A DNA stretch of 64,000 bases, taken from contig OY762492.1 of NCBI GenBank assembly GCA_963665845.2, positions 1,920,001-1,984,000 of the forward strand. Direction: 5' to 3'. The notes under the pieces are model-generated. The model worked only from the letters and a program-made list of their open reading frames with translations, made no database searches and had not been told where the DNA came from. The position numbers and the translations under genes were made by a program. This DNA comes from Candidatus Poribacteria bacterium (GTDB lineage Bacteria; Poribacteria; WGA-4E; GCA-2687025). Numbering within the stretch: the stretch's first letter is position 1; every line of letters starts with the position of its first letter. Positions 1 through 64,000 of this stretch are shown piece by piece.

Positions 1-1
1 A

Positions 2-2356
2 CAGCCCGCCCATTCCGAAGCGGGCGAAAATGAAGACAACTTACCGCAGGCGCGCAGCCGACAGGCATGGGTCAGGGCGTTCCCGATCGGAAACGGCAGG
101 CTCGGCGGCATGGTTTTCGGCGGCGTCCGGCATGAACGCATCCAGCTAAACGAAATCTCGCTCTGGTCAGGAAAACGGCAGGACGCCGACAACCCCGACG
201 CGCTCAACAGTCTCCCAGAGATACGCGCGCTGCTGTTTCAACGCCGCTACGCCGAAGCGCAGGCGCTCACTTATGAACGGCTTGTCTGCAAGGGGCATGG
301 CTCCGGGCGCGGCGGAGGCGGAAACGTCGAATACGGATGCTACCAGACGCTCGGCGACCTATGGCTCGACTTCGACCTTCCCGACGGCGCCGAGCCGACC
401 GACTACAGACACGCGCTCGATCTTGAAACGGCGCTGGATACGGTTGAGTACAGTATCGGCGGAGTGAAGATGCGGCGCGAGGCGTTTGTCTCGGCGCCTG
501 ATCAGGTTCTCGCTGTCCGCATCGAGAGCGGTACAGCCGGCGCGCTTGGATTCGCGGCGCGGATGGACAGGATAGAACGCGCCGAGTCGGCCGCCGAAGC
601 GCCCGGAACGCTCGCGCTGCGGGGACAGATGAACGCCGGCGAAAACGACCCGCATGGGATGCGGTTCTACGCCGAGGCGCGCGTCTTAACTGAAGGCGGC
701 GAAACGCGCGTTGAGGGCGATTCGGTCGTCGTTGAGGGCGCGGACGCGGCGGTCATCCTGCTTTCCGCCTCAACCGACTACCGCGCCGCCGCCGATTTAA
801 ACAGAACGGCGCGCCGCTTAAACGCCGCCTCTCAAAAAACATACGCCCAACTGCGCGATGCGCATATCCAAGACCACGGCGCGCTGTTCAACCGCGTTCA
901 GCTCTCCCTGCCGGAAACGGGCTTCGGCGCCGACCTGCCGACCGACGAACGCATCGCCGCCCTGAAAGAAGGAGAAGCGGATCCAAGCCTCGCCGCGCTC
1001 TATTTTCAGTTTGGAAGGTATCTGCTCATCGGCAGCTCGCGCCCCGGCAACCTGCCCGCCAACCTCCAAGGCGTCTGGGCGGACGGCGTCCAAACGCCCT
1101 GGAACGCGGACTACCATACGAACATCAACGTCCAGATGAATTACTGGCTCGCCGAGACGGCGAACCTGCCGGAGCTGCACACGCCGCTGTTTGACCTGAT
1201 CGAGAGCCTGCGGGAGCCGGGGCGCAAGACGGCGCGGACTCACTACGGCGCGCGCGGCTGGGTCGTTCATACGATCACAAACGTTTGGGGTTACACCTCG
1301 CCGGGCGAGCATCCGTCATGGGGGCAATTTCCGGCGGCGGGCGGATGGCTTTGCCAGCATCTGTGGGAGCATTACGCTTTTAGCAAGGATGAAGCGTTTC
1401 TGGCGCGCGCTTATCCCGTCATGAAGGAATCGGCGCAGTTTTACATCGATTTTCTGACCGAAGATCCAGAAACGGGCTATCTTGTCACGGCGCCGTCCAA
1501 CTCGCCTGAAAACAGCTTTCAGACCGCCGACGGACAACGCGCCAGCGTCTGCTTCGGACCGGCGATGGACACGCAGATTATCTGGGAACTGCTGCGCCGT
1601 TGCGTCGAAGCGAGCGAGATACTGGGCGTGGACGAAGCTTTCCGCCGCAAGGCGCGCGCTGTCATAGACAAACTCCCGCCGCATGCGATCGGCAAGCATG
1701 GACAGCTGCAGGAGTGGATAGAAGATTTTGACGAGCCGGAGCCTGGCCATCGGCATGTCTCCCATCTGTTCGCGCTGCATCCAGGGTCGCAGATTTCGGT
1801 ACGGGAGACGCCCGATTTGGCGGAGGCATGCCGCGCGTCGCTGAACCGCCGCATGGCGCATGGCGGCGGGCATACGGGCTGGAGCCGCGCGTGGATGATC
1901 AACTTCTGGGCGCGCCTAGAGGACGGCGAGGAAGCGCATCGGCATATTATGGAGCTGCTGCGCAAAAGTACGCTGCCGAACATGTTCGACACGCACCCGC
2001 CGTTTCAGATCGACGGCAACTTCGGCGGGACGGCTGGGATCGCCGAGGCGCTGCTTCATAGCCATGCGAATGAGATCGCGCTGCTGCCGGCGCTTCCGGC
2101 GGCTTGGGATCAAGGGTCGGTGAACGGTTTGCGGGCTAGAGGCGGCGCCGAAATCGATATTGAGTGGGAAAACGGCATGGCGGTCCGCGCCGAGCTGCGC
2201 GCCCGCTGCGCGCATACGCACCGCGTCCGTCCGCCGAAAGGTCAGCGCATCGCGTCGGCGCGCGTCCTGGAAGGCGCCGCCGAAATCGGCCTCCAGGACG
2301 GAAGCGCTGTCGTGGACGCTTCCGCCGGCGCGGTCGTCCAGTTTCGTTTTTCATAA
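2..2356 (+). CDS. GH95 alpha-L-fucosidase family glycoside hydrolase (5' end lies before the window)
   Basis: Frame is open from position 2 (QPA...AWVRAFPIGNGRLGGM). GH95 motifs present: FQFGRYLLI, PANLQG.W, NINVQMNYW, HRHVSHL, PPFQIDGNFG. Confidence 0.92.
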   Translation, partial: QPAHSEAGENEDNLPQARSRQAWVRAFPIGNGRLGGMVFGGVRHERIQLNEISLWSGKRQDADNPDALNSLPEIRALLFQRRYAEAQALTYERLVCKGHGSGRGGGGNVEYGCYQTLGDLWLDFDLPDGAEPTDYRHALDLETALDTVEYSIGGVKMRREAFVSAPDQVLAVRIESGTAGALGFAARMDRIERAESAAEAPGTLALRGQMNAGENDPHGMRFYAEARVLTEGGETRVEGDSVVVEGADAAVILLSASTDYRAAADLNRTARRLNAASQKTYAQLRDAHIQDHGALFNRVQLSLPETGFGADLPTDERIAALKEGEADPSLAALYFQFGRYLLIGSSRPGNLPANLQGVWADGVQTPWNADYHTNINVQMNYWLAETANLPELHTPLFDLIESLREPGRKTARTHYGARGWVVHTITNVWGYTSPGEHPSWGQFPAAGGWLCQHLWEHYAFSKDEAFLARAYPVMKESAQFYIDFLTEDPETGYLVTAPSNSPENSFQTADGQRASVCFGPAMDTQIIWELLRRCVEASEILGVDEAFRRKARAVIDKLPPHAIGKHGQLQEWIEDFDEPEPGHRHVSHLFALHPGSQISVRETPDLAEACRASLNRRMAHGGGHTGWSRAWMINFWARLEDGEEAHRHIMELLRKSTLPNMFDTHPPFQIDGNFGGTAGIAEALLHSHANEIALLPALPAAWDQGSVNGLRARGGAEIDIEWENGMAVRAELRARCAHTHRVRPPKGQRIASARVLEGAAEIGLQDGSAVVDASAGAVVQFRFS

Positions 2357-2370
2357 TCCCGCCCTCAGAC

Positions 2371-2590
2371 GGGTCGTACGCCCATACGGGATATTCGCGG
2401 CGCCGCGTCCGATTCCCCCTTGAAAAGAGGCCGTCCGATTCCCCCTTGAAAAGAGGCCGTCCGATTCCCCCTTGAAAAGAGGCCGTCCGATTCCCCCCTT
2501 GAAAAGGGGGGTTAGGGGGGTTTTAAAGGACAGGCGCGGCGGATGCAAAGTTAAGATTCCCGCGCGTTTTACCGCAAGGGCGGAAATGAG
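2371..2590 (-). repeat. Composite intergenic repeat (family B right end, CCCCCTAGCCCCCTT/AAGGGGG hairpin module, degenerate ATTCCC..GGGAAT module) containing a 26-bp tandem repeat
   Basis: Unit GTCCGATTCCCCCTTGAAAAGAGGCC occurs three times at 2407-2484, plus a fourth variant. The flanking modules recur at 7050-7220, 18190-18435 and 57609-57740. Confidence 0.85.
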
Positions 2591-2597
2591 AATCTGG

Positions 2598-3593
2598 TTA
2601 GCGGGGCAGAAGCGTTTTTTGAACCCAATCGGGGCGCGACAGGTACCACTCCGCCGTTTTGCGCAGCCCCGTTTCAAACGGGATGTCGGGCGTCCAGCCG
2701 AGGTCCGCCGCGATCTTTGAGGCGTCCATCGCATAGCGCGCGTCATGTCCAGGGCGGTCTTTTACAAAACAAATCTGCTTTGCCGTCTCGCCCTCATTAC
2801 GCCCGCGGAGTTCGTCAATGACCGCGCACAGCTTCCGCGCTAGGTCGATGTTGCGCCATTCGGCTCCGCCGCCGACGCAGTACGCCGATCCCGACTCGGC
2901 GCGCCGAAAAACGGCGTCGATGGCGCGGCAGTGATCCTCCACATAAAGCCATTCGCGCCGCTGCGTTCCGTCTCCGTATATGGTCAACGGGTTGCCGGCG
3001 TCCGCGGCGCAGATCATCTTCGGCAAAAACTTGTCCGGGTACTGCCGCGGTCCGTAGTTGTTGGAGCAGTGGGTGATCGAGACGTTTAGCCCGTATGTTT
3101 TTCCGTAGGCGCGCGTCAGGTGATCGGCGCCCGCCTTGGAGGCTGAATACGGGTTGTTCGGGCGGTAAGGCGACGTTTCCGAAAAGGCGGTTTGATCCTC
3201 AAGCGAGCCGAACACCTCGTCTGTGCTGACAAGATGAAACTTTTGAACCGCCCCGTAACGCCGAGACTCTTCCAACAAAACCGCCGCGGCGGTGAAGTTG
3301 TCATGCGCCGTCTGTAACGGGTCGCGTATCGACTCGTCCACATGGCTCTGGGCGGCGGCGTGAATGATCCCGTCGATGCGCCGTTCGCGCAGCAGGCGCG
3401 CCGTCAACGCCGAGTCGGCTACGTCCCCCCGTTCAAAATGCAGGCGCGGATGTTTCAACAAGCGGCGGATGTTCGCTTGTCCGTACGTCAGCTTGTCGAG
3501 AACGGCGACATGGTCTTCCGGATGCGCGTTGAGCCAGTACTCCACAAGGTTGGAGCCGATGAAGCCCGCCCCGCCCGTAATCAGTATGTTCAT
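2598..3593 (-). CDS. rfbB: dTDP-glucose 4,6-dehydratase
   Basis: MNILITGGAGFIGSN, DKLTY, SHVD, VSTDEVFG, YSASK, DRPGHD.RY. ATG at 3593 overlaps the upstream stop codon. Confidence 0.93.
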   Translation of the reverse strand: MNILITGGAGFIGSNLVEYWLNAHPEDHVAVLDKLTYGQANIRRLLKHPRLHFERGDVADSALTARLLRERRIDGIIHAAAQSHVDESIRDPLQTAHDNFTAAAVLLEESRRYGAVQKFHLVSTDEVFGSLEDQTAFSETSPYRPNNPYSASKAGADHLTRAYGKTYGLNVSITHCSNNYGPRQYPDKFLPKMICAADAGNPLTIYGDGTQRREWLYVEDHCRAIDAVFRRAESGSAYCVGGGAEWRNIDLARKLCAVIDELRGRNEGETAKQICFVKDRPGHDARYAMDASKIAADLGWTPDIPFETGLRKTAEWYLSRPDWVQKTLLPR

Positions 3594-5053
3594 CCTGTGT
3601 AACGGACATTCCGCCACGGCGAGACGAGCGGCTGTCCGTCCTCTGGGCTATGGAGATCGCCGTCCTTCGTCCATCCGCACTCCCGCGCCTCCAGCTCCTG
3701 AATGAGGCGCCCGCGCCAAAGTGCCGTCTCCTCGGCGAATTCAGGCATCTCTGACAGGTCGAACTCCTCCGCTGGGTCCGTTTCCAGGTCGAAAAACTGC
3801 TCCGTGTCGATGAGAGGAAGCCAGATAAATTTGCGCTTGCCGTCCGTCACATAATGCATCTCCTGCTCGCGCGAGTAGCAGGCGCTATGCTCCCCGTGGA
3901 TGTAGGGGCGCCAGTCGACCTGCTCGCCGCGCATCAACGGGAGCAGGCTGCGCCCGTCCAGATAGCTCGGCGCCTGCGCATCGGCGGCGTCCAGTATGGT
4001 CGGCATGATGTCGCGCAGCTCAACGGGCTTGTCCGAGACCGGCAGACATCGGCGCAGGCGCGGCGGCGGAGAGACGATCATCGGAATGCGCGCGCTGCCC
4101 TCGTAGGCGTACGTTTTGCGCCATAGATGGTGGTCGCCGATCATGTCGCCGTGGTCGGAGGTGAAGAGTATCCAGACGTTGCGCGCCGTTTCGGGCTGAT
4201 GGCGATGCAGCCAGTTTCGCAGCCGCCCGATCTGCGAGTCGATGAAGGAGATTTCGCCGTAGTAGCCGGCGCGGGCGCGTTGGATTCGGAACGCGCTCTG
4301 TTTTCCGCGCCAGGCGTTGATGTTCGCCGCTTCGTTCGGCTTGTCATGCATCCGCGCCCAGCGGCCGACATGCGGCTCCGGCATTTCCTGCCGATCGTAC
4401 ATTTCAAAAAAGGAGCGCGGCGGAACATACGGCGAATGCGGACGCGCAAAACTGATATTCAAAAAAAACGGACGGGTGAAATCGCGGTTCGCCAAAAAAT
4501 GAAGCGAGCGCGTCATCGTCCACGCGGTCGGATGCAGATGCTCCTCCGTATGCCACGGGCGGCCGATCCAGGAGTTCCAGTCGACGCCATGGTCGTCTGG
4601 AGAGATGTCCCGCTTTTTTTCGCGGTCGAACCATTGGCGGTATTCGTCGCGCTGTCCATTTTGGCGCAGCCTGCCCGATTCGTCCAGCTCGCGCGATTGA
4701 AAGCCCATGGAGGCGCGCTGCGGGTTGAAATGCCCCTTGCCGACAAGATGCGTTTGGTAGCCGTTGTCGGCGAGATCGCCCGCCAGCGTATGCGGAAAGT
4801 CGTTTGGAAATCCGCCCTGTCCCCGACCCATGCCGAGAACGCCCGTATGCCACTGCGACAGCCCCGTCATGAGCGTCGACCGCGCGGGAATGCATGACGG
4901 AACCGCGGTATAGGCGCAGCGAAAGCGCGTTCCGTTCGCGGCGAGATGGTCTAAATGCGGCGTGTCGACGACAGGGTGTCCGTCCGCGCTGAGGCAGTCG
5001 CCGCGCATCTGGTCGGCTGTGATGAGTATGACGTTCGGTTTGTCTTCAGGCAT
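3590..5053 (-). CDS. Arylsulfatase / choline-sulfatase-like sulfatase
   Basis: KPNVILITADQMR, formylglycine motif CIPAR, GKGH, PHSPY, SDHG. Start chosen at MPEDKPN. Confidence 0.9.
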   Translation of the reverse strand: MPEDKPNVILITADQMRGDCLSADGHPVVDTPHLDHLAANGTRFRCAYTAVPSCIPARSTLMTGLSQWHTGVLGMGRGQGGFPNDFPHTLAGDLADNGYQTHLVGKGHFNPQRASMGFQSRELDESGRLRQNGQRDEYRQWFDREKKRDISPDDHGVDWNSWIGRPWHTEEHLHPTAWTMTRSLHFLANRDFTRPFFLNISFARPHSPYVPPRSFFEMYDRQEMPEPHVGRWARMHDKPNEAANINAWRGKQSAFRIQRARAGYYGEISFIDSQIGRLRNWLHRHQPETARNVWILFTSDHGDMIGDHHLWRKTYAYEGSARIPMIVSPPPRLRRCLPVSDKPVELRDIMPTILDAADAQAPSYLDGRSLLPLMRGEQVDWRPYIHGEHSACYSREQEMHYVTDGKRKFIWLPLIDTEQFFDLETDPAEEFDLSEMPEFAEETALWRGRLIQELEARECGWTKDGDLHSPEDGQPLVSPWRNVRYTG

Positions 5054-5072
5054 CGTTCCGCTTTCTTTTTGT

Positions 5073-5972
5073 TTAAAAAGAGTCCGCCTCTTCCTGTTCA
5101 AGCGCTGTCCGCAGGTTTCCGTCCGCCGCCTGAAGCAGCCGCGCCGCCGCTTCAGCGTTGACGCCCCGCTTCAACATAACGACCGCCGCCTTGACGGATC
5201 CGCCCTCGTTTAAAGCGGTCTGCGCCGTCGGTTCCTCCGCCTCTCCGAGCGTCATGACGAGCCGCAGAGCGCGCCGCCGCAGCTTTCGGTTTGAGGGTTG
5301 AACATTCACCATCCAGTTGTCGTACACCTTGCCGGTTTGAATCATGGCGATGGTGGAGATTTGGTTCAAGATCAGTTTCGTCGCCGTTCCCGCCTTGAGC
5401 CGCGTGGAGCCTGCGATGATCTCCGGTCCGACGACTGCGCAGATCTGCCTGTCCACAAAGCTGTCGATCTGGCGGTTCGGCGGCGCGCAGCATAACAGCG
5501 CCGTCTTTGCGCCGCGGCGCTTCGCCTCTTTCAAGGCGCCGAGAACATACGGCGCCGTTCCGCTCGCCGAGATGCCGATGATCGTGTCCAGCGCGCCGAT
5601 TCCGATCTCTCGGACCGCCTGCGCGCCGCACTCCGGCGAATCCTCCGCGCCTTCAACCGCATGGCGCAGCGCCGCGTCGCCCCCTGCAATCAAGCCGACG
5701 ACCGTCTCCGGCGGAACGCCGAAAGTCGGGGGACACTCCGCGGCGTCCAACGCGCCGAGGCGCCCGCTCGTTCCCGCCCCGGCATACACCAGACGCCCGC
5801 CCGCCCGAAACGAAGCCGCCGCCCATTCCACCGCGGCGGACACATCTTCCGCCGCCTCCGCGGCCGCCTCCGCCGCCAACCGATCCTCCGCATGAAAAAC
5901 GCGCAGCGCCTGCTCAACCGAAAGGCGGTCGATGCCGACCGAGCGCGGGTTGCGACGCTCCGTCTGCTTCAA
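5073..5972 (-). CDS. murQ: N-acetylmuramic acid 6-phosphate etherase
   Basis: TERRNPRS..ID, GAGTSGRLG.LDAAECPPTFG, GSTRLKAGTATK. Probable TTG start at 5972 overlaps the upstream stop; the longer ORF-track start is rejected. Confidence 0.92.
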   Translation of the reverse strand: MKQTERRNPRSVGIDRLSVEQALRVFHAEDRLAAEAAAEAAEDVSAAVEWAAASFRAGGRLVYAGAGTSGRLGALDAAECPPTFGVPPETVVGLIAGGDAALRHAVEGAEDSPECGAQAVREIGIGALDTIIGISASGTAPYVLGALKEAKRRGAKTALLCCAPPNRQIDSFVDRQICAVVGPEIIAGSTRLKAGTATKLILNQISTIAMIQTGKVYDNWMVNVQPSNRKLRRRALRLVMTLGEAEEPTAQTALNEGGSVKAAVVMLKRGVNAEAAARLLQAADGNLRTALEQEEADSF

Positions 5973-6964
5973 GCGGCAAAGACGGTCTGCGCAACCGTCT
6001 TCACAAAGTTGGCGCCGAGGCGCTTGTACCCCTCCGCGTTCGGATGCAGCTGGTCGGGCAAAAATTCGTTCAGCTCTGGACCGAAGATGTCGAGACCGCT
6101 GAAATAATGCACATTGTCGTCGCCGCATGACTTGAGCGCGTCGACCGCCGCCTCCACTTCGGCGCGCATGCCTTGAAGCGAGAAGCCGACATTGTTTCGG
6201 TTCTCTTCGCGCGGCGGGGAGTAGATCGGCGAGATGAACGCGAGCGGTATGTCGGGGTGTTTTTCGCGTATCGTCTGCGCCGTGCCGATGATTGCAGGGC
6301 GGAACGCGCGCGGGCTGAGGCTGTTGGCGCCCTGAATGTTGATGCCGCAGCAGATGGAGATGTAGTCCGCCTCCATATCCCTGATGAGGCGCGCGATCAT
6401 CGGGTCTAAGTGGCACTGCCCGCCGTAGCCGAGGCAGGTCAGGTTGAAGTCGCATGCCCGCGCGACGACGCCGGGCCAAGTGAAACAGGGCGAGGAGGCG
6501 GAGCCGCACTGCGTGATGGAGCTGCCGTAGGTGATCCAGCGCGGGCGGCGGTCGTCGAACGCTTCAACCCGCGCGCCGTCCGAGAGTTCAAGCGACTTCA
6601 GCCGAAATTGCCCGCCCTGCGGAAGCCAAAGCTCCACCCGTTTTTGATGCGCGGGCAGCCCTTCAAACCGAAAGCTCTCCTGCCCCGCCAGCGGCGCCGT
6701 CTCAATATACTCGCCGTCGATGCACAGGTCGATGGGGGCGGAGCCGCCCTGCGGGACAACATGGCCGCCGACGGAGCCGGCGTCTGTGATGAAGGAGATG
6801 CGGACGCCTGCGGGCGCGGACGCCGCCCCCTCAATGCCGCCAGGGAACAGGGCGCGCCGCTCATACGGGATGCGCCAGGGCATCGTCCATTCGTCGGCAA
6901 TATGCAGCTCCACGGCGCCTTGCCATGTGAGCCTTGAATCGGTCGGTTGTAACGAGTAAGCCAT
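5969..6964 (-). CDS. SGNH/GDSL hydrolase family protein
   Basis: YGSSITQ (block I), GIN (block III), PDQLHPN (block V). Confidence 0.85.
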   Translation of the reverse strand: MAYSLQPTDSRLTWQGAVELHIADEWTMPWRIPYERRALFPGGIEGAASAPAGVRISFITDAGSVGGHVVPQGGSAPIDLCIDGEYIETAPLAGQESFRFEGLPAHQKRVELWLPQGGQFRLKSLELSDGARVEAFDDRRPRWITYGSSITQCGSASSPCFTWPGVVARACDFNLTCLGYGGQCHLDPMIARLIRDMEADYISICCGINIQGANSLSPRAFRPAIIGTAQTIREKHPDIPLAFISPIYSPPREENRNNVGFSLQGMRAEVEAAVDALKSCGDDNVHYFSGLDIFGPELNEFLPDQLHPNAEGYKRLGANFVKTVAQTVFAA

Positions 6965-7039
6965 GCGCGTTCTCTCCGAGCAGTTATGATAGATGAGTTG
7001 TTTGCTAGTATCGCAGATTGCGCCGCGCTTGTCATGCAG

Positions 7040-7232
7040 CCGCCGCGTCCGTCCTTTAAAACCCCCCTAACCCCCCTTTTCAAGGGGGAATCGGATCCGC
7101 GCGCCCATAGCCTGCCCCCGTGAAAACGGAGGTCATTCCCGCGCAAGCGGGAATCTTAAGGCATCGCCGCCCCCGTCCTTTAAAACCCCCTAGCCCCCTT
7201 TTCAAGGGGGAATCGGACGCGCCGCGCTTGTC
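7040..7232 (+). repeat. Composite intergenic repeat: two CCCCCTAxCCCCCTTTTCAAGGGGGAATCGGA modules around a GTCATTCCCGCGCAAGCGGGAATC palindrome
   Basis: Modules visible at about 7056-7095, 7132-7155 and 7179-7217. The same modules occur elsewhere in the window. Confidence 0.85.
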
Positions 7233-7262
7233 GGCTGTTCATGAAGGTTCGTCAGGAGCGGG

Positions 7263-8063
7263 TTAAAACAGGTTCCAGCCGCCGTCCAAGACCTCAATCC
7301 GCCCCGTTTTGTAATGCGCGCGCGGATGCGTCAAGCACAGCGCCTCAAACGCGACCGCGTCCGCCGACGCAAACTTGGCGACCGGCAACTCGCCTTTGCG
7401 CAGCGCCTCCTCCTTGCGCCCGATGGTCGCCATGCCCATGCCCGCATAGACCACCCCGACGGCGATGACGTTTGCGTTGATGTTGTCGGGGCGCAGCTCC
7501 CGCGCCAGCGCGATCATCCCGCGCTCCATGCGCCGCTTCGATTCCGCGTAATGCCGAAGATACTCCGAACTCAACTCTTCCCACTCGGTTACATACGATG
7601 AGATTCCGACGATGGAGCCGCGCGTCGGCGCTTCGTCAGACGCATGGGCGTTTTGGCGGAGGTACGGCGCCGCTTCACGCGCCAACAGCAGCGGCGCGTC
7701 CGCGTTGATCGCCCGCTGCTCGGCGACCCGCTCCGGCGTCAGGTTGTCGCGGTAACAGACGCCCGCGTTGTTGATGATTATGTCGATGCGTCCGAAGGCG
7801 TCCGCCGTGTCGCGCAGAACGCGCGCTCTGTCTTCAGGGTTGACAACATCGGCGCGCGACATGCGCAGCTGTTCTGGGGGGTGAAGGCTGCGAATCTCTT
7901 GTTCCGCCGCGCGCGCCTGGTCGGAATGTCCGCGGTGGAAGGCGTACACACGCGCGCCCGCGCCGATAAACGCCTCGGTTAAGACGCGGCCGATGCCGCG
8001 CAATCCGCCGGATATGATGACGGCGCGTCCCTTATGGGACAAGCTTGTGTCCGCTGCGCTCAA
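7263..8063 (-). CDS. SDR family oxidoreductase
   Basis: SGGLRGIG, IINNAG, YAESK, DGG near the C-terminus. Confidence 0.85.
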   Translation of the reverse strand: MSAADTSLSHKGRAVIISGGLRGIGRVLTEAFIGAGARVYAFHRGHSDQARAAEQEIRSLHPPEQLRMSRADVVNPEDRARVLRDTADAFGRIDIIINNAGVCYRDNLTPERVAEQRAINADAPLLLAREAAPYLRQNAHASDEAPTRGSIVGISSYVTEWEELSSEYLRHYAESKRRMERGMIALARELRPDNINANVIAVGVVYAGMGMATIGRKEEALRKGELPVAKFASADAVAFEALCLTHPRAHYKTGRIEVLDGGWNLF

Positions 8064-11000
8064 TCTAATGCCTCCTTCATGATCGATTCAGAAACCTCGA
8101 AAGGCTCAACTCCGCGTCGCTTGCATTCTCTCTTGATGTCGTCAGGAATCGACGGCGCCGCAAGGATGCCCCGGACATCTTCACATGAAAACCCGAATTC
8201 AACCGCAGCAAGATGCTTATACTTTACGGCTTGCCACATCCCATGACGAAGTGAGGTAAAATACACTTCTACTTCCACGGTCACAAGATTTCCAGAACTA
8301 TCCTCCATTAAAATATCCACCTGGTTGCCTGACGCAAATTTATACTCAATGTATGCCTTTTCTAACCCAGGGCCAAGTAGAGTGGGGTTGTTTGCCAGAT
8401 ACTCCTTTAATTTCCGATGGCGATCGCTTTCTCCGCTGCCACCGCCGCCACCGCCGCTACCCGGATGTGAATGCGATTGGCCGCTGCTATGTCCTGTCCC
8501 GCCGCCACCGGGTCTGTCAACATGAGGCGGACGCGGCTGAATGGGGTCTGATATTGGCGTGGGGTCTAGATTTCGCACAGGCTCTGGTTTTTGCGTGGGA
8601 TGTGGCTTTTGCACAGGTTCTTGCTCGGGGTCCTGTTTTGGCATGGGGGCTGGCGACAACAAACACTGATCAGGCTTAAAGCCGCGCGGTTCCCATCTTT
8701 GCCGGACATCATCGTACGAACCTCCCGATGTCAGCAGGTCTTTGACGAATTCGCGGAGTTCGCCGACACCGAAGAAATCTTGCAAGGCGTCGCCGATAAG
8801 GTCGGGATACGCTCGCTCATTCGCGCCGCCTAACCAGAGCCTCTCATTTTCTTTATCTAGGAAACTTTGACGCGGATTTGGGTCGTCAACGGAAACTTCG
8901 TTCAGTCCGTTCAGTTCATATTTCGCCGTTATCTTTTCGGCGCGGAAGACCGAGAGCCGCTTTAGAAATTCAGCAGAATTTTTGCATTCTTTGCCCAACC
9001 GTTCCGAATTGAGGAAGTCATGGATGTATGGGTATAGGCGGCGCGCCTCCTCAGACCATATCTCGACTTCAGGTTGCGGTCCGACCTTGTCAAATTTGGC
9101 AGCCGACGCCTGACGGCAGCCCTTTATGCGCAGAAGTTTTGCGAGTACCAACAAATCGTCGTTAAACGCCCAAAACGGAACTTTGCCCGCAAAAAGTTCC
9201 GAGCGGTGCTTATCGTCTTCCCAGACCAATTCTTTCAAAGAGAAAAAGCCCCAAGCGTCGCCTTTCTTGCCAAGCCAGCATTTGCCATCGCGCGTTTTTT
9301 CCCATTCATCTTCAAGCGATCCGCCGCCTTCTTGTAGGTGCAGCATTATACGGCGGTAAAGAGTCTTAACGCGACTGCGAACCTCTTCGTCCTCCGCTCG
9401 TTCCTTAGACGGAATCTCTCGAATGACTCGCGCGTAGTCCGAGAATGCGGCGTTCTCCGAAACTCCCACCTCTGTGAAAAACTGCTTCAGCGCGGGATCA
9501 TAATTGTTCTTTTCAAGATAGCCGCATAGATCGCCGAAGACGGCGCTTTGATCTTCCCAAAACGCCTCATCAGATCGGCACCAGCGCGGCTCAGGGTTGG
9601 AAGTGAAGATGAGCCGATTTCTCTTGAACTCATAGCTTAGGGATTCGCCCTGCTCGGCAAGGAAGCGATAGATCGGCTCAACCTTCTCCACGCTTGATTC
9701 CGCCGCTTCTTTCTTACTCAAGGATTCAAGGTAGCCCAGGACGCTGTCTGTGTCGGCATCCAAATGCGCTCCTAGTTTTTCAGCCAGCCCGTTGTCTTTG
9801 CTAACGTCAAAATCCGGATGTAGATACGCGACGCTGTCCCCCAACAAGTCGCGATTCTCAGAATTCGGCGCAAAGAGCTCGGACGGACGATGAAAATTGC
9901 CCTGCTCGTCAGGAAGCCATGCTGTCTCTTTCAGCCGCCGATAGAATCTCGCTTCAAAAGAAGCACTTTTATCCGTACGATAGTACCAATGGTAAGTCCC
10001 GTCAAAGAATTTTTGCTTTGACCAACGATCGCGATACACATGAAGTCGTCTTACTAAAAGGCGCCATGAGGCGCGCGCAAGATTTATGTCCTTGTTCGCC
10101 TTGATATGGGACAAAATGGTTTGTAGACCGTGGATATCGCGGTCCTCAATATAGGTCTTATCTAGGTTTGTGGTTTTCTCCCATTCACAGCTCCTCTTCG
10201 CAAGCTCTTTGTAAAAAACCGTCATGTCAACGCTTGTGTACTCGATCCGATCATCTATAACGCGAGGCGCGTCATCGGCGCCCATCTTTTTCAAAAACGG
10301 GAGCCAAGATTTTCGCTTGGAAGCGTCCTCCATATACGAGCCATCTACAAACCAGACATCGCCATCGTACGCCGAAAAGTAAGTTTCCAAATCAGCGTCG
10401 CCCGTGTATGCCTCCGGCAAGTAGGCGACGCTGGGCTTTACAAAATCAAAGGCTTCCGGCCGGACGCCCCTATAAGCCCGCAAGATCGGAGTTTCGCTGG
10501 CCTTTTCCCTCAATGGTCTATGTTCATATCCGGAAAGTTCATCCCAGAACTCGCATAGATACAGGATATGCAGGCGGTTTCGCTCTATGGAAGGCTTTCC
10601 TTGTCTGTCTTGCGAATACAGGGGAAGAATACATTTGCTGATCACATCTTCGGGATTCATCTCCCGGACCCCTAGATTCTTCAGGAAGAGCTTGACCCTC
10701 CCATGCTGGTCGCCGTCCAGCAGAGACGCTTGTAAAATGGGCAGTTCGTTCAGGAACGGCTTAAGTCCTTCGCGCTCTTCTTCGGCGTCCGGCAGAAAAA
10801 ACGCAAGTTTCTTGTCAGCGCATACATGCTTCCCGTTTTTAAGCCGAATCAGCGGGAGCGTTTTAATGCGCTCAATTTTGGATTCGTTTTTTTCCAAATA
10901 GGCGTATAAGCGGCGGATCCAGTCATCTGGTCTCTTTTCAAACCATTCAGCGTCCTGCTTCTCCAGCCAACTCAACGCATCGTCGATTCCGACTGTTTTG

Positions 11001-12370
11001 ACGCCGGCCGTCTGCATCGTTTCGAAGCTTCGTTCGTTACGCCGTATGTCAGGATGAAGCCAACCGCATTCTGGAGACAGCCAGCCGGCTTCGCCTAAAA
11101 GCTCCCGCAGCGCCTGGCTGTCGGGATAAAACACATTCTCCGCTTTCATATGCCCCTCAAGCGTCGGGATAAGCGCCCTCTCTTTCATCGCCTTTTCCAG
11201 CGTCCCGACGATACGCCCAAACTCCTCAGGCACGTTGTCCCCTTTATCCCTTTCATCCCCCTTCAGAGGCAGCGCATTAAAGAATGCCGGCTCAAGCAAC
11301 CCGCCCGTCTTTAGCATTTCTAGCGTATCGGGCAGAAGATCGGCGGTTTCTTGAACCAGCCATTCGTTCCATCGGCTGTCCTTCGGTGTTGCGATATTGT
11401 CGCGGGAGGGGGTCGTCTGGTACCGCGCCTGAATCAAGAATCTTAGGCGCGTGACCATCTGGGTAGGAAGATACGCGAAGAGCGCGCTTTCGTCGCCCAT
11501 CGCGACGATTTTGCTGTCCTCCAATTTGAACGCGACCTCAATCGTCTGCTGCTCCTCCTTAGACCTTTGTACACGTTGTCGGTCATCATCATCCTCTGCT
11601 TGTTCCAAAGCCCAGTCCATTACGTCATATGGAGGGCGAGCTTTCTTGGAAAAAACGAGGAACTCCTCCGAGGACTGATCGCCGCCGTTGAGCGAAGCGG
11701 TCAACTTGACGCGCTCAACCAACACATTCTCTGGAACATCCTGGATGTTGCCATACGGACAGCGGCGACAAGAATAAACGCCTTTTTGCCCATTGCGCTT
11801 GTCCATCCATGCCACCTTTTCAAGATGGCGAAGGAAAAGCAGAGTCCGCTCTTTTGATAAACTGCAGAGCCGATTATTCAAGCCGTCAACATCGCCAGTT
11901 TTAAGACTATCTTTGAAAGGCAGCCTAAAAACGGTCTTGCCGGTCTCAATCAACCGCACTACTTCGGGCGGCGTCACTTGAGTTCCCTCAGGTTCGACGA
12001 AATCGCGGATACGAAAACGCTCGTCTCCAGAGTAGATTTCAGGGCTGTCTGTGTAGTTATAAACAGCCTTGAAGCCGATGCCGAATGTGCCGATATGCGT
12101 CAGATCCTTATCACTTGAACCAAGCGAGCAAATCCCGCGTACATCCGTTTCATCGAACGGTCGGCCATTGTTCCAAACCGTTAGCGCGTCTGAATCCAGA
12201 TGCAGCACAAGTTCGCAACTGCGGCTGTCGTCGGCATTCTGAATGAGCTCATCGACAAAATGCGTTTTGTCATTGTAAAGACTCTTATAGGTTCGCTCGA
12301 CTTGAGGCATTATCCATGCCGGATCCTTATGATCTTTACGAATCTTCTCGTAGTCGGACGCCATGGGCAC
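8060..12370 (-). CDS. Sacsin/NOV-like GHKL ATPase protein with C-terminal PD-(D/E)XK (NucS-like) nuclease domain
   Basis: N-terminal ELIQNADD, NNGRPF, IGTFGIGFKAVY. C-terminal ESDRHRKLKEYL...IEYKFASGNQVDILMED...VEVE. Visibly lower GC than its flanks. Confidence 0.8.
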   Translation of the reverse strand: MPMASDYEKIRKDHKDPAWIMPQVERTYKSLYNDKTHFVDELIQNADDSRSCELVLHLDSDALTVWNNGRPFDETDVRGICSLGSSDKDLTHIGTFGIGFKAVYNYTDSPEIYSGDERFRIRDFVEPEGTQVTPPEVVRLIETGKTVFRLPFKDSLKTGDVDGLNNRLCSLSKERTLLFLRHLEKVAWMDKRNGQKGVYSCRRCPYGNIQDVPENVLVERVKLTASLNGGDQSSEEFLVFSKKARPPYDVMDWALEQAEDDDDRQRVQRSKEEQQTIEVAFKLEDSKIVAMGDESALFAYLPTQMVTRLRFLIQARYQTTPSRDNIATPKDSRWNEWLVQETADLLPDTLEMLKTGGLLEPAFFNALPLKGDERDKGDNVPEEFGRIVGTLEKAMKERALIPTLEGHMKAENVFYPDSQALRELLGEAGWLSPECGWLHPDIRRNERSFETMQTAGVKTVGIDDALSWLEKQDAEWFEKRPDDWIRRLYAYLEKNESKIERIKTLPLIRLKNGKHVCADKKLAFFLPDAEEEREGLKPFLNELPILQASLLDGDQHGRVKLFLKNLGVREMNPEDVISKCILPLYSQDRQGKPSIERNRLHILYLCEFWDELSGYEHRPLREKASETPILRAYRGVRPEAFDFVKPSVAYLPEAYTGDADLETYFSAYDGDVWFVDGSYMEDASKRKSWLPFLKKMGADDAPRVIDDRIEYTSVDMTVFYKELAKRSCEWEKTTNLDKTYIEDRDIHGLQTILSHIKANKDINLARASWRLLVRRLHVYRDRWSKQKFFDGTYHWYYRTDKSASFEARFYRRLKETAWLPDEQGNFHRPSELFAPNSENRDLLGDSVAYLHPDFDVSKDNGLAEKLGAHLDADTDSVLGYLESLSKKEAAESSVEKVEPIYRFLAEQGESLSYEFKRNRLIFTSNPEPRWCRSDEAFWEDQSAVFGDLCGYLEKNNYDPALKQFFTEVGVSENAAFSDYARVIREIPSKERAEDEEVRSRVKTLYRRIMLHLQEGGGSLEDEWEKTRDGKCWLGKKGDAWGFFSLKELVWEDDKHRSELFAGKVPFWAFNDDLLVLAKLLRIKGCRQASAAKFDKVGPQPEVEIWSEEARRLYPYIHDFLNSERLGKECKNSAEFLKRLSVFRAEKITAKYELNGLNEVSVDDPNPRQSFLDKENERLWLGGANERAYPDLIGDALQDFFGVGELREFVKDLLTSGGSYDDVRQRWEPRGFKPDQCLLSPAPMPKQDPEQEPVQKPHPTQKPEPVRNLDPTPISDPIQPRPPHVDRPGGGGTGHSSGQSHSHPGSGGGGGGSGESDRHRKLKEYLANNPTLLGPGLEKAYIEYKFASGNQVDILMEDSSGNLVTVEVEVYFTSLRHGMWQAVKYKHLAAVEFGFSCEDVRGILAAPSIPDDIKRECKRRGVEPFEVSESIMKEALD

Positions 12371-12406
12371 TCCTATGTGGTTCAGCTTGTCGGCTTACTC
12401 TGGCCG

Positions 12407-14254
12407 CTATTCAGGTTTGACCGCCTCTTTCACCGCCGCCGCCATCGCCTTTGCCGAGATGCCTTCATAATCCAGCAGCTCGTCGGGCTGTCCGCTTTGC
12501 GGCATTTTGCGCACCGCGAGCGAGATGACGCGATAGGAGTCCGCCCCCAGCTCTTCGCCGAGGGCGCTGCGCACCGCTTCGCCGATGCCGCCCTCCGCAA
12601 AATGATCCTCCGCGACGATGACCGCGCCGGTCTCCCGCGCCGCCTTGACGAGCGTTTCCCGATCCAGCGGCTTGACGCTGTAAAGGTCGATGACGCGCAC
12701 GGAGACGCCCTCTTCGGCGAGCGCGTCCGCCGCCTTCAGCGCCTCATGGAGCGTCACCCCCGCCCCGACAAGCGTTGCCGCGTCGTTCTCCGACGACCGC
12801 AGCGTCTTGCTTCCGCCGATGCGGAACGTCTCGCTCGGATCGTACAGAACAGGCGTCGACATCCGCGTCGTCCGCATATACACGTTGCCCTCATGCCGCG
12901 CCGCCAGCTCCACCAACTGATCGGTCTGAACCGGATCGGACGGATACAGCACGACCGAGTCAAGCAGCGTCCGAAACATCGCAATGTCTTCCAGACCCAT
13001 CTGCGACGCTCCATCCTCGCCGATGGAGACGCCCGCATGCGAGCCGACATACTTGATGTTGCAGCCGGAGTATTGGCTCATGCGTATCTGGTCAAACGCG
13101 CGGGAGAAGAAGGCGGCGAAGGTGGACACAAACGGCGTCTTTCCGCGCCGCGAGAGTCCAATCGCCGCGCCGACCATGTTCTGCTCGGCGATGTACATCT
13201 CAAAAAACCGGTCGGGATACGCTTTCTGGAAGGTCTGCGCGTAGGTCGAATTGCTCGTCTCGGCGTCCAGCGAAACGATGCTTGGGTGGTCGGGATGGAT
13301 GCGGGCGAGCGCGTTTCCGTATGCCTGCCGCGTCGCCGCCTTGTCGCCGAGCTGGTACTGGATCGTTTCTACAGGCGCAGGCGCGTTCGCCGACGCGTCC
13401 AGGTCTGCGGGGAGATGCACAGTACCGCGGGCAGAGTCGTCAATCTCCCCCAGCTCCTGAACCGCCTGATCGCACTGCTCCTGCGGCAGCGGCTTGCCAT
13501 GCCAGTCATCCTCATCTTCAACCATCGACGCGCCCTTGCCCTTGAACGTTTTGGCGATGAGCATGGACGGCGCGCCCTCCACCTGTAAAGCGGCGCGATA
13601 GGCGGCGTCGATCTCCTCATGGCAATGCCCGTCCAGCAAAAACGTCCTCCAACCGAACGCCTCGGCGCGCTGCCGATAAGTTTCCAGGTCATGTTCAAGC
13701 ATCGTCGTACCGCGCTGCCCAAACCTGTTCACATCGAGAACGGCGGTGAGATTGTCCAGATGGTAATGGGAGGCGAGAGCCATCGCTTCCCAGACGGAGC
13801 CTTCCGCCGTTTCGCTGTCGCCCATCAATACAAACGTGCGGTACGGCAGCTGGTCGATGGTCGCGTTCAGCGCGATGCCGAAACCGATGGAGAGACCCTG
13901 CCCCAGCGACCCGGTGGGCGCTTCGGTGTAGGGGAAGGCGAGCGTCGGATGCCCTTCCAGCGGGCTGCCGAACTCGCGCAGGCTCATCAGCTCCTCTTCG
14001 GTCAGTTTGCCGGCGGCATGGTAAAGGGCGTACAGCAGCGGCGCGGCATGCCCCTTTGAAAAGACGAGCCGGTCGTTGTTGGGATGAGCGGGATTGTCCA
14101 GGTCCGCTTTGAAATGCCCCCCGAACATGAGATTCACCATCAGGTCGGTCGCTGAAAGAGCCGTTGTGGGATGTCCAGAGCCGGCTTTTGTGGTGGAAAC
14201 AAGGCAGCTGCGCCGAACGAGCCGCGATAAGTTTTCAAGAGCGCGCATGTTCAT
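12407..14254 (-). CDS. tkt: Transketolase (short, 615-aa type)
   Basis: GSGHPTT, FSKGHAAP, TGSLGQG, GDSETAEGS, IAEQNMVG, GEDGASQM. Confidence 0.93.
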   Translation of the reverse strand: MNMRALENLSRLVRRSCLVSTTKAGSGHPTTALSATDLMVNLMFGGHFKADLDNPAHPNNDRLVFSKGHAAPLLYALYHAAGKLTEEELMSLREFGSPLEGHPTLAFPYTEAPTGSLGQGLSIGFGIALNATIDQLPYRTFVLMGDSETAEGSVWEAMALASHYHLDNLTAVLDVNRFGQRGTTMLEHDLETYRQRAEAFGWRTFLLDGHCHEEIDAAYRAALQVEGAPSMLIAKTFKGKGASMVEDEDDWHGKPLPQEQCDQAVQELGEIDDSARGTVHLPADLDASANAPAPVETIQYQLGDKAATRQAYGNALARIHPDHPSIVSLDAETSNSTYAQTFQKAYPDRFFEMYIAEQNMVGAAIGLSRRGKTPFVSTFAAFFSRAFDQIRMSQYSGCNIKYVGSHAGVSIGEDGASQMGLEDIAMFRTLLDSVVLYPSDPVQTDQLVELAARHEGNVYMRTTRMSTPVLYDPSETFRIGGSKTLRSSENDAATLVGAGVTLHEALKAADALAEEGVSVRVIDLYSVKPLDRETLVKAARETGAVIVAEDHFAEGGIGEAVRSALGEELGADSYRVISLAVRKMPQSGQPDELLDYEGISAKAMAAAVKEAVKPE

Positions 14255-14267
14255 TTCCAGTTCGTTT

Positions 14268-14417
14268 CTAATTCAGACCGCGGGAAACGGAGAGCCGGAC
14301 GCGCCTTTTTCGGCGGCGCCGGTTGATCGTTTGCCGTCCCTTAGATGTTCTCATACGCCGGCGGAACCCGTGCTTGTTTCGCCGCTTCCGATTGTGCGGT
14401 TGGTAGGTGCGTTTCAT
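14268..14417 (-). CDS. rpmH: 50S ribosomal protein L34
   Basis: [30 protein letters not shown] lies upstream of the ATG at 14417. Confidence 0.97.
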
Positions 14418-14466
14418 GTCGCGTCTCCTGCTTCGTTGCATACGCAGCGTTGTTAACTCATAGGCG

Positions 14467-14495
14467 ATGGTAGTTTGAATCGGCGCATAAGTCAA
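14467..14495 (-). promoter_or_regulatory. sigma70-type promoter of rpmH-tkt
   Basis: TTGACT-N17-TACCAT on the minus strand. Confidence 0.7.
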
Positions 14496-14506
14496 GCCGC
14501 ATCTCG

Positions 14507-14530
14507 AAGCTTGCCCTTAAAGTTGGGACA
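14507..14530. repeat. Solo degenerate family A terminal repeat
   Basis: AAGCTTGCCCTTAAAGTTGGGACA matches the GACCT-N9-AGTTGGGACAT ends found elsewhere. Confidence 0.6.
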
Positions 14531-14575
14531 ACTCTGATAATGACGAGGAGCTGGGCGGAGGCGTCAAGCGAATCG

Positions 14576-16387
14576 TTAGGCGCGGAACAGGTCGCCCATG
14601 CGTTTGCCGAGTATCTTTGCCGCGACGAGCAGGCTCGCCGCCAGCAGCCCCATCGCAAAGACGCCCATCGCGCTCGCCACATACGGGCCGTCGCCCAGCC
14701 GCGTCGAGAGGCGGTAGATCACCTTCGTGATCGGATCGAAGCCGGAGCGCAGACCGGCGATGATCAAGCTGTCGGACACCTCCAGCATGGCGAATGAGAA
14801 CGCGAGTATGGCGCCCGCAATCAGGTTCGCTGTCACCAGCGGCATCGTGATTTTCCAGAGCGTCCGCATCGGGCTGGCGCCGAGGTTCTGCGACGCCTCC
14901 TCCAATGTAACGCTGGTCTGCTCAAAGCCCGCATACGCCGAACGCATCATATACGGCAGGCGGCGCACCGCGTAGGCGATGATGAGCAGCCAAGACGGGT
15001 TCACGCGCGGGTTCATGAACCCAAAAATCGCCTCCTCTCGGAACGGACCGACGCCGAAACTGCCGACATAACCGAACGCGATGACGATGCCCGGCAGCGC
15101 GAGCGGAAGCATGGCGGTCGCGTCCAGCAGGTTGCGGAACGGGATGCTGCGCCGCGTCAACAGCCACGCCAACGCGACGCCGAGAATCAGGTCGACAGCG
15201 GTGCTGGCGACCGAGTATTTGAAGCTGTTTTGAACGCTCAAAAACCCTTCCGACTGTCCGCCCTCATCCGTTGCGAAGGCGGCTTTGTAATGATCGCCGG
15301 TGAAGTTGCGCGGAAGAATGCTGCCTTTCCACTCGATCTCCTCATAAAGCGAACCTGACCAGGTGCCGGCTTCGGCGGCGGAGGTGAGACCGACGCTGAT
15401 ATGCGGAAGCGTCGCAATGAAGGTGATGCCGAGTATGGCGCTGTAGATGAGCGGAATCTGCCAGCCGCGCGCCGGGCGTTCGCGTGAGCCGGTGTGTCCG
15501 CGCGGAAGCCCCGCTCTCGATTTGGAGCCTGTCAGCTTTTTTGCCAGATAAAAGAACGCGACGGTCAGGACGATCACAATCACCACCAGGGCGTAGGCGC
15601 TCTGCGAGGTCGCCATCTCCTTGCTCGCGTCAAAGATTCGAACGGCGACGACGTCTCTGTAATCGAACATGAGCGGCGTTCCGAGATCGGTGAACGACCA
15701 GATGAAGACGAGGATGGCGCCGGCAAAATATCCAGGCATCATGAGCGGCAGCGTGATCGTGCGAAAGAGGGTGAATTTGTCCGCGCCGAGGTTGCGCCCC
15801 GCGTCTTCCAGCGTCGGATCGACGTTCGACATGGAGGCGGCTACGTTTAAGTACATGATCGGGTATAGATGAAGCGTGCCGAGAAAGACGACGCCCCAGA
15901 ATTTGCTGGTCTCGCTTCCGCCGAACCAGTCGATGGCGGTTGACCAGTCCATCAGCCCCATTTTGATGAGGATCATGTTGACGGAGCCGAACTCCGAGAA
16001 CAGCTGCTGCACGCCGACCGCGCCGACAAACGGCGGCATGATCAGCGGCACCAGCAGGACGCCCTGGGCGATGCTTTTGCCGGGGAACGACCAGCGCGTC
16101 ATGAGGCGCGCGAGCGGAAGGCTGATGAGCGTCGTCGCCGCGGTGGTCGCGAGGGCGAGCAGAACGCTGTTGACAATCTCCCGCGTTTCCTGCTGGTCAA
16201 GCAGAAAGAAGCCGACGTTCAGGCTTCCGCCCAAGAAAAACGCCTCGCGCAGAATATACCCGATCGGATAAACCAGAAAAAGCAGGAAGAAAAGAACGAC
16301 GCTGACCAGAAGCGCCAGCGTCGGCGTTGTCAAGCCGCGCTGGCGCAGCCATCGTTCCCATCGGCGTTGTTGAAGCGGCTCTTTCAC
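14576..16387 (-). CDS. Fe3+/thiamine-type ABC transporter permease (two permease domains)
   Basis: Two EAA loops (LEDAGRNLGA, LEEASQNLGA) and many TM segments. Confidence 0.9.
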   Translation of the reverse strand: MKEPLQQRRWERWLRQRGLTTPTLALLVSVVLFFLLFLVYPIGYILREAFFLGGSLNVGFFLLDQQETREIVNSVLLALATTAATTLISLPLARLMTRWSFPGKSIAQGVLLVPLIMPPFVGAVGVQQLFSEFGSVNMILIKMGLMDWSTAIDWFGGSETSKFWGVVFLGTLHLYPIMYLNVAASMSNVDPTLEDAGRNLGADKFTLFRTITLPLMMPGYFAGAILVFIWSFTDLGTPLMFDYRDVVAVRIFDASKEMATSQSAYALVVIVIVLTVAFFYLAKKLTGSKSRAGLPRGHTGSRERPARGWQIPLIYSAILGITFIATLPHISVGLTSAAEAGTWSGSLYEEIEWKGSILPRNFTGDHYKAAFATDEGGQSEGFLSVQNSFKYSVASTAVDLILGVALAWLLTRRSIPFRNLLDATAMLPLALPGIVIAFGYVGSFGVGPFREEAIFGFMNPRVNPSWLLIIAYAVRRLPYMMRSAYAGFEQTSVTLEEASQNLGASPMRTLWKITMPLVTANLIAGAILAFSFAMLEVSDSLIIAGLRSGFDPITKVIYRLSTRLGDGPYVASAMGVFAMGLLAASLLVAAKILGKRMGDLFRA

Positions 16388-16409
16388 CGCGGCTCCCGAT
16401 TCGCGTTCA

Positions 16410-17759
16410 TCATGGCGTCCTTCTGTTGAGCCGCTTTGCCGCGTTGTATTTGTCGCCGGCGAATTCGCGCCATTCCGAGACGGTACGCTTGCGCGTCAAG
16501 GCGTAGTCGGGGTCGTTCCATGACGTGGCAAGCTCCGCCGCTTCCTCTTCGGTGATGGGCATTTCGCCCAGTTTGAGCCGCGCCGTCTGCGCCCCTTTGC
16601 CGACCGCCTTCCAGCTTGAGGTCAGGTCTTTGTGCGCGTCGATGATGAGAGCGCCGAACAGATCGTTCACCAGCGTCCAGCGCGCGCCGCCGACATCCGG
16701 GTCGTATTCGATGGCGTTCTGAATTTCAAACGGGTTGCCCTTCACGACGGCTCGGCCGTCCGCCTCGTCGTACAGCTTCGGCAGAACGCTCAATCGGGCA
16801 AGCGTTTCCTTGCGCGGACCTTCAGGGTCGCCCTTCGGCAGTATCAGCAGCTTTTGCCCTTCCGGCGAGAGGCAATGCTCCACAAACAGCTTTGCCAGCT
16901 CCATATTCGGCGCGCCTTTCAGGATCGCGATCGGGTCGGGGTTGATGACGGAGAGTCCGTCCGGCATGACATAGGTCAGCTTGTCTTCCCCTGCTTTGGC
17001 GATCTGGGCGTAGGCGTAAAAGTCGATGACCGGACCGTAAAAGACGCTGCCGCGGGCGACTTCGCCTGGCACATCGCTGGCGCCTTCGGTGAATTGTTTC
17101 ACATTGCCGCCGATTTCATGAAGTATCTGCCAGCCGCGTTTCCATCCGTACGCCTGCAAGATGATTTCGTACACCATATGGGCGCTTCCGCTGTTGCGCG
17201 GGTCGGCGGCGGCGATGCGCCCTATCAGGCGCGGGTCGGTCATATCCTCCCATGTGGCGATGGTCGGCAGCTTGAACCGCTTCACCATCAGATTGTTATA
17301 CATCATGCCGAAGCCGGAGAGAGCGACGCCGTACCACCGCCCTTTTTCGTCATAAACAGGGACGCCGGCGATCTTTTCTCCGATCCGCTCCAACTGCTCT
17401 TTAGGAAGAACATGCGGCTCAAAAAGCCCCTTTTCAGCAAATTCGATGTAGGAGTCGACGCCGCCGCCGAAGAACAGGTCGACGTTGATGCTGTCCGGCG
17501 ACCGCTGAAATTCGGACTGAATGAAACGCTTGATGTTGGAGGTGCCGCCCTGGTCAAGCCATTCGATCTTGACGGAGCGGTTATGCGTCTCGCTCATCCA
17601 TGCGGCGAAGCTGCTGGTGAACTCGTCCAGCATCGCTTCTGGGTGGGGCGAAACGCCCCGCAAGGTTTCTTGGGCGTTTGCGGAGAGCAGGGCGCCGGCA
17701 AAGAGCGCCAGCAGAACGGCGGAGCGAAAAGGTCTATGCATGGAAGCGTCTTTCCTCAT
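16410..17759 (-). CDS. ABC transporter substrate-binding protein (AfuA/Fe3+-like)
   Basis: Signal peptide, DLFFGGG, ADPRNSGS, INPDPIAILKGAPN. The true start may be the second Met. Confidence 0.88.
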   Translation of the reverse strand: MRKDASMHRPFRSAVLLALFAGALLSANAQETLRGVSPHPEAMLDEFTSSFAAWMSETHNRSVKIEWLDQGGTSNIKRFIQSEFQRSPDSINVDLFFGGGVDSYIEFAEKGLFEPHVLPKEQLERIGEKIAGVPVYDEKGRWYGVALSGFGMMYNNLMVKRFKLPTIATWEDMTDPRLIGRIAAADPRNSGSAHMVYEIILQAYGWKRGWQILHEIGGNVKQFTEGASDVPGEVARGSVFYGPVIDFYAYAQIAKAGEDKLTYVMPDGLSVINPDPIAILKGAPNMELAKLFVEHCLSPEGQKLLILPKGDPEGPRKETLARLSVLPKLYDEADGRAVVKGNPFEIQNAIEYDPDVGGARWTLVNDLFGALIIDAHKDLTSSWKAVGKGAQTARLKLGEMPITEEEAAELATSWNDPDYALTRKRTVSEWREFAGDKYNAAKRLNRRTP

Positions 17760-17908
17760 TGAACGGCGGGGCGTATTCGAAAGATGAGAGACGGGTTGAG
17801 AATCAGGTACAGCAGCGCCGCGGCGATGACAAGGTACACGATGGCGCGTATGGTCGCTCTTTTGGCGGCTCGCTGCCGTTCTTCAGGCGTTTTTTGATGT
17901 TGCAGCAT
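17756..17908 (-). CDS. Small single-TM protein (50 aa), absent from the ORF track
   Basis: MLQHQKTPEERQRAAKRATIRAIVYLVIAAALYLILNPSLIFRIRPAVQ. AGAGG lies upstream and the stop overlaps the next ATG (ATGA). Confidence 0.55.
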   Translation of the reverse strand: MLQHQKTPEERQRAAKRATIRAIVYLVIAAALLYLILNPSLIFRIRPAVQ

Positions 17909-17973
17909 GCGCTTGCCTCTTGCGTTTGCGGCGGCGTTGCGGCGGCGTTGCGGTGAAACGCGCGCCTGCGTTT

Positions 17974-18002
17974 ATTGTAGCCGTTTTTTGAACGGGGGGC
18001 AA
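17974..18002 (-). promoter_or_regulatory. sigma70-type promoter of the ABC operon
   Basis: TTGCCC-N17-TACAAT. Confidence 0.6.
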
Positions 18003-18013
18003 ACGGACGCTCC

Positions 18014-18563
18014 GACCTCATGCTGAAAGTTGGGACAGGCTGAACGACCAAAGCCTTTATCGATGGAAAAACGCGCCGCCAACCGGATCGTCATTCCCGC
18101 GTAAGCGGGAATCCAGAGGCGCCGCAGAAAACGTCCGCACTCACCCAATTGTCCGGCGGCACAAATCGTTCCCCGCTTCCGCGAGGACATGCATTCCCGC
18201 CCTTGCGGTTAAACGTGCGGGAATCTTAGCCGCCGTTGTCGTCTGAACTAGGATTGCCAAGATTGAAAAGATTGCCAGGAGAATTCCTGCAGACCGCTGT
18301 CTTGGCAATCTTAGCAATCCTTCAATCCTAGTTCAAAACCGACGCCAACCCGCGCGCTAAAACCCCCCTAGCCCCCCTTTTCAAGGGGGAATCGGACGCG
18401 CCGCGCCGCGAATATCCCTGTATGGGAGTACTACCCTCCGACCTCATGCTGAAAGTTGGGACAGGCTGAACGACCAAAGCCTTTATCGATGGAAAAACGC
18501 GCCGCCAACCGGATCGCCCCCCGCTTCCGCATGCCGACATGTCTCAACTTAAGACGTGAGATC
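18014..18563 (+). mobile_element. Mosaic of MITE-like modules: family A left part, palindrome C (18244-18335), hairpin plus family B right end, and a second family A copy (18440-18563)
   Basis: About 75-bp direct repeat at 18014 and 18440; TGAACTAGGATTG...CAATCCTAGTTCA palindrome; terminal ATGTCTCAACTTAAGACGTGAGATC. Confidence 0.8.
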
Positions 18564-18574
18564 AGTCCGCTCCC

Positions 18575-18603
18575 TTGAACGCTGCGGGCGGTTAGCGTAT
18601 CAT
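18575..18603 (+). promoter_or_regulatory. sigma70-type promoter of the FAH operon
   Basis: TTGAAC-N17-TATCAT. Confidence 0.65.
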
Positions 18604-18647
18604 AGGCTTAGCCCGCACATCTCATCAGGCGGAAAGGCCGTTCGGAT

Positions 18648-19601
18648 ATGAAACTGTTGAGCTACCATGAACCGGGGCTAGGCGCCCGCATCGGCGTCCT
18701 GACGCGCGACAACGCTGTCATCGACATCTCGACCGACGAAGCGCCCGGCCTCCTAGAGCTGCTGCAGATCTGCGCAGAGGAGCGCGTCAGCCTAAACGTT
18801 CTTGCCGCCGAGATGCAAGAGCGCGCCGCGAACGCCAGAGCGCGCCCCGCGCCATGGGAATCGGAGGAGGCGACGCTGTACGACGCGCTCAACAACCCGC
18901 CGCATCCCGACAGCCGGCATCTGCTGCCGCCGATTCAAGCGCCCGAAGTGTGGGGCTGCGGCGTTACCTACAAGCGCAGCTCCGATATGCGCGACGACGA
19001 CGCCGAAACGGACATCTATTCGCGCGTCTACCATGCCGACCGCCCCGAGATATTTTTCAAGGCGACGGCGCGGAGCGTTGCGGGGCATCTGGGGAAGATC
19101 GGAATACGGCGCGATTCCAAACTCACCGCCGCGGAACCTGAACTGGCGCTGGTTCTCGGCGCCGACGGAAACATCGCCGGGTACACGCTCTGCAACGACG
19201 TCTCGGCGTGGGACATTGAACGGGACAATCCGCTCTATTTGCCCCAGTCTAAAACGTATAACGGGTGCTGCGCGCTGGGGCCGGTTTTCGTTACGCCCGG
19301 CGAAATCGACGACCCGTACGACCTTGAGATTGTCTGCTCGGCGCGAAGAGGGGATGAGGAGCTGTGGAGCGGAAACGTCAACACCAGCCAGATCAACTGG
19401 AAATTTGAACGGCTGATCGAATATCTGTTGAGAGACAACGACTGCCCCGTCGGAACCGTGGTCGCCACCGGAACCGGCATCATCGCCCCGAACGACATAC
19501 CGCTCCAGCATGGCGATATTGTCGACATCCATTGCGAACCGATCGGGACGCTCTCCAACCCCGCCGAGCAATTCAGCGATGAAACGGACTCGCATGCCTA
19601 A
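18648..19601 (+). CDS. Fumarylacetoacetate hydrolase family protein (2-keto-3-deoxy-pentonate dehydratase-like)
   Basis: EVWGCGVTY.RS, RPEIFFKA, EPEL, NDVSAWDIE..NPLYLPQSK, TGTG. Confidence 0.87.
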   Translation: MKLLSYHEPGLGARIGVLTRDNAVIDISTDEAPGLLELLQICAEERVSLNVLAAEMQERAANARARPAPWESEEATLYDALNNPPHPDSRHLLPPIQAPEVWGCGVTYKRSSDMRDDDAETDIYSRVYHADRPEIFFKATARSVAGHLGKIGIRRDSKLTAAEPELALVLGADGNIAGYTLCNDVSAWDIERDNPLYLPQSKTYNGCCALGPVFVTPGEIDDPYDLEIVCSARRGDEELWSGNVNTSQINWKFERLIEYLLRDNDCPVGTVVATGTGIIAPNDIPLQHGDIVDIHCEPIGTLSNPAEQFSDETDSHA

Positions 19602-21021
19602 ACGCTTTTTCACCTATAAAACGCTTGAAAGCCTGCAAGAAGAGATCGATCGGCTCAACGCGCCTGTCCGTCTTGAAACCGACCTGGAGGCATGTTTTGA
19701 GCCGCTTCCGATACGGCATCGTACCGCCGGAAGCCGCCTCGCCGTTCACCCGATGGAGGGCTGCGACGGAACCGCGGACGGCAAACCGGGCGAATTGACC
19801 ATACGGCGCTGGGAGCGTTTCGGAGCGGGCGGAGCCAAACTGATCTGGGGAGAAGCGACCGCCGTATCGGAGGAGTCCAGGGCGAACAAGCGGCAGCTGC
19901 TCATCAACGACGCGAACCTGTCGGCGCTGGAAGCGATGCTCGTCAAAACGCGGAAGGCGCACCGAGATGTTTTTGGCGCGGACGGCGACCTGCTCGTTGG
20001 GCTTCAGTTGACTCACTCAGGGCGGTACTCCTTTAAAAAGCCGCTCATCGCGCAGCGCGATCCAGACGTGGACGCCGTGACGAGAGGCGTCGCCGACTCT
20101 GAAACCTATCCGATACTGACCGACGAGGAGCTTAAAACGGCGGCTGATCAGATCGTCCATGCGGCGATGATGGCGGCAAAGATCGGCTTCGATTTTGTGG
20201 ACATCAAGCAGTGCCATCGGTATCTGTTGTCAGAGCTGCTGGCGGCGCGCCTGCGTCCAGGACCCTACGGCGGATCGTACGAAAACCGAACGCGCCTCGC
20301 CCGCGAGATCATTCAGCGCGTCAAGGAGAAGATTGGAAAGGATACGCTGATAGGAACGCGCCTGAATGTGTACGACGGCATTCCTTACGGAGAAAATCTG
20401 GACACGAAGGAGGGAGAGCCGAGGCGCGTCTCATCCCCGTATCTCGGCGGATGGGGCGTGGACGCGGAGAACCCGATTCAGCCCGACTATTCCGAGCCGA
20501 TCCGCTACGCTAAAGACCTTGCCGAATGGGGCGTTGACCTCATCAACGCGACGATGGGAAGCCCCTACTACAACCCGCATGTCGGCCGCCCGTTTGAGCG
20601 TCCGCCCATCGACGGCTACACGACGCCTGAACATCCGCTGTTCGGCGTCGTTCGGCACTTTGAGGCGGCGGAAGCGATTCAGCGCGCCGCGCCGAATGTC
20701 CCTGTCATAGGGACCGGCTACAGCTGGCTTCAGCGGTTCTTTATCTATGCGGCGGAGGCGAATATCCGAGACGGGCGCGTCTCGGCGGTCGGCGTCGGGC
20801 GGGGCGGGCTGGCGTATCCCGACTTCGCCGTAGACGCGCGGCGGGACGGCGAGTTGAGCCGTCAAAAGTCATGCGTCGCCGTCAGCTACTGCACGGCTCT
20901 CATGCGCGGCAAGCACAACGAGCTGGGGCAATTCCCGGCGGGCTGCGTCCCGCGCGACAAGATCTACGCCGAAATCTACAAAACGATGCTGGCGACCGAT
21001 CCGTCCAAGGCGGACGGCTAA
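19594..21021 (+). CDS. NADH:flavin oxidoreductase (Old Yellow Enzyme family)
   Basis: HPMEGCDG, LQLTHSGR, DIKQCHRYLLSELL, YGGSYENRTR. Start at MPKRFF. Confidence 0.87.
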   Translation: MPKRFFTYKTLESLQEEIDRLNAPVRLETDLEACFEPLPIRHRTAGSRLAVHPMEGCDGTADGKPGELTIRRWERFGAGGAKLIWGEATAVSEESRANKRQLLINDANLSALEAMLVKTRKAHRDVFGADGDLLVGLQLTHSGRYSFKKPLIAQRDPDVDAVTRGVADSETYPILTDEELKTAADQIVHAAMMAAKIGFDFVDIKQCHRYLLSELLAARLRPGPYGGSYENRTRLAREIIQRVKEKIGKDTLIGTRLNVYDGIPYGENLDTKEGEPRRVSSPYLGGWGVDAENPIQPDYSEPIRYAKDLAEWGVDLINATMGSPYYNPHVGRPFERPPIDGYTTPEHPLFGVVRHFEAAEAIQRAAPNVPVIGTGYSWLQRFFIYAAEANIRDGRVSAVGVGRGGLAYPDFAVDARRDGELSRQKSCVAVSYCTALMRGKHNELGQFPAGCVPRDKIYAEIYKTMLATDPSKADG

Positions 21022-21203
21022 TCGCCTGGGCCGGCGACAGCGTATGCATAGACCGCGGCGACCGTCCCGACGATCATGAGCGTGAACCATGCGACGAGCG
21101 GCATGCCCGGTCCCCAGACCGTCACATACGCCATCGCAGAAAAGATGAGCGCGAAGAAAAAGACGCCGTAGATGATCAGTACCGTTTTGACTTTAGTCGT
21201 CAT
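21018..21203 (-). CDS. Small two-TM membrane protein
   Basis: 61 aa with two hydrophobic segments. GGAG RBS and a TTGACA-N17-CATCAT promoter lie upstream. Confidence 0.65.
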   Translation of the reverse strand: MTTKVKTVLIIYGVFFFALIFSAMAYVTVWGPGMPLVAWFTLMIVGTVAAVYAYAVAGPGD

Positions 21204-21278
21204 GGAAACTCCGTAATTCAGCGATCCGCTTTGCTTGTATGATGCGCCTATTCCGCCGCTGTGTCAACATAAACTGCT

Positions 21279-21442
21279 GACCTCGCGCCGAAAGTTGGGA
21301 CATTTGAACCGACGATCGCTCTATTCATGGGAAAAAGGCGCCGCTAACCAAGCCGTCATTCCCGCTTAAGCGGGAATCTAGAGGCGGCACAGAAACCGTC
21401 CGCGTTCGCCCGCCGACATGTCCCAACTAAAGACTCAAGGTC
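21279..21442 (+). mobile_element. Complete family A MITE-like element (164 bp)
   Basis: Imperfect TIRs GACCTCGCGCCGAAAGTTGGGACAT and ATGTCCCAACTAAAGACTCAAGGTC, with an internal GTCATTCCCGCTTAAGCGGGAATC palindrome. No ORF. Confidence 0.85.
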
Positions 21443-21453
21443 AGCTGAACTGG

Positions 21454-21482
21454 TTGACATTTTGGATTTGTTCGTTTATGTT
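21454..21482 (+). promoter_or_regulatory. sigma70-type promoter of the tRNA pair
   Basis: TTGACA-N17-TATGTT, ending 9 nt before the tRNA. Confidence 0.75.
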
Positions 21483-21491
21483 TAAGTCGGC

Positions 21492-21567
21492 GGGGCTGTA
21501 GCTCAGCGGTCAGAGCCTCCGGCTCATAACCGGCAGGTCCCAGGTTCGAATCCTGGCGGCCCCACCA
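21492..21567 (+). tRNA. tRNA with CAT anticodon (probably Ile2, otherwise Met)
   Basis: GGGGCTG/CGGCCCC acceptor stem, CCGG-CTCATAA-CCGG anticodon arm, GGTTCGAATCC T-loop, encoded CCA. Confidence 0.93.
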
Positions 21568-21574
21568 GCGGAAC

Positions 21575-21649
21575 GGGGCGCTAGCTCAGGGGTAGAGCGC
21601 TATCTTCACACGGTAGATGCCGCTGGTTCAAATCCAGCGCGCCCCACCA
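21575..21649 (+). tRNA. tRNA-Val(CAC)
   Basis: GGGGCGC/GCGCCCC acceptor stem, CTATC-TTCACAC-GGTAG anticodon arm, GGTTCAAATCC T-loop, CCA. Confidence 0.95.
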
Positions 21650-21680
21650 TTTCCCGCTGTAGAACTTGAACGGAATCGTC

Positions 21681-22409
21681 ATGTATCTGGAATCATTGAC
21701 GCGGCGGGAGCTGGAGGCGGTCTCGCGCGAATGTGTGGCTATACTGCCCCTCGGAAGCTGCGAACAGCACGGCGCCCATCTCGCCTTCGGCATCGACAAT
21801 CTCATTCTGCGGCGGCTCATTGAGCAAGTGGAAACGCGCCTCTCCGAGCGCGCGCTCTGGCTGCCGATACTCCCGTACGCCCATTCAGGACAGCATCGCG
21901 CCTACCCCGGTACCGTCAGCCTTCCGCCCGCGCTCTACACCGAAGCGGCCGCCGCCGTTCTCGACAGCATGGCGGAGGCGGGCTTCACAAAAGCGCTCCT
22001 GTTGAACGGTCAACGCGGAAACGAAGCGCCGATGGAAATCGTCCTGCGCATCCTGCGGGATCGGCGCGCCGGGTTTGCCGCGGCGGGCGTCTCCTACTGG
22101 AACCTGCTCGACAAAGCGGCTGACGACGGCTTCGTCAACCATGCGGGCGGGCTTGAAACCTCCCTCGCGCTTTTCTTGGCGCCTGAACATGCGCGGATGG
22201 AGCATGCCGCCGCCGACGGGGTGCGGCGCGCCTCCGCCTACTCCGCCAAAACCATCAATTACGCGCGGGTTGATCAGCAGTCGCGCGGCGGCGGACTCGG
22301 CGACCCAGAAAACGCCTCCGCCGAACTGGGCAAGAAGGCGTTTCATGAAGCCGCCGAACGGCTCGCGGAGCTGATCAACGACCTGCATGACGGACTGATC
22401 GCGTTGTAG
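21681..22409 (+). CDS. Creatininase family protein
   Basis: LPLGSCEQHGAHL, LNGQRGN, HAGGLETS, GDP..ASAELG. Confidence 0.85.
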   Translation: MYLESLTRRELEAVSRECVAILPLGSCEQHGAHLAFGIDNLILRRLIEQVETRLSERALWLPILPYAHSGQHRAYPGTVSLPPALYTEAAAAVLDSMAEAGFTKALLLNGQRGNEAPMEIVLRILRDRRAGFAAAGVSYWNLLDKAADDGFVNHAGGLETSLALFLAPEHARMEHAAADGVRRASAYSAKTINYARVDQQSRGGGLGDPENASAELGKKAFHEAAERLAELINDLHDGLIAL

Positions 22410-22433
22410 ACCGCGTTGTAGAAGGAGAGCCGC

Positions 22434-23861
22434 ATGCCGCTCTTGAGCGCGCCGACGCCCCAGCTGACGGAAGCGCAGCTGTGCCAAACTTGGCTGCGCC
22501 CGGGTCTTCTGCGTTCGCCGCTGCGCTCTATCGACGGGCGAATCATTGAGCGGATCGACCCAGGGCGTTGGAACTTGGGCGACGGACCCGATTTTTTAGG
22601 CGCGTCGCTCAAGATCGACGGCGCGCTGAAACGGGGCGATGTGGAGTTTCATCTCAACAGCGGCGACTGGACAATTCATCGCCACCATCTGGACGCGCGG
22701 TATGAGCGGGTCGCGCTGCATGCGGCGCTGAATCATACGGGCGGCGGGCTGTATGTGCGCGACTCAAGCCTGCGGCCGGTGCCGATTGTGGAGCTGCGCT
22801 CGCAGTTGACCTTTCCGCTAGGGGAGCTGCCGCGCATGCTGGAGATCTCCCCAGAAACGCGCGAATGCCCCCTGCCGGACGGCGACCCGCCGACCGAGGC
22901 GCGCCTTGACCATATCGAAACGATGGCGGACATACGGCTGCTGCGGCGCGTGGAGAAGATGGAGGAGCTGGCGAACGCCTACTCTCTGGAGGAGGCGTTT
23001 TATCAGGCGCTGGGGGACGCGCTCGGATATTCGGAGAACCGCGCGGGGTTTGCGAAGTTGACCCACCGCGTTCCGCTGCGTTCGCTGATAGGGCTGCCGC
23101 CGCTGGAGATCGAAGCGCGTCTGCTTGGGACGGCGGGGCTGATTCCGCCGCCTGAAACGGACGAGCGGGCGGCGCTGCTGCGTCGGCTCTGGGCGGCGTA
23201 CCGCAAGACTCGACCGAACCCGCGCATGGGCGCGATGTCGCGTCAGGAATGGCGGTTCGCCCCTGTCCGCAGAGGCAACGCCCCGACCCGGCGGGTTGCG
23301 GCTTTGGCGGCGTTGACGGCGCGGCATGCCGACCGTCCGGGAAGCATGCTGGACGGCATGATCAAAGAAGCGGCGCAGGGCGTTCCAAGCCGCGGATGGC
23401 GCCGGCGCTGGGAGTACTTTTCGGCGAGATGCGGCGGTCAAGGAGACGACTACTGGGCGGAACATGACGAGATCGGCAAGCCGTCCAAGCGCCGTTCGCT
23501 CCGTCTGGTGGGCGAATCGCGCGCGCGGGACATCTGGATCAACGCGGCGCTGCCGGCTCTCGTCTTGACGGCGGAACGGCGCGGAGACGAACCGCTTCGG
23601 GAACGCGCCTTTCAGCTTTACCGCGGACATCCGCCGCTGCAATCAAATTACAAAACGCGCTGGATCGCCGAAAACGCGCTGCGCCTGCCTGCAGGTTCCG
23701 ACAAGCGCATGACAGCGCGCCAGCAGCAGGGCGCCATCGACCTGTATTCGTTGTTTTGCCGCCCTCGGCGGTGCGCGGAATGTCCGCTACTCGGCGCGAG
23801 AAGCCCTGCGGCGGTCCATGTAGAGAATCAGGCGCAGTATGTGATTGAGCGTCAGATGTAG
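22434..23861 (+). CDS. DUF2851 family protein
   Basis: PGRWN..GPDF, GDVEFH..DW..H.HH.D.RY..V.LH, GYSEN, C-terminal C...RC.EC. Confidence 0.8.
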   Translation: MPLLSAPTPQLTEAQLCQTWLRPGLLRSPLRSIDGRIIERIDPGRWNLGDGPDFLGASLKIDGALKRGDVEFHLNSGDWTIHRHHLDARYERVALHAALNHTGGGLYVRDSSLRPVPIVELRSQLTFPLGELPRMLEISPETRECPLPDGDPPTEARLDHIETMADIRLLRRVEKMEELANAYSLEEAFYQALGDALGYSENRAGFAKLTHRVPLRSLIGLPPLEIEARLLGTAGLIPPPETDERAALLRRLWAAYRKTRPNPRMGAMSRQEWRFAPVRRGNAPTRRVAALAALTARHADRPGSMLDGMIKEAAQGVPSRGWRRRWEYFSARCGGQGDDYWAEHDEIGKPSKRRSLRLVGESRARDIWINAALPALVLTAERRGDEPLRERAFQLYRGHPPLQSNYKTRWIAENALRLPAGSDKRMTARQQQGAIDLYSLFCRPRRCAECPLLGARSPAAVHVENQAQYVIERQM

Positions 23862-24377
23862 ATCCTCCACGACGCCGTAGTCGGAGCTGTCGGCAACGAA
23901 AGCGATGTCGCTGATACGGGCAAGTTCGCCGCCGCCGAAGCCTGTTACGCCGACGACTCGGCATCCCATCGCTTTCGCCAGACGGGCGGCGCGAAGCACA
24001 TTCTCCGACATGCCGCTCGCGCTGATTCCGACAGCCACATCCCCTTCCCGCGCCAGGCTGCGCAGCTGCTCGGCGAAGATGTCCTCATAGCTGAAGTCGT
24101 TTGCCCAGGCGGTGATGAGCGCGTTGTTGTCGGTCAGGCTGACGACGCGGAGAGGCGGTCCGGCGCCGTCATCCTCTTCAACAAGCGTTCCTTTGGCGAG
24201 ATCGCATGCCCAGTGGGAGGCGGTGGAGGCGCTGCCGCCGTTGCCGAACACGAAGACGCATGCGCCTCGTTCGCGCGCGTCTATGAGCGTTTCGGCGATC
24301 TCTTGAACCGTTTCTTTTGAGACGGCATTCAGCGCGTTTTGCAGGTCGTTCAGATAGGAATTGATCAGTTCAATCAC
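23787..24377 (-). CDS. gmhA: SIS-domain sugar-phosphate isomerase (GmhA-like)
   Basis: GNGGSASTASH, TAWAND..YE.IF, ISASG.S.NV, EDLH. Confidence 0.8.
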   Translation of the reverse strand: MIELINSYLNDLQNALNAVSKETVQEIAETLIDARERGACVFVFGNGGSASTASHWACDLAKGTLVEEDDGAGPPLRVVSLTDNNALITAWANDFSYEDIFAEQLRSLAREGDVAVGISASGMSENVLRAARLAKAMGCRVVGVTGFGGGELARISDIAFVADSSDYGVVEDLHLTLNHILRLILYMDRRRASRAE

Positions 24378-25080
24378 GTATTTTTGCCGCCCTTTTTGCT
24401 AAATCTTTGGCGTCTTGGATGCCTTGCGCAGCTTTGCCGCTGTCGTATCGCAGGGAGAAGACAACCGCTTTTCCGCTGAATCGATAGGCGGCTCCGATGC
24501 GCAGCCCTTCCTCATACTGCCGCTCCAGTCCGATCAGAAACTCGCCGCCGTCCCATTCGGCGAGGGCGCGCAGGTCGCTGTTGAAGGCGAACCATTTTTT
24601 TTCAAACGATCCGAACGGGCGCGTTCTATCCTCCCCCTCCTCCTCCGAAAGCCGATGGCGGACGCCGGCGCTGCATCGGAAAAAGCCGGCGGAGGGCAGG
24701 TTCAGCTCTTTTGTCAGTACCGCATGCGCCTCTGCCGGCGCATGTTCCGCCCCGATGAAAGCGGCGCCGACCGCAACCGCGGGAACGGCGCCGCTTTCTT
24801 GAATCAACTGAAGGCGCGCGTTCCAGTGAAGTTTCTCCCGCTCATCCCAGACCGCTCCGATCAGCATCCATGGGAACGCGCCCGCTTCAAAGGCGGCTCC
24901 CGCCTCATTTCGTTCAAAAGGGGAAACGACGCTGTAACTGCCGATAACGCCAAACGCGCACACCCCCTGCCGCATCGTTTCGGCGGTTGGCGTGGAGACG
25001 GCTCCCGCGCCCTGAAAGTAGCTCTGGGCGGACGCCGCGAAGGCGGAGAGCGCCAGAAGCAGACAAAGCGCCGCTCTCAT
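24370..25080 (-). CDS. Secreted/outer-membrane YjbH-domain-like protein
   Basis: Signal peptide, G.GAVSTPTA, PAVAVG, AEWDG, alternating beta-strand pattern. Confidence 0.55.
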   Translation of the reverse strand: MRAALCLLLALSAFAASAQSYFQGAGAVSTPTAETMRQGVCAFGVIGSYSVVSPFERNEAGAAFEAGAFPWMLIGAVWDEREKLHWNARLQLIQESGAVPAVAVGAAFIGAEHAPAEAHAVLTKELNLPSAGFFRCSAGVRHRLSEEEGEDRTRPFGSFEKKWFAFNSDLRALAEWDGGEFLIGLERQYEEGLRIGAAYRFSGKAVVFSLRYDSGKAAQGIQDAKDLAKRAAKIRD

Positions 25081-25793
25081 TCGCCTCCCCCAAGATAGGC
25101 GTTCTGAATGCTCGGATCGTTCAGCAGCTCCTTGGCGCCCCCCTCCATTGCGAGCCGCCCCGTTTCCATGACATAGGCGCGCTGGGCGGTTTCCAGCGCC
25201 ATCTTGGCGTTCTGTTCAACAAGCAGAATGGTGGATCCGCTTTGTTGAAGCCGCTCAATGATCTCGAAGATCTGTTTCACAAGAAGCGGAGCCAGTCCCA
25301 GCGAAGGCTCGTCTAAAAGCAGGAGGCGCGGTTTCGCCATGAGCGCCCTGCCGATGGCGCACATCTGCTGCTCGCCGCCGGAGAGGCTCCCGGCGGGCTG
25401 CTTCCTCCGCTCTTTGAGGCGCGGAAACAGCTCAAACACATACTCCATGTCGTCGCGCGTCTCCTGCCCTTTTTTGCGGAGATAGGCGCCCATCTCCAGA
25501 TTCTCGGCGACGGTCAGCTCCGAGAACAGCTTGCGCCCTTCAGGAACCTGCGACAGCCCAAGCCGCACCACATCTTTTGTCGGGCGGTTCGCAATCTCCT
25601 GCCCGTCCAGAAGGATGGAGCCGCCTGTGACGCGCACGATGCCGCAAATAGCGTTCAGCGTCGTCGTTTTTCCGGCTCCGTTGGCGCCGATGATCGTTAC
25701 GATCTCTCCCTGTTCAACGCTGATGTTGATACCATGCAGCGCCTCCAGGCGTCCGTAGGCGGCGCGCGCGTCTTTCAGTTCAAGAAGGGGCAT
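25077..25793 (-). CDS. livF: Branched-chain amino acid ABC transporter ATP-binding protein
   Basis: GANGAGKTT, LSGGEQQM, LDEPSLGLAP, VEQN. Confidence 0.93.
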   Translation of the reverse strand: MPLLELKDARAAYGRLEALHGINISVEQGEIVTIIGANGAGKTTTLNAICGIVRVTGGSILLDGQEIANRPTKDVVRLGLSQVPEGRKLFSELTVAENLEMGAYLRKKGQETRDDMEYVFELFPRLKERRKQPAGSLSGGEQQMCAIGRALMAKPRLLLLDEPSLGLAPLLVKQIFEIIERLQQSGSTILLVEQNAKMALETAQRAYVMETGRLAMEGGAKELLNDPSIQNAYLGGGE

Positions 25794-26082
25794 CTGTCAG
25801 CTCCTGTTCTGCATTGCCGCCGGCGAGGATGGAAAGACAATGCGGGCATTTGACCGCTTTAGAATGAATGCGCCGTTTGCAGTATGCGCATGGACTCCCC
25901 GACAAGAGCAAGATAAGCAAGCCGACCGGACCAAGCAAAAGCCCCGCAAGGAAACCTCCAACCTTCGTATCTCCTCTCTTGTCCGCGATGTAGATTCCGA
26001 TCAGCGCGAACATTGCGACAAAAAAGAAGAAGCAGAGAAACGCGGCGGCGTCGGAGTCGATATGGATTGGGATGACCGGCAA
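25780..26082 (-). CDS. Small membrane protein with C-terminal zinc ribbon
   Basis: TM segments, GFLAGLLLGPVGL, CAYC...CPHC. Probable TTG start. Confidence 0.7.
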   Translation of the reverse strand: MPVIPIHIDSDAAAFLCFFFFVAMFALIGIYIADKRGDTKVGGFLAGLLLGPVGLLILLLSGSPCAYCKRRIHSKAVKCPHCLSILAGGNAEQELTDAPS

Positions 26083-26084
26083 GG

Positions 26085-26978
26085 TTACGCTCCCAGATAA
26101 GCGGCGATGACGTCAGGGTTGGAGCGCACCTCCTGCGGCTCTCCTTCGCCGATCTTGCGCCCGTAATCCAGCACGACGATTCGGTCGGAGATCTCCATGA
26201 CCAGTTTCATATCATGCTCAATGAGAAAGACGGTGACTCCCGCTTCAGCGATTTTTCCGATCAGTTCGATCAGATCGTTCGTTTCGGTGGCGTTCATGCC
26301 GGCGGCGGGTTCGTCCAGGAGGAGCAGTTTCGGGTTCGCGGCGAGGGCGCGGGCGATTTCAAGGCGGCGCTGTTCCCCGTAGGCGAGTTCGTCCGCGTCT
26401 TCCCATGCGCGGTCTTTTAATCCGACAAATTCAAGATACTGCATGGCGGCGGCGGCGACGCTGCGCTCTTCACGGTTGTGGCGCGGGGAACGGAGAACGC
26501 TGTCCAGCGCGCCGCTTTTGACGCGCGCATGCAAGCCGACCTTCACATTGTCGAGCGCGGACAGGTCGGTGAAAAGCCGTATGTTCTGAAAGGTGCGCGC
26601 GACGCCGAGACGCGCGACCGAGTCGGGATGGCGCGGGCGGTAGTACAGCCGCCTTGAAAGCGGCGGAACGGCAAGGGCGAGCGCGCCGAGACCCAGCGTC
26701 GCCGCGCACAAGACCGTCGTATAGAAGGAATCGAACACCGGCTTGGCAAGGTCGATGGAAGAATCGCCGTCATGAAAAAGGATGCGCCCTTTCGTCGGCT
26801 CATAAAGCCCTGTGATGAGGTTGAAGACGGTCGTTTTGCCGGCTCCGTTCGGACCGATGAGGCTTGTGATAATGCCGGCATGCGCCTCAAACGAGACATC
26901 GTCAACGGCGCGCACTCCGCCGAAATGCTTCGACAGGTTTTCTAAGGTGAGGATGGGGGTTCCGTTGGCGCCGCTCAT
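26085..26978 (-). CDS. livG: Branched-chain amino acid ABC transporter ATP-binding protein
   Basis: GPNGAGKTT, RTFQNIRLF, LAYGEQRRLEIARA, DEPAAG, IEHDM, AYLG. Confidence 0.92.
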   Translation of the reverse strand: MSGANGTPILTLENLSKHFGGVRAVDDVSFEAHAGIITSLIGPNGAGKTTVFNLITGLYEPTKGRILFHDGDSSIDLAKPVFDSFYTTVLCAATLGLGALALAVPPLSRRLYYRPRHPDSVARLGVARTFQNIRLFTDLSALDNVKVGLHARVKSGALDSVLRSPRHNREERSVAAAAMQYLEFVGLKDRAWEDADELAYGEQRRLEIARALAANPKLLLLDEPAAGMNATETNDLIELIGKIAEAGVTVFLIEHDMKLVMEISDRIVVLDYGRKIGEGEPQEVRSNPDVIAAYLGA

Positions 26979-28132
26979 GATCCGCCGCCGATTTCATACA
27001 GTGAATTTTTGCCGCTGTCGGGCGGTATCTCGGTCGGCTTGGCGCGGGAGCGGGTGATCAACCCCTGCGGGCGGAAAAGCATGACGACGACCAGCAGCGC
27101 GCCGAAGAACAGAAGCCGCGAGTCGTCCGGTATATCCAGCGTCTTCAGCCCCCATCGCAGCGCTTCGCTCAGCCCTGTTACGATGAAGGTTCCGCCGAGG
27201 ACGCCGGCGATGGAACCCATCCCCCCCAGCACAACGCAGCAGAGAATGATGACCGAAAACCATGTATCGAAGAAGCTGGTGGAGATCACATTGTTTCGAA
27301 AACCGAGGAGCGCGCCCCCGACGCCGGCGATGAAGGCGGAGATGGCAAATGCGGTCATTTTGTATCGGGCAAGGTTGACCCCGCTCGACATGGCGGAGGT
27401 TTCGTCCGCTTTGATGGCGAGCCATGCCCTGCCCGTTCTAGAGCGCTCCAGCCGCCAGATTCCCAGAATGGTGAGCGCCAGAATCCCAAGGCACAGATAA
27501 TAGAATTCGGTCGTGTTGCCGAACCAGAGACCGTCGTATCCCCATACCTCGTCGTATCTCCATACCCCGTCTGAACGGAGCAGCCCCTCGTATTCGCCGC
27601 CTGTCAGTTTGGCTCCCCACAGGTTGACGGCGGGGTACCCTTTTAAGCCTTGCCCTCCGCCGGTGAGCCAGGATTCGTTGCGCTGAACGATGCGCACAAT
27701 TTCGGCAAACGCCAAGGTGACGATGGCGTAATAGTCGCCCGACAGGCGCAGAGTCGGCGCGCCGCGTATCAACCCCCATACCGCCGCATGCAGCCCGCCC
27801 GCTATTAGCACAATGACAAACGAGTACGGAAACTGCATCCATTCCCGGTCGTATAAGATAGCGGCGGTGTAGGCACCGATCGATGCGAAGACGACGACGC
27901 CGATGTCCAGCAGCCCCGTCAACCCCGTGACCACATTCAGCCCCAGCGCGACGATGGAGAAGATGACGCACAGCTGCACAACATTGATATAATCGCGTCC
28001 AGGCTCCCCGGGAAGCCGGGTGATGAGCGGCGAAAGCGCGACGATGACCGCGATCAGTATGAAAACGGCGCGGAGCGGACTGCGCAGGCTTTCGGCGATC
28101 CATTGAGGCGCTTTCGACAGATATTTCTCCAT
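26975..28132 (-). CDS. livM: Branched-chain amino acid ABC transporter permease
   Basis: GLNVVTGLTGLLD.G, LRLSGDYYAIVTLAFAE, GRAWLAIK.DE, VLGGMGS, RPQG. Confidence 0.9.
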   Translation of the reverse strand: MEKYLSKAPQWIAESLRSPLRAVFILIAVIVALSPLITRLPGEPGRDYINVVQLCVIFSIVALGLNVVTGLTGLLDIGVVVFASIGAYTAAILYDREWMQFPYSFVIVLIAGGLHAAVWGLIRGAPTLRLSGDYYAIVTLAFAEIVRIVQRNESWLTGGGQGLKGYPAVNLWGAKLTGGEYEGLLRSDGVWRYDEVWGYDGLWFGNTTEFYYLCLGILALTILGIWRLERSRTGRAWLAIKADETSAMSSGVNLARYKMTAFAISAFIAGVGGALLGFRNNVISTSFFDTWFSVIILCCVVLGGMGSIAGVLGGTFIVTGLSEALRWGLKTLDIPDDSRLLFFGALLVVVMLFRPQGLITRSRAKPTEIPPDSGKNSLYEIGGGS

Positions 28133-28136
28133 GTCT

Positions 28137-29345
28137 CTACGCTCTTTCCGCGGCGGAGGAGCCGAGTATGCCGGTTGGACGAATGAGAATAACAAGAATC
28201 AGAATCGCAAAGGCGAAAGCGAGCGAGTATCGGCTGCTGATCTCAAGCCAGTCGGCGATATACGCTCTGGATATGGTCTCGACGATGCCGAAGATGAATC
28301 CGCCTAAAATGGCTCCGCGTATATTGCCGATGCCGCCCAGCACCGCCGCGGAGAAGGCTAAAAATCCAGGTTGATACCCCATGCGGAAATTGATGCCGCT
28401 GCCGAGATACAGCCCAAACAGGATGCCGGCGGCGGCCGCCATTGCCGACCCGATCGCAAAGGTGAGCGCGATGATTCGGTTGACATCGATGCCCATCAGC
28501 GCCGCGGTTTCTTGGTCTAAGGAGCATGCGCGCATCGCGATTCCGACGCGCGTCCGCTTCACGAGCGCCTCAAGGGCGACCGTAAAGACAGCGGTCGTCG
28601 CCCAGATTAACAGTACCTTCCAAGATATGTCGACCGGACCCTTTCCGATCTGGATCGATACGGCGGGCTTGTCGAGAAAATGGCGCAGGCTTTGTCCGAT
28701 GGACGGATTTTCCAGTCCAAGGTCAGGGTTCTCGGCTCTCATTTCGTTCAATAAGGCGTTCGCTTCGCGGCTGATCGCCCTTCTCGTTTCGGTTTCGCCG
28801 GTCGCAAGGGGAAATTCGACGATGAGCCGATCTTCTTCACGTATCATCTTTTTGACTTTCGCCGGCGCGTCCTGCTTCGGCATCGAGAGCCGTTCTTCTA
28901 GAGCGTCTAAAAAGGCGGGCCCGTTCTCTTCTGCCTTCTCTCCCTGCGCTTGAACGGCGCGCGCCGGGTAAAGGTCAGGAAATGTCCGATGGTTTGCCGA
29001 CCAGATCAGCATCGCTAGGTTCTGTAAAAACAGCGACATGCCGATGGCGGTGATCAGCGCCGCCAGACGGGGGGAACGGCGCAGCGGTTTATACGCCGCC
29101 CAGTCGAGCATGATGCCCAGAACGGCGCACATAACCATCGAAGCGGGAAGGGCGAGATAAAGCGGAACGCCGACCCCAATCAGCAATATGCCGGCGAAGG
29201 CTCCCATCATATAAATTTCGCCGTGCGCAAAGTTGATCAGTTTGATGATGCCGTACACCATCGTGTATCCGACGGCGATGAGCGCATAGATTCCGCCCAT
29301 CGTGAGAGCGTTCACCGTTTGATTGGTGAGCAGGTTCAAATCCAT
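28137..29345 (-). CDS. livH: Branched-chain amino acid ABC transporter permease
   Basis: GYTMVYGIIKLINFAHGE, ALMGID, AAVLGGIG, RPTGILG. Start at MDLNLL. Confidence 0.9.
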   Translation of the reverse strand: MDLNLLTNQTVNALTMGGIYALIAVGYTMVYGIIKLINFAHGEIYMMGAFAGILLIGVGVPLYLALPASMVMCAVLGIMLDWAAYKPLRRSPRLAALITAIGMSLFLQNLAMLIWSANHRTFPDLYPARAVQAQGEKAEENGPAFLDALEERLSMPKQDAPAKVKKMIREEDRLIVEFPLATGETETRRAISREANALLNEMRAENPDLGLENPSIGQSLRHFLDKPAVSIQIGKGPVDISWKVLLIWATTAVFTVALEALVKRTRVGIAMRACSLDQETAALMGIDVNRIIALTFAIGSAMAAAAGILFGLYLGSGINFRMGYQPGFLAFSAAVLGGIGNIRGAILGGFIFGIVETISRAYIADWLEISSRYSLAFAFAILILVILIRPTGILGSSAAERA

Positions 29346-29373
29346 GTCGCCGCTCGGGCTGTTGCGGCAGGTC

Positions 29374-30522
29374 TCATTTTTCTTCCCTGTTGATATAAAT
29401 CCGCTGAACGCGCTCGCCGAGGCATGCCAGCAGCTCGTATGGATGCGTCCCGAACTGCGCGGCTGCGTCTTCGGCGCCGATCCGCTTTCCCCCGTCTTCG
29501 CCGAGAAGGGTCGCCTCGGTTCCCGTCTGCGCTTCGGGTATGCCGCCAACATCCAGCATGAAAGCGTCCATCATCACGCCGCCTAGTATACGCGCAAATT
29601 TGCCGCATATCAATACGTTAACGCCCTCCGCCGTTAAAGGTTTCATGCGCGCCGGTCGAAACCCGTCCACATATCCGACCGGAAGGACCGCGGCGCGCAT
29701 GGGGCGCTCCGCCCTAAAGGAGCGGTTGTACGAAAGCGTATCGCCGGGCTTTAAATGGACAATCGAGACGATTCTTGTTTTCCATGAAAGAACAGGCTTC
29801 AACGCGACGGAACGCGCCGCTTTCGGATGCGGATAGACGCCGTAAAGGCCGACGCCGATTCGCGCCGCTCCGAGCGCCGATTCAGGAAAGTTGAGCGCGG
29901 CGGCGGTGTTGGCGGCATGGAGAAGCGGTTTATGAAAGCGGGCGGACAAACGCAGCGGTCGAACAGCGTCCAGAAAGGCGTTCAGCTGTTGTCGGGTGAA
30001 GGCGCTGTCGGACAGGCTCGCCTCGGTGAAATGAGTCGACACGCCGGCTAGGCGCAGGGCGGGGCTGTCTTGAACCTTTTGGACAAGGGCGGGCAGTTCG
30101 CTTGGATCGGCTCCATACCTGTTCATGCCGGTGTTGAGCGCGATATGGACGGAGGCGGCCATGTTGAGTCGGCGCGCGGTCCGATCGGCGCGTTCCATTT
30201 CGTCAGCGCCGGCGGCGGTGATCTCCGCGCCCGCCAGGAGCGCCGCCTCCAGCTCATCCTCAAAAAGCGGGTAAAGCAGCAGTATCGGTTTCTGGACGCC
30301 CGCCTCTCGAAGCTGCGCCGCCTCGCTTGGGGAGGCGACCGCGAACCTGTCCACAATAGAATGAAGCGCCTTTGCGATTTCGGGCGCGCCGTGTCCGTAG
30401 GCGTTCGCTTTGACGACCGCAATCAGTTCGGCGTTTCCGAGGCGTTTTTTGAATTGACGCGCGTTCTCGCGCAGCGCTGCGCAGTCGATCTCCGCCCATG
30501 AGCGCGCCCCGCGTCCGTTCAA
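29374..30522 (-). CDS. alr: Alanine racemase
   Basis: AVVKANAYGHG, TGMNRYG, STHF, PVGYVDG. Confidence 0.93.
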   Translation of the reverse strand: MNGRGARSWAEIDCAALRENARQFKKRLGNAELIAVVKANAYGHGAPEIAKALHSIVDRFAVASPSEAAQLREAGVQKPILLLYPLFEDELEAALLAGAEITAAGADEMERADRTARRLNMAASVHIALNTGMNRYGADPSELPALVQKVQDSPALRLAGVSTHFTEASLSDSAFTRQQLNAFLDAVRPLRLSARFHKPLLHAANTAAALNFPESALGAARIGVGLYGVYPHPKAARSVALKPVLSWKTRIVSIVHLKPGDTLSYNRSFRAERPMRAAVLPVGYVDGFRPARMKPLTAEGVNVLICGKFARILGGVMMDAFMLDVGGIPEAQTGTEATLLGEDGGKRIGAEDAAAQFGTHPYELLACLGERVQRIYINREEK

Positions 30523-33368
30523 AAGTCGCGGTCAATGCGGAACAGGGCGCGCCATTCGGACGCTTTCACCAGGTCGTGCCCCCGCGCCAGGTCCCAGCGC
30601 AGCTGATGTCCAAGGATGCGCGCCCGCGCTCCGAACCCGAACTGCCATTTGAGATCCTCCAGCCGCGTCTGTCCGTTGACGACGCGGGCGGCTCTCGGCT
30701 TCCCGCCCTTCTGCCATGCGGCGCCCGCGTCCATGAACAGAACGCCCCGTATGGAGCGCAGGCGAATGCGCGCCGGCCATGAGAGCGACAACTCGCGCAC
30801 AAACGGAACGCGCAGCTCAAGCGAACTGAACGCGGCGCGGGAGCCTGAAAACGCTTCAAAACGAGAGCCGCGCAGAGACGTATGCCCCCCAAGATAGGTC
30901 AGCTCCGGGGCGGTTCCGCCGCTGTGAAAGGCGGCAACGCGACCGGCAAAGACGGCGCTTTGACCCAAAGGCGCGTAAAGGCGCGCGTCGGCAGAGAAGG
31001 TGAGCGCGTTGACGCCGTCCCCTCCGCGAACGCCGTACCCCTCAATTCTAAAGCGGGTACCCGCCACGGGACCGACAGAGGAGAACACGCTCGCGTTGTC
31101 ATGCACAAAGGAAACGCCCAGAAACGCTGTATGGGCGGGCTTCAAGATGTCCGCGTCGATTCCGCGCGCGTCATGGCGGTAACGAAGCGGAGCGCGGACG
31201 CCGCCGAGAGACGCTTCAATGCGTTTGACTCGGCTGAGCGGATACTCGGCGGAGAGAGCGGCGGACGACTCGGTCTGCCGTTTCAACGCGCCTGTTTCGT
31301 CTCGATGCAGCCGTTCGGAGCGGTCGACCGCGAGGCGGTATTTGACGGGCCGTTTCAACCATTCCATTTGAACAGCGGCGGAGGGGGCTGTTTTTGCTGA
31401 AGGCGCGGCGAGCGCGCGCAGCCGAAAATCGCCTGTCCAAGAGGCGGCGAGCGCTTCCAGCGCGGCGCGCGCGGCTCCGTCGTTCGGCGTGTAAAGGCGG
31501 AAGGAGAGTCCATCCAGCGTGAAGCCGAACGGAAGCGGCTGCGCAGGCGGAGTCTCCCGCGCGTCCGCCGTTTCGATGGGTTCCTCCTGTTCAGACGGCT
31601 CAGTCGGCGCCGGCAGATCGGACGGCTCCCGTTCCGCTTGATTCATCGGGAGCGAAAAAAGCGTTTCAAGCCCGCGGTGAAGCGACGAGAAGGCGATCTG
31701 CGAACCGTCCGGCGACACGGCGGGCGTGGAGGCTCCCGCCAAAAAGTTGGTGATGCGCTGCGGGCTGCCCTTCCCCTCCGCGCCGGGCTGATACAGGTAG
31801 ATGTCCCGCGCGCCCGACCATTCCGCCGTAAAATAAAACGCCCCTGTCTCCTTCGCCCAGAACGGGTCGTACACTCCCCCCGCTCCGTCCAGCAGCTCCG
31901 TCTGTTCCCCCGTCTCAAGGTTTAGGGAGATCAGCCTTGACCTTCCCGCGCGTTCGGAGGCGTAAAGAGCCGTTGTGCCGGTCGGGTCGATGACGGGGGA
32001 GGAGTCGTAATGCGCGTCATTCGTGAGACGGCGGGGCGCTGACGCCTCTTCCGCCCCGTTGAGCGCGATCTCAAACAGATCGGTCTGTCCGTCCACGGAG
32101 GCGGCGAGAAGAACCCGCTTGCCGTCCGGATAAACGGCGGGGGAATGAGCCTCTTTAAAAGGAAGATCGATGCATCGGCGCAGCTCGCCGATGACGACGT
32201 CGGAGACGATGAGGCGCAGCCGACCCCCCTTGCGCCCGATATAGAGAACCGCGTCGCCGTCCGGCGTCCAAGCGAGGGCGCGTCCCTTGACCGGCATCGA
32301 ATCGAATTGACGGCGCGCCGATTTGGAGATGTTTTGAATCATGGAGCCGTCCCGCGCCGACAGAAGCCACACCTCGTCGCGCCGGTAGCTCCGCACAACG
32401 GCGGCGAGAGCCTCTCCTTTGGGCGACCATGCGGGGCTGAATGTGTGGGCGGGGACGTTCACCGGCAGAGCGCGCGCCGCGTAATCGATCGGCTCCTTCG
32501 CGCGGATGAGGGGCCAGTATTTTTTCTTTGCGTCCCGCTGCCACCGCTTATTAAACGTCTCGAAGTCGATGCCGAGCGTTTTTTGGAGCGGTTTGTCCAT
32601 GTCGCCTGTGCGCTCTTGCGCGGCGGCGGTCAACAGCTGACCGAGCGCGCGGTCGCCGTACTGTTCAGCGATATACGCGGCGGCGGAGTATCCCTGCGCG
32701 GCTGCCAGATCCAGATCGCCTCCGCGCTTCGCCAGCGCGTTGAAATCGTTCAGACTGTCCAGCGAGTCGAGCTGGTTGTTGAGGCTTGCGCCGCGCAGGA
32801 CCGCCTCTTCGCGCAGCCGACCCGGCCCCGCCAAGTAAAGCGCCGTCCCTTCCAAGAACCAGTCGGGCGGATGAAACAGCGGACCGAGTCCGACCGCCTC
32901 CCAGCCGCCGTTCGGGTACAGTATTTGCTGTTGAAGTTCGCGCGCGGCGAAATATCGAACCGACCGCCGAAAATCGGACTCCAGCCCGTCAAACACGATC
33001 ATCTTCCGCCGGCGCAGAAGCGGCGACCATGCCCGCAGACGAGTGTCCGCGCCGCCGGCGGGTATGTTGGACGCGGCGGCGGCGTAACGCGACGGAAAGA
33101 CGAACCACGCGCCCGCCTTTTCAAGACGCAGACCGAGCCGCTTCTCCATTTCGTCCGCCGCTTCTTCCGCTGTTGTCAACGCGCGGCGCGCCAGCTCCTC
33201 CGCCCCCTTCGGATAAGCGATGCGAAAACGTTCCGACGCGATCGAGTTCCATTCAAGAGGGGGGGACGGGGGGCGGTTTTGACCGTATGCGCCGGTCGAA
33301 ATCGCCTCGGCGGACGGCGCCGTCAACGCGGCGGCGCATGCAATCAGCAGCGCGGGAAGCAGTCTCAT
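30519..33368 (-). CDS. Omp85/BamA-TamA family outer-membrane protein with N-terminal peptidase-MA-like and TolB/PD40 propeller domains
   Basis: Signal peptide, PDWFLEG.A.Y, SPAWSP repeats, LGG..SLRG, ELRVP, FMDAG, C-terminal Phe. Confidence 0.78.
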   Translation of the reverse strand: MRLLPALLIACAAALTAPSAEAISTGAYGQNRPPSPPLEWNSIASERFRIAYPKGAEELARRALTTAEEAADEMEKRLGLRLEKAGAWFVFPSRYAAAASNIPAGGADTRLRAWSPLLRRRKMIVFDGLESDFRRSVRYFAARELQQQILYPNGGWEAVGLGPLFHPPDWFLEGTALYLAGPGRLREEAVLRGASLNNQLDSLDSLNDFNALAKRGGDLDLAAAQGYSAAAYIAEQYGDRALGQLLTAAAQERTGDMDKPLQKTLGIDFETFNKRWQRDAKKKYWPLIRAKEPIDYAARALPVNVPAHTFSPAWSPKGEALAAVVRSYRRDEVWLLSARDGSMIQNISKSARRQFDSMPVKGRALAWTPDGDAVLYIGRKGGRLRLIVSDVVIGELRRCIDLPFKEAHSPAVYPDGKRVLLAASVDGQTDLFEIALNGAEEASAPRRLTNDAHYDSSPVIDPTGTTALYASERAGRSRLISLNLETGEQTELLDGAGGVYDPFWAKETGAFYFTAEWSGARDIYLYQPGAEGKGSPQRITNFLAGASTPAVSPDGSQIAFSSLHRGLETLFSLPMNQAEREPSDLPAPTEPSEQEEPIETADARETPPAQPLPFGFTLDGLSFRLYTPNDGAARAALEALAASWTGDFRLRALAAPSAKTAPSAAVQMEWLKRPVKYRLAVDRSERLHRDETGALKRQTESSAALSAEYPLSRVKRIEASLGGVRAPLRYRHDARGIDADILKPAHTAFLGVSFVHDNASVFSSVGPVAGTRFRIEGYGVRGGDGVNALTFSADARLYAPLGQSAVFAGRVAAFHSGGTAPELTYLGGHTSLRGSRFEAFSGSRAAFSSLELRVPFVRELSLSWPARIRLRSIRGVLFMDAGAAWQKGGKPRAARVVNGQTRLEDLKWQFGFGARARILGHQLRWDLARGHDLVKASEWRALFRIDRDF

Positions 33369-34051
33369 CGAGCCAGCGTCCTTTCTTCAATCTCGTAATG
33401 CGGCGCAATGGCGCGGATAAATTTGAGAACCGCGCGCCTGCCCAGCTGCGACGCCGTCTCGGTGGAGCTGAACGCCTCGCTCGCAATGGCGGTGAGAGCG
33501 TTGTGCGGCTCGCGGTAACGCTCCGTCAACGACTGCCGAAAGATCGGTTCGCCGCTCTCCGAATCGATGACCGCGATGTCCAGCTTGAAATAGTGGGAGC
33601 GGACGATGCGCGTTTCCACCTCCGTAATGATGCGCTGCTGCGCGTACGAGTAACGATCCACCGGCTGATGCTGAACGTCCAAGATCGTGTCGTAGGAGGC
33701 TTGGGCGGCGATGAGCGCGTCCACCTCAAAAAGATCCGCCCAGTCGCGCGCCTTGTCAGGGTCCGCCCAGTCGCCGGCGTTCAGCTCTTCGCCCGCCATC
33801 AGGGAGCGCGTGACCGCGCCGCTGACGACCGACGCGTCCGCCGAACGCCCGATGCGCTCGCGCGTCATTTCGGTTATCTCTTCCAGGACAGCGTCCGGCA
33901 GCCTGCCGCTTTCATCGACAAACGGAAGCGCCGCAAAGGAGCGGTGTTTCTGCAGGTCAATGGCGGAGGCAACCTTGACCCTTATGGGAGCCTTGACGGT
34001 CGACTGGCATCCGACAGCGGCTGCGAGCAGCAAGACGGCTAAGGTTCGCAT
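33365..34051 (-). CDS. Predicted lipoprotein
   Basis: Lipobox AAVGC and AALPF motif. Translationally coupled to its neighbours. Confidence 0.7.
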   Translation of the reverse strand: MRTLAVLLLAAAVGCQSTVKAPIRVKVASAIDLQKHRSFAALPFVDESGRLPDAVLEEITEMTRERIGRSADASVVSGAVTRSLMAGEELNAGDWADPDKARDWADLFEVDALIAAQASYDTILDVQHQPVDRYSYAQQRIITEVETRIVRSHYFKLDIAVIDSESGEPIFRQSLTERYREPHNALTAIASEAFSSTETASQLGRRAVLKFIRAIAPHYEIEERTLAR

Positions 34052-34428
34052 GATTCGGTCGTCTCCGTCTCGTTGGGCGGGGCGGCGGCGCGCCCTGCGC
34101 GTTGTTTGTTCATTTCCGCCATGCGCAGATTTTGAATGTAATGTTTGTTGTTTGGGTCGAGGCTCAACGCCCGCTCATACGCTTCGAGGGCGTCGTCGTA
34201 CTGCTCCGCCGCTTCGTAGGCGGCGCCGAGGTTGTTCCACACCTTTGCGTTTCCGCCGAGGGCGGCGGCTTGCTCCCATCGAAACGCCGCCTCTTTCCAG
34301 AGTCCATGTTCGGCTAAACGGACGCCGTAACGGTTGTAGGCGTCGATTCGGTCGGCGGAACCGGCGCAGCCGCACAGGCATGCGGCGCATACGGCGGCGG
34401 CTGTCCATATCCAACGGGCGCGCGGCAT
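34039..34428 (-). CDS. Tetratricopeptide-repeat lipoprotein
   Basis: LCGC lipobox and TPR VWNNLGAAYEAA..YDDALEAYERALSLDP. Confidence 0.8.
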   Translation of the reverse strand: MPRARWIWTAAAVCAACLCGCAGSADRIDAYNRYGVRLAEHGLWKEAAFRWEQAAALGGNAKVWNNLGAAYEAAEQYDDALEAYERALSLDPNNKHYIQNLRMAEMNKQRAGRAAAPPNETETTESCEP

Positions 34429-34647
34429 TCGTCTCTCTCCGTCTTGCGGGCGGCTCCTTCGATACGTTTATAGTATAACGCATGGCGCCATGTTCGCCAT
34501 CATGTTTTCATTGCGGCATGCGAGTCAAGAAGGAACGGGAGTCCAGAGTCCCGACAGAAACCGTCCGCGTCATCGCTCGGATAGTTGAAGCGGAGAGGCG
34601 GCGCCCGGGAGGGAAGGCGGAGAAGGAGGCTCCTCTCCGCCCGCCCG

Positions 34648-35760
34648 TCATTCTTTGGCGGGGGCTTTCTCCTCCGTCGGCGTTTCTTCAGCGTCCGCCT
34701 TTTTTATCTTGCCCCATGGCGCTTTTTTTTTACCCACTGGGTCGACGGAGAGGAAGCGGCCCTTGCCCGCCAAAACCCAAGTTGGCGAATCCACACCCCG
34801 CTTGATGAGCGTCGTCTTTCCCGTAGCGACATGCATGCGGTAAATGCCTTCCGGCGCTGGATGGTTCGGGTCACTTGAAGAGCCAAAGTAAACAATCCAT
34901 TTAGAATCGGGAGACCAATCGACGCCGATTTCAAAGTGTGTATTGTACGAGAGTCGCTCCACATTTGAGCCGTCCGGGTTCATCAAGTAAAGTTCCCACG
35001 CCTTCGGGGAAGGAAATTTACGGTAGGACACAAATACGATCTTTCGCCCGTCCGGCGACCATACGGGATAGGCGTCTGCTTTTGGATGGTTGCTGATGTT
35101 GACCATATTCGATCCGTCGGCGTCCATGACATAGACCTCGTTGTTTCGCACAGCCTCCTCCACTAAATGAGGCTCTTCCAAGGCTCCGAACGCGATCTTC
35201 TTGCCGTCCGGCGACCATGACGGAATTCCGTATGCAGGATTTCGCCGGGGAAAATCGGTCAGCTGAACAGATGCGCCGCTGCGGATATTGACCTTGAAGA
35301 TGTTCGCCGCAAGGATGAGATTGGTGATGCGCCATGTGTCGACAATCGCCACCCAGTTTCCGTCCGGCGACCAAGAGGGGTAAACATAATCGCCTACCCC
35401 CTCTGGGAGCCATTCCAGCAGATTTTGGACGGCGCCGGTTTCCAGATTCAACACATAAGGCGTGTAGCTCCTGTCGGCTCCATCGTACACGACGACTGCG
35501 GCGCGCTTCCCGTCCGGCGACCAGTATGCGCTGCCGGAGAACCGCGCTTTTCCGTCGCCTATCCAGAGACGATCGTTCTTGCCGTCCCAGTCCATGAGGC
35601 GAATCTCATACCCGTCTCCTGTAGCATAGCAGACGGTCGGTTTGGTCAGCTTCGTCACATCCTCTCGATGCTTTGGCAGCGGCAGGACAGCAAACGCCGG
35701 TTGAGAATGTATCAGCAAAGCGACGAGAGCGAAACAGGCGAAAATTCGAATCTGTCGCAT
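34648..35760 (-). CDS. Secreted TolB/PD40 beta-propeller protein with VDPxGK..WG tail
   Basis: Signal peptide, five WSPD repeats, YVMDADGSN, C-terminal SVDPVGKKKAPWGKIK. Confidence 0.88.
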   Translation of the reverse strand: MRQIRIFACFALVALLIHSQPAFAVLPLPKHREDVTKLTKPTVCYATGDGYEIRLMDWDGKNDRLWIGDGKARFSGSAYWSPDGKRAAVVVYDGADRSYTPYVLNLETGAVQNLLEWLPEGVGDYVYPSWSPDGNWVAIVDTWRITNLILAANIFKVNIRSGASVQLTDFPRRNPAYGIPSWSPDGKKIAFGALEEPHLVEEAVRNNEVYVMDADGSNMVNISNHPKADAYPVWSPDGRKIVFVSYRKFPSPKAWELYLMNPDGSNVERLSYNTHFEIGVDWSPDSKWIVYFGSSSDPNHPAPEGIYRMHVATGKTTLIKRGVDSPTWVLAGKGRFLSVDPVGKKKAPWGKIKKADAEETPTEEKAPAKE

Positions 35761-35991
35761 TGAATCGTACCTTCCAAAATGTAACCGCTCAAACTTGAAT
35801 CCGCAGTTCCAAAGATAGAGGCGCAGGGGGCGGGTTTGAAGCCGCGCCCCTGTTCCTCAGCAGCGTCAATCTGCAAGCAGTTTGGCTTTTCGCTTACTGC
35901 TCCAGATCGTGCCGCCGCCTGTCTGAGGCAAACCGCTTTTAGTCGATGCGCCGCCGAGAGGCATTACGGCAAAGGGCGCCGTCAAGGCGGA

Positions 35992-36891
35992 TCATGGGCG
36001 CCATTCCAGCTCCGCGGCGACAGGGAAATGGTCGCTTGGGTACTGTCCGTCCATCTCAAACAGGTGGGTCTCATACGCGACCGCTTTTAGCCCGCCTCGC
36101 AGAAGTATCCAGTCGATGCGCGCGCCCTCCCGCGGACCGCGCCAACCGTGGAAGGTGGCGATGTTTGGTATGTCGACTCCAGATTCCAGCGCGGCGTCCC
36201 GAAAACCCGCCTCCTCGGTCAAAATCTCATACGGGCGGCTGCGTTCGGCGGCGGCGTTGAAATCGCCCAACAGAACGATCGGGAGATCAGGGTTCAGCTC
36301 GGCGCAGCGCGCGGCGACCAGCTGCGCCGAACGGACGCGCGCCTCCTCCACCACATGATCAAAATGCGTGTTGACGACGTAAAGCTCTCGATCCGCCGCC
36401 TTGTCCAAGAACCTGACCCATGTCGCCATCCGCACCACCGTATTTCCCCAACTGGAGGAGCCGACAACGTTCGGCGTGTCGGAGAGCCAGTAATGGTCAA
36501 ATTCCAGCGGCTCAAACCTGTCCCGCTTGAAAAAGACCGCCATGAACTCGCCTCGGCTTCCGCCGCTGCGCCCCGTCCCGATCCACTCGTATTCAGGCAT
36601 GTCCGCCGCCATATCGCGCAGCTGACGGTACACCCCCTCCTGCGTTCCGACGATGTCGGGGTCATGCTGTCGGCGCCACTCGCGGACAACGGGGCGGCGT
36701 TCCTGCCATGAGTTCGGCGGCTCATACTGCGCAAATTTCAGGTTGAAGGAGACGGCGCGGATTCGAGAAGCGGCGGTATTGTTCATAGGATCAGTTTCTT
36801 CGGTTGAAGCGGAAACAGTAACGAAAGCCAACAAGCATACTGCCGCCGGCAACAGCGTTCGCCCGCCGGCATGTTTAAACTCAAAAACCAT
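35992..36891 (-). CDS. Endonuclease/exonuclease/phosphatase family protein
   Basis: SFNL, GTQE, NTHFDH, GDFN, IDWI, SDHFP. Confidence 0.88.
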   Translation of the reverse strand: MVFEFKHAGGRTLLPAAVCLLAFVTVSASTEETDPMNNTAASRIRAVSFNLKFAQYEPPNSWQERRPVVREWRRQHDPDIVGTQEGVYRQLRDMAADMPEYEWIGTGRSGGSRGEFMAVFFKRDRFEPLEFDHYWLSDTPNVVGSSSWGNTVVRMATWVRFLDKAADRELYVVNTHFDHVVEEARVRSAQLVAARCAELNPDLPIVLLGDFNAAAERSRPYEILTEEAGFRDAALESGVDIPNIATFHGWRGPREGARIDWILLRGGLKAVAYETHLFEMDGQYPSDHFPVAAELEWRP

Positions 36892-36961
36892 TAATAAGGC
36901 GCTTTCGGTTCATATCGGCTATCATGATGTCCATAGCCATTTTACCATAGAAAGAGGCAGC

Positions 36962-37816
36962 GTGTTTAAAACTCCATCGATCGTCTTCTTGATCCAATGC
37001 CCCGACCAGAAGGGACTTGTCGCCGCGGTGAGCAATTTCTTTTTTGAGCGCGGGTTCAACATCCTGGGCAATCAGCAGTACACCGATTCGGCGCGCAACA
37101 TCTACTACATGCGGATCGAGCTGGATCTGCGCCACCTGGCTGTGTCGCGCCAGCATCTTGAGGAGGAGTTTGACGAGTTGGCCAGGGCGCTCAGCATGAA
37201 ATGGACGGTACACTACTCCGACCTTCGCCCGCGCGCCGCCATCCTCGCGACGAGAGCTCCGCACTGTCTTTACGACCTGTTGCTGCGCCAAAAAGAGGGG
37301 GAACTGGAGTGCGACATTCCGCTCATTATCAGCAACCATGCGTATCTGGAGGAGGCCGCCAATCTGTTCCGCATTCCGTTCCACTGCCTGCCTGTCGGCG
37401 ACGACCGAGACGCCCAGGAGCGCCGCGTCCTGGAGCTGCTCAAAGCGCATCATATCGATCTTGTCATTCTGGCGCGGTATATGCAGATTCTTTCCAAGCG
37501 CGCTATTGACGCCTATCCGAACTGCATTATCAACATTCACCATGCGTTTTTGCCGGCGTTTCAGGGCGCATACCCGTATCGGCAGGCGTATGAGCGCGGC
37601 GTCAAAATGATCGGAGCGACGGCGCATTACGCCACTGAAGACCTTGACCAGGGGCCGATCCTTGAGCAGGACGCGGTGCGCGTGACGCATGAGCAGTCCC
37701 CGCGCGATCTTGAACAGATCGGGCGCGATATTGAGCGGGTCGTGCTGGCGAAAGCTGTCAAGGCGCACCTTGAGCGGCGCGTCATGGTCTCTGAAAACCG
37801 CGCCATCGTCTTCTAA
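36962..37816 (+). CDS. purU: Formyltetrahydrofolate deformylase
   Basis: CPDQKGLVA, LARYMQILS, INIHHAFLPAF.GA.PY, GVKMIGATAH. GTG start after GAGG. Confidence 0.95.
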   Translation: MFKTPSIVFLIQCPDQKGLVAAVSNFFFERGFNILGNQQYTDSARNIYYMRIELDLRHLAVSRQHLEEEFDELARALSMKWTVHYSDLRPRAAILATRAPHCLYDLLLRQKEGELECDIPLIISNHAYLEEAANLFRIPFHCLPVGDDRDAQERRVLELLKAHHIDLVILARYMQILSKRAIDAYPNCIINIHHAFLPAFQGAYPYRQAYERGVKMIGATAHYATEDLDQGPILEQDAVRVTHEQSPRDLEQIGRDIERVVLAKAVKAHLERRVMVSENRAIVF

Positions 37817-37824
37817 ACGGACGT

Positions 37825-38853
37825 TTAGCCCGCCTCGTCAACGCCGTCCCAGGTGTAGCCTTCGATCTCGCCTTTTCGGACGAGCAGCGACGACTGAATC
37901 ATGGCGCGCAGGCTGCCTCTGGGCTGAAAACCGATCAGGCTTTTCGCCTTGTTGATGCAGTGGTCGTATACCCATCGGACCGGCAGGCGCGCCTCCACAG
38001 GCTCCTGACCCGTCCATTCGCGCATGATCTCCGCCGCTTCGACAAAGGAGAACGGGGCGGGCGCGCCGAGGTTGAACGACTCATGGACAGCCGCTTCGGA
38101 GCGTATCGCGCATATCATCGCAAGGGCGACGTCGCGCGCGTCGTTCGGCTGATACATCCATGGGCGCCCGTCCAGGTCTGTCGCGGCGCATGGCTGGGAC
38201 ATGCTCTCCGCCTTCTCTTCCAGTTCGCGCCATGGCTCCGTGCCGGCGGGGGTGTGGATTTCGCTGAGCGGATGCCGCTGCCCGTTTTTCAAGAGTCCGA
38301 CCGCCCTGCCGACGCTCAAATTGCTCAATACCGAGTCGCCGGAAAGCGCATGGCTTGGACGGACGATCGTCCATCGCAAGCCCGTACTTCGCCCCGCGTC
38401 TTCAGCCATGAATTCGCCAATCAGCTTGGAGAGGTTATACTCGCCGGGCGCGCGCTTCGGGTGGAGTTCATCGACAGGGTGGTAGGCGCAGGCGAGGTTG
38501 TGGCTGTCGTTCGGAAAGACGCCCGACGAGCTGACGTACACATAACGCTCCAGCCGGTCGGCATTCTGGGCGCAAACGCGCGTGACGACGCGGTTCGTTT
38601 GAATGTTGTTGTCGAAATGGGGACCGACAAGGTTGGCGGTGTGCGCGACCGCGTCCACGCCGTCGACCGCTTTTTGAACAAATTCGTCGTCCTGCAGGTC
38701 GCCCGCCAGCAGTTCAACATCGATTCCGTCTAGGCGTTCGATGGCGGGGTCGTCTGGGAGAACGGTTCCGCGCGCCTCCCAGTTTTGGTCAAGTATCTGT
38801 CGGACAAGCCTGCATCCGACCTGCCCCGCGGCGCCCGTTACAAGTACTTTCAT
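37825..38853 (-). CDS. NAD-dependent epimerase/dehydratase family protein
   Basis: MKVLVTGAAGQVG, YNLSK. Confidence 0.85.
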   Translation of the reverse strand: MKVLVTGAAGQVGCRLVRQILDQNWEARGTVLPDDPAIERLDGIDVELLAGDLQDDEFVQKAVDGVDAVAHTANLVGPHFDNNIQTNRVVTRVCAQNADRLERYVYVSSSGVFPNDSHNLACAYHPVDELHPKRAPGEYNLSKLIGEFMAEDAGRSTGLRWTIVRPSHALSGDSVLSNLSVGRAVGLLKNGQRHPLSEIHTPAGTEPWRELEEKAESMSQPCAATDLDGRPWMYQPNDARDVALAMICAIRSEAAVHESFNLGAPAPFSFVEAAEIMREWTGQEPVEARLPVRWVYDHCINKAKSLIGFQPRGSLRAMIQSSLLVRKGEIEGYTWDGVDEAG

Positions 38854-38892
38854 ATCGGAAAACTCCCTGTCGGCATTCGGTTCACGCTGCGC

Positions 38893-38921
38893 ATTATGCA
38901 TGGGAACGGGCGGCGCGTCAA
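38893..38921 (-). promoter_or_regulatory. sigma70-type promoter of the epimerase gene
   Basis: TTGACG-N17-CATAAT. Confidence 0.7.
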
Positions 38922-38934
38922 GCGGAACCTAACA

Positions 38935-39350
38935 GACCTCATGTTAAAAGTTGAGACATTTGAACCGACGATCGCTTTATTCATGGGAAAAAGGCTCCGC
39001 CAACCAGGCCGTCATTCCCGCGCAAGCGGGAATCCAGAGGCGCCGCCGAAACCGTCTGCTGTCTGAACTAGGATTGCCAAGATTGAAAAGATTGCCAAGA
39101 GGATTCCCGTAAGCCGCGCTCTTGGCAATCTTAATCGTCCTTCCATCCCAGTTCAAACAAGCGCAACCCGCGCGCCAAACCCCCTAGCCCCTTACGCCTA
39201 AAGTTGGGACATTTGAACCAACGATCGCTCTATTCATAGGAAAAGGCTCCGCCAACCAGACCGTCATTCCCGCGTAAGCGGGAATCCAGAGGCGCCGCAG
39301 AAGACGTCTGCGTTCGCCCGCCGGCATGTCCTAACTAAAGACGTAAGGTC
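38935..39350 (+). mobile_element. Mosaic: family A left part, palindrome C (39064-39155), partial hairpin module, second family A copy
   Basis: Two AAAGTTGRGACATTTGAACC starts, two ATTCCC-N8-GGGAAT cores, right end CTAACTAAAGACGTAAGGTC. Confidence 0.82.
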
Positions 39351-39536
39351 TATTGAAGCGGTTGATGGGCGACAAGGAGCCGCTGTTTAGGCATATCGCC
39401 AAACGGCAAGGCGGTGAACTGCCCATGCGCCCCGTTTCGTTGTTTCCGTAGGCCGTCCGCCGTTAATCCTCAATGAGTCCCAAATCCAGCTCAATGATTT
39501 TGAAATCGGGATGATCTTTTTCTCCCCATCGAATCG

Positions 39537-40355
39537 CTAAGGCTTTGTTTTGACGCGCGTTTCTACCCCTTCAAGCTCGTCAATCTCGGCGCGAACATCT
39601 TGATATTCAGCCTCCAACGATTCGCCCGTTGCCATCCGCTCCAGTATGTCCAGCTCCTTGCTTCGAAGATTTTCCAATGTAAGGCGGCCCGATTCTGACA
39701 ATCGCCGCTTCATTTGGTATCGGACAACCACTTCAGTATGCGGTTTTTCTATCGTGTATATCTCGCCATTTGGCAGCTCAAACACATTGCCTTGCGCTGT
39801 TGGAGGCAGGCGGCCCGCCCGAACCAACATGGATGTCGGGTTGAAATTGGCGATTGTGCGCTGATCTTGGAAAAAAATCATTGCGGTCGTCAATTCGGGG
39901 CGTACGTTGTCGACAATGCGTTCTTGGATATTCAAGAACGCCTGCAATCTCGCATTGATCTCCTTGACGCCCTCGCTCATCAAGCGATCGTATTCGATAA
40001 GCATGAGCCGCGCATATTCATCCAAGGTTGCGTCCAACGTCTGATATTTCAGCTCGCTGATGTCGGATGCCAAAAAAGGCGTCGTTTCATGCGGTTGGGC
40101 GGCAACCTCTGTTTCCGGCGTCTGTTGCGTCTGCGTTTCCACAGACCTTGGCGAATCGCGATCTTTTTCGGATTCTTCCGACCGGTCAACAGATTCTGAA
40201 GGCTTCGCCGTAATCTCCTGTCTTGCGGGCAACGGACTTTGCCCTGCGGAGCCGGGGTCATGATCCTCTTGACTGTTTAACATCCACCAAATCAAGGCGG
40301 CCGACGCAATGCACCCCGCCGCTAGAATGATCGCCCATCGATGTTTTGTCTTCAT
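39537..40355 (-). CDS. Hypothetical protein with N-terminal membrane anchor; probable frameshift near the 3' end
   Basis: 272-aa ORF, lower GC. An alternative frame continues ALAIRWGEKDHPDFKIIELDLGLIED to a stop at 39463. Confidence 0.7.
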   Translation of the reverse strand: MKTKHRWAIILAAGCIASAALIWWMLNSQEDHDPGSAGQSPLPARQEITAKPSESVDRSEESEKDRDSPRSVETQTQQTPETEVAAQPHETTPFLASDISELKYQTLDATLDEYARLMLIEYDRLMSEGVKEINARLQAFLNIQERIVDNVRPELTTAMIFFQDQRTIANFNPTSMLVRAGRLPPTAQGNVFELPNGEIYTIEKPHTEVVVRYQMKRRLSESGRLTLENLRSKELDILERMATGESLEAEYQDVRAEIDELEGVETRVKTKP

Positions 40356-40416
40356 GAGGGAATCTCCTGCGTTAGCCCAGTTAAACCGCTTTTAGCCCAG
40401 ATAAACCGCCTATGAA

Positions 40417-40445
40417 ATTATAATACGGACTTTCTAACAGCGCAA
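40417..40445 (-). promoter_or_regulatory. sigma70-type promoter
   Basis: TTGCGC-N17-TATAAT. Confidence 0.7.
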
Positions 40446-40457
40446 CCTTGCAACTCT

Positions 40458-40547
40458 GACCTCACGTCTTAAGTTGGGACATGTCGGCATGCGAACGCGG
40501 ACGTCTTCTGCGGCGTCTCTAGATTCCCGCTTACGCGGAAATGACGG
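40458..40547 (-). mobile_element. Family A right half, inverted
   Basis: GACCTCACGTCTTAAGTTGGGACAT...AGATTCCCGCTTACGCGGAAATGAC. Confidence 0.8.
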
Positions 40548-40774
40548 AGAGGGAAAGCGGAAATGACGGAGAGGGAAAGCGGAAATGACGGAGAGGGAAA
40601 GCGGAAATGACGGAGAGGGAAAGCGGAAATGACGGAGAGGGAAAGCGGAAATGACGGAGAGGGAAAGCGGAAATGACGGAGAGGGAAAGCGGAAATGACG
40701 GAGAGGGAAAGCGGAAATGACGGAGAGGGAAAGCGGAAATGACGGAGAGGGAAAGCGGAAATGACGGAGAGGGA
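40535..40774. repeat. 22-bp tandem repeat, about 11 copies
   Basis: Perfect units of GCGGAAATGACGGAGAGGGAAA with no spacers. Confidence 0.97.
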
Positions 40775-40812
40775 GGGGCGCGGCAGGCTAAGGGCGGACG
40801 GCGTCCGCCGCT

Positions 40813-41961
40813 TTATGGAGGCGGGAAGCGGACGCGGCGCCCCGCCATAAAATGCGGCTCTCCGCCGCGGTCTAGATGATGCCAGCGCGGAGAGTAGCCG
40901 TAAATGAGCCAGCCCTCCCGTCCGTTCGGCTCGTCCATGATGAGGGTCGGGTGCCATGCCAGCTCCTGATACGGAACGGCGACGGAGAATGCGCGCACAA
41001 CCCGAACAGGCTTTGACCAGTCGATTCCGTTCTCCGACGTTGCGACGTAGATGCCGCTGCGCAGCGGTTTCATTGGCGGGTCGGCGCCGGCGTATTCGCG
41101 CCATGCGTTCATATTAAAAAACATGACATACCGCTCCAGCGCCGGAACCCATACAACATGCGGGAAGGTGGCGTCCGCGCCGATATTCAGCCCCGACATG
41201 ACAGGGTCGTCCAGACCTCCCATGCCCGGTTCGCTGAAGGCGCCGCCGCGCCATTTATGCCAGGCTTCAGGGGCGGGCGGCTTGCCGTTTTGAATGTCGG
41301 CGCGGGCAACGCAGATCTGAACGCCGCGCCCCTCCGCCCGCGAATGATCCACATAATACAGCAGCAGAAAGCCGCCGCCGCGTCCAAGCGTCAAACACGC
41401 CTCCCCGGCGCCTTGGTCCGGCATGCCGCCTGGCTCCTTCGCTTGACGGCTGCGCAAAGCGACTCCCGTCTTAACAAACGACCGCCCTTCGTCCATCGAG
41501 ACGGCGGACCCGATCAGCGCGTAGTAGCCCGGCACCCCTGGACCGACATCCGCCATGCCTTCATGGTCTTCGGCGTGGTAGACGGCGTAAAGCGTTCCGT
41601 CTGGGAAGCGGTGTACTCCGCAGACGCCGGCGTATCCGTTGTCAAACTCGCCGGGGCGCCCCGGCGCGAGAACCTGCGCGCCCGCCCGCAGCGAGCGCAT
41701 GTCCTCCCCCTCAAAGAGATAGACCGCCGTCCCCGCCGTGACGAGAAGACGCAGCGGACGCCGACTCAACAGCGCGCATGCCGTGTCGGGGAAGTAGCTC
41801 AACCCGCTTTGAGCGCGCGTCAACAGCGTCTCCTGGGCGGACAGTTCCATCGGAACGCCGCCCGTCTCGACCCTCAACGGCTCCGACCCCCAAGCCGAGC
41901 ATGCGAGCCATATCAAAAACGCCGCCGCGCGTTCAGTCCCGCCGCTCTTGGTACGCCGCAT
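40813..41961 (-). CDS. Secreted hypothetical protein, glycoside-hydrolase-like beta-propeller
   Basis: Signal peptide, YHAE.H, Asp-box-like SMDEGRSF and SENGIDW. Confidence 0.6.
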   Translation of the reverse strand: MRRTKSGGTERAAAFLIWLACSAWGSEPLRVETGGVPMELSAQETLLTRAQSGLSYFPDTACALLSRRPLRLLVTAGTAVYLFEGEDMRSLRAGAQVLAPGRPGEFDNGYAGVCGVHRFPDGTLYAVYHAEDHEGMADVGPGVPGYYALIGSAVSMDEGRSFVKTGVALRSRQAKEPGGMPDQGAGEACLTLGRGGGFLLLYYVDHSRAEGRGVQICVARADIQNGKPPAPEAWHKWRGGAFSEPGMGGLDDPVMSGLNIGADATFPHVVWVPALERYVMFFNMNAWREYAGADPPMKPLRSGIYVATSENGIDWSKPVRVVRAFSVAVPYQELAWHPTLIMDEPNGREGWLIYGYSPRWHHLDRGGEPHFMAGRRVRFPPP

Positions 41962-43345
41962 CGCGGACGCGCGCCTGTTGACGGCTCAGCTCCTGCTTCA
42001 GCTGCGTGACAATCAGCGCGTAGTCGGGGTGCCGGTAGACGTTGTTCATCTCGCGCGGATCCTCATGCAGATCGAACAGCTCCCATTCCGGCGGCGTCGC
42101 TTCGCCGCGCGTGCCGGGGTTGTCGAGCGGATCGCCGTAGTAGTAGATCAGCTTGTAGCGGTGCGTTCGCAAGCCGTAGTGCGCCGCCACATTGTGATGC
42201 GCCCCATGCATCCAGTACCTGTAGTACATGGAGGTCTGCCAGTCCTCCGGGACGGCGCCTTCCAGTATCGGGCGGAAGCTGCTGCCTTGCCACGGGATCG
42301 GAATGTCGATCTCGGCGTAATCCAGGAAGGTCGGCGCGAAGTCGACATTCAGGATCATCTCGTCTGTCACGACGCCCGGCTCAATCCCGGCGGGGTAGCG
42401 GACGATGAACGGCATGCGCAGCGACTCTTCATACATGAACCGCTTGTCGTACCAGCCGTGGTCGCCGAGGAAGAAGCCCTGATCGGAGGTGTAGACGACG
42501 ATCGTCTCTTCGGCGATGTCCTCCTCTTCGAGGTAGTCCAGCAGCCGTCCGACATTGTCATCGATGGAGGCGACGCAGCGCAGGTAGTCCTTGATGTACT
42601 TCTGGTATTTCCAGCGCGTCTCATCCTCTTCGCTGAGTCCCTCTGGTACCGGCTCCCCTTTCAGGTCGCGTTCGTTCAGGTCGCGGCTGACGCGCATTTC
42701 CGCGTTCTTTGCCGCGGCGGCGCGGTTGGAGTAGTCGTCGAACAGGTTGTCCGGTTCAGGGATGTCCTCGTCGGCGTACATGTCCGCATGTTTTTCATCA
42801 GGGTCCCACGGGCGGTGCGGCGCCTTGTGGTGGCACATCAGCAGAAACGGCTTCTCCGGGTCGCGGTTGCGCATCCATTCCAGCGACAGGTCGGCGATGA
42901 TGTCGGTCGTGTAACCTTCGTAGTTTTTCCGCTCGCCCATGTCGATCATGACAGGGTCATGGTAGGCGCCTTGCCCCGGCAGGACGTTCCAGTAGTCGAA
43001 CCCTGTCGGGTCGTTGGCGCCGCCGTGTCCGAGATGCCACTTGCCGATCATGGCGGTCTGGTAGCCGTGGCGCTGGAGCAGCTGCGGGAAGGTGAGCTGC
43101 CGTCCGTCCAGCGGCGTCGCCAGGGTGGTGACTCGGTTCACATGGTTGTAGGTGCCGGTCAGGATCGTCGCGCGGCTGGGCGAACAGATCGAGTTGGTGC
43201 AGAAGCAGTTGTTGAACAGTATGCCTTCCTGGGCGATACGGTCCAGGTTCGGGGTGGCGTTGATGCGGCTCCCGTAGCAGCTCATGGCATGGGAGGCGTG
43301 GTCGTCCGACATGATGAACAAGATGTTTGGTCGGGTGTCAGCCAA
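41933..43345 (-). CDS. Sulfatase (N-acetylglucosamine-6-sulfatase-like)
   Basis: RPNILFIMSDDH, CSPSR, GKWHL, HKAPHR, SDQGFFLGDHG..DKR. Confidence 0.93.
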   Translation of the reverse strand: MADTRPNILFIMSDDHASHAMSCYGSRINATPNLDRIAQEGILFNNCFCTNSICSPSRATILTGTYNHVNRVTTLATPLDGRQLTFPQLLQRHGYQTAMIGKWHLGHGGANDPTGFDYWNVLPGQGAYHDPVMIDMGERKNYEGYTTDIIADLSLEWMRNRDPEKPFLLMCHHKAPHRPWDPDEKHADMYADEDIPEPDNLFDDYSNRAAAAKNAEMRVSRDLNERDLKGEPVPEGLSEEDETRWKYQKYIKDYLRCVASIDDNVGRLLDYLEEEDIAEETIVVYTSDQGFFLGDHGWYDKRFMYEESLRMPFIVRYPAGIEPGVVTDEMILNVDFAPTFLDYAEIDIPIPWQGSSFRPILEGAVPEDWQTSMYYRYWMHGAHHNVAAHYGLRTHRYKLIYYYGDPLDNPGTRGEATPPEWELFDLHEDPREMNNVYRHPDYALIVTQLKQELSRQQARVRDAAYQERRD

Positions 43346-43366
43346 ATGGGTCTCCTTACGTGTTGC

Positions 43367-44629
43367 TTAGCGAATGCCCGCTTGCCGCTTGAGCTTTTCG
43401 TTGCCCAGGCGCGTCACGGGCGGGGTGTGCGATTCGGGCTTGCCGAGCTCCGCCTCGGCGCGTTCAGGCGTCCATAGGTCGCCCGCGCGCGCTGCGGCGC
43501 ATGCTTTCAGCCGTAACCTTCCGATCTCTTCAATTCCATGAGTATCCACAAAAACGGTCTCTTCTTCAACCAATTCAAACACGCTCACATCGGCGGCGCC
43601 GCCGACGCGCAGCGTTCCAATCTCCTTTTCCAGTCCGACCGCCGCCGCGGGAGCGCGCGTGACGGCATGAATCACGTCGGTTAGGCGCATGCCGAGGTTC
43701 AAAAACTTGGACGCGGTCGTCGGCAGATCGAACGCCGGACCATGAACGCTCAAACTATGCAGGTCGCTGCTGATCACATCCGGCAAAAAGCCCTGCTCAA
43801 TGGCGCGCCGCCCCGTCGGATAATGAAAACTGCCGGAACCATGCCCTACATCGAACAGGACGCCGCGCTTCCGCGCCTCCAGAACATGCGGCAGCAGCGA
43901 GTCGTCCGTTTGCAGGATCGTGTCGCCGCGCCCTTGGAAGCAATGCGTCACAATGTCCCCAGGACGCAGCAGGTTCAGGACATCCGGCAGCGGAACGCCC
44001 GCGGCGATATGCGCCATGACGCGCGTCTGCGCCATTTCCGCAGCGGCGACGGCGAGGCGCAGCGGCTCCACGCCGTTTTGACCGACCTGCGCCGCCCCTT
44101 GCCGCACCTTGATTCCGACGACCGTTTCAGGGTATTCCAGCGCCGTCTGCGCTGTCAGCTCCGCATCGGCGAAGCGCAGATCCTCCATCTCGCCGACGAG
44201 CGGATAGGTCAAGCCGATGCCGGAGATATGAACGAAGGCGTAGATTCGCGCGGCGGAGGGCTGGGCGATGAACGCCTCGAAGCCGGGAAAATTCGCCCAG
44301 CCCGCCGAGCCGGCGTCCACCGCCGCCGTGACGCCCGACGCGAGACAGAGCGGATCGGGCAGAACGCCCCAGGTGGTCGCGCCCCAGTAAGCGTGCGTGT
44401 GCAGGTCAACCCAGCCGGGGGTGACGATCTTGCCGCGGCAATCGAAGACGCGGTCGTTCTCTTGCGCGTCAATGCTCTTTTCGATGGCGTCAATGCGCCC
44501 GTTGCGGAGAGCGACATCGGCGGCGGCGTCGATACCGGCGCCAGGGTCGATAACGCGCCCGCCTTTCAGGAGCAGTCGGGGAGATTGTTCAGGTTGAGTT
44601 TTTCGCAAAGGCTTTGACCGCCCTTTCAT
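43367..44629 (-). CDS. Amidohydrolase/deacetylase family metallohydrolase (dihydroorotase-like)
   Basis: PGWVDLHTH, DAGSAG, GIKVR, THCF, DVGHG.GSF, ISSDLH. Confidence 0.87.
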   Translation of the reverse strand: MKGRSKPLRKTQPEQSPRLLLKGGRVIDPGAGIDAAADVALRNGRIDAIEKSIDAQENDRVFDCRGKIVTPGWVDLHTHAYWGATTWGVLPDPLCLASGVTAAVDAGSAGWANFPGFEAFIAQPSAARIYAFVHISGIGLTYPLVGEMEDLRFADAELTAQTALEYPETVVGIKVRQGAAQVGQNGVEPLRLAVAAAEMAQTRVMAHIAAGVPLPDVLNLLRPGDIVTHCFQGRGDTILQTDDSLLPHVLEARKRGVLFDVGHGSGSFHYPTGRRAIEQGFLPDVISSDLHSLSVHGPAFDLPTTASKFLNLGMRLTDVIHAVTRAPAAAVGLEKEIGTLRVGGAADVSVFELVEEETVFVDTHGIEEIGRLRLKACAAARAGDLWTPERAEAELGKPESHTPPVTRLGNEKLKRQAGIR

Positions 44630-44722
44630 AGCATACAGCGACGCCGCCTAGTTTAGCATAGATTGGAGCAGAATGCGTTTCTATGTTCATGGCGCGGGCG
44701 GAAGGGCGGGAAGGCGGGGTTT

Positions 44723-44794
44723 GCCCGCCCGTTATTCTTCGGCGGGGGCGTTCTCCTTCGTCGGCGCGCCTGCCCCAACTAAAGCCGCAAGGTC
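44723..44794. pseudogene. Gene 3'-end remnant abutting a solo family A right terminal repeat
   Basis: 44723-44766 matches 34639-34682 at 40 of 44 positions. It is followed by TGCCCCAACTAAAGCCGCAAGGTC. Confidence 0.65.
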
Positions 44795-44866
44795 AAACGC
44801 GAAGGACTCGCGCTCTGTCCAAAAGAGATATACAATAACAAAAAAAACGGCACTGGAGCGAAAGCG

Positions 44867-45625
44867 ATGGAGCGCATCTTTCACCCATATGCGTTTGGCG
44901 AACGGGAAAAGCGGAGGATGGATCATGACGGGCATTATCTGCTGCCAGGCGTCATGACGCAGACGGCGCAGGAAAAAATGACGGAAGCGCTGCGCAGCGT
45001 CCAACAGCTGAGCGCGCAAACAGGACCCGACGAACCGCGCCATCCGCAGCGATATTCCGCCGAATGGAACGAGTATCTTGCGAGCCTGATTGCCCATCCG
45101 CAACTGCTTGAACTGGCGCGGCGCATCCTCGGCGAAAACATCCGCTACGATCATTGCGTCGCGCTGAACCGACCGGGCGGCAACGGCGGCATCGGCTGGC
45201 ATAGCCACGCTTACAGCGACGACGACCCGTCCCTCGGCTTTGCGCGCATCTTCTTTTATGTGAACGGCTTTGAACCTGGGGACGGCGGCTTGAAGGTGTC
45301 GGCGGGGAGCCATCTGTATCGGGACGCGCGCATTCATGGGGGAACCGACGACGACCTGCGCAGCGGCTGGCTGTCGGGGAAAACGCATCTGAAGACAGGC
45401 GAACCGCTGTCGATACAGGAGCTGTCGGCGCCGGCGGGAACGGTCGCGCTCATGTGGACGCACGCCGCCCATGCGGTGAGTCCGCGCCGGCAAGGCAGCC
45501 CGACCCGCTGGACGGTTGTCTACGCATACCGCAACCCAGGGCGCCCGTCCGGCGCGCGCTGGATCGGCGAAGCGTTTGAAAAGAACCCGCCGCCCGGCGC
45601 CGAAGGCCTCATGAGTTTGATGTAG
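44867..45625 (+). CDS. Phytanoyl-CoA dioxygenase (PhyH) family protein
   Basis: MDHDGHYLLPG, IGWH.H, GGLKVSAGSH, GTVALM..H..H, distal Arg. Confidence 0.8.
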   Translation: MERIFHPYAFGEREKRRMDHDGHYLLPGVMTQTAQEKMTEALRSVQQLSAQTGPDEPRHPQRYSAEWNEYLASLIAHPQLLELARRILGENIRYDHCVALNRPGGNGGIGWHSHAYSDDDPSLGFARIFFYVNGFEPGDGGLKVSAGSHLYRDARIHGGTDDDLRSGWLSGKTHLKTGEPLSIQELSAPAGTVALMWTHAAHAVSPRRQGSPTRWTVVYAYRNPGRPSGARWIGEAFEKNPPPGAEGLMSLM

Positions 45626-45697
45626 GCAGGCGGCGGAAGCGATGTAGGTTGACTTTAAGCCGCATGGCGCGCTACATAATTATTTGGAGGAAATGAT

Positions 45698-46984
45698 ATG
45701 AAAGAAGCGTTTGAAGGGTTCGCCTACCGCAACGGTGAACTGTATTGCGACGACGCGCCGGTCGCCGAGATCTGCGAGCGGTACGGCACCCCGCTTTACA
45801 TCTATAGCTACGGGGCGTTGACCGGTCGGTTTCGACGGCTGCGGGAGGCGTTTTCAAGTGTGGACGCGACGATCTGTTACTCGGTCAAATCGAACTCGAA
45901 CATCGCGGTCATACGGGCGTTGGCCCGGGAGGGCGCGGGGGCGGACATCGTTTCTGTCGGCGAACTGCGCCGCGCCTTGACCGCCGGCGTTGACCCGCAA
46001 AAGATCGTCTTTGCGGGCGTCGGCAAAACGGAGGCGGAGATCGCGGAGGCGCTGGAGGCCGACATCTTGGCGTTCGCGGTCGAGTCGGCGCCGGAAGCGT
46101 ATGCGGTCGGTAGAGTCGCCGAGAAAGCGGGCAAGCGCGCTCCCATCACGCTGCGCATCAACCCCGATGTTGACGCGAAGACGCATAAGCACACGACAAC
46201 AGGCAAAAAAGGCGTCAAATTCGGCGTGGACATCGACGCCGCGCCGCGTCTCTTCAAGGAGCTGGAAAACCATGCGCATCTGGACATATGCGGGGCGCAT
46301 ATTCATCTCGGCTCGCCTGTCACGACGATTGAGGCGTATGAAGCGGCGATGGAGAAGGCGGTCGCGCTGGTTGCGGAGCTGCGGGAAAACGGGTCGCGCT
46401 CGCTCCGCCTGCTGAATATGGGCGGCGGGCTGCCGATTGTCTATAAAGACGAAAAGGAGCTGGACCTGAACGCATACGCGCGGGTCATGATGGACGGCGC
46501 GGAGAAGACAGGCTGCCGCCTGGCGCTGGAGCCGGGGCGGTATATCAGCGGCAATTCCGGCATACTGTGCGCCCGCGTACTTTACCGAAAAGAGACCGAT
46601 CATAAAACATTCATCATCGTCGACGGCGCGATGAACGACCTGATACGCCCCTCGTTTTACGGCAGCTGGCATGAGATGCGCCCAGTGAAGCGGCGCGGAC
46701 GGGAGATCGAAACGGTGGACGTCGTCGGTCCGATCTGCGAATCGGGCGATTTTTTGGCGAAAGACCGCTCCCTGCCGCGCATGGAGGAGGGGGAAACGCT
46801 TGCCGTTTTCAGCGCAGGCGCATACGGATTCGCCATGTCCTCCAACTACAATTCCAGACCGAGAGCGGCTGAAGCGATGACCATCGGCGGCGAGGCGCTG
46901 CTCATACGCGAGCGCGAAACGCTGGAAGATTTGACAAGAGGCGAACGAATCCCTGAAATCTTACTAGACAAGAAAGAGAGCTGA
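45698..46984 (+). CDS. lysA: Diaminopimelate decarboxylase
   Basis: YGTPLYIY, YSVKSN, KFG, HLGS, EPGR, GPICESGD, MSSNYN. GGAGG RBS. Confidence 0.96.
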   Translation: MKEAFEGFAYRNGELYCDDAPVAEICERYGTPLYIYSYGALTGRFRRLREAFSSVDATICYSVKSNSNIAVIRALAREGAGADIVSVGELRRALTAGVDPQKIVFAGVGKTEAEIAEALEADILAFAVESAPEAYAVGRVAEKAGKRAPITLRINPDVDAKTHKHTTTGKKGVKFGVDIDAAPRLFKELENHAHLDICGAHIHLGSPVTTIEAYEAAMEKAVALVAELRENGSRSLRLLNMGGGLPIVYKDEKELDLNAYARVMMDGAEKTGCRLALEPGRYISGNSGILCARVLYRKETDHKTFIIVDGAMNDLIRPSFYGSWHEMRPVKRRGREIETVDVVGPICESGDFLAKDRSLPRMEEGETLAVFSAGAYGFAMSSNYNSRPRAAEAMTIGGEALLIRERETLEDLTRGERIPEILLDKKES

Positions 46985-46985
46985 T

Positions 46986-47813
46986 ATGTCCATTTCATTC
47001 ACAAAGATGAGCGGCGCCGGCAACGATTTTGTCGTCATCGACAACCGCGCCGGTCAAATCGAAGCGTCCGCCGAATTTGTGGCGAAGGTATGTTCCCGCC
47101 GGGTGTCAGTCGGCGCGGACGGCCTCCTGCTCGTTGAATCGCCGGAGGATCCGTCGGAAGCCGATTTTCGAATGCGCTACTTCAACGCGGATGGCGGCGA
47201 AGCGGAAACCTGCGGCAACGGCGCCCGATGCATCGCCCGCTTCGCTTTTTTGAACGGCGTTGCCGACAAAACGATGCATTTTGAAACGCTTGCAGGGGTC
47301 TATTCGGCGGAGATTGCCGGCGGCAATGTGCTTCTTGGACTCGGCGATCCGCGCGACATACGGCTCGATTTTCCGTTGGAACTGGAGGAGGGCGAAGCGG
47401 TCGCCTCGTTTGCAAACACAGGCGTTCCGCATGCGGTGCGCTTCATGGACGAGATCGATTCCATCGATGTGCCGGCGGCGGGGCGCGAAATGCGTTACCA
47501 TGAAGCGTTCGGACAGGCGGGCGCCAACGCCAACTTTGTCCGCGTCGAAGACGAACAGACGCTGCGAACCCGAACCTATGAGCGCGGCGTCGAAGATGAA
47601 ACCTTAGCATGCGGAACGGGAGCTGTCGCCTCGGCGGTGACAGCCGCTCTGCAGGACAAGGTACGCCCGCCCGTCACGGTGCGCGTCAAAGGCGGATTCG
47701 ATCTGATCGTCCATTTTGAACTGAACGGCGGCGCGGCAAGCAATATCCGCTTGGAAGGCGACGCCCGCGTCGTTTTCACCGGCGAACTAAGCAAGGAAGC
47801 CTGGAGCTACTGA
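46986..47813 (+). CDS. dapF: Diaminopimelate epimerase
   Basis: FTKMSGAGNDF, CGNGARC, TGVPH, ERGVEDETLACGTG. Confidence 0.96.
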   Translation: MSISFTKMSGAGNDFVVIDNRAGQIEASAEFVAKVCSRRVSVGADGLLLVESPEDPSEADFRMRYFNADGGEAETCGNGARCIARFAFLNGVADKTMHFETLAGVYSAEIAGGNVLLGLGDPRDIRLDFPLELEEGEAVASFANTGVPHAVRFMDEIDSIDVPAAGREMRYHEAFGQAGANANFVRVEDEQTLRTRTYERGVEDETLACGTGAVASAVTAALQDKVRPPVTVRVKGGFDLIVHFELNGGAASNIRLEGDARVVFTGELSKEAWSY

Positions 47814-48523
47814 TGCGCTCATCGAACATGTCCGCAGCCCGCCAAGCGATGTCCCCCGTCTTGACAACGTCGATGGAGGATTACATCAAAACGATCTACA
47901 AGGCGCAGCGGCGGCATGGCAGGGCGACAACGGTTCTGATTGCGGATCGAATGCAGGTCTCCGCGGCGTCCGTAACCAAAATGCTCAAACGGTTGGCGCG
48001 GTTCGATCTGGCGCTTTATGAGCCGTATCAGGGGGCGGAGCTGACCGAGACGGGGCGATGCATCGCGCTGGAAATCATCCGCCATCATCGGCTTCTGGAG
48101 CTATACCTGGCGGAGCGGATGGGGTATTCGTGGGACGAGGTGGACGCCGAAGCGGAGGCGCTGGAGCATGTGATCTCGGAGGCGTTTGAGGCGCGGATCG
48201 ACGCCCTGCTCGGCTATCCCGACACCGACCCGCATGGGCATCCAATACCGTCCCGCGAGGGGCATATACGCGACGACGCGCTTTACACGCCGTTAGACCA
48301 GATCGAAGCGGGCGAACAGGCGGTCGTCCGCCGCGTCTCCGACCGCGATTCATGCCGTCTGCGCCGTTTTGGCGATCTGGGGCTGTTTCCCGGCAGGAGC
48401 GTTCATGTGCTGGCGTTTGAAGCGGGGCGGCTGCAGATGCGCGTCGCCGGCAGCGCGCAAGAGATGGAGAGCGCCCTGGCGGAAGGCGTCTATGTGGAGC
48501 GCGCGGCGCCGAAACCTGTATGA
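47813..48523 (+). CDS. DtxR/MntR family metal-dependent regulator with FeoA-like domain
   Basis: EDYIKTIY, RHHRLLELYL, EAEALEH, DPHGHPIP. Confidence 0.92.
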   Translation: MRSSNMSAARQAMSPVLTTSMEDYIKTIYKAQRRHGRATTVLIADRMQVSAASVTKMLKRLARFDLALYEPYQGAELTETGRCIALEIIRHHRLLELYLAERMGYSWDEVDAEAEALEHVISEAFEARIDALLGYPDTDPHGHPIPSREGHIRDDALYTPLDQIEAGEQAVVRRVSDRDSCRLRRFGDLGLFPGRSVHVLAFEAGRLQMRVAGSAQEMESALAEGVYVERAAPKPV

Positions 48524-48533
48524 ACGGAAACGG

Positions 48534-49403
48534 ATGAGCGGATCGAACGTCCATATTGAGAACGAGGATTGCCGCGTCGGGATGAAGCGTCTTGCCGACA
48601 ATTCCGTCTCGCTCATTTTGACCGACCCGCCCTATTTCCTAGACGGCATGGGCGCGGACTGGGACGCGGCAAAGTTGAAGCGGCGCGTCAAAAAAGGGGT
48701 CGTCGGCTCCTTGCCGGCGGGTATGAAGTTTTCGGCGCGGCAGGGGCTTGACCTGCAGCGTTTCTTGACGCCGGTCGCCCGCGAGTGGATGCGCGTCATT
48801 CGCCCGGGCGGCTTCTGCCTCGTGTTTAGCCAGAACCGCTTGGCGCATCGGGCGGCGGTGGCGCTGGAGGAGGCTGGTTTTGAAATACGCGACATGCTGC
48901 TCTGGCGGTATGAGGGGCAGGCGAAGGCGTTTTCACAGGAGCATTGGGTGCGGAAGCGGAAACTGCCGGACGCCGAAAAGAAGCGGCTGATACGCAAACT
49001 GGGCGGACGCAAAACGGCGCAGCTGAAACCGCAGGGAGAGATGATCGTTCTAGGGCAGGCGCCGGTTGAGGGGACGCTGGTCGACAACTGGGACCGCTGG
49101 GAGACGGGCTTGATCGATGTCAGCTCGCCGCTCATCCATCCCGATCAGTTTCCAGGAACGGTCATACAGGTCGACAAGCCGAAGGAGCGGCATGGGCATA
49201 TGACGCCGAAGCCTGTCGCGCTGCTTCAACATCTCATACGCATCTTTTCGGCGCCGGGGTCGCTGGTACTGGACGCATTCGCTGGGTCGGGTTCTACGGG
49301 TGTGGCGGCGAAGCGGGAAGGGCGCGCGTTTATTGGTTATGAGATCGAGGCGGAAACGGCCGCGGGCGCGCAGGCGCGAATCAGGAGTACATTAAATGCA
49401 TGA
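48534..49403 (+). CDS. Site-specific DNA methyltransferase (N6/N4, beta-type motif order)
   Basis: TDPPY precedes HMTPKP and LDAFAGSGST. Start at MSGSNV. Confidence 0.9.
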   Translation: MSGSNVHIENEDCRVGMKRLADNSVSLILTDPPYFLDGMGADWDAAKLKRRVKKGVVGSLPAGMKFSARQGLDLQRFLTPVAREWMRVIRPGGFCLVFSQNRLAHRAAVALEEAGFEIRDMLLWRYEGQAKAFSQEHWVRKRKLPDAEKKRLIRKLGGRKTAQLKPQGEMIVLGQAPVEGTLVDNWDRWETGLIDVSSPLIHPDQFPGTVIQVDKPKERHGHMTPKPVALLQHLIRIFSAPGSLVLDAFAGSGSTGVAAKREGRAFIGYEIEAETAAGAQARIRSTLNA

Positions 49404-50265
49404 GTTTCATTCCGACCTGTATGAACAGCTGCGCACAAAGCGCAACGAATTGGCAAGGGAGAAGAGAGTCCGTCCATATTTTATCCTTGCAAACAGGTCT
49501 TTGGAGGAAATGGCAACCGATTTGCCGCAAACTCAAGAAGAATTTGCAAATATCTGGGGGATTGGTCCCATTACAATCCAATATGCCGGTGTTTTTTTAC
49601 CGATCATCCGTCAATACTGCAAAGAGCATGCGCTGCGCGCTGATGCTCCGATTGAGTTTCAGTACGCGCTTTTTGAGCTGCTTCGACTGAGGCGCATAGA
49701 AGTCGCCAGACGAGACAATACAAACGATCTGCAAGTCTTTCGGGACAGAACGCTGGAAGATTTAGCGACTCATCTGCCGAAGACCAGAGAAGAATTTAGG
49801 CAAATTTGGGGCGTTGATGAAGGGCGGACAGCGCGGTACGCCGACGACTTCCTTCCGATCATCCGTCAATACTGCGGGGAAACGAACGAGCCGCCTCTTC
49901 AGCAGGTCGCCGAATCGTCCGTCGCATTCGATCAAAATCCTACGGCTATTATCTCTGTCGAGGAGGAACAGTACGCAGACCCAAACGAATACGCCCCTAG
50001 GCTGTACGAACTGCTAAGGGATGAACGCGATCGGATTCCCGAGAGGGTCAATGCGTTTCAGGACAGAACATTGAAGCAGATGGCAGCTTATCTCCCGCAA
50101 ACAGAAAGCGAATTTTTAAATATCGATAGGATCGGATCCTTGTTAACGGAAAGGTACGCAGACAGGTTTTTGCCGATCATACGCGATTTTTGCAGAGAAA
50201 ACGGCATTTCATACGACCGCATCGAACCCCGCCAGCGAGAATTGCTAGACTGGCTCCGGAGATAA
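49396..50265 (+). CDS. Stand-alone protein with three HRDC domains
   Basis: Three repeats of LYE.LR..R...R.L..MA..LP.T..EF..I.G......Y...FLPIIR.YC. Confidence 0.85.
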   Translation: MHEFHSDLYEQLRTKRNELAREKRVRPYFILANRSLEEMATDLPQTQEEFANIWGIGPITIQYAGVFLPIIRQYCKEHALRADAPIEFQYALFELLRLRRIEVARRDNTNDLQVFRDRTLEDLATHLPKTREEFRQIWGVDEGRTARYADDFLPIIRQYCGETNEPPLQQVAESSVAFDQNPTAIISVEEEQYADPNEYAPRLYELLRDERDRIPERVNAFQDRTLKQMAAYLPQTESEFLNIDRIGSLLTERYADRFLPIIRDFCRENGISYDRIEPRQRELLDWLRR

Positions 50266-50320
50266 ACGCATGCCCCGCCGCAGGCGCGCAGGCGCGAATA
50301 GAGGGCGCGACGCTGGCAGA

Positions 50321-50461
50321 TAGTACGCTCATGCGATGTGATTCATTTTGCGTGACGGCCCGCCGATCCAGACCGTCATTCCCGCGTAAGCGGGAATCTA
50401 GAGGCGCCGCAGAAACCGTCCGCGCCCGCCCGCTGTCATGCCCAACTAACGACGTAAGGTC
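50321..50461 (+). mobile_element. Chimeric element: family B left end joined to family A right half
   Basis: TAGTACGCTCATGCGATG (compare 57554), then the ATTCCC-N8-GGGAAT core, then CCCAACTAACGACGTAAGGTC. Confidence 0.75.
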
Positions 50462-50473
50462 AGAGGTCAAACG

Positions 50474-50506
50474 TTGTTTGAAATTTTTGACGGTCTATAC
50501 TATAGT
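50474..50506 (+). promoter_or_regulatory. sigma70-type promoter(s)
   Basis: TTGAAA-N17-TATAGT (50478-50506), overlapping TTGTTT-N16-TATACT (50474-50501). Confidence 0.6.
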
Positions 50507-50549
50507 TGTTTTAACTAAAAAAATGGGCATACATGCAACGGAGAGCAAC

Positions 50550-51368
50550 ATGCGCAAAATCGTCTACAGCGTCTGCGCCGCGCTCATGCTCGCGGCAACA
50601 TGCGCCGAGCAAAAAGCGCAGGCGAACGCTGGACAGATGGCTGTCTTTTACGACAATGTGGGATGGATCGCCGCCGGCAAAGCGAAAGAGGTCGGAGACG
50701 CGATCATCGCAGGCGTCAAATCGTTCCAAAACCCGAAAGCGTACGACCTGGACGGCGTCGCCGAATGGGTTGAACAAAACACAGGGGACGGCGACGTCGA
50801 TTGCCTCGTGATGTTCGGGTACACGCCCCAGACCATCTACACGCCTGGGAATGCCGATCCGGACGGATCCCTGGTCGAAGAGTTTATCGACGACGGCAAC
50901 TTCGTCATGAACACCGCCGACTACATCTTCTATGTTACGCAAGGCGGAGGGGCGAACGCGGTGCAAGGACTTCAGAACATCACCGACTCCACCTTCGACA
51001 TGTGGACGGACGGCAACGCCATCAAGCCGACCGCCGACGGAGAAAAATACACCCCCAGCCTCGGCAACTTCACCTCCAACAGGTCCTTCAAACCAGGTCA
51101 AATCGAGGCGGACGACAATTGGGAAATCGAGGTTGCTTTCGGGTCGGGACCGCTGGGGATTGACCCCGCTATCATCCGCCACACAGAAACCGGCGGGCGC
51201 GTCGGCATCTGGATGCAGGTCGTCAACGACGGCTTGAACCGCGCCGACGTCGCGCTTGACATCTTCAACAACTGGGTTCCCGAAACGATAGAGCCGCAGT
51301 CGGTCGATCCGATCGGCAAATCGGCTGCGTTGTGGGGCAACCTGAAGCGCCAGCGCGCCGCAAGATAA
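50550..51368 (+). CDS. Secreted acidic hypothetical protein with VDPIGK..WG tail (paralog 1)
   Basis: Signal peptide MRKIVYSV, TGDGDVD, NTADYIFYV, C-terminal SVDPIGKSAALWGNLK. Confidence 0.85.
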   Translation: MRKIVYSVCAALMLAATCAEQKAQANAGQMAVFYDNVGWIAAGKAKEVGDAIIAGVKSFQNPKAYDLDGVAEWVEQNTGDGDVDCLVMFGYTPQTIYTPGNADPDGSLVEEFIDDGNFVMNTADYIFYVTQGGGANAVQGLQNITDSTFDMWTDGNAIKPTADGEKYTPSLGNFTSNRSFKPGQIEADDNWEIEVAFGSGPLGIDPAIIRHTETGGRVGIWMQVVNDGLNRADVALDIFNNWVPETIEPQSVDPIGKSAALWGNLKRQRAAR

Positions 51369-51399
51369 AACGCGCGCAACAACTAAGGAGAAAGCGCCA

Positions 51400-52197
51400 A
51401 TGCGCAATGCAATGAACGCTGTCATCGCAGCAATGATTCTCGTGTGCGGAACGGCCGCCGCCCAGTCGCTTGGGCAGATCGCCGTCTTCCACGAAAAGGT
51501 GGGCTGGATCGGCCAAGCCGCCGCTGACGACGCCGCCAATGAAATCCTCAGCAACACAACCTCGACCGACATCATGGCGGTCAATCTGGACGAATCCGCC
51601 AGCTTCCTTGCCGACAGCACCGGCGACGGAGATGTCGATGTCTTCTTCACCTTCGGCTACCTGCCCGAAACCGTCTATGCGCCCGGCAACGCCGAGCCGG
51701 ACGACTCCATCATCGAAAAGTACATCGAGGACGGAAACCTGTACCTCAACACCGCCGACTACATCTTCTATGTGACCCTCGGCGGAGGAGCGAACGCGGT
51801 GGGCGGTCTCCAGAGCGTCACCGACTCCACCTTCGATATGTGGACGGACGGCAACGCTGTCTCTCCGACCGCCGACGGCAGCAAATATCTGCCCAGCTTG
51901 GAAGGTTTCCAGTCGAACCGCTCCTTCAAAAAGGCGCAGGTTGAAGGGGACGAGAACTGGGATTACGCTGTCGTCTTTGCGGAGGGACCGCTCGGCGAAG
52001 ATCCGGCGATCATCCAGCATGCGGACTACAAGGGCTTGGTCGGCATCGTCATGCAGGTCTCCAACGACAACCTGCCGCGCGGGGCGGTCGTCACGGAGCT
52101 GTTCAACAACTGGCTCCCGGACGCTTTCCCGACCACGTCGGTCGATCCGATCGGCAAAGCCGCTTCTCTTTGGGGCGGTTTGAAATCGGCGGAGTGA
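51400..52197 (+). CDS. Secreted acidic hypothetical protein with VDPIGK..WG tail (paralog 2)
   Basis: Colinear paralog of the upstream gene. TAAGGAG RBS; C-terminal SVDPIGKAASLWGGLK. Confidence 0.88.
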   Translation: MRNAMNAVIAAMILVCGTAAAQSLGQIAVFHEKVGWIGQAAADDAANEILSNTTSTDIMAVNLDESASFLADSTGDGDVDVFFTFGYLPETVYAPGNAEPDDSIIEKYIEDGNLYLNTADYIFYVTLGGGANAVGGLQSVTDSTFDMWTDGNAVSPTADGSKYLPSLEGFQSNRSFKKAQVEGDENWDYAVVFAEGPLGEDPAIIQHADYKGLVGIVMQVSNDNLPRGAVVTELFNNWLPDAFPTTSVDPIGKAASLWGGLKSAE

Positions 52198-52233
52198 TTC
52201 GTTGAACGCTGGAACAGGCCGCGCGGGGGATGC

Positions 52234-52608
52234 TCAACAGCACCCTTTGCGCGGTCTGATTCTTGCGATGACGCGGTAGGCCGCTTCGGCGAGCGGCGCC
52301 AAGACGGGCAGCTGAAGCAGCTGTCCAAGCCATCGCCGCCTCGGCAGCCGAGATAAGATGCGCCCCGCCGCCGCCGCGCCGCGGTATGTTTTTCCAAACT
52401 CCACCGCATGAATCGCGCGTCGCGCCTCTTCAGCCGACAGGGAGAGCCGCGCCAACGCCGCCTCGTCCTGAAGCGGTATGAAATGGACGGCGCCGTCTAT
52501 ATCCAAAGCTGACCAGCGCGCCGCCGCGCGTCGACACCATCCGCATTCGGCGTCGTACACTGCGACTAGGCGGCTCGCCGTTTTTGCTTTTTCAGCCTGT
52601 CTTTCCAT
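52234..52608 (-). CDS. DCC1/DUF393 family thiol-disulfide oxidoreductase
   Basis: VYDAECGWC (DxxCxxC), F.PLQ, AAYRVIARIR. Start at MERQAEK. Confidence 0.85.
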   Translation of the reverse strand: MERQAEKAKTASRLVAVYDAECGWCRRAAARWSALDIDGAVHFIPLQDEAALARLSLSAEEARRAIHAVEFGKTYRGAAAAGRILSRLPRRRWLGQLLQLPVLAPLAEAAYRVIARIRPRKGCC

Positions 52609-53157
52609 ATGTCTTTCTGGCGAACGCGGACGGTTTCTGCCGGGACTCTGGATTCCCGCTTGCGCGGGAATGACGAAGAGCGGCGCGCCGCCGCGCGTCG
52701 GCGCCATCCGCATTCGGCGTCGTACACTGCGACTAGGCGGTTTGCCGTTTTTGCTTTTTCAGCCTGTCTTTCCATATGTCTTTCTGGCGAACGCGGAAGG
52801 TTTCTGCCGGGACTCTGGATTCCCGCTTGCGCGGGAATGACGAAGAGGGGCGCGCCGCCGCGCGTCGACACCATCCGCATTCGGCGTCGTACACTGCGAC
52901 TAGGCGGCTTGCCATTTTTGTTTTTCAGTCTGTCTTTCCATACGCCGCGCTGTCAATACCTAAAGTCTGACCTTCTGTCTTTAGTTGGGACATTCCGCCT
53001 AGTGAACGCGGACGGTTTCTGCGACGCCTCTGGATTCCCGCTTGCGCGGGAATGACGAAGAGCGGCGCGCCGCCGCGCGTCGGCGCCATCCGCATTCGGC
53101 GTCGTACACCGCGGCTAAGCGGCGTGGCGCTTGTGTTTCGCCTGCCTGTCTTTCCAT
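52516..53157 (-). repeat. Array of four copies of the DCC1 gene 5' end separated by palindrome-containing element arms
   Basis: Units start at 52516, 52683, 52850 and 53065 (periods 167, 167, 215). The array includes a family A right half at 52969-53056. Confidence 0.92.
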
Positions 53158-55559
53158 AATGCCGCGTAGGTCAGGATGTTCTCCACCAGCGGAACGCTCC
53201 ACTCAAAATCTGCGGGGCGGCTCGGTCCGAAGCCGAACACGACATACAGCCCGCGTCCATATGGGAGGGTCAACGCGACCGCCGCCTTCTCGCCCTCATA
53301 GGGTCCCTCCGTGTCGACGGATGCAATCTGCGTGAATCGGTCGCTCCATACCGACCAGCCGACCTTCGCCGGCGTCTCTTCCAGCTCCAGTTCGTTCGGC
53401 TCCAGGAAGATGCGCGACACCTTTGCCGCGGCGATGGCGGAGATCGTCTCAAACTTGATGAGGCTCCCCCCTGGCTCATGAATCCGCGGACCGCGCGTCA
53501 GTTCGACGTTGGACGCGATGCGGTCTTCCGTTTCCACCAGCGGATCGGGTATCCATCCGAGTCGACCGCCCCGCCGCACTTTTGTGTTCGGCGGAAATGC
53601 GATGATGATTCCGCCCTGGGCGGCGAATCGGCGGATGCGCTCCTCGCTTTGCCGGTTGAATCCGCGCAGGTTTTGCAGATTGGCGCCCATGCCGAGATAC
53701 AGGATGTCCATCTTATCCAGACACGGCAGCGCCGGGTTCGGTTCTCGGCGGAAAAGCATGCGGTGACCCGCCGCCGAGTGGATCGCGTTCAGGGCGCTGA
53801 TCTCCTCGTCATGCCGCGCTTGCGTCAAAACGCCGATGCGCATCGGCAGTTTGTGCGGGGGCGCGGTGATTTTCAAATCGCGCCGCCGCCGCGCAATCGG
53901 GAACTGCAAAGCCCAGCTTTCGGGCGACGCGAGCTGCTTCTCGCTCGAAATCAGCTGCATCAGCGCCACCTGCGCCGCCGCCTTCTTCGCCCTGCCGGTC
54001 AACGCGCCGAGGCGGCCCGAAAACGACCAGCGCAGAGGGCGCGACTTCCGCTCAAACCGATCAAACGAACGCTCGTTGTCCCACCGCTTCGAGTAATGTC
54101 CGCGCACCTCCGGAATGTTGACAAGGTCTTTGCTGAGGTTCGTCACATATCCGCTGTTGAGATGCAGCCCGCGGATGCGGTTGCCTTTCTCGTCGGTGAT
54201 CTCAAGGCGCGAGGAGGTGCGCCACAGCGCCTCCGCCAGAGAGTCGAGCTGAACATCCTGCGCGTCCACCTTCTCGGCGCGGTATTTGATCGCGTTGTTT
54301 TGGTATTTGACGACGCAATCCGCCATGCGGCTGGTGTGGAACCGCAGCTTCACATGTCCGTAATCGTTCAGGCCGAGGTCGAAGCCGGGACCGATGATTT
54401 CCTTGAATGTGCTTTGCGCCACCTTGCGCCGTTCGTGATGCATCTTTTTCCACTTGATTTTGCCGTACGGCTCAATCCGTATGTTGATCTTCTCGTGGTT
54501 GTGCTTATGATCCTTGTTGTAAGATTTATTTCCGACATGCTGGTTGGCGATCTTGCGGCCGCCATGCATTTCTAAGAGTGTGAGCTGAAGCGGGAACTGC
54601 GCGCGGCTCTCGATCTCGATCTCGTTGTCATGGCGCGTCGCGCGCACAAGTCGGTCGTATCCGCCGCCGCCGACCCACTTGCCCTGCTGTTTTCCCCACT
54701 CAATGTTCAGCTCAAAACTTTCATCCAGCTTCACATCCAGCAGCTGGTAGTAGCCGCCCAAGGTGTAGTCGGCAAGGATGCATTCTCGGTTGCCGCCCAA
54801 GACATTCGCCAACACTTTCGTTCCGAGAAGCCGGTCGATGAGCATACGGTAGGAGGTGCCGCCTTCAGTGTCGTCCAGCTTGTATCCTCCCTCTCGGGTG
54901 ATGCCGGTAACATCTTCGACCTGCCTTTCAGCCATCTCTTGAATCTGCGCCCCGCCTATATATTTTTCAGTGTGCCCCCGCAATCGAGTGAGATGGGTTC
55001 CGATCGCTTGGTCCCATATCACCTTCACTTGATCGCCCAGCAGCCGGAAGAACGACAGGAGCTGTTTTCGAAAACGGTTGAAGATGGTCGGGTGGATGGA
55101 GCGTTGAATATACCCTTTCCGCTCATCCATGTCCGCCTGCGTCATTTCGTCATGGTAACGGACGAGCGCCTGGAACTTGTCGTGAAATTCTTTATGGCTG
55201 AAGAGCCGTCCGCTGTCTTTGCCCTGAACGTCGGTCTTCTCCGAGGCGATCTCCACATCTTTCAGAATCATTTTAAAGATGCCCGATTCCCGCCCGTCTT
55301 TATGCCTCAACTGCAGATACTTGCCGAGGTGCCGTTTCAAAATCTTGTCTCGGCGCACCGCCGAATGAATCGTCTTGATGACGGTGATGACGATGCTGAC
55401 AATGACCGTCGCCCAGAGCGGATTTTTTGCGCCGACTTCAAAAATTTTGAAAAAGCCGGAATCGGTCGCCGCGGGCGCGCTGTCCTGCGCAAACGCCGCG
55501 AACGCCAGCGAGCCAAACAACGCGAACGCCGAAATCCAATAAACCCGTTTCATCACCAC
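53115..55559 (-). CDS. Large hypothetical membrane-associated protein (814 aa)
   Basis: Signal peptide, one TM segment, and a C-terminal region reminiscent of a class I glutamine amidotransferase-like fold. Host-like codon usage. Confidence 0.75.
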   Translation of the reverse strand: MVMKRVYWISAFALFGSLAFAAFAQDSAPAATDSGFFKIFEVGAKNPLWATVIVSIVITVIKTIHSAVRRDKILKRHLGKYLQLRHKDGRESGIFKMILKDVEIASEKTDVQGKDSGRLFSHKEFHDKFQALVRYHDEMTQADMDERKGYIQRSIHPTIFNRFRKQLLSFFRLLGDQVKVIWDQAIGTHLTRLRGHTEKYIGGAQIQEMAERQVEDVTGITREGGYKLDDTEGGTSYRMLIDRLLGTKVLANVLGGNRECILADYTLGGYYQLLDVKLDESFELNIEWGKQQGKWVGGGGYDRLVRATRHDNEIEIESRAQFPLQLTLLEMHGGRKIANQHVGNKSYNKDHKHNHEKINIRIEPYGKIKWKKMHHERRKVAQSTFKEIIGPGFDLGLNDYGHVKLRFHTSRMADCVVKYQNNAIKYRAEKVDAQDVQLDSLAEALWRTSSRLEITDEKGNRIRGLHLNSGYVTNLSKDLVNIPEVRGHYSKRWDNERSFDRFERKSRPLRWSFSGRLGALTGRAKKAAAQVALMQLISSEKQLASPESWALQFPIARRRRDLKITAPPHKLPMRIGVLTQARHDEEISALNAIHSAAGHRMLFRREPNPALPCLDKMDILYLGMGANLQNLRGFNRQSEERIRRFAAQGGIIIAFPPNTKVRRGGRLGWIPDPLVETEDRIASNVELTRGPRIHEPGGSLIKFETISAIAAAKVSRIFLEPNELELEETPAKVGWSVWSDRFTQIASVDTEGPYEGEKAAVALTLPYGRGLYVVFGFGPSRPADFEWSVPLVENILTYAALWKDRQAKHKRHAA

Positions 55560-56284
55560 TCCTCGTCAAACTCTCCGCCGCATTTTCGGCATGCAAGGTA
55601 AAACTGCACATCGTCCCGAAGCGCGTACTGCTTCATCAGCTCCACCGCCTGATGCGGCAGATCCGCCATGCACTTCGCGCACCGGTAAAGCGAGCCTTCC
55701 ATCGCCGGCGCCTCGTTCATGTTGCCGAGCGTCTCTTTCCATCGGCGGTACTCCCAAGGGACCTCATGCCCCACCTCCTGCGAGATCTTCTCCGCCCAAT
55801 TGATATACCGCTGGCATTCCTGCAGCTCTTTCTCTTCATACGGCGGCTCCTCAAACGACTGGATATGCTTCTCCAGCGCCGCCTCCTCAACCGACACATC
55901 CATAAAGCAGTCCTGAAGCCCCCGCTTCCACAGGTCCAGCAACAGCGACATGACCCGCAGCGTTCCGTCCGGGTTATGCCGCGCGACCAGTACCGAGCCG
56001 CAGCCGCTTTCAGGGATGTAGCGGAAGTAGCACTTGTGGAGCGGGTAGGTCTTGCCGGGCAGGGAGCGGTTGCGCGTCAACATCGGCGCAAAATACGGGC
56101 AGCGCGCGTCGCAGCCTTCTACGACGCCGCGGCTCTCCCGGCAGGTGGTCGCCGAGATGAGACCCTCGTAGGCGGGGCAGTTGCGCTTGGCGTCCGCCAT
56201 CCCGGTGACCTTGTCCCGCCCGCGAAAGCCTTTGCGTATCCGCTTTGACCGTTCCGACAACGGCCTCGGCCACTTGTCATACAT
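55553..56284 (-). CDS. Cys-rich hypothetical protein
   Basis: CPA...C..R....C...CPY, LLDLWKRGLQDC, CAKC...CRKC. Start at MYDKW is uncertain. Confidence 0.7.
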   Translation of the reverse strand: MYDKWPRPLSERSKRIRKGFRGRDKVTGMADAKRNCPAYEGLISATTCRESRGVVEGCDARCPYFAPMLTRNRSLPGKTYPLHKCYFRYIPESGCGSVLVARHNPDGTLRVMSLLLDLWKRGLQDCFMDVSVEEAALEKHIQSFEEPPYEEKELQECQRYINWAEKISQEVGHEVPWEYRRWKETLGNMNEAPAMEGSLYRCAKCMADLPHQAVELMKQYALRDDVQFYLACRKCGGEFDEEW

Positions 56285-56288
56285 CGTC

Positions 56289-57233
56289 TTAGCCCTGATA
56301 GTCGCGCCAGGCGCGTTCAATTCCGCTTTGCCAGCTCAAATTCTGAACGGGGCGCAGGATGTCCAAAACCCCGTTCAGTATCTCTTCGTCTATCGGCGCG
56401 TTCAGCGCCTCTATGTTCGATTCCAGATGCCGCCGCCGCGCCGTGCCTGTCATCGTGGTGTCGGCGGCTGGACACTGGAACGCGAATTGCATTGCTAGAA
56501 ACGCGAGATTGGCTCCCCGTTCGGCGCACCATTCCGCCGCTTCGTTCGCCTTCGCTTTCAACGCATCCGGAGCCGGGTGCCACTCCTGCGGTCCGCCATG
56601 CGTCAACAGACCCATCGAGAGCGGGCTGGCGTTGATGACGCCGAGTCCGTCCGCGCGCCACCGCTCCGCATACGGTATCATCGCCGTGTCGTTCAAGCAG
56701 TAGCGGCAGTAGGACAAGATCGCGTCCAGATGCGGAAACTGCTCATGCGCCGTCTGCAGAACATGCAGCGGCAAGCCCGACGCGCCGATAAAGCGGGTTT
56801 TGCCCTCCTCTTTGAGCGCTTGAAGCGTCGGCAGCCCCTCGTTTAAGACGACCGCCGGGTCGGCAAACTCGATGTCATGCGCGATGAGCAGGTCGACATG
56901 GTCGGTCTGCAGTCGGCGCAGGCTGTTGTCGACCTCGGCGCGCAGCCGTTTCTCGGTGAAATCGAACGCGTCAAAGTCGAACCTTCCCGTTTTGGTGGAG
57001 AGGAACACCTTGCGGCGTTTGCCGTTGAGCGCTTTTCCCAGCGCTTCTTCGGAGCGCGTTCGTCCGTAGTAGGGGGAGGTGTCGAAGTAGTTGACGCCCA
57101 GTTCGATGGCGCGGTCGACCGTTTCGTTCACCTCGCGCTGTGTACGTTCGCCGTATTCTCCGCCCATGGCGGCGGCTCCGGCGCTCATCGCCGAGACCTG
57201 AAAGCCGGTGCGTCCGAGGGGGCGCGTTTCCAT
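56289..57233 (-). CDS. Aldo/keto reductase (L-galactose dehydrogenase-like)
   Basis: METRPLGRTG, FDTSPYYG, STKTGR, SLRRLQTD.VD...HD, NASPLSMGLLT. Confidence 0.9.
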   Translation of the reverse strand: METRPLGRTGFQVSAMSAGAAAMGGEYGERTQREVNETVDRAIELGVNYFDTSPYYGRTRSEEALGKALNGKRRKVFLSTKTGRFDFDAFDFTEKRLRAEVDNSLRRLQTDHVDLLIAHDIEFADPAVVLNEGLPTLQALKEEGKTRFIGASGLPLHVLQTAHEQFPHLDAILSYCRYCLNDTAMIPYAERWRADGLGVINASPLSMGLLTHGGPQEWHPAPDALKAKANEAAEWCAERGANLAFLAMQFAFQCPAADTTMTGTARRRHLESNIEALNAPIDEEILNGVLDILRPVQNLSWQSGIERAWRDYQG

Positions 57234-57448
57234 CAGTAGTATTTCGGCGCGGCGTCGTTGTTTTTCGCCTGGGCGCGCAGCAGTTGGCGCTGTCGGCGCA
57301 TCAGTTTTCGGCGCCGTTTTTCGCTCGGTTTTTCGTACGCCATGCGGCGTTTCATTTCGCGGCGGAGTCCTTCCCGCTCGCACAGTTTTTTAAATCGGTT
57401 CAGCACGCGATCGATGGAGTCGTCGCTGCTCACATTCACTTTCGGCAA
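57233..57448 (-). CDS. rpsU: 30S ribosomal protein S21
   Basis: L.RFKK...EG...E......YEKPS..RR. GGAGGT RBS before a TTG start. Confidence 0.93.
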   Translation of the reverse strand: MPKVNVSSDDSIDRVLNRFKKLCEREGLRREMKRRMAYEKPSEKRRRKLMRRQRQLLRAQAKNNDAAPKYY

Positions 57449-57507
57449 AACATACCTCCGTTGTTTTGTTGACGGGCGCCCTTTTCATACAATGCGCCCA
57501 TGTACAG

Positions 57508-57536
57508 AGTATAACGCAAAGGCGCGGACGATGCAA
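57508..57536 (-). promoter_or_regulatory. sigma70-type promoter of rpsU
   Basis: TTGCAT-N17-TATACT. Confidence 0.7.
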
Positions 57537-57549
57537 CTCAAGCAGGAAT

Positions 57550-57740
57550 CTGGCAGTACGCCCATGCGATGAATTTCATTTGACCCTAAAGCGTCGGAAC
57601 CGCCTGACGTCATTCCCGCGTAAGCGGGAATCTTAAGGCATCGCAGTCGCTGCGCCTGTTTTAAACCCCCCTAGCCCCCCTTTTCAAGGGGGGAATCGGA
57701 CGCTCCACGCCGCGAATATCCCTTATGGGAGTACTACCAG
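57550..57740 (+). mobile_element. Complete family B MITE-like element (191 bp)
   Basis: TIRs CTGGCAGTACGCCCAT and ATGGGAGTACTACCAG enclose an ATTCCC-N8-GGGAAT core and a CCCCCTAGCCCCCTT/AAGGGGG hairpin. Confidence 0.8.
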
Positions 57741-57752
57741 AAATCTTAACCG

Positions 57753-58427
57753 TTACCCGACGATGCGCCCGTCGCGCATCTCAATGACGCGGTCGGCAGA
57801 CTGCTCAAGCGCCGTCTGGTGCGTCGCGATGACGACAGCGGCTCCAAACTGCTCGCGCAGCTCCGCAACCAGCGCCAGCAGGTTGGCGGATTGGCGGCTG
57901 TCGAGATTGGCGGTCGGCTCGTCCGCGAAGATCACCTTCGGGTTGTTCGCCAACGCGCGCGCGAAAGAGACGCGCTGCTTTTCACCCCCAGAAAGCTGCC
58001 CAGGGCGGTGCGTCAACCGATGCTCCAAGCCGACCTGACGCAGCAGTTCTTCCGCTCTGTTTTCCGCCTCGGCGCCTTTTTTGCCGGCGACATCCAGCGC
58101 CAGCAGCACATTTTCAAGCGCCGACAGATACGGCGCCAGGTTGAACATCTGAAACACAAAGCCGATTTTCTCTCGGCGCAGGCGGGGCAGAACGCGCTCA
58201 TCGCTGTAGTCCACCTCAGCGCCCTCCAGCAGCGTCGTCCCTTCGCTCGGTCTCAAGATGCATCCAAGCATGCTCATGAGAGTCGTCTTGCCGCAGCCGC
58301 TGTCGCCTTTTAACATCGCCAGCTCGCCGCTCTGGACGGCGATGTCAACGCCGTTGACAGCGGTCACCTGGGCGTCTCCCTCCCCGAACCGCTTCACTAA
58401 GCCGACGCCTTCGATGACAGCGCTCAT
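57753..58427 (-). CDS. ABC transporter ATP-binding protein (LolD/MacB-like)
   Basis: GDSGCGKTT, GFVFQMFNL, LSGGEKQRV, ADEPTANLD. Confidence 0.92.
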   Translation of the reverse strand: MSAVIEGVGLVKRFGEGDAQVTAVNGVDIAVQSGELAMLKGDSGCGKTTLMSMLGCILRPSEGTTLLEGAEVDYSDERVLPRLRREKIGFVFQMFNLAPYLSALENVLLALDVAGKKGAEAENRAEELLRQVGLEHRLTHRPGQLSGGEKQRVSFARALANNPKVIFADEPTANLDSRQSANLLALVAELREQFGAAVVIATHQTALEQSADRVIEMRDGRIVG

Positions 58428-58444
58428 TTTACGCTCCTTTTTCG

Positions 58445-59668
58445 TTACACTTCGCCGCGGAAGGCGATCATCGGATCAACGCGGGCGGCGCGCCTTGCGG
58501 CGATCCATCCCCCCAAAAGGCAGACCGCCAAACTGACCGCCGAAACGATGCACGCTATTATCGGACTGATTAGCACAAAGAACGGAAAGACCTGAGCGAC
58601 GGCGGTAGCATACGCCAGCGCGACCGCCAGCAAGACGCCCAGAACCGACATCAATCCGATCTGGTTTAAAATGAGCCGCATCACATAGCCGTTGTCGGCG
58701 CCGACCGCCTTCATAATGCCGATTTCGCGCGTCTTTTCGAAGGTTGTCACATACGCGGTCATCCCGACAATGAGCGCCGAGGCGATACATAAAAGTGTTT
58801 GCAAAAACCTAACGCCCTTCATCGGTTCATCCACATAGTTTTTACGAATGTTGTCGATCGTCTCTTCGGTGGTGTGAACATCGACGCCGATGAGGCCTGT
58901 CTGAGGATCAGACAGGACGTCTTTGAGATCGTCGGCGCCATCCTCCTCAGCCGCCTTCACAATAAAGGTGTTCACATAGATCACATCCTGCAGCGCGACG
59001 CGCCGCGCGACATTGATGTCGGTAAAAATGAACGGCGTATCGAAGAGGAACATCATGTCTTCAACAACGCCGACCACTTTCAGCTCATGCCCGCCGACCT
59101 CTATCGATTCGCCAACTTCCAAGCCGAGCGATTTGTCATCGGACACGACGCACTCCATCGGGATGTCTTGTCCAGGGGCGTACTCTTTAGTGGATTGAAA
59201 CATTCTGCCGCGCGCGATGTCGGAGCGTTTCGGTCCGCCTAGTTTTCCAGCGCGGTATCCGACCACCACCGCTTTCACCTCCTGCTCCATATTTTTTTTG
59301 CGAATCGTCGGGCGGGAGGGAGCGAATATGAACGGGTAAACGCCCTTGTCGTTCCTGTTTTCTTCGTCAAGTATCCGGATCAGATTGCGTTCCTCGCCGG
59401 AGGGGGAGCGGACGACGCCAACGCCGGAAACGGCGGGGACAACCGTCTCGGAGTTCAGCAGCGTGAACCCGACAAAGACGCCCCCGCTGCGTTCGCGCGA
59501 TACCCATACATCCGCGCCGGTCGACTCGACAAAACGACTCGCCTGCCAATACATCCCTGTTATGATTCCTTCGAAAAGCAAGATCATTAGGCTAAGAGAC
59601 GCGACGCCCGCGACGGTCAGGGCGGCGCGCCCGCGCCGATAACGCAGGTCTTTCCACAAAAAACGCAC
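58445..59668 (-). CDS. ABC transporter permease (FtsX/MacB family)
   Basis: REIGIMKAVGA, AARRAARVDP, one N-terminal plus three C-terminal TM segments. Confidence 0.9.
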   Translation of the reverse strand: MRFLWKDLRYRRGRAALTVAGVASLSLMILLFEGIITGMYWQASRFVESTGADVWVSRERSGGVFVGFTLLNSETVVPAVSGVGVVRSPSGEERNLIRILDEENRNDKGVYPFIFAPSRPTIRKKNMEQEVKAVVVGYRAGKLGGPKRSDIARGRMFQSTKEYAPGQDIPMECVVSDDKSLGLEVGESIEVGGHELKVVGVVEDMMFLFDTPFIFTDINVARRVALQDVIYVNTFIVKAAEEDGADDLKDVLSDPQTGLIGVDVHTTEETIDNIRKNYVDEPMKGVRFLQTLLCIASALIVGMTAYVTTFEKTREIGIMKAVGADNGYVMRLILNQIGLMSVLGVLLAVALAYATAVAQVFPFFVLISPIIACIVSAVSLAVCLLGGWIAARRAARVDPMIAFRGEV

Positions 59669-60583
59669 TTAGGTTCCCATCATGTCGAGTAGAACCGCCT
59701 TCTGCAGATGGAGGCGGTTTTCTGCCTGGTCAAAAATGATCGACCGGTCGGAGTCAGCCACCTCGTCCGTTACCTCATGCCCGCGGTGCGCAGGCAGGCA
59801 GTGCATGAACAGCGCGCCGTCGGGCGCCTTGCGCATCAGATCGGCGTTCACCTGATACGGCTCATACGCTTTCTGACGCTCCGGCGTCGGTTTTTCATGC
59901 ATGGAGAACCAGACGTCCGTATATATAATGTCGGCGTTCTGGACGGCGGCGGACGGATCATGCGTCAGCAAGATTTGCGCATCGGTTTGACGGGCGGCTT
60001 GTTGGGCGAACTGAAACGCGCTCGGGTCGGGCGATTCGCCTTTCGGAGAACAGACGGTCAAATGCGCGCCGAACTGCGGAAAGGCATGCAGCATGGAGTG
60101 AACGAGGTTGTTGTTGGCGGGACCGAGGAAGGCGGTACGGACGCCTTCAAGCCGCCCCGTATGTTCATGGATCGTCATCAGGTCGGACAGGATCTGGCAG
60201 GGGTGGTTGAAGTTCGTCAGCCCGTTGATGACCGGGATGGAGGCGTTGTCCGCCATCTCCAGCAGCATGTCGTGTTCATAGAGGCGGACGGCGAGCGCGT
60301 CCACATATCTGGAGAGCGTTCGGACCGTGTCGGGGATCGTTTCGCCGCGGCTCATCTGCGTCGTGTCGGGGTTCAGGTAGATGGAGCCGCCGCCGAGCTG
60401 GATCATGGCGGCTTCAAAGGAGACGCGCGTGCGCGTGGAGCTTTTGAGAAAGAGCAAGGCGAGAGTCTTGCCGCGCAACGCGCCGCTTTCCGCGCCGCGG
60501 TTCTGTTTCAACGCAAGGGCGCGGTCGATATACTGCCGCAGCTCGCGGACGGTGAAATCGTTGAGAGCCAGAAAACGCTTCAT
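59669..60583 (-). CDS. argF: Ornithine carbamoyltransferase
   Basis: SSTRTRVSF, HPCQ, YTDVW.SM, HCLP, QAENRLH.QKA. Confidence 0.96.
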   Translation of the reverse strand: MKRFLALNDFTVRELRQYIDRALALKQNRGAESGALRGKTLALLFLKSSTRTRVSFEAAMIQLGGGSIYLNPDTTQMSRGETIPDTVRTLSRYVDALAVRLYEHDMLLEMADNASIPVINGLTNFNHPCQILSDLMTIHEHTGRLEGVRTAFLGPANNNLVHSMLHAFPQFGAHLTVCSPKGESPDPSAFQFAQQAARQTDAQILLTHDPSAAVQNADIIYTDVWFSMHEKPTPERQKAYEPYQVNADLMRKAPDGALFMHCLPAHRGHEVTDEVADSDRSIIFDQAENRLHLQKAVLLDMMGT

Positions 60584-60606
60584 TTCTCATCCCCTATAAA
60601 AGATTT

Positions 60607-60635
60607 ATTTTAGCAGGGGAGTTCGGAAAAGTCAA
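60607..60635 (-). promoter_or_regulatory. sigma70-type promoter of argF
   Basis: TTGACT-N17-TAAAAT. Confidence 0.7.
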
Positions 60636-60651
60636 AAAACGCGCTTCCGTT

Positions 60652-61002
60652 TCAGATCATGCCTTTCAGAAAGAGGCTGACGAGCGCGATCAAAATTCCT
60701 GTTTGGAACGCAAAAAGCAATTTCATTTGGTTTTGAAGGGAAATCAACCGCTTCTCCATTCCCTCTACCCGGCTCGTCAGCGCCGCAAGCGCAATTCGCG
60801 TTTCTGTGTGTTCGCTTTTGAGTTCGGACTTCGCCTCCGCGATTTCGCTTCGGACAGCCGCGATGTCATCTTTGAATTCTGACCGAAGATTCGCGGTTTC
60901 ATCTTTGAAATCGTACCGAAGATTCGCGATGTCCAGCTTTGTCGCGTAAGCGTTTGGATCCAGCGGAAGACCCTCGTTCTGGGGTTCCTGCGTTGTGTTC
61001 AT
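60652..61002 (-). CDS. DUF1640/CCDC90-like coiled-coil protein with C-terminal membrane anchor
   Basis: ATKLDI, 11-residue repeats (ANLRYDFKDET/ANLRSEFKDDI), C-terminal TM. Promoter TTGCGT-N17-TATCAT at 61069-61041. Confidence 0.78.
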   Translation of the reverse strand: MNTTQEPQNEGLPLDPNAYATKLDIANLRYDFKDETANLRSEFKDDIAAVRSEIAEAKSELKSEHTETRIALAALTSRVEGMEKRLISLQNQMKLLFAFQTGILIALVSLFLKGMI

Positions 61003-61124
61003 AGCGCGTCTCCTTCATGGGAATCTGTCAACGCCTCAACATGATACGCCGACGCGGCGCATGACGCAAACCCGTCTTTGCCCGACCGCGTCATCCCCGC
61101 CTCTTCATTGCACGGACGTTTGTC

Positions 61125-61709
61125 TCAACTTTCAAGAGTGAGTGCTTTTGTCAGCGCATCGAATGCTTTGGCGCATTCGCGCAGCGCAGCGATTAGTTGG
61201 TGAATGTCATCCGCATTTTTGATTTCATCGAATGCTATATTTACATCGAGAATTTCGCTTTTTAACGAAATTTGCAGGTTGAACTTTGTTTCCGACTGGA
61301 TTTGATCAACATGTTGCGTCACAAATTTTGACGCTTTCGCTTCAATGATAGTGTCTCGTTCGAGTGCAGTGATTGTATTGAAGATTTTTTGATGTAGGAG
61401 ATGTTTAGAAATCTTGGTACTGGGTAGAACTTTTTCTGGATTCCAAACAACCTCCCCAAATTTAGAGGAGATTTCGTTTGCGAATTCTTTGGGTAGAAAA
61501 TCACGAATCTTTGTCATTGCCTTGTTGTAGGAGGTTTTTAGACTCGCTAGTTCTTCATCCACTTGAGATTCGAGCCGTCTTTTTTCTCCCAACTTCCTGA
61601 GCAGGTTTTGCTGATGCTCTTTTTTAGACATTCTGTGTCCCTCCGTTGTTGTGGCTGGCGTAATTACCAATCTGCCAAAAATTTTGCCGCGTGGTTTTCG
61701 GGAAGTCAA
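61125..61709 (-). CDS. Hypothetical helical protein, AT-rich
   Basis: Open frame with markedly low GC. The likely start is MSKKEH, after GGAGG. Confidence 0.6.
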   Translation of the reverse strand: MTSRKPRGKIFGRLVITPATTTEGHRMSKKEHQQNLLRKLGEKRRLESQVDEELASLKTSYNKAMTKIRDFLPKEFANEISSKFGEVVWNPEKVLPSTKISKHLLHQKIFNTITALERDTIIEAKASKFVTQHVDQIQSETKFNLQISLKSEILDVNIAFDEIKNADDIHQLIAALRECAKAFDALTKALTLES

Positions 61710-61732
61710 ATTTTTCTGGGTTTATTTAGCGG

Positions 61733-63151
61733 CTATCCGTTCGGCGGCCCCTGGTTGCTGCGAGCGATGATCTCTTGCCGACGCTTGATCCAGCCCTTGT
61801 CGGTCAACAGCTTGATCAGCTCCTCATGCGACTTCGTACCTTTATGCGCGTTGCATGATCCGCAAAGCAGCTGCAGATTGCTGATATGGTCGTTGCCGCC
61901 ATTCGCGCGCGGGATGATATGATCCACCTGAAAATGCCGCGGCTCAAAATGCGTCCCGCAAGCGGTGCAGTAACCGCCCTGCTGTCCATAAAGATAACGG
62001 CGGTTCTCGGCACAATTGTATTTTGGGATTTTGCCCAAGTCGGTTCGTTTGGGAATGTCGGTTCGATGCGCGCCTTGATACGCCAACCCAAGCTCTTCTC
62101 GCAGGCGCGACTGAACAAGATCCGCCGCCTTCTCCGAGATGTCGATACCGACCCAATTCCGCTGGAGCTGTTCAGCCGCAATGCATGTCGTCGCGCAGCC
62201 GCAGAACGGATCCAAAACCATATCGCCCTCATTTGAGGACCCCTTGATGATGCGGTGAAGAAGCGCCAGCGGCTTTTGCGTCGGATAGCCGGTGCGCTCG
62301 GCGGTACCGGAAGACAGCGGCGCGACATCGTCCCAGATGTCATTCACCGGGACGCCTTTTTTGTCCGCCAGATAATTCTTATAGCGGTGACTTTTTGCGT
62401 TCGGGCGTCTTACCAGGCGTCCGTCAGCTTCCAGCTCAGCTATCCGCTCTGGCGTCGCTGCTGCCAGCTCCGACAGCGTGTAGGGTCCGCGTCCATCGCC
62501 GTCATCGTGTTTGTAGTTTCGGCGGACGTATTCAGGATCGTAGGGTCGGTACTGCATGACAAAGCTTGAGGGATCCCCGTATGCTAGCACCGTATCGTGA
62601 TCAGTCGGATACCGCCTGGACCTGGCTTTACTACTCGCCGTGCTGGTGACCCGCTTCCATACGATCTCGTTCTGAAACGCTTTCGCCCCGAACACCGCAT
62701 CCATCAGCAGCCGTAGGTATGAGTTCGCTGTCGGGTCGCAATGGAGATAGATGGAGCCTTTCGGTTTCAGCAGCCTGCGCATTTCCATGACGCGGATCGA
62801 CATGTAAATCAGGTAACTCATCATGGAGGCGCCGTGTATCTCGCGCGTTGTCGTCAGGAGAGCGTAGAGACCAGGATAAGCATGCTTGATCTCGCCATGC
62901 CAGACCAGTTTGACATCGTCCAGCCCCCAGGTGTCTTTGAAGGCGGCGCCTGCCGCTTTGCTTCCGATGGGCGCGGCGTAATTCGCCTTGCTGTTGAACG
63001 GCGGGTCAAGGTAAATCAGGTCGACACTGTCGGAGTTCATGCCGCGCATGATGTCCAGGTTGTCGCCTGTCCAGATTGTTTGCGAGTTGAAGTTGGCGCT
63101 CGTTATTTTTCGTTCCTTTCTTTTGAAAATAGGGCGGATTGTACCGCCCAT
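61733..63151 (-). CDS. DNA methyltransferase (N6/N4) fused to C-terminal HNH endonuclease
   Basis: LDPPFNS, YPTQKP, LDPFCGC, then CTAC...VDHIIP...GG.D...NLQLLCGSCN. Confidence 0.9.
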   Translation of the reverse strand: MGGTIRPIFKRKERKITSANFNSQTIWTGDNLDIMRGMNSDSVDLIYLDPPFNSKANYAAPIGSKAAGAAFKDTWGLDDVKLVWHGEIKHAYPGLYALLTTTREIHGASMMSYLIYMSIRVMEMRRLLKPKGSIYLHCDPTANSYLRLLMDAVFGAKAFQNEIVWKRVTSTASSKARSRRYPTDHDTVLAYGDPSSFVMQYRPYDPEYVRRNYKHDDGDGRGPYTLSELAAATPERIAELEADGRLVRRPNAKSHRYKNYLADKKGVPVNDIWDDVAPLSSGTAERTGYPTQKPLALLHRIIKGSSNEGDMVLDPFCGCATTCIAAEQLQRNWVGIDISEKAADLVQSRLREELGLAYQGAHRTDIPKRTDLGKIPKYNCAENRRYLYGQQGGYCTACGTHFEPRHFQVDHIIPRANGGNDHISNLQLLCGSCNAHKGTKSHEELIKLLTDKGWIKRRQEIIARSNQGPPNG

Positions 63152-63191
63152 TCTCTTTTTGGACGGTGTGAGTCAGAGACGGCTGGCTGCT

Positions 63192-63692
63192 TTACACGCT
63201 GCCCGACATCTCTTTTTTCACCCAACCCTTGCACGTCGTAGTTCCTTCCCTAGAAAAAAGCTTTGACGGCATTACAAACTGGACGATCCCATAGGAGTCG
63301 TCGCACGTTTTTACTCCTTTGAACATGAACACGCACTCGTCATCTGCGTCCAGAATCGTCCTCGGCCTTTGTGTGTTCATACCGGCCGTCATTATGTCTT
63401 CGTGAACCTCATTCCCTGGCTCGTATTCGACCGTGAACAAGAGTGTCCTCTTCATGGATCCTTCGTCACGGATCGGCTCATCCTGACCGAATTCAGGATA
63501 CTCTGTTACAACCCAGGAGTTGCGACGCCAGAGCGCGCCAGGAAGGATCCTCGTCACTTCCAACAGCTCAGCCGCTGTTGGTTTGACGAGGTCGCTGTCG
63601 GCATTGCCCCGCTTCTTTGCGAGGAAAAGCGTTTTCCCCCGTTTCATTTCCGCTTTCGGTATTCTTCGTTTCATATACCGAACCCCTTCCAA
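63192..63692 (-). CDS. Hypothetical protein
   Basis: About 160-aa ORF with GAAGGGG upstream of MKRRIP. No motif recognised. Confidence 0.5.
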   Translation of the reverse strand: MEGVRYMKRRIPKAEMKRGKTLFLAKKRGNADSDLVKPTAAELLEVTRILPGALWRRNSWVVTEYPEFGQDEPIRDEGSMKRTLLFTVEYEPGNEVHEDIMTAGMNTQRPRTILDADDECVFMFKGVKTCDDSYGIVQFVMPSKLFSREGTTTCKGWVKKEMSGSV

Positions 63693-64000
63693 TGTTGTGG
63701 GGGCGGAGCCAATCTCCCCCTGTGTGTGCCGTTACCGGCGACCTGTTTTGATCACTCCCAAGACGCTACACCGAAACCTGCGGCGAGGCGGTGAAACAAA
63801 TCAACGTTCATGACTGCAATGGGACGATGCGGCTGGATCGTCAAGGTAAAATTGATCAGCCCGCATTTCTTACACATCTGCATCCCCCGTGCAGTAAGTA
63901 AAACAGACCCTGATATTTACAGGTTACATGAATTTTCGGAATTGTGCAAGCGGAGTCGTCTGCAAAAATATGTCCGACTCGATATGCCGAAGAGGGCCCT

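Follow-up and report, generated by a model that had tools for sequence, protein, structure and literature searches.

A MITE and its probable IS4-type parent lie a fixed distance upstream of host promoters in a Candidatus Poribacteria genome

Results

Element ends in the window

The window is a 64-kb stretch of a Candidatus Poribacteria genome (G000). It contains complete, partial, and decayed copies of a MITE, which are listed in Table 1 with the outward-facing promoter boxes and, where informative, the state of the site in a related genome (G001). The original prediction had cited 11 ends (14507, 18014, 18563, 21279, 21442, 38935, 39350, 40458, 44794, 50461, and 52969), each beginning at GACCT and lying 11-13 nt from a -35-like hexamer. 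All of their positions, distances, and -35 and -10 hexamers were reproduced, as was the lack of a -10 at 39350 and 52969. The distances are correct as counted from GACCT. Two bases outside GACCT are conserved at 85-90%, so the true terminus was set 2 nt further out, at CTGACCT-N9-AGTTGGGACAT, and from there the distances are 9-11 nt. The rpmH label near end 14507 is supported by a match to TIGR01030, and tRNAs were found beside end 21442; two tRNAs were the sole Rfam matches.

Table 1. MITE-derived features of the window and the promoter boxes they face
Feature	Position	Strand	Outward boxes and remarks
Decayed solo end	14505..14531	+	TTGACT 14495-14490, TACCAT 14472-14467 (outward, minus strand); rpmH promoter conserved in G001, end there 2 nt further out
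rpmH	14268-14417	minus	Downstream of the promoter at end 14505..14531
Left-type end and partial MITE	18012..18146	+	TTGCCC 18002-17997, TACAAT 17 nt further
Internally deleted element (128 bp), both ends	18438..18565		No target duplication; right end faces TTGAAC 18575-18580, TATCAT 18598-18603; no end called at the same promoter in G001
Full-length MITE (168 bp)	21277..21444		No target duplication; REP-like palindrome about 21355-21377; one side TTGACA 21267-21262 with CATCAT; other side TTGACA 21454-21459, TATGTT 21477-21482, then tRNA-Met/tRNA-Val; flanks on different G001 contigs, tRNA promoter there without an end
Left-type end and partial MITE	38933..39059	+	TTGACG 38921-38916, CATAAT 17 nt further
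Near-full-length MITE, left end decayed	39186..39352		Right end faces TTGATG 39362-39367; no -10 at spacer 16-18
MITE right half	40456..40547	+	TTGCGC 40445-40440, TATAAT 40422-40417
Decayed solo end	44770..44796	-	TCGCGC 44808-44813, TACAAT 44831-44836
MITE right half	50373..50463	-	TTGTTT 50474-50479, TATACT at spacer 16
MITE right half	52967..53057	+	TTGACA 52956-52951; no -10 at spacer 16-18

The MITE and its probable parent insertion sequence

Genome-wide, 464 ends were found with up to 3 mismatches, compared with 2 in a shuffled genome; the counts below refer to the 462 ends on contig C1. The genome holds 128 short paired elements, mostly 166-169 or 188-190 bp. The element, of about 168 bp, has the features of a MITE: it is short, carries the terminal inverted repeats of an autonomous IS, is flanked by target duplications, and is present in many copies. 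Due to its inverted ends, it folds as a long hairpin (z = -4.3). No RAYT/Y1 transposase was found for its internal REP-like palindrome.

A transposase bounded by the same ends had been predicted to lie outside the window, and it was located in a 1267-bp IS at C1:561322-562588, whose ends of about 27 bp are common to the MITE. The gene inside this IS is the sole DDE_Tnp_1 match found in the genome. Four longer end pairs were inspected, and only this one encodes a cognate transposase. One of the other three contains an IS110 inside a MITE, and two enclose ordinary genes.

The transposase, P0001, matches DDE_Tnp_1 clan models only. Its YREK motif (Y-(2)-R-(3)-E-(6)-K) consists of Y259, R262, E266, and K273, with the same arrangement in P0122, and the Y, R, and K are invariant in alignments A1 and A2. 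The D-D spacer is 80-81 and the D-E spacer is 98, the latter 2 short of the published IS4 range, D(60-110)D(100-150)E (PMC2266710). All scores with the IS4 NCBIfam models fall under the cut-off (best NF033591, 78 vs 152 bits), the profile's PDB matches are Tn5 transposase chains only and weak (E 0.5-0.9), and the ESM Atlas returned DDE_Tnp_1 clusters only. By its YREK motif, the enzyme appears to be IS4-type and not Mutator-like. The original prediction's kinship with TnGBS/ISLre2 was therefore not borne out: G000 gave no match to PF00872 (the control was found in 6/14) or to PF06782, the latter in a weak search whose control was found nowhere, in a genome about 90% complete.

The element resembles the IS4 family (IS10, IS50, and ISPepr1) in its YREK motif, its CT ends, and a single ORF in most homologues (PMC2266710). 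The ends read CTGA, and lengths in 65 two-ended homologues range from 1169 to 1470 bp (mostly 1169-1277 bp); the typical size of 1170-1280 bp compares with 1200-1350 bp in the IS10 subgroup (PMC2266710). The duplication is variable and mostly 6-7 bp here, compared with 9 bp in IS10, 8-9 in IS50, and 7-8 in ISPepr1 (PMC2266710). Since it is not 9 bp, we did not file the IS under a named IS4 subgroup. The transposase is about 360-390 aa, and some homologues are intact. Among 80 metagenome homologues, the tail was detected in 71, and 67 of these have the ORF in a single frame; it was not found in the other 9. In G000, the frame of the conserved C-terminal tail is shifted at an A7 run and, thus, present activity is uncertain. 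No relatives were matched in annotated plasmids and phages.

Spacing to the -35 and -10 boxes

The genome-wide distribution of distances shows a clear TTG peak 9-11 nt from the true end. TTG starts at outward offsets 9, 10, and 11 in 70, 72, and 30 of the 462 ends, and at any other offset from 0 to 69 in only 1-19. At 8-12 nt, 199 of the 462 ends have TTG, compared with 35.4±5.2 (maximum 51) in 300 flank shuffles. TTG followed by TANNNT at spacer 16-18 occurs at 114 ends (shuffles 1.2±1.2, maximum 5), and the spacer is 17 in 97 of these. As a control, such a -10 follows 535 of 7001 (7.6%) intergenic TTG[AC] sites away from ends. By this simple consensus, 187 of the 462 ends have neither -35, -10, nor an adjacent end. 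Non-TTG 4-mers, which could indicate targeting of alternative-sigma promoters, were not enriched at ends, save those of adjacent element ends.

Both boxes contribute to occupancy. Among intergenic TTG hexamers with at least a 5/6 match, 34/192 are occupied with a full TANNNT, 12/323 with 2 of its 3 bases, and 17/1945 with 0-1, where "intergenic" is defined by crude gene calls. These figures bear on the possibility that the -35 hexamer or local DNA shape is the target signal recognized directly by the transposase, with RNA polymerase playing no part and the -10 correlation arising because genuine -35 boxes sit in accessible promoter DNA. The -35 does carry some weight alone, since 7/156 intergenic sites with a perfect TTGACA but no more than one of the three -10 bases carry an end (background 0.1%) and 14 ends abut the TTGAAA-containing repeat CCCCTTGAAAAGGGG, with TANNNT at 0/14. 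The element end also starts CTGAC, which is close to TTGAC. However, occupancy of a good -35 box is 20-fold higher with a -10 at a 17-bp spacer, and non-TTG hexamers gain as well with a full -10 (39/5269 vs 673/668788 without). Even the 263 ends that lack TTG show a TANNNT peak at offsets 32-34 (15, 13, and 10, compared with 1-8 elsewhere). The -10 sits 26-31 bp past the fixed nick proposed below, beyond the expected reach of a Tn5-type target complex. We therefore consider a self-reading transposase unlikely.

Target duplications end 3 nt from the -35 box

Of 118 paired copies, 52 have exact target duplications, against 0.75 when flanks are paired at random. The duplications are 5-9 bp long, mostly 6-7, and the duplicated bases have no visible consensus. 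TTG begins exactly 3 nt past the duplication in 36 of the 52 copies, and any other offset accounts for at most 2. The distance from end to TTG follows duplication length: 5 bp gives 8 nt (2 copies), 6 gives 9 (16), 7 gives 10 (15), 8 gives 11 (2), and 9 gives 12 (2). Of the 16 duplicated copies without TTG at +3, four still carry TANNNT at a spacer of exactly 17 nt from the hexamer in that position. The promoter-facing end was right-type in 22 cases, left-type in 13, and unclassified in 2.

The original prediction had a transposase acting with both ends. In a single event this does not hold: TTG on both sides was seen in 1 of the 52 exactly duplicated copies compared with 10 of the 46 (of 118) without a duplication. 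One insertion uses one promoter, and the two-sided cases look secondary. Copies without duplications, often flanked by promoters on both sides, would likely reflect later recombination or rearrangement between copies. Their flanks are only slightly less often syntenic (6/25 scorable copies vs 11/26 with duplications).

Eight back-to-back end pairs have spacers of 6-8 nt. In four of them, the far end is followed directly by the repeated bases, 3 nt, and TTG, and these are promoters hit twice. Random insertion, with purifying selection sparing only the copies just upstream of promoters, would agree with 87% of ends lying outside the crude gene calls, as insertions in genes or promoters would be removed. 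Selection should tolerate any position upstream of the -35, but a promoter-centered count gives 95 ends in the five positions at 8-12 nt and 21 in the next 138 (13-150 nt). It also leaves unexplained the constant difference of 3 between distance and duplication length and the double hits on the same spot. This explanation is extremely improbable.

Promoters without the element in related genomes

Comparison with G001 indicates that the promoters are host-derived, as predicted: of 41 scorable promoters, 38 have the TTG there as well, and 29 have no end called, about 6 of which show decayed end-like bases by eye. Two of these empty orthologous sites are clean and carry the duplicated sequence once. 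In one bidirectional promoter region, the G000 and G001 insertions lie 8 nt apart, with a different -35 position 3 nt from each. The RNA runs searched, which are contigs, contained only 5-7% of the sequence words and yielded no transcription starts.

An alternative is that the end motif is a host regulator's binding site or a domesticated promoter module beside the -35. Many solo or half elements do survive beside the promoters of rpmH, tRNAs, and other unrelated genes, and some ends are shared with G001. Nevertheless, a transposase gene lies between the same ends, 52 of the 118 paired copies carry exact duplications, and most orthologous G001 promoters have no end called. Copies with duplications are also younger (median nearest-neighbor identity 0.958 vs 0.914 among 63 copies of 168 bp). 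We regard this alternative as very unlikely, and single copies may have affected expression later.

Synteny between G000 and G001 breaks near ends at 139 of 702 edges, compared with 5% of random positions. Syntenic gaps also lie near ends (85/518), and the breaks lie near another repeat more often still (258/702); therefore, we make no specific claim that the ends cause rearrangement.

The same pattern was found in G144 and G003, and homologous IS from metagenomes and Chloroflexota obey the same spacing rule in flanks of 17-67% GC. In the metagenome homologues, TTG lies at 8-12 nt in 65 of 118 distinct ends (shuffles 10.5±3.1), and TTG plus a -10 in 46 (shuffles 0.9±0.9). All seven metagenome IS with a duplication have TTG at +3 (7/7). 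Duplications are missing from 48/55 two-ended metagenome IS, which may be misjoined assemblies.

Discussion

The target duplication of the MITE and of its IS4-family IS ends 3 nt before a host -35 box, on the upstream side, and promoter-bound sigma70-type RNA polymerase holoenzyme likely positions the transposase there. With the first T of TTGACA numbered -35, DDE chemistry, with its 5' staggered cuts, would put the fixed nick between positions -39 and -38 of the template strand. The opposite-strand nick would slip by a few bases, hence the variable duplication length. The proximal UP subsite spans -45 to -37 (PMC2613000). The duplicated bases (about -45 to -39) would correspond to this subsite, beside sigma region 4. 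The transpososome would then dock on the upstream face of the holoenzyme, through protein contact or capture of DNA bent there. Insertion would leave the -35, -10, and gene intact, which would allow hundreds of copies.

Prokaryotic Mutator-like transposases, namely those of TnGBS ICEs, ISLre2 (p-MULT 3), and the ISKra4 group (p-MULT 4), direct insertion to promoters of the housekeeping sigma, 15-17 bp upstream of the -35; that they contact the RNA polymerase initiation complex was put forward but not shown (PMC3942029). The present element shares the fixed distance and, like ISKra4-group elements, whose ends are near-symmetric (PMC3942029), inserts in either orientation. It differs in transposase superfamily (IS4-type DDE_Tnp_1) and in distance, 9-11 nt from the end; at offsets 15-17, TTG is at background (6, 6, and 6 of 462 ends). 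Its duplication length varies while the promoter-side edge stays 3 nt from the -35, and it is mostly MITE-borne, with hundreds of ends per genome. The yeast Ty3 integrase, targeted through TFIIIB/TFIIIC, also inserts position-specifically beside a transcription initiation complex without a target consensus (as cited in PMC3942029). Ty3 is a eukaryotic retroelement at Pol III genes for which tethering is described, whereas here we infer it.

No description of promoter targeting by an IS4-type element was found in searches of a mainly open-access literature, and the word "promoter" is absent from the main text of the IS4 family review (PMC2266710). In the literature found, the fixed-distance promoter habit is otherwise described for an unrelated transposase family alone. 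Here, a Tn5-type enzyme follows a base-exact rule at >100 sites in one genome, as do its homologues. The variable duplication with one fixed edge identifies the anchored cut and thus gives a sharp structural prediction; with a small transposase and intact homologues, the tethering question is directly testable.

A more specific proposal, to which we give slightly less than an even chance, is that these IS form an unnamed, widespread IS4 subfamily. Its transposase would take an activator's place on the holoenzyme, binding sigma region 4 or alpha-CTD directly at the upstream face and clamping one strand-transfer site 3 bp from the -35 while the other slips. If true, promoter-tethered transposition would have arisen independently in bacteria, and MITE footprints would be base-exact maps of host promoters in uncultured phyla. 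About 95-114 of the 887 TTG[AC]-17-TANNNT sites (some 544 above chance) carry an end and, therefore, the element marks promoters in an uncultured lineage. It could serve as a tool for promoter mapping or safe-harbor insertion.

Many element ends lie at a near-fixed distance from promoters

The genome under study, G000 (3.98 Mb, ~90% complete), contains 464 MITE ends with at most 3 mismatches, compared to 2 in a shuffled genome. All eleven ends listed in the original prediction were found with the coordinates and hexamers it gave. It placed a -35-like hexamer 11-13 nt outward from the ends; the near-fixed spacing is real, but each distance was 2 nt too long. The pair of bases just outside GACCT is also conserved, in 85-90% of the copies in the genome, which moves the terminus outward to CTGACCT-N9-AGTTGGGACAT and shortens each distance by 2 nt.

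On the G000 contig C1, a TTG starts 9, 10 or 11 nt outward at 70, 72 and 30 of 462 ends, respectively. The predicted peak is thus present genome-wide: 199 of the 462 ends have a TTG at 8-12 nt, compared to 35±5 in shuffles. A TANNNT follows at a spacer of 16-18 in 114 of those 199 (shuffles 1.2±1.2), with a spacer of 17 in 97. Within 600 nt of these 114 ends, the first crude gene call is in sense orientation for 96 and antisense for 11, while 7 have no call. Another 187 of the C1 ends lack such a promoter signal.

The distance follows the target duplication

Target duplications were scored on C1, where 118 copies with paired ends measure 120-260 bp. Of these, 52 are flanked by an exact duplication of 5-9 bp (0.75 under random pairing), 20 by one with a mismatch, and 46 by none. 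TTG starts exactly 3 nt past the duplication (+3) in 36 of the 52 copies, and any other offset occurs in two copies at most. Duplications of 5, 6, 7, 8 and 9 bp put the TTG at 8, 9, 10, 11 and 12 nt (2, 16, 15, 2 and 2 copies). Since the distance follows duplication length, the 11-13 nt spread first reported is the spread of duplication length. In four of the other 16 duplicated copies, the hexamer at +3 lacks TTG and is followed by TANNNT at spacer 17. The duplicated bases show no visible consensus, and the end facing the promoter is right-type in 22 cases, left-type in 13 and unclassified in 2.

Selection alone cannot explain this placement. It would tolerate the whole upstream range, whereas ends facing TTG[AC]-17-TANNNT sites concentrate at 8-12 nt (95 ends, against 11 closer in at 1-7 nt and 21 further out at 13-150 nt). 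Selection is also unable to fix the distance minus the duplication length.

Copies without a duplication have a nearest-neighbour identity of 0.914, compared to 0.958 in duplicated copies, and are older. TTG is found on both sides in 10 of these 46, close to the ~8 expected if halves were re-paired at random at the 42% per-side rate. The window element at 21277-21444 is an example with promoters on both sides, and its two flanks map to different contigs of the congeneric genome G001. Eight pairs of ends lie back to back with 6-8 nt spacers; in four, the far end abuts repeated bases, then 3 nt, then TTG. In these four, the element has inserted twice upstream of one promoter.

The promoters predate the insertions

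The comparison with G001 covered 1.59 of ~3.6 Mb. Out of 118 promoter-flanked G000 ends, 41 were scorable, while 70 were unmapped, 3 were repeats and 4 had alignments that ended early. TTG is in place in G001 at 38 of the 41, which bears out the earlier view that the promoters are host-derived; the gap and -35 were not brought by the element in this comparison. No end was called within 25 nt at 29 of the 41 sites, ~6 of which carry decayed end-like bases by eye, and an end lies at or near the same place at 12. Two sites, C1:1814383 and 3817660, are cleanly empty in G001, with the duplicated bases present once. G001 on its own has TTG at +3 in 10 of 13 duplicated copies. One bidirectional promoter region received separate insertions in G000 and G001. 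The two are offset by 8 nt, and the -35 position found 3 nt away is not the same for both.

The two genomes share ~89% nucleotide identity, with 351 synteny breaks in the 1.59 Mb compared. Gene order is unusually shuffled, and the edges of syntenic blocks fall near several families of intergenic repeats more often than expected.

Both promoter boxes affect occupancy

Among intergenic TTG hexamers matching TTGACA at 5/6 positions or more, 34 of 192 with a full TANNNT at spacer 17 are occupied, compared to 12 of 323 with two of the three -10 bases and 17 of 1945 with fewer. Intergenic hexamers without TTG are occupied in 39 of 5269 cases when the -10 is complete, and in 673 of 668788 when it has none or one of the three bases. 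Occupancy depends on both the -35 and the -10, and therefore the target is the two-part promoter that a sigma70-type holoenzyme reads. Two observations speak against a pure holoenzyme model: perfect TTGACA lacking a good -10 is occupied in 7 of 156 cases, and a TTGAAA-containing repeat adjoins 14 ends. Such sites may be weak promoters, or the -35 may be read directly to some extent.

An IS4-type transposase shares the ends

Paired ends delimit short elements with an internal REP-like palindrome; 128 pairs span less than 700 bp, and most of these measure 166-169 or 188-190 bp. A search for a transposase gene bounded by the same ends was successful: the 1267-bp pair C1:561322-562588 encloses one, single-copy and the sole DDE_Tnp_1 match found in G000. 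Its protein hits PF01609 at E 2e-13, with further hits below the cut-off to NCBIfam IS4 models; a YREK motif is present, and the DDE residues are spaced as D(80)D(98)E. A PDB search with its profile gave Tn5 transposase chains alone, as weak matches, and 784 relatives were found. The suggested kinship with Mutator-like TnGBS/ISLre2 elements was not upheld, as no Mutator-like transposase was found in the ~90% complete genome.

In the G000 copy, an A7 run throws the conserved C-terminal tail out of frame. The run is 1 or 2 bases shorter in contigs of other sequencing runs, and the gene is in one frame in 67 of 71 homologues. Possibly, the run is a slippage site controlling full-length transposase in this sub-clade. 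Several close homologues stop or shift frame at this run (L001:368 in the transposase locus). In sequencing run X5, two contigs join one end of the element to its other end across 6-9 bases; these could be insertions stacked as they are in G000, or junctions of a circle or a dimer.

Other repeats accompany the MITE (see table). The palindrome occurs ~904 times genome-wide, counting both strands, partly outside the MITE, and no Y1/RAYT transposase for it was found in the G000 search. An IS110-type element (PF01548 and PF02371; 7 near-full G000 copies, 90-100% identity) lies inside the palindrome of one MITE copy (L002:274-1811, C1 ~3073470-3075010) and may target it. The CCCCTTGAAAAGGGG motif has 409 exact matches; its family holds a -35-like TTGAAA, and several copies were struck by the MITE under the +3 rule.

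Repeats in the window other than the MITE
Feature	Window position	Remark
REP-like palindrome GTCATTCCCGC-N4-GCGGGAATC	7132-7177, 34536-34570, 57609-57654	also genome-wide
Second repeat family, with CCCCTTGAAAAGGGG	2406-2547, 7035-7240, 18358-18419, 57659-57723	
Perfect 22-bp tandem array	40535-40800	directly inside half element starting at 40456
167-bp tandem units (inner MITE part plus flank)	52450-53138	adjoining end at 52967
Third repeat, 97-nt imperfect hairpin starting GTCTGAACTAGGATTGCCAAG	18241-18337, 39061-39157	beside truncated MITE halves

Homologous elements follow the same rule

In metagenomes, 80 loci of homologous IS were collected, with ends of the form CTGA-N12-AG(T/A)TCGGACA. 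Of 118 distinct ends flanked by 45 nt of sequence, 65 have TTG at 8-12 nt (shuffles 10.5±3.1), and 46 also have a -10 (shuffles 0.9±0.9); flank GC is 17-67%. A duplication flanks 7 distinct elements, all with TTG at +3. No duplication was seen at 48 of 55 two-ended loci, possibly due to misjoined assemblies. In G144, a genome sampled from the same phylum as a Chloroflexota record, an intact copy is flanked by a 6-bp duplication, then CCC, TTGACA, 17 nt and TATTAT. Copies in G003 and G342 agree with this rule. The family is patchy, occurring in 3/301 and 3/151 genomes of two phylum samples. The G000 MITE is also present in named records labelled Candidatus Poribacteria; as these may overlap the relatives searched, they were not counted as independent. 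The targeted G144 promoter (L145:2672-2700) has GAAC-N4-GTTC in its spacer, a possible LexA-type box.

Promoter homing in a second superfamily

Since DDE transposases make 5' staggered cuts, the fixed edge would be the template-strand nick, between -39 and -38, while the other nick would vary from about -44 to -47. According to PMC2613000, the proximal UP subsite spans -45 to -37 and adjoins the -35 box, which sigma region 4 reads. The duplicated bases would fall within this subsite, and the transpososome may be positioned against that face of the promoter-bound holoenzyme, through contact or a local DNA bend. This position resembles the one taken by a transcription activator. Insertion there would spare the -35, the -10 and the gene, with only sequence further upstream being lost.

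In PMC3942029, TnGBS, ISLre2 and ISKra4-group elements are described as inserting 15-17 bp upstream of sigmaA -35 boxes, a habit called unusual among prokaryotic transposases, with contact with the initiation complex proposed. The element here behaves in a similar way, but fails the tests for belonging to that group. Motif, ends and size agree with IS4, but the duplication length matches no IS4 subgroup named in the part of PMC2266710 available. No report of promoter homing by IS4-type elements was found in the literature, including the accessible part of PMC8944449, with subscription journals and ISfinder outside this scope. The precise promoter-homing habit is real, and it is found here in a second transposase superfamily.
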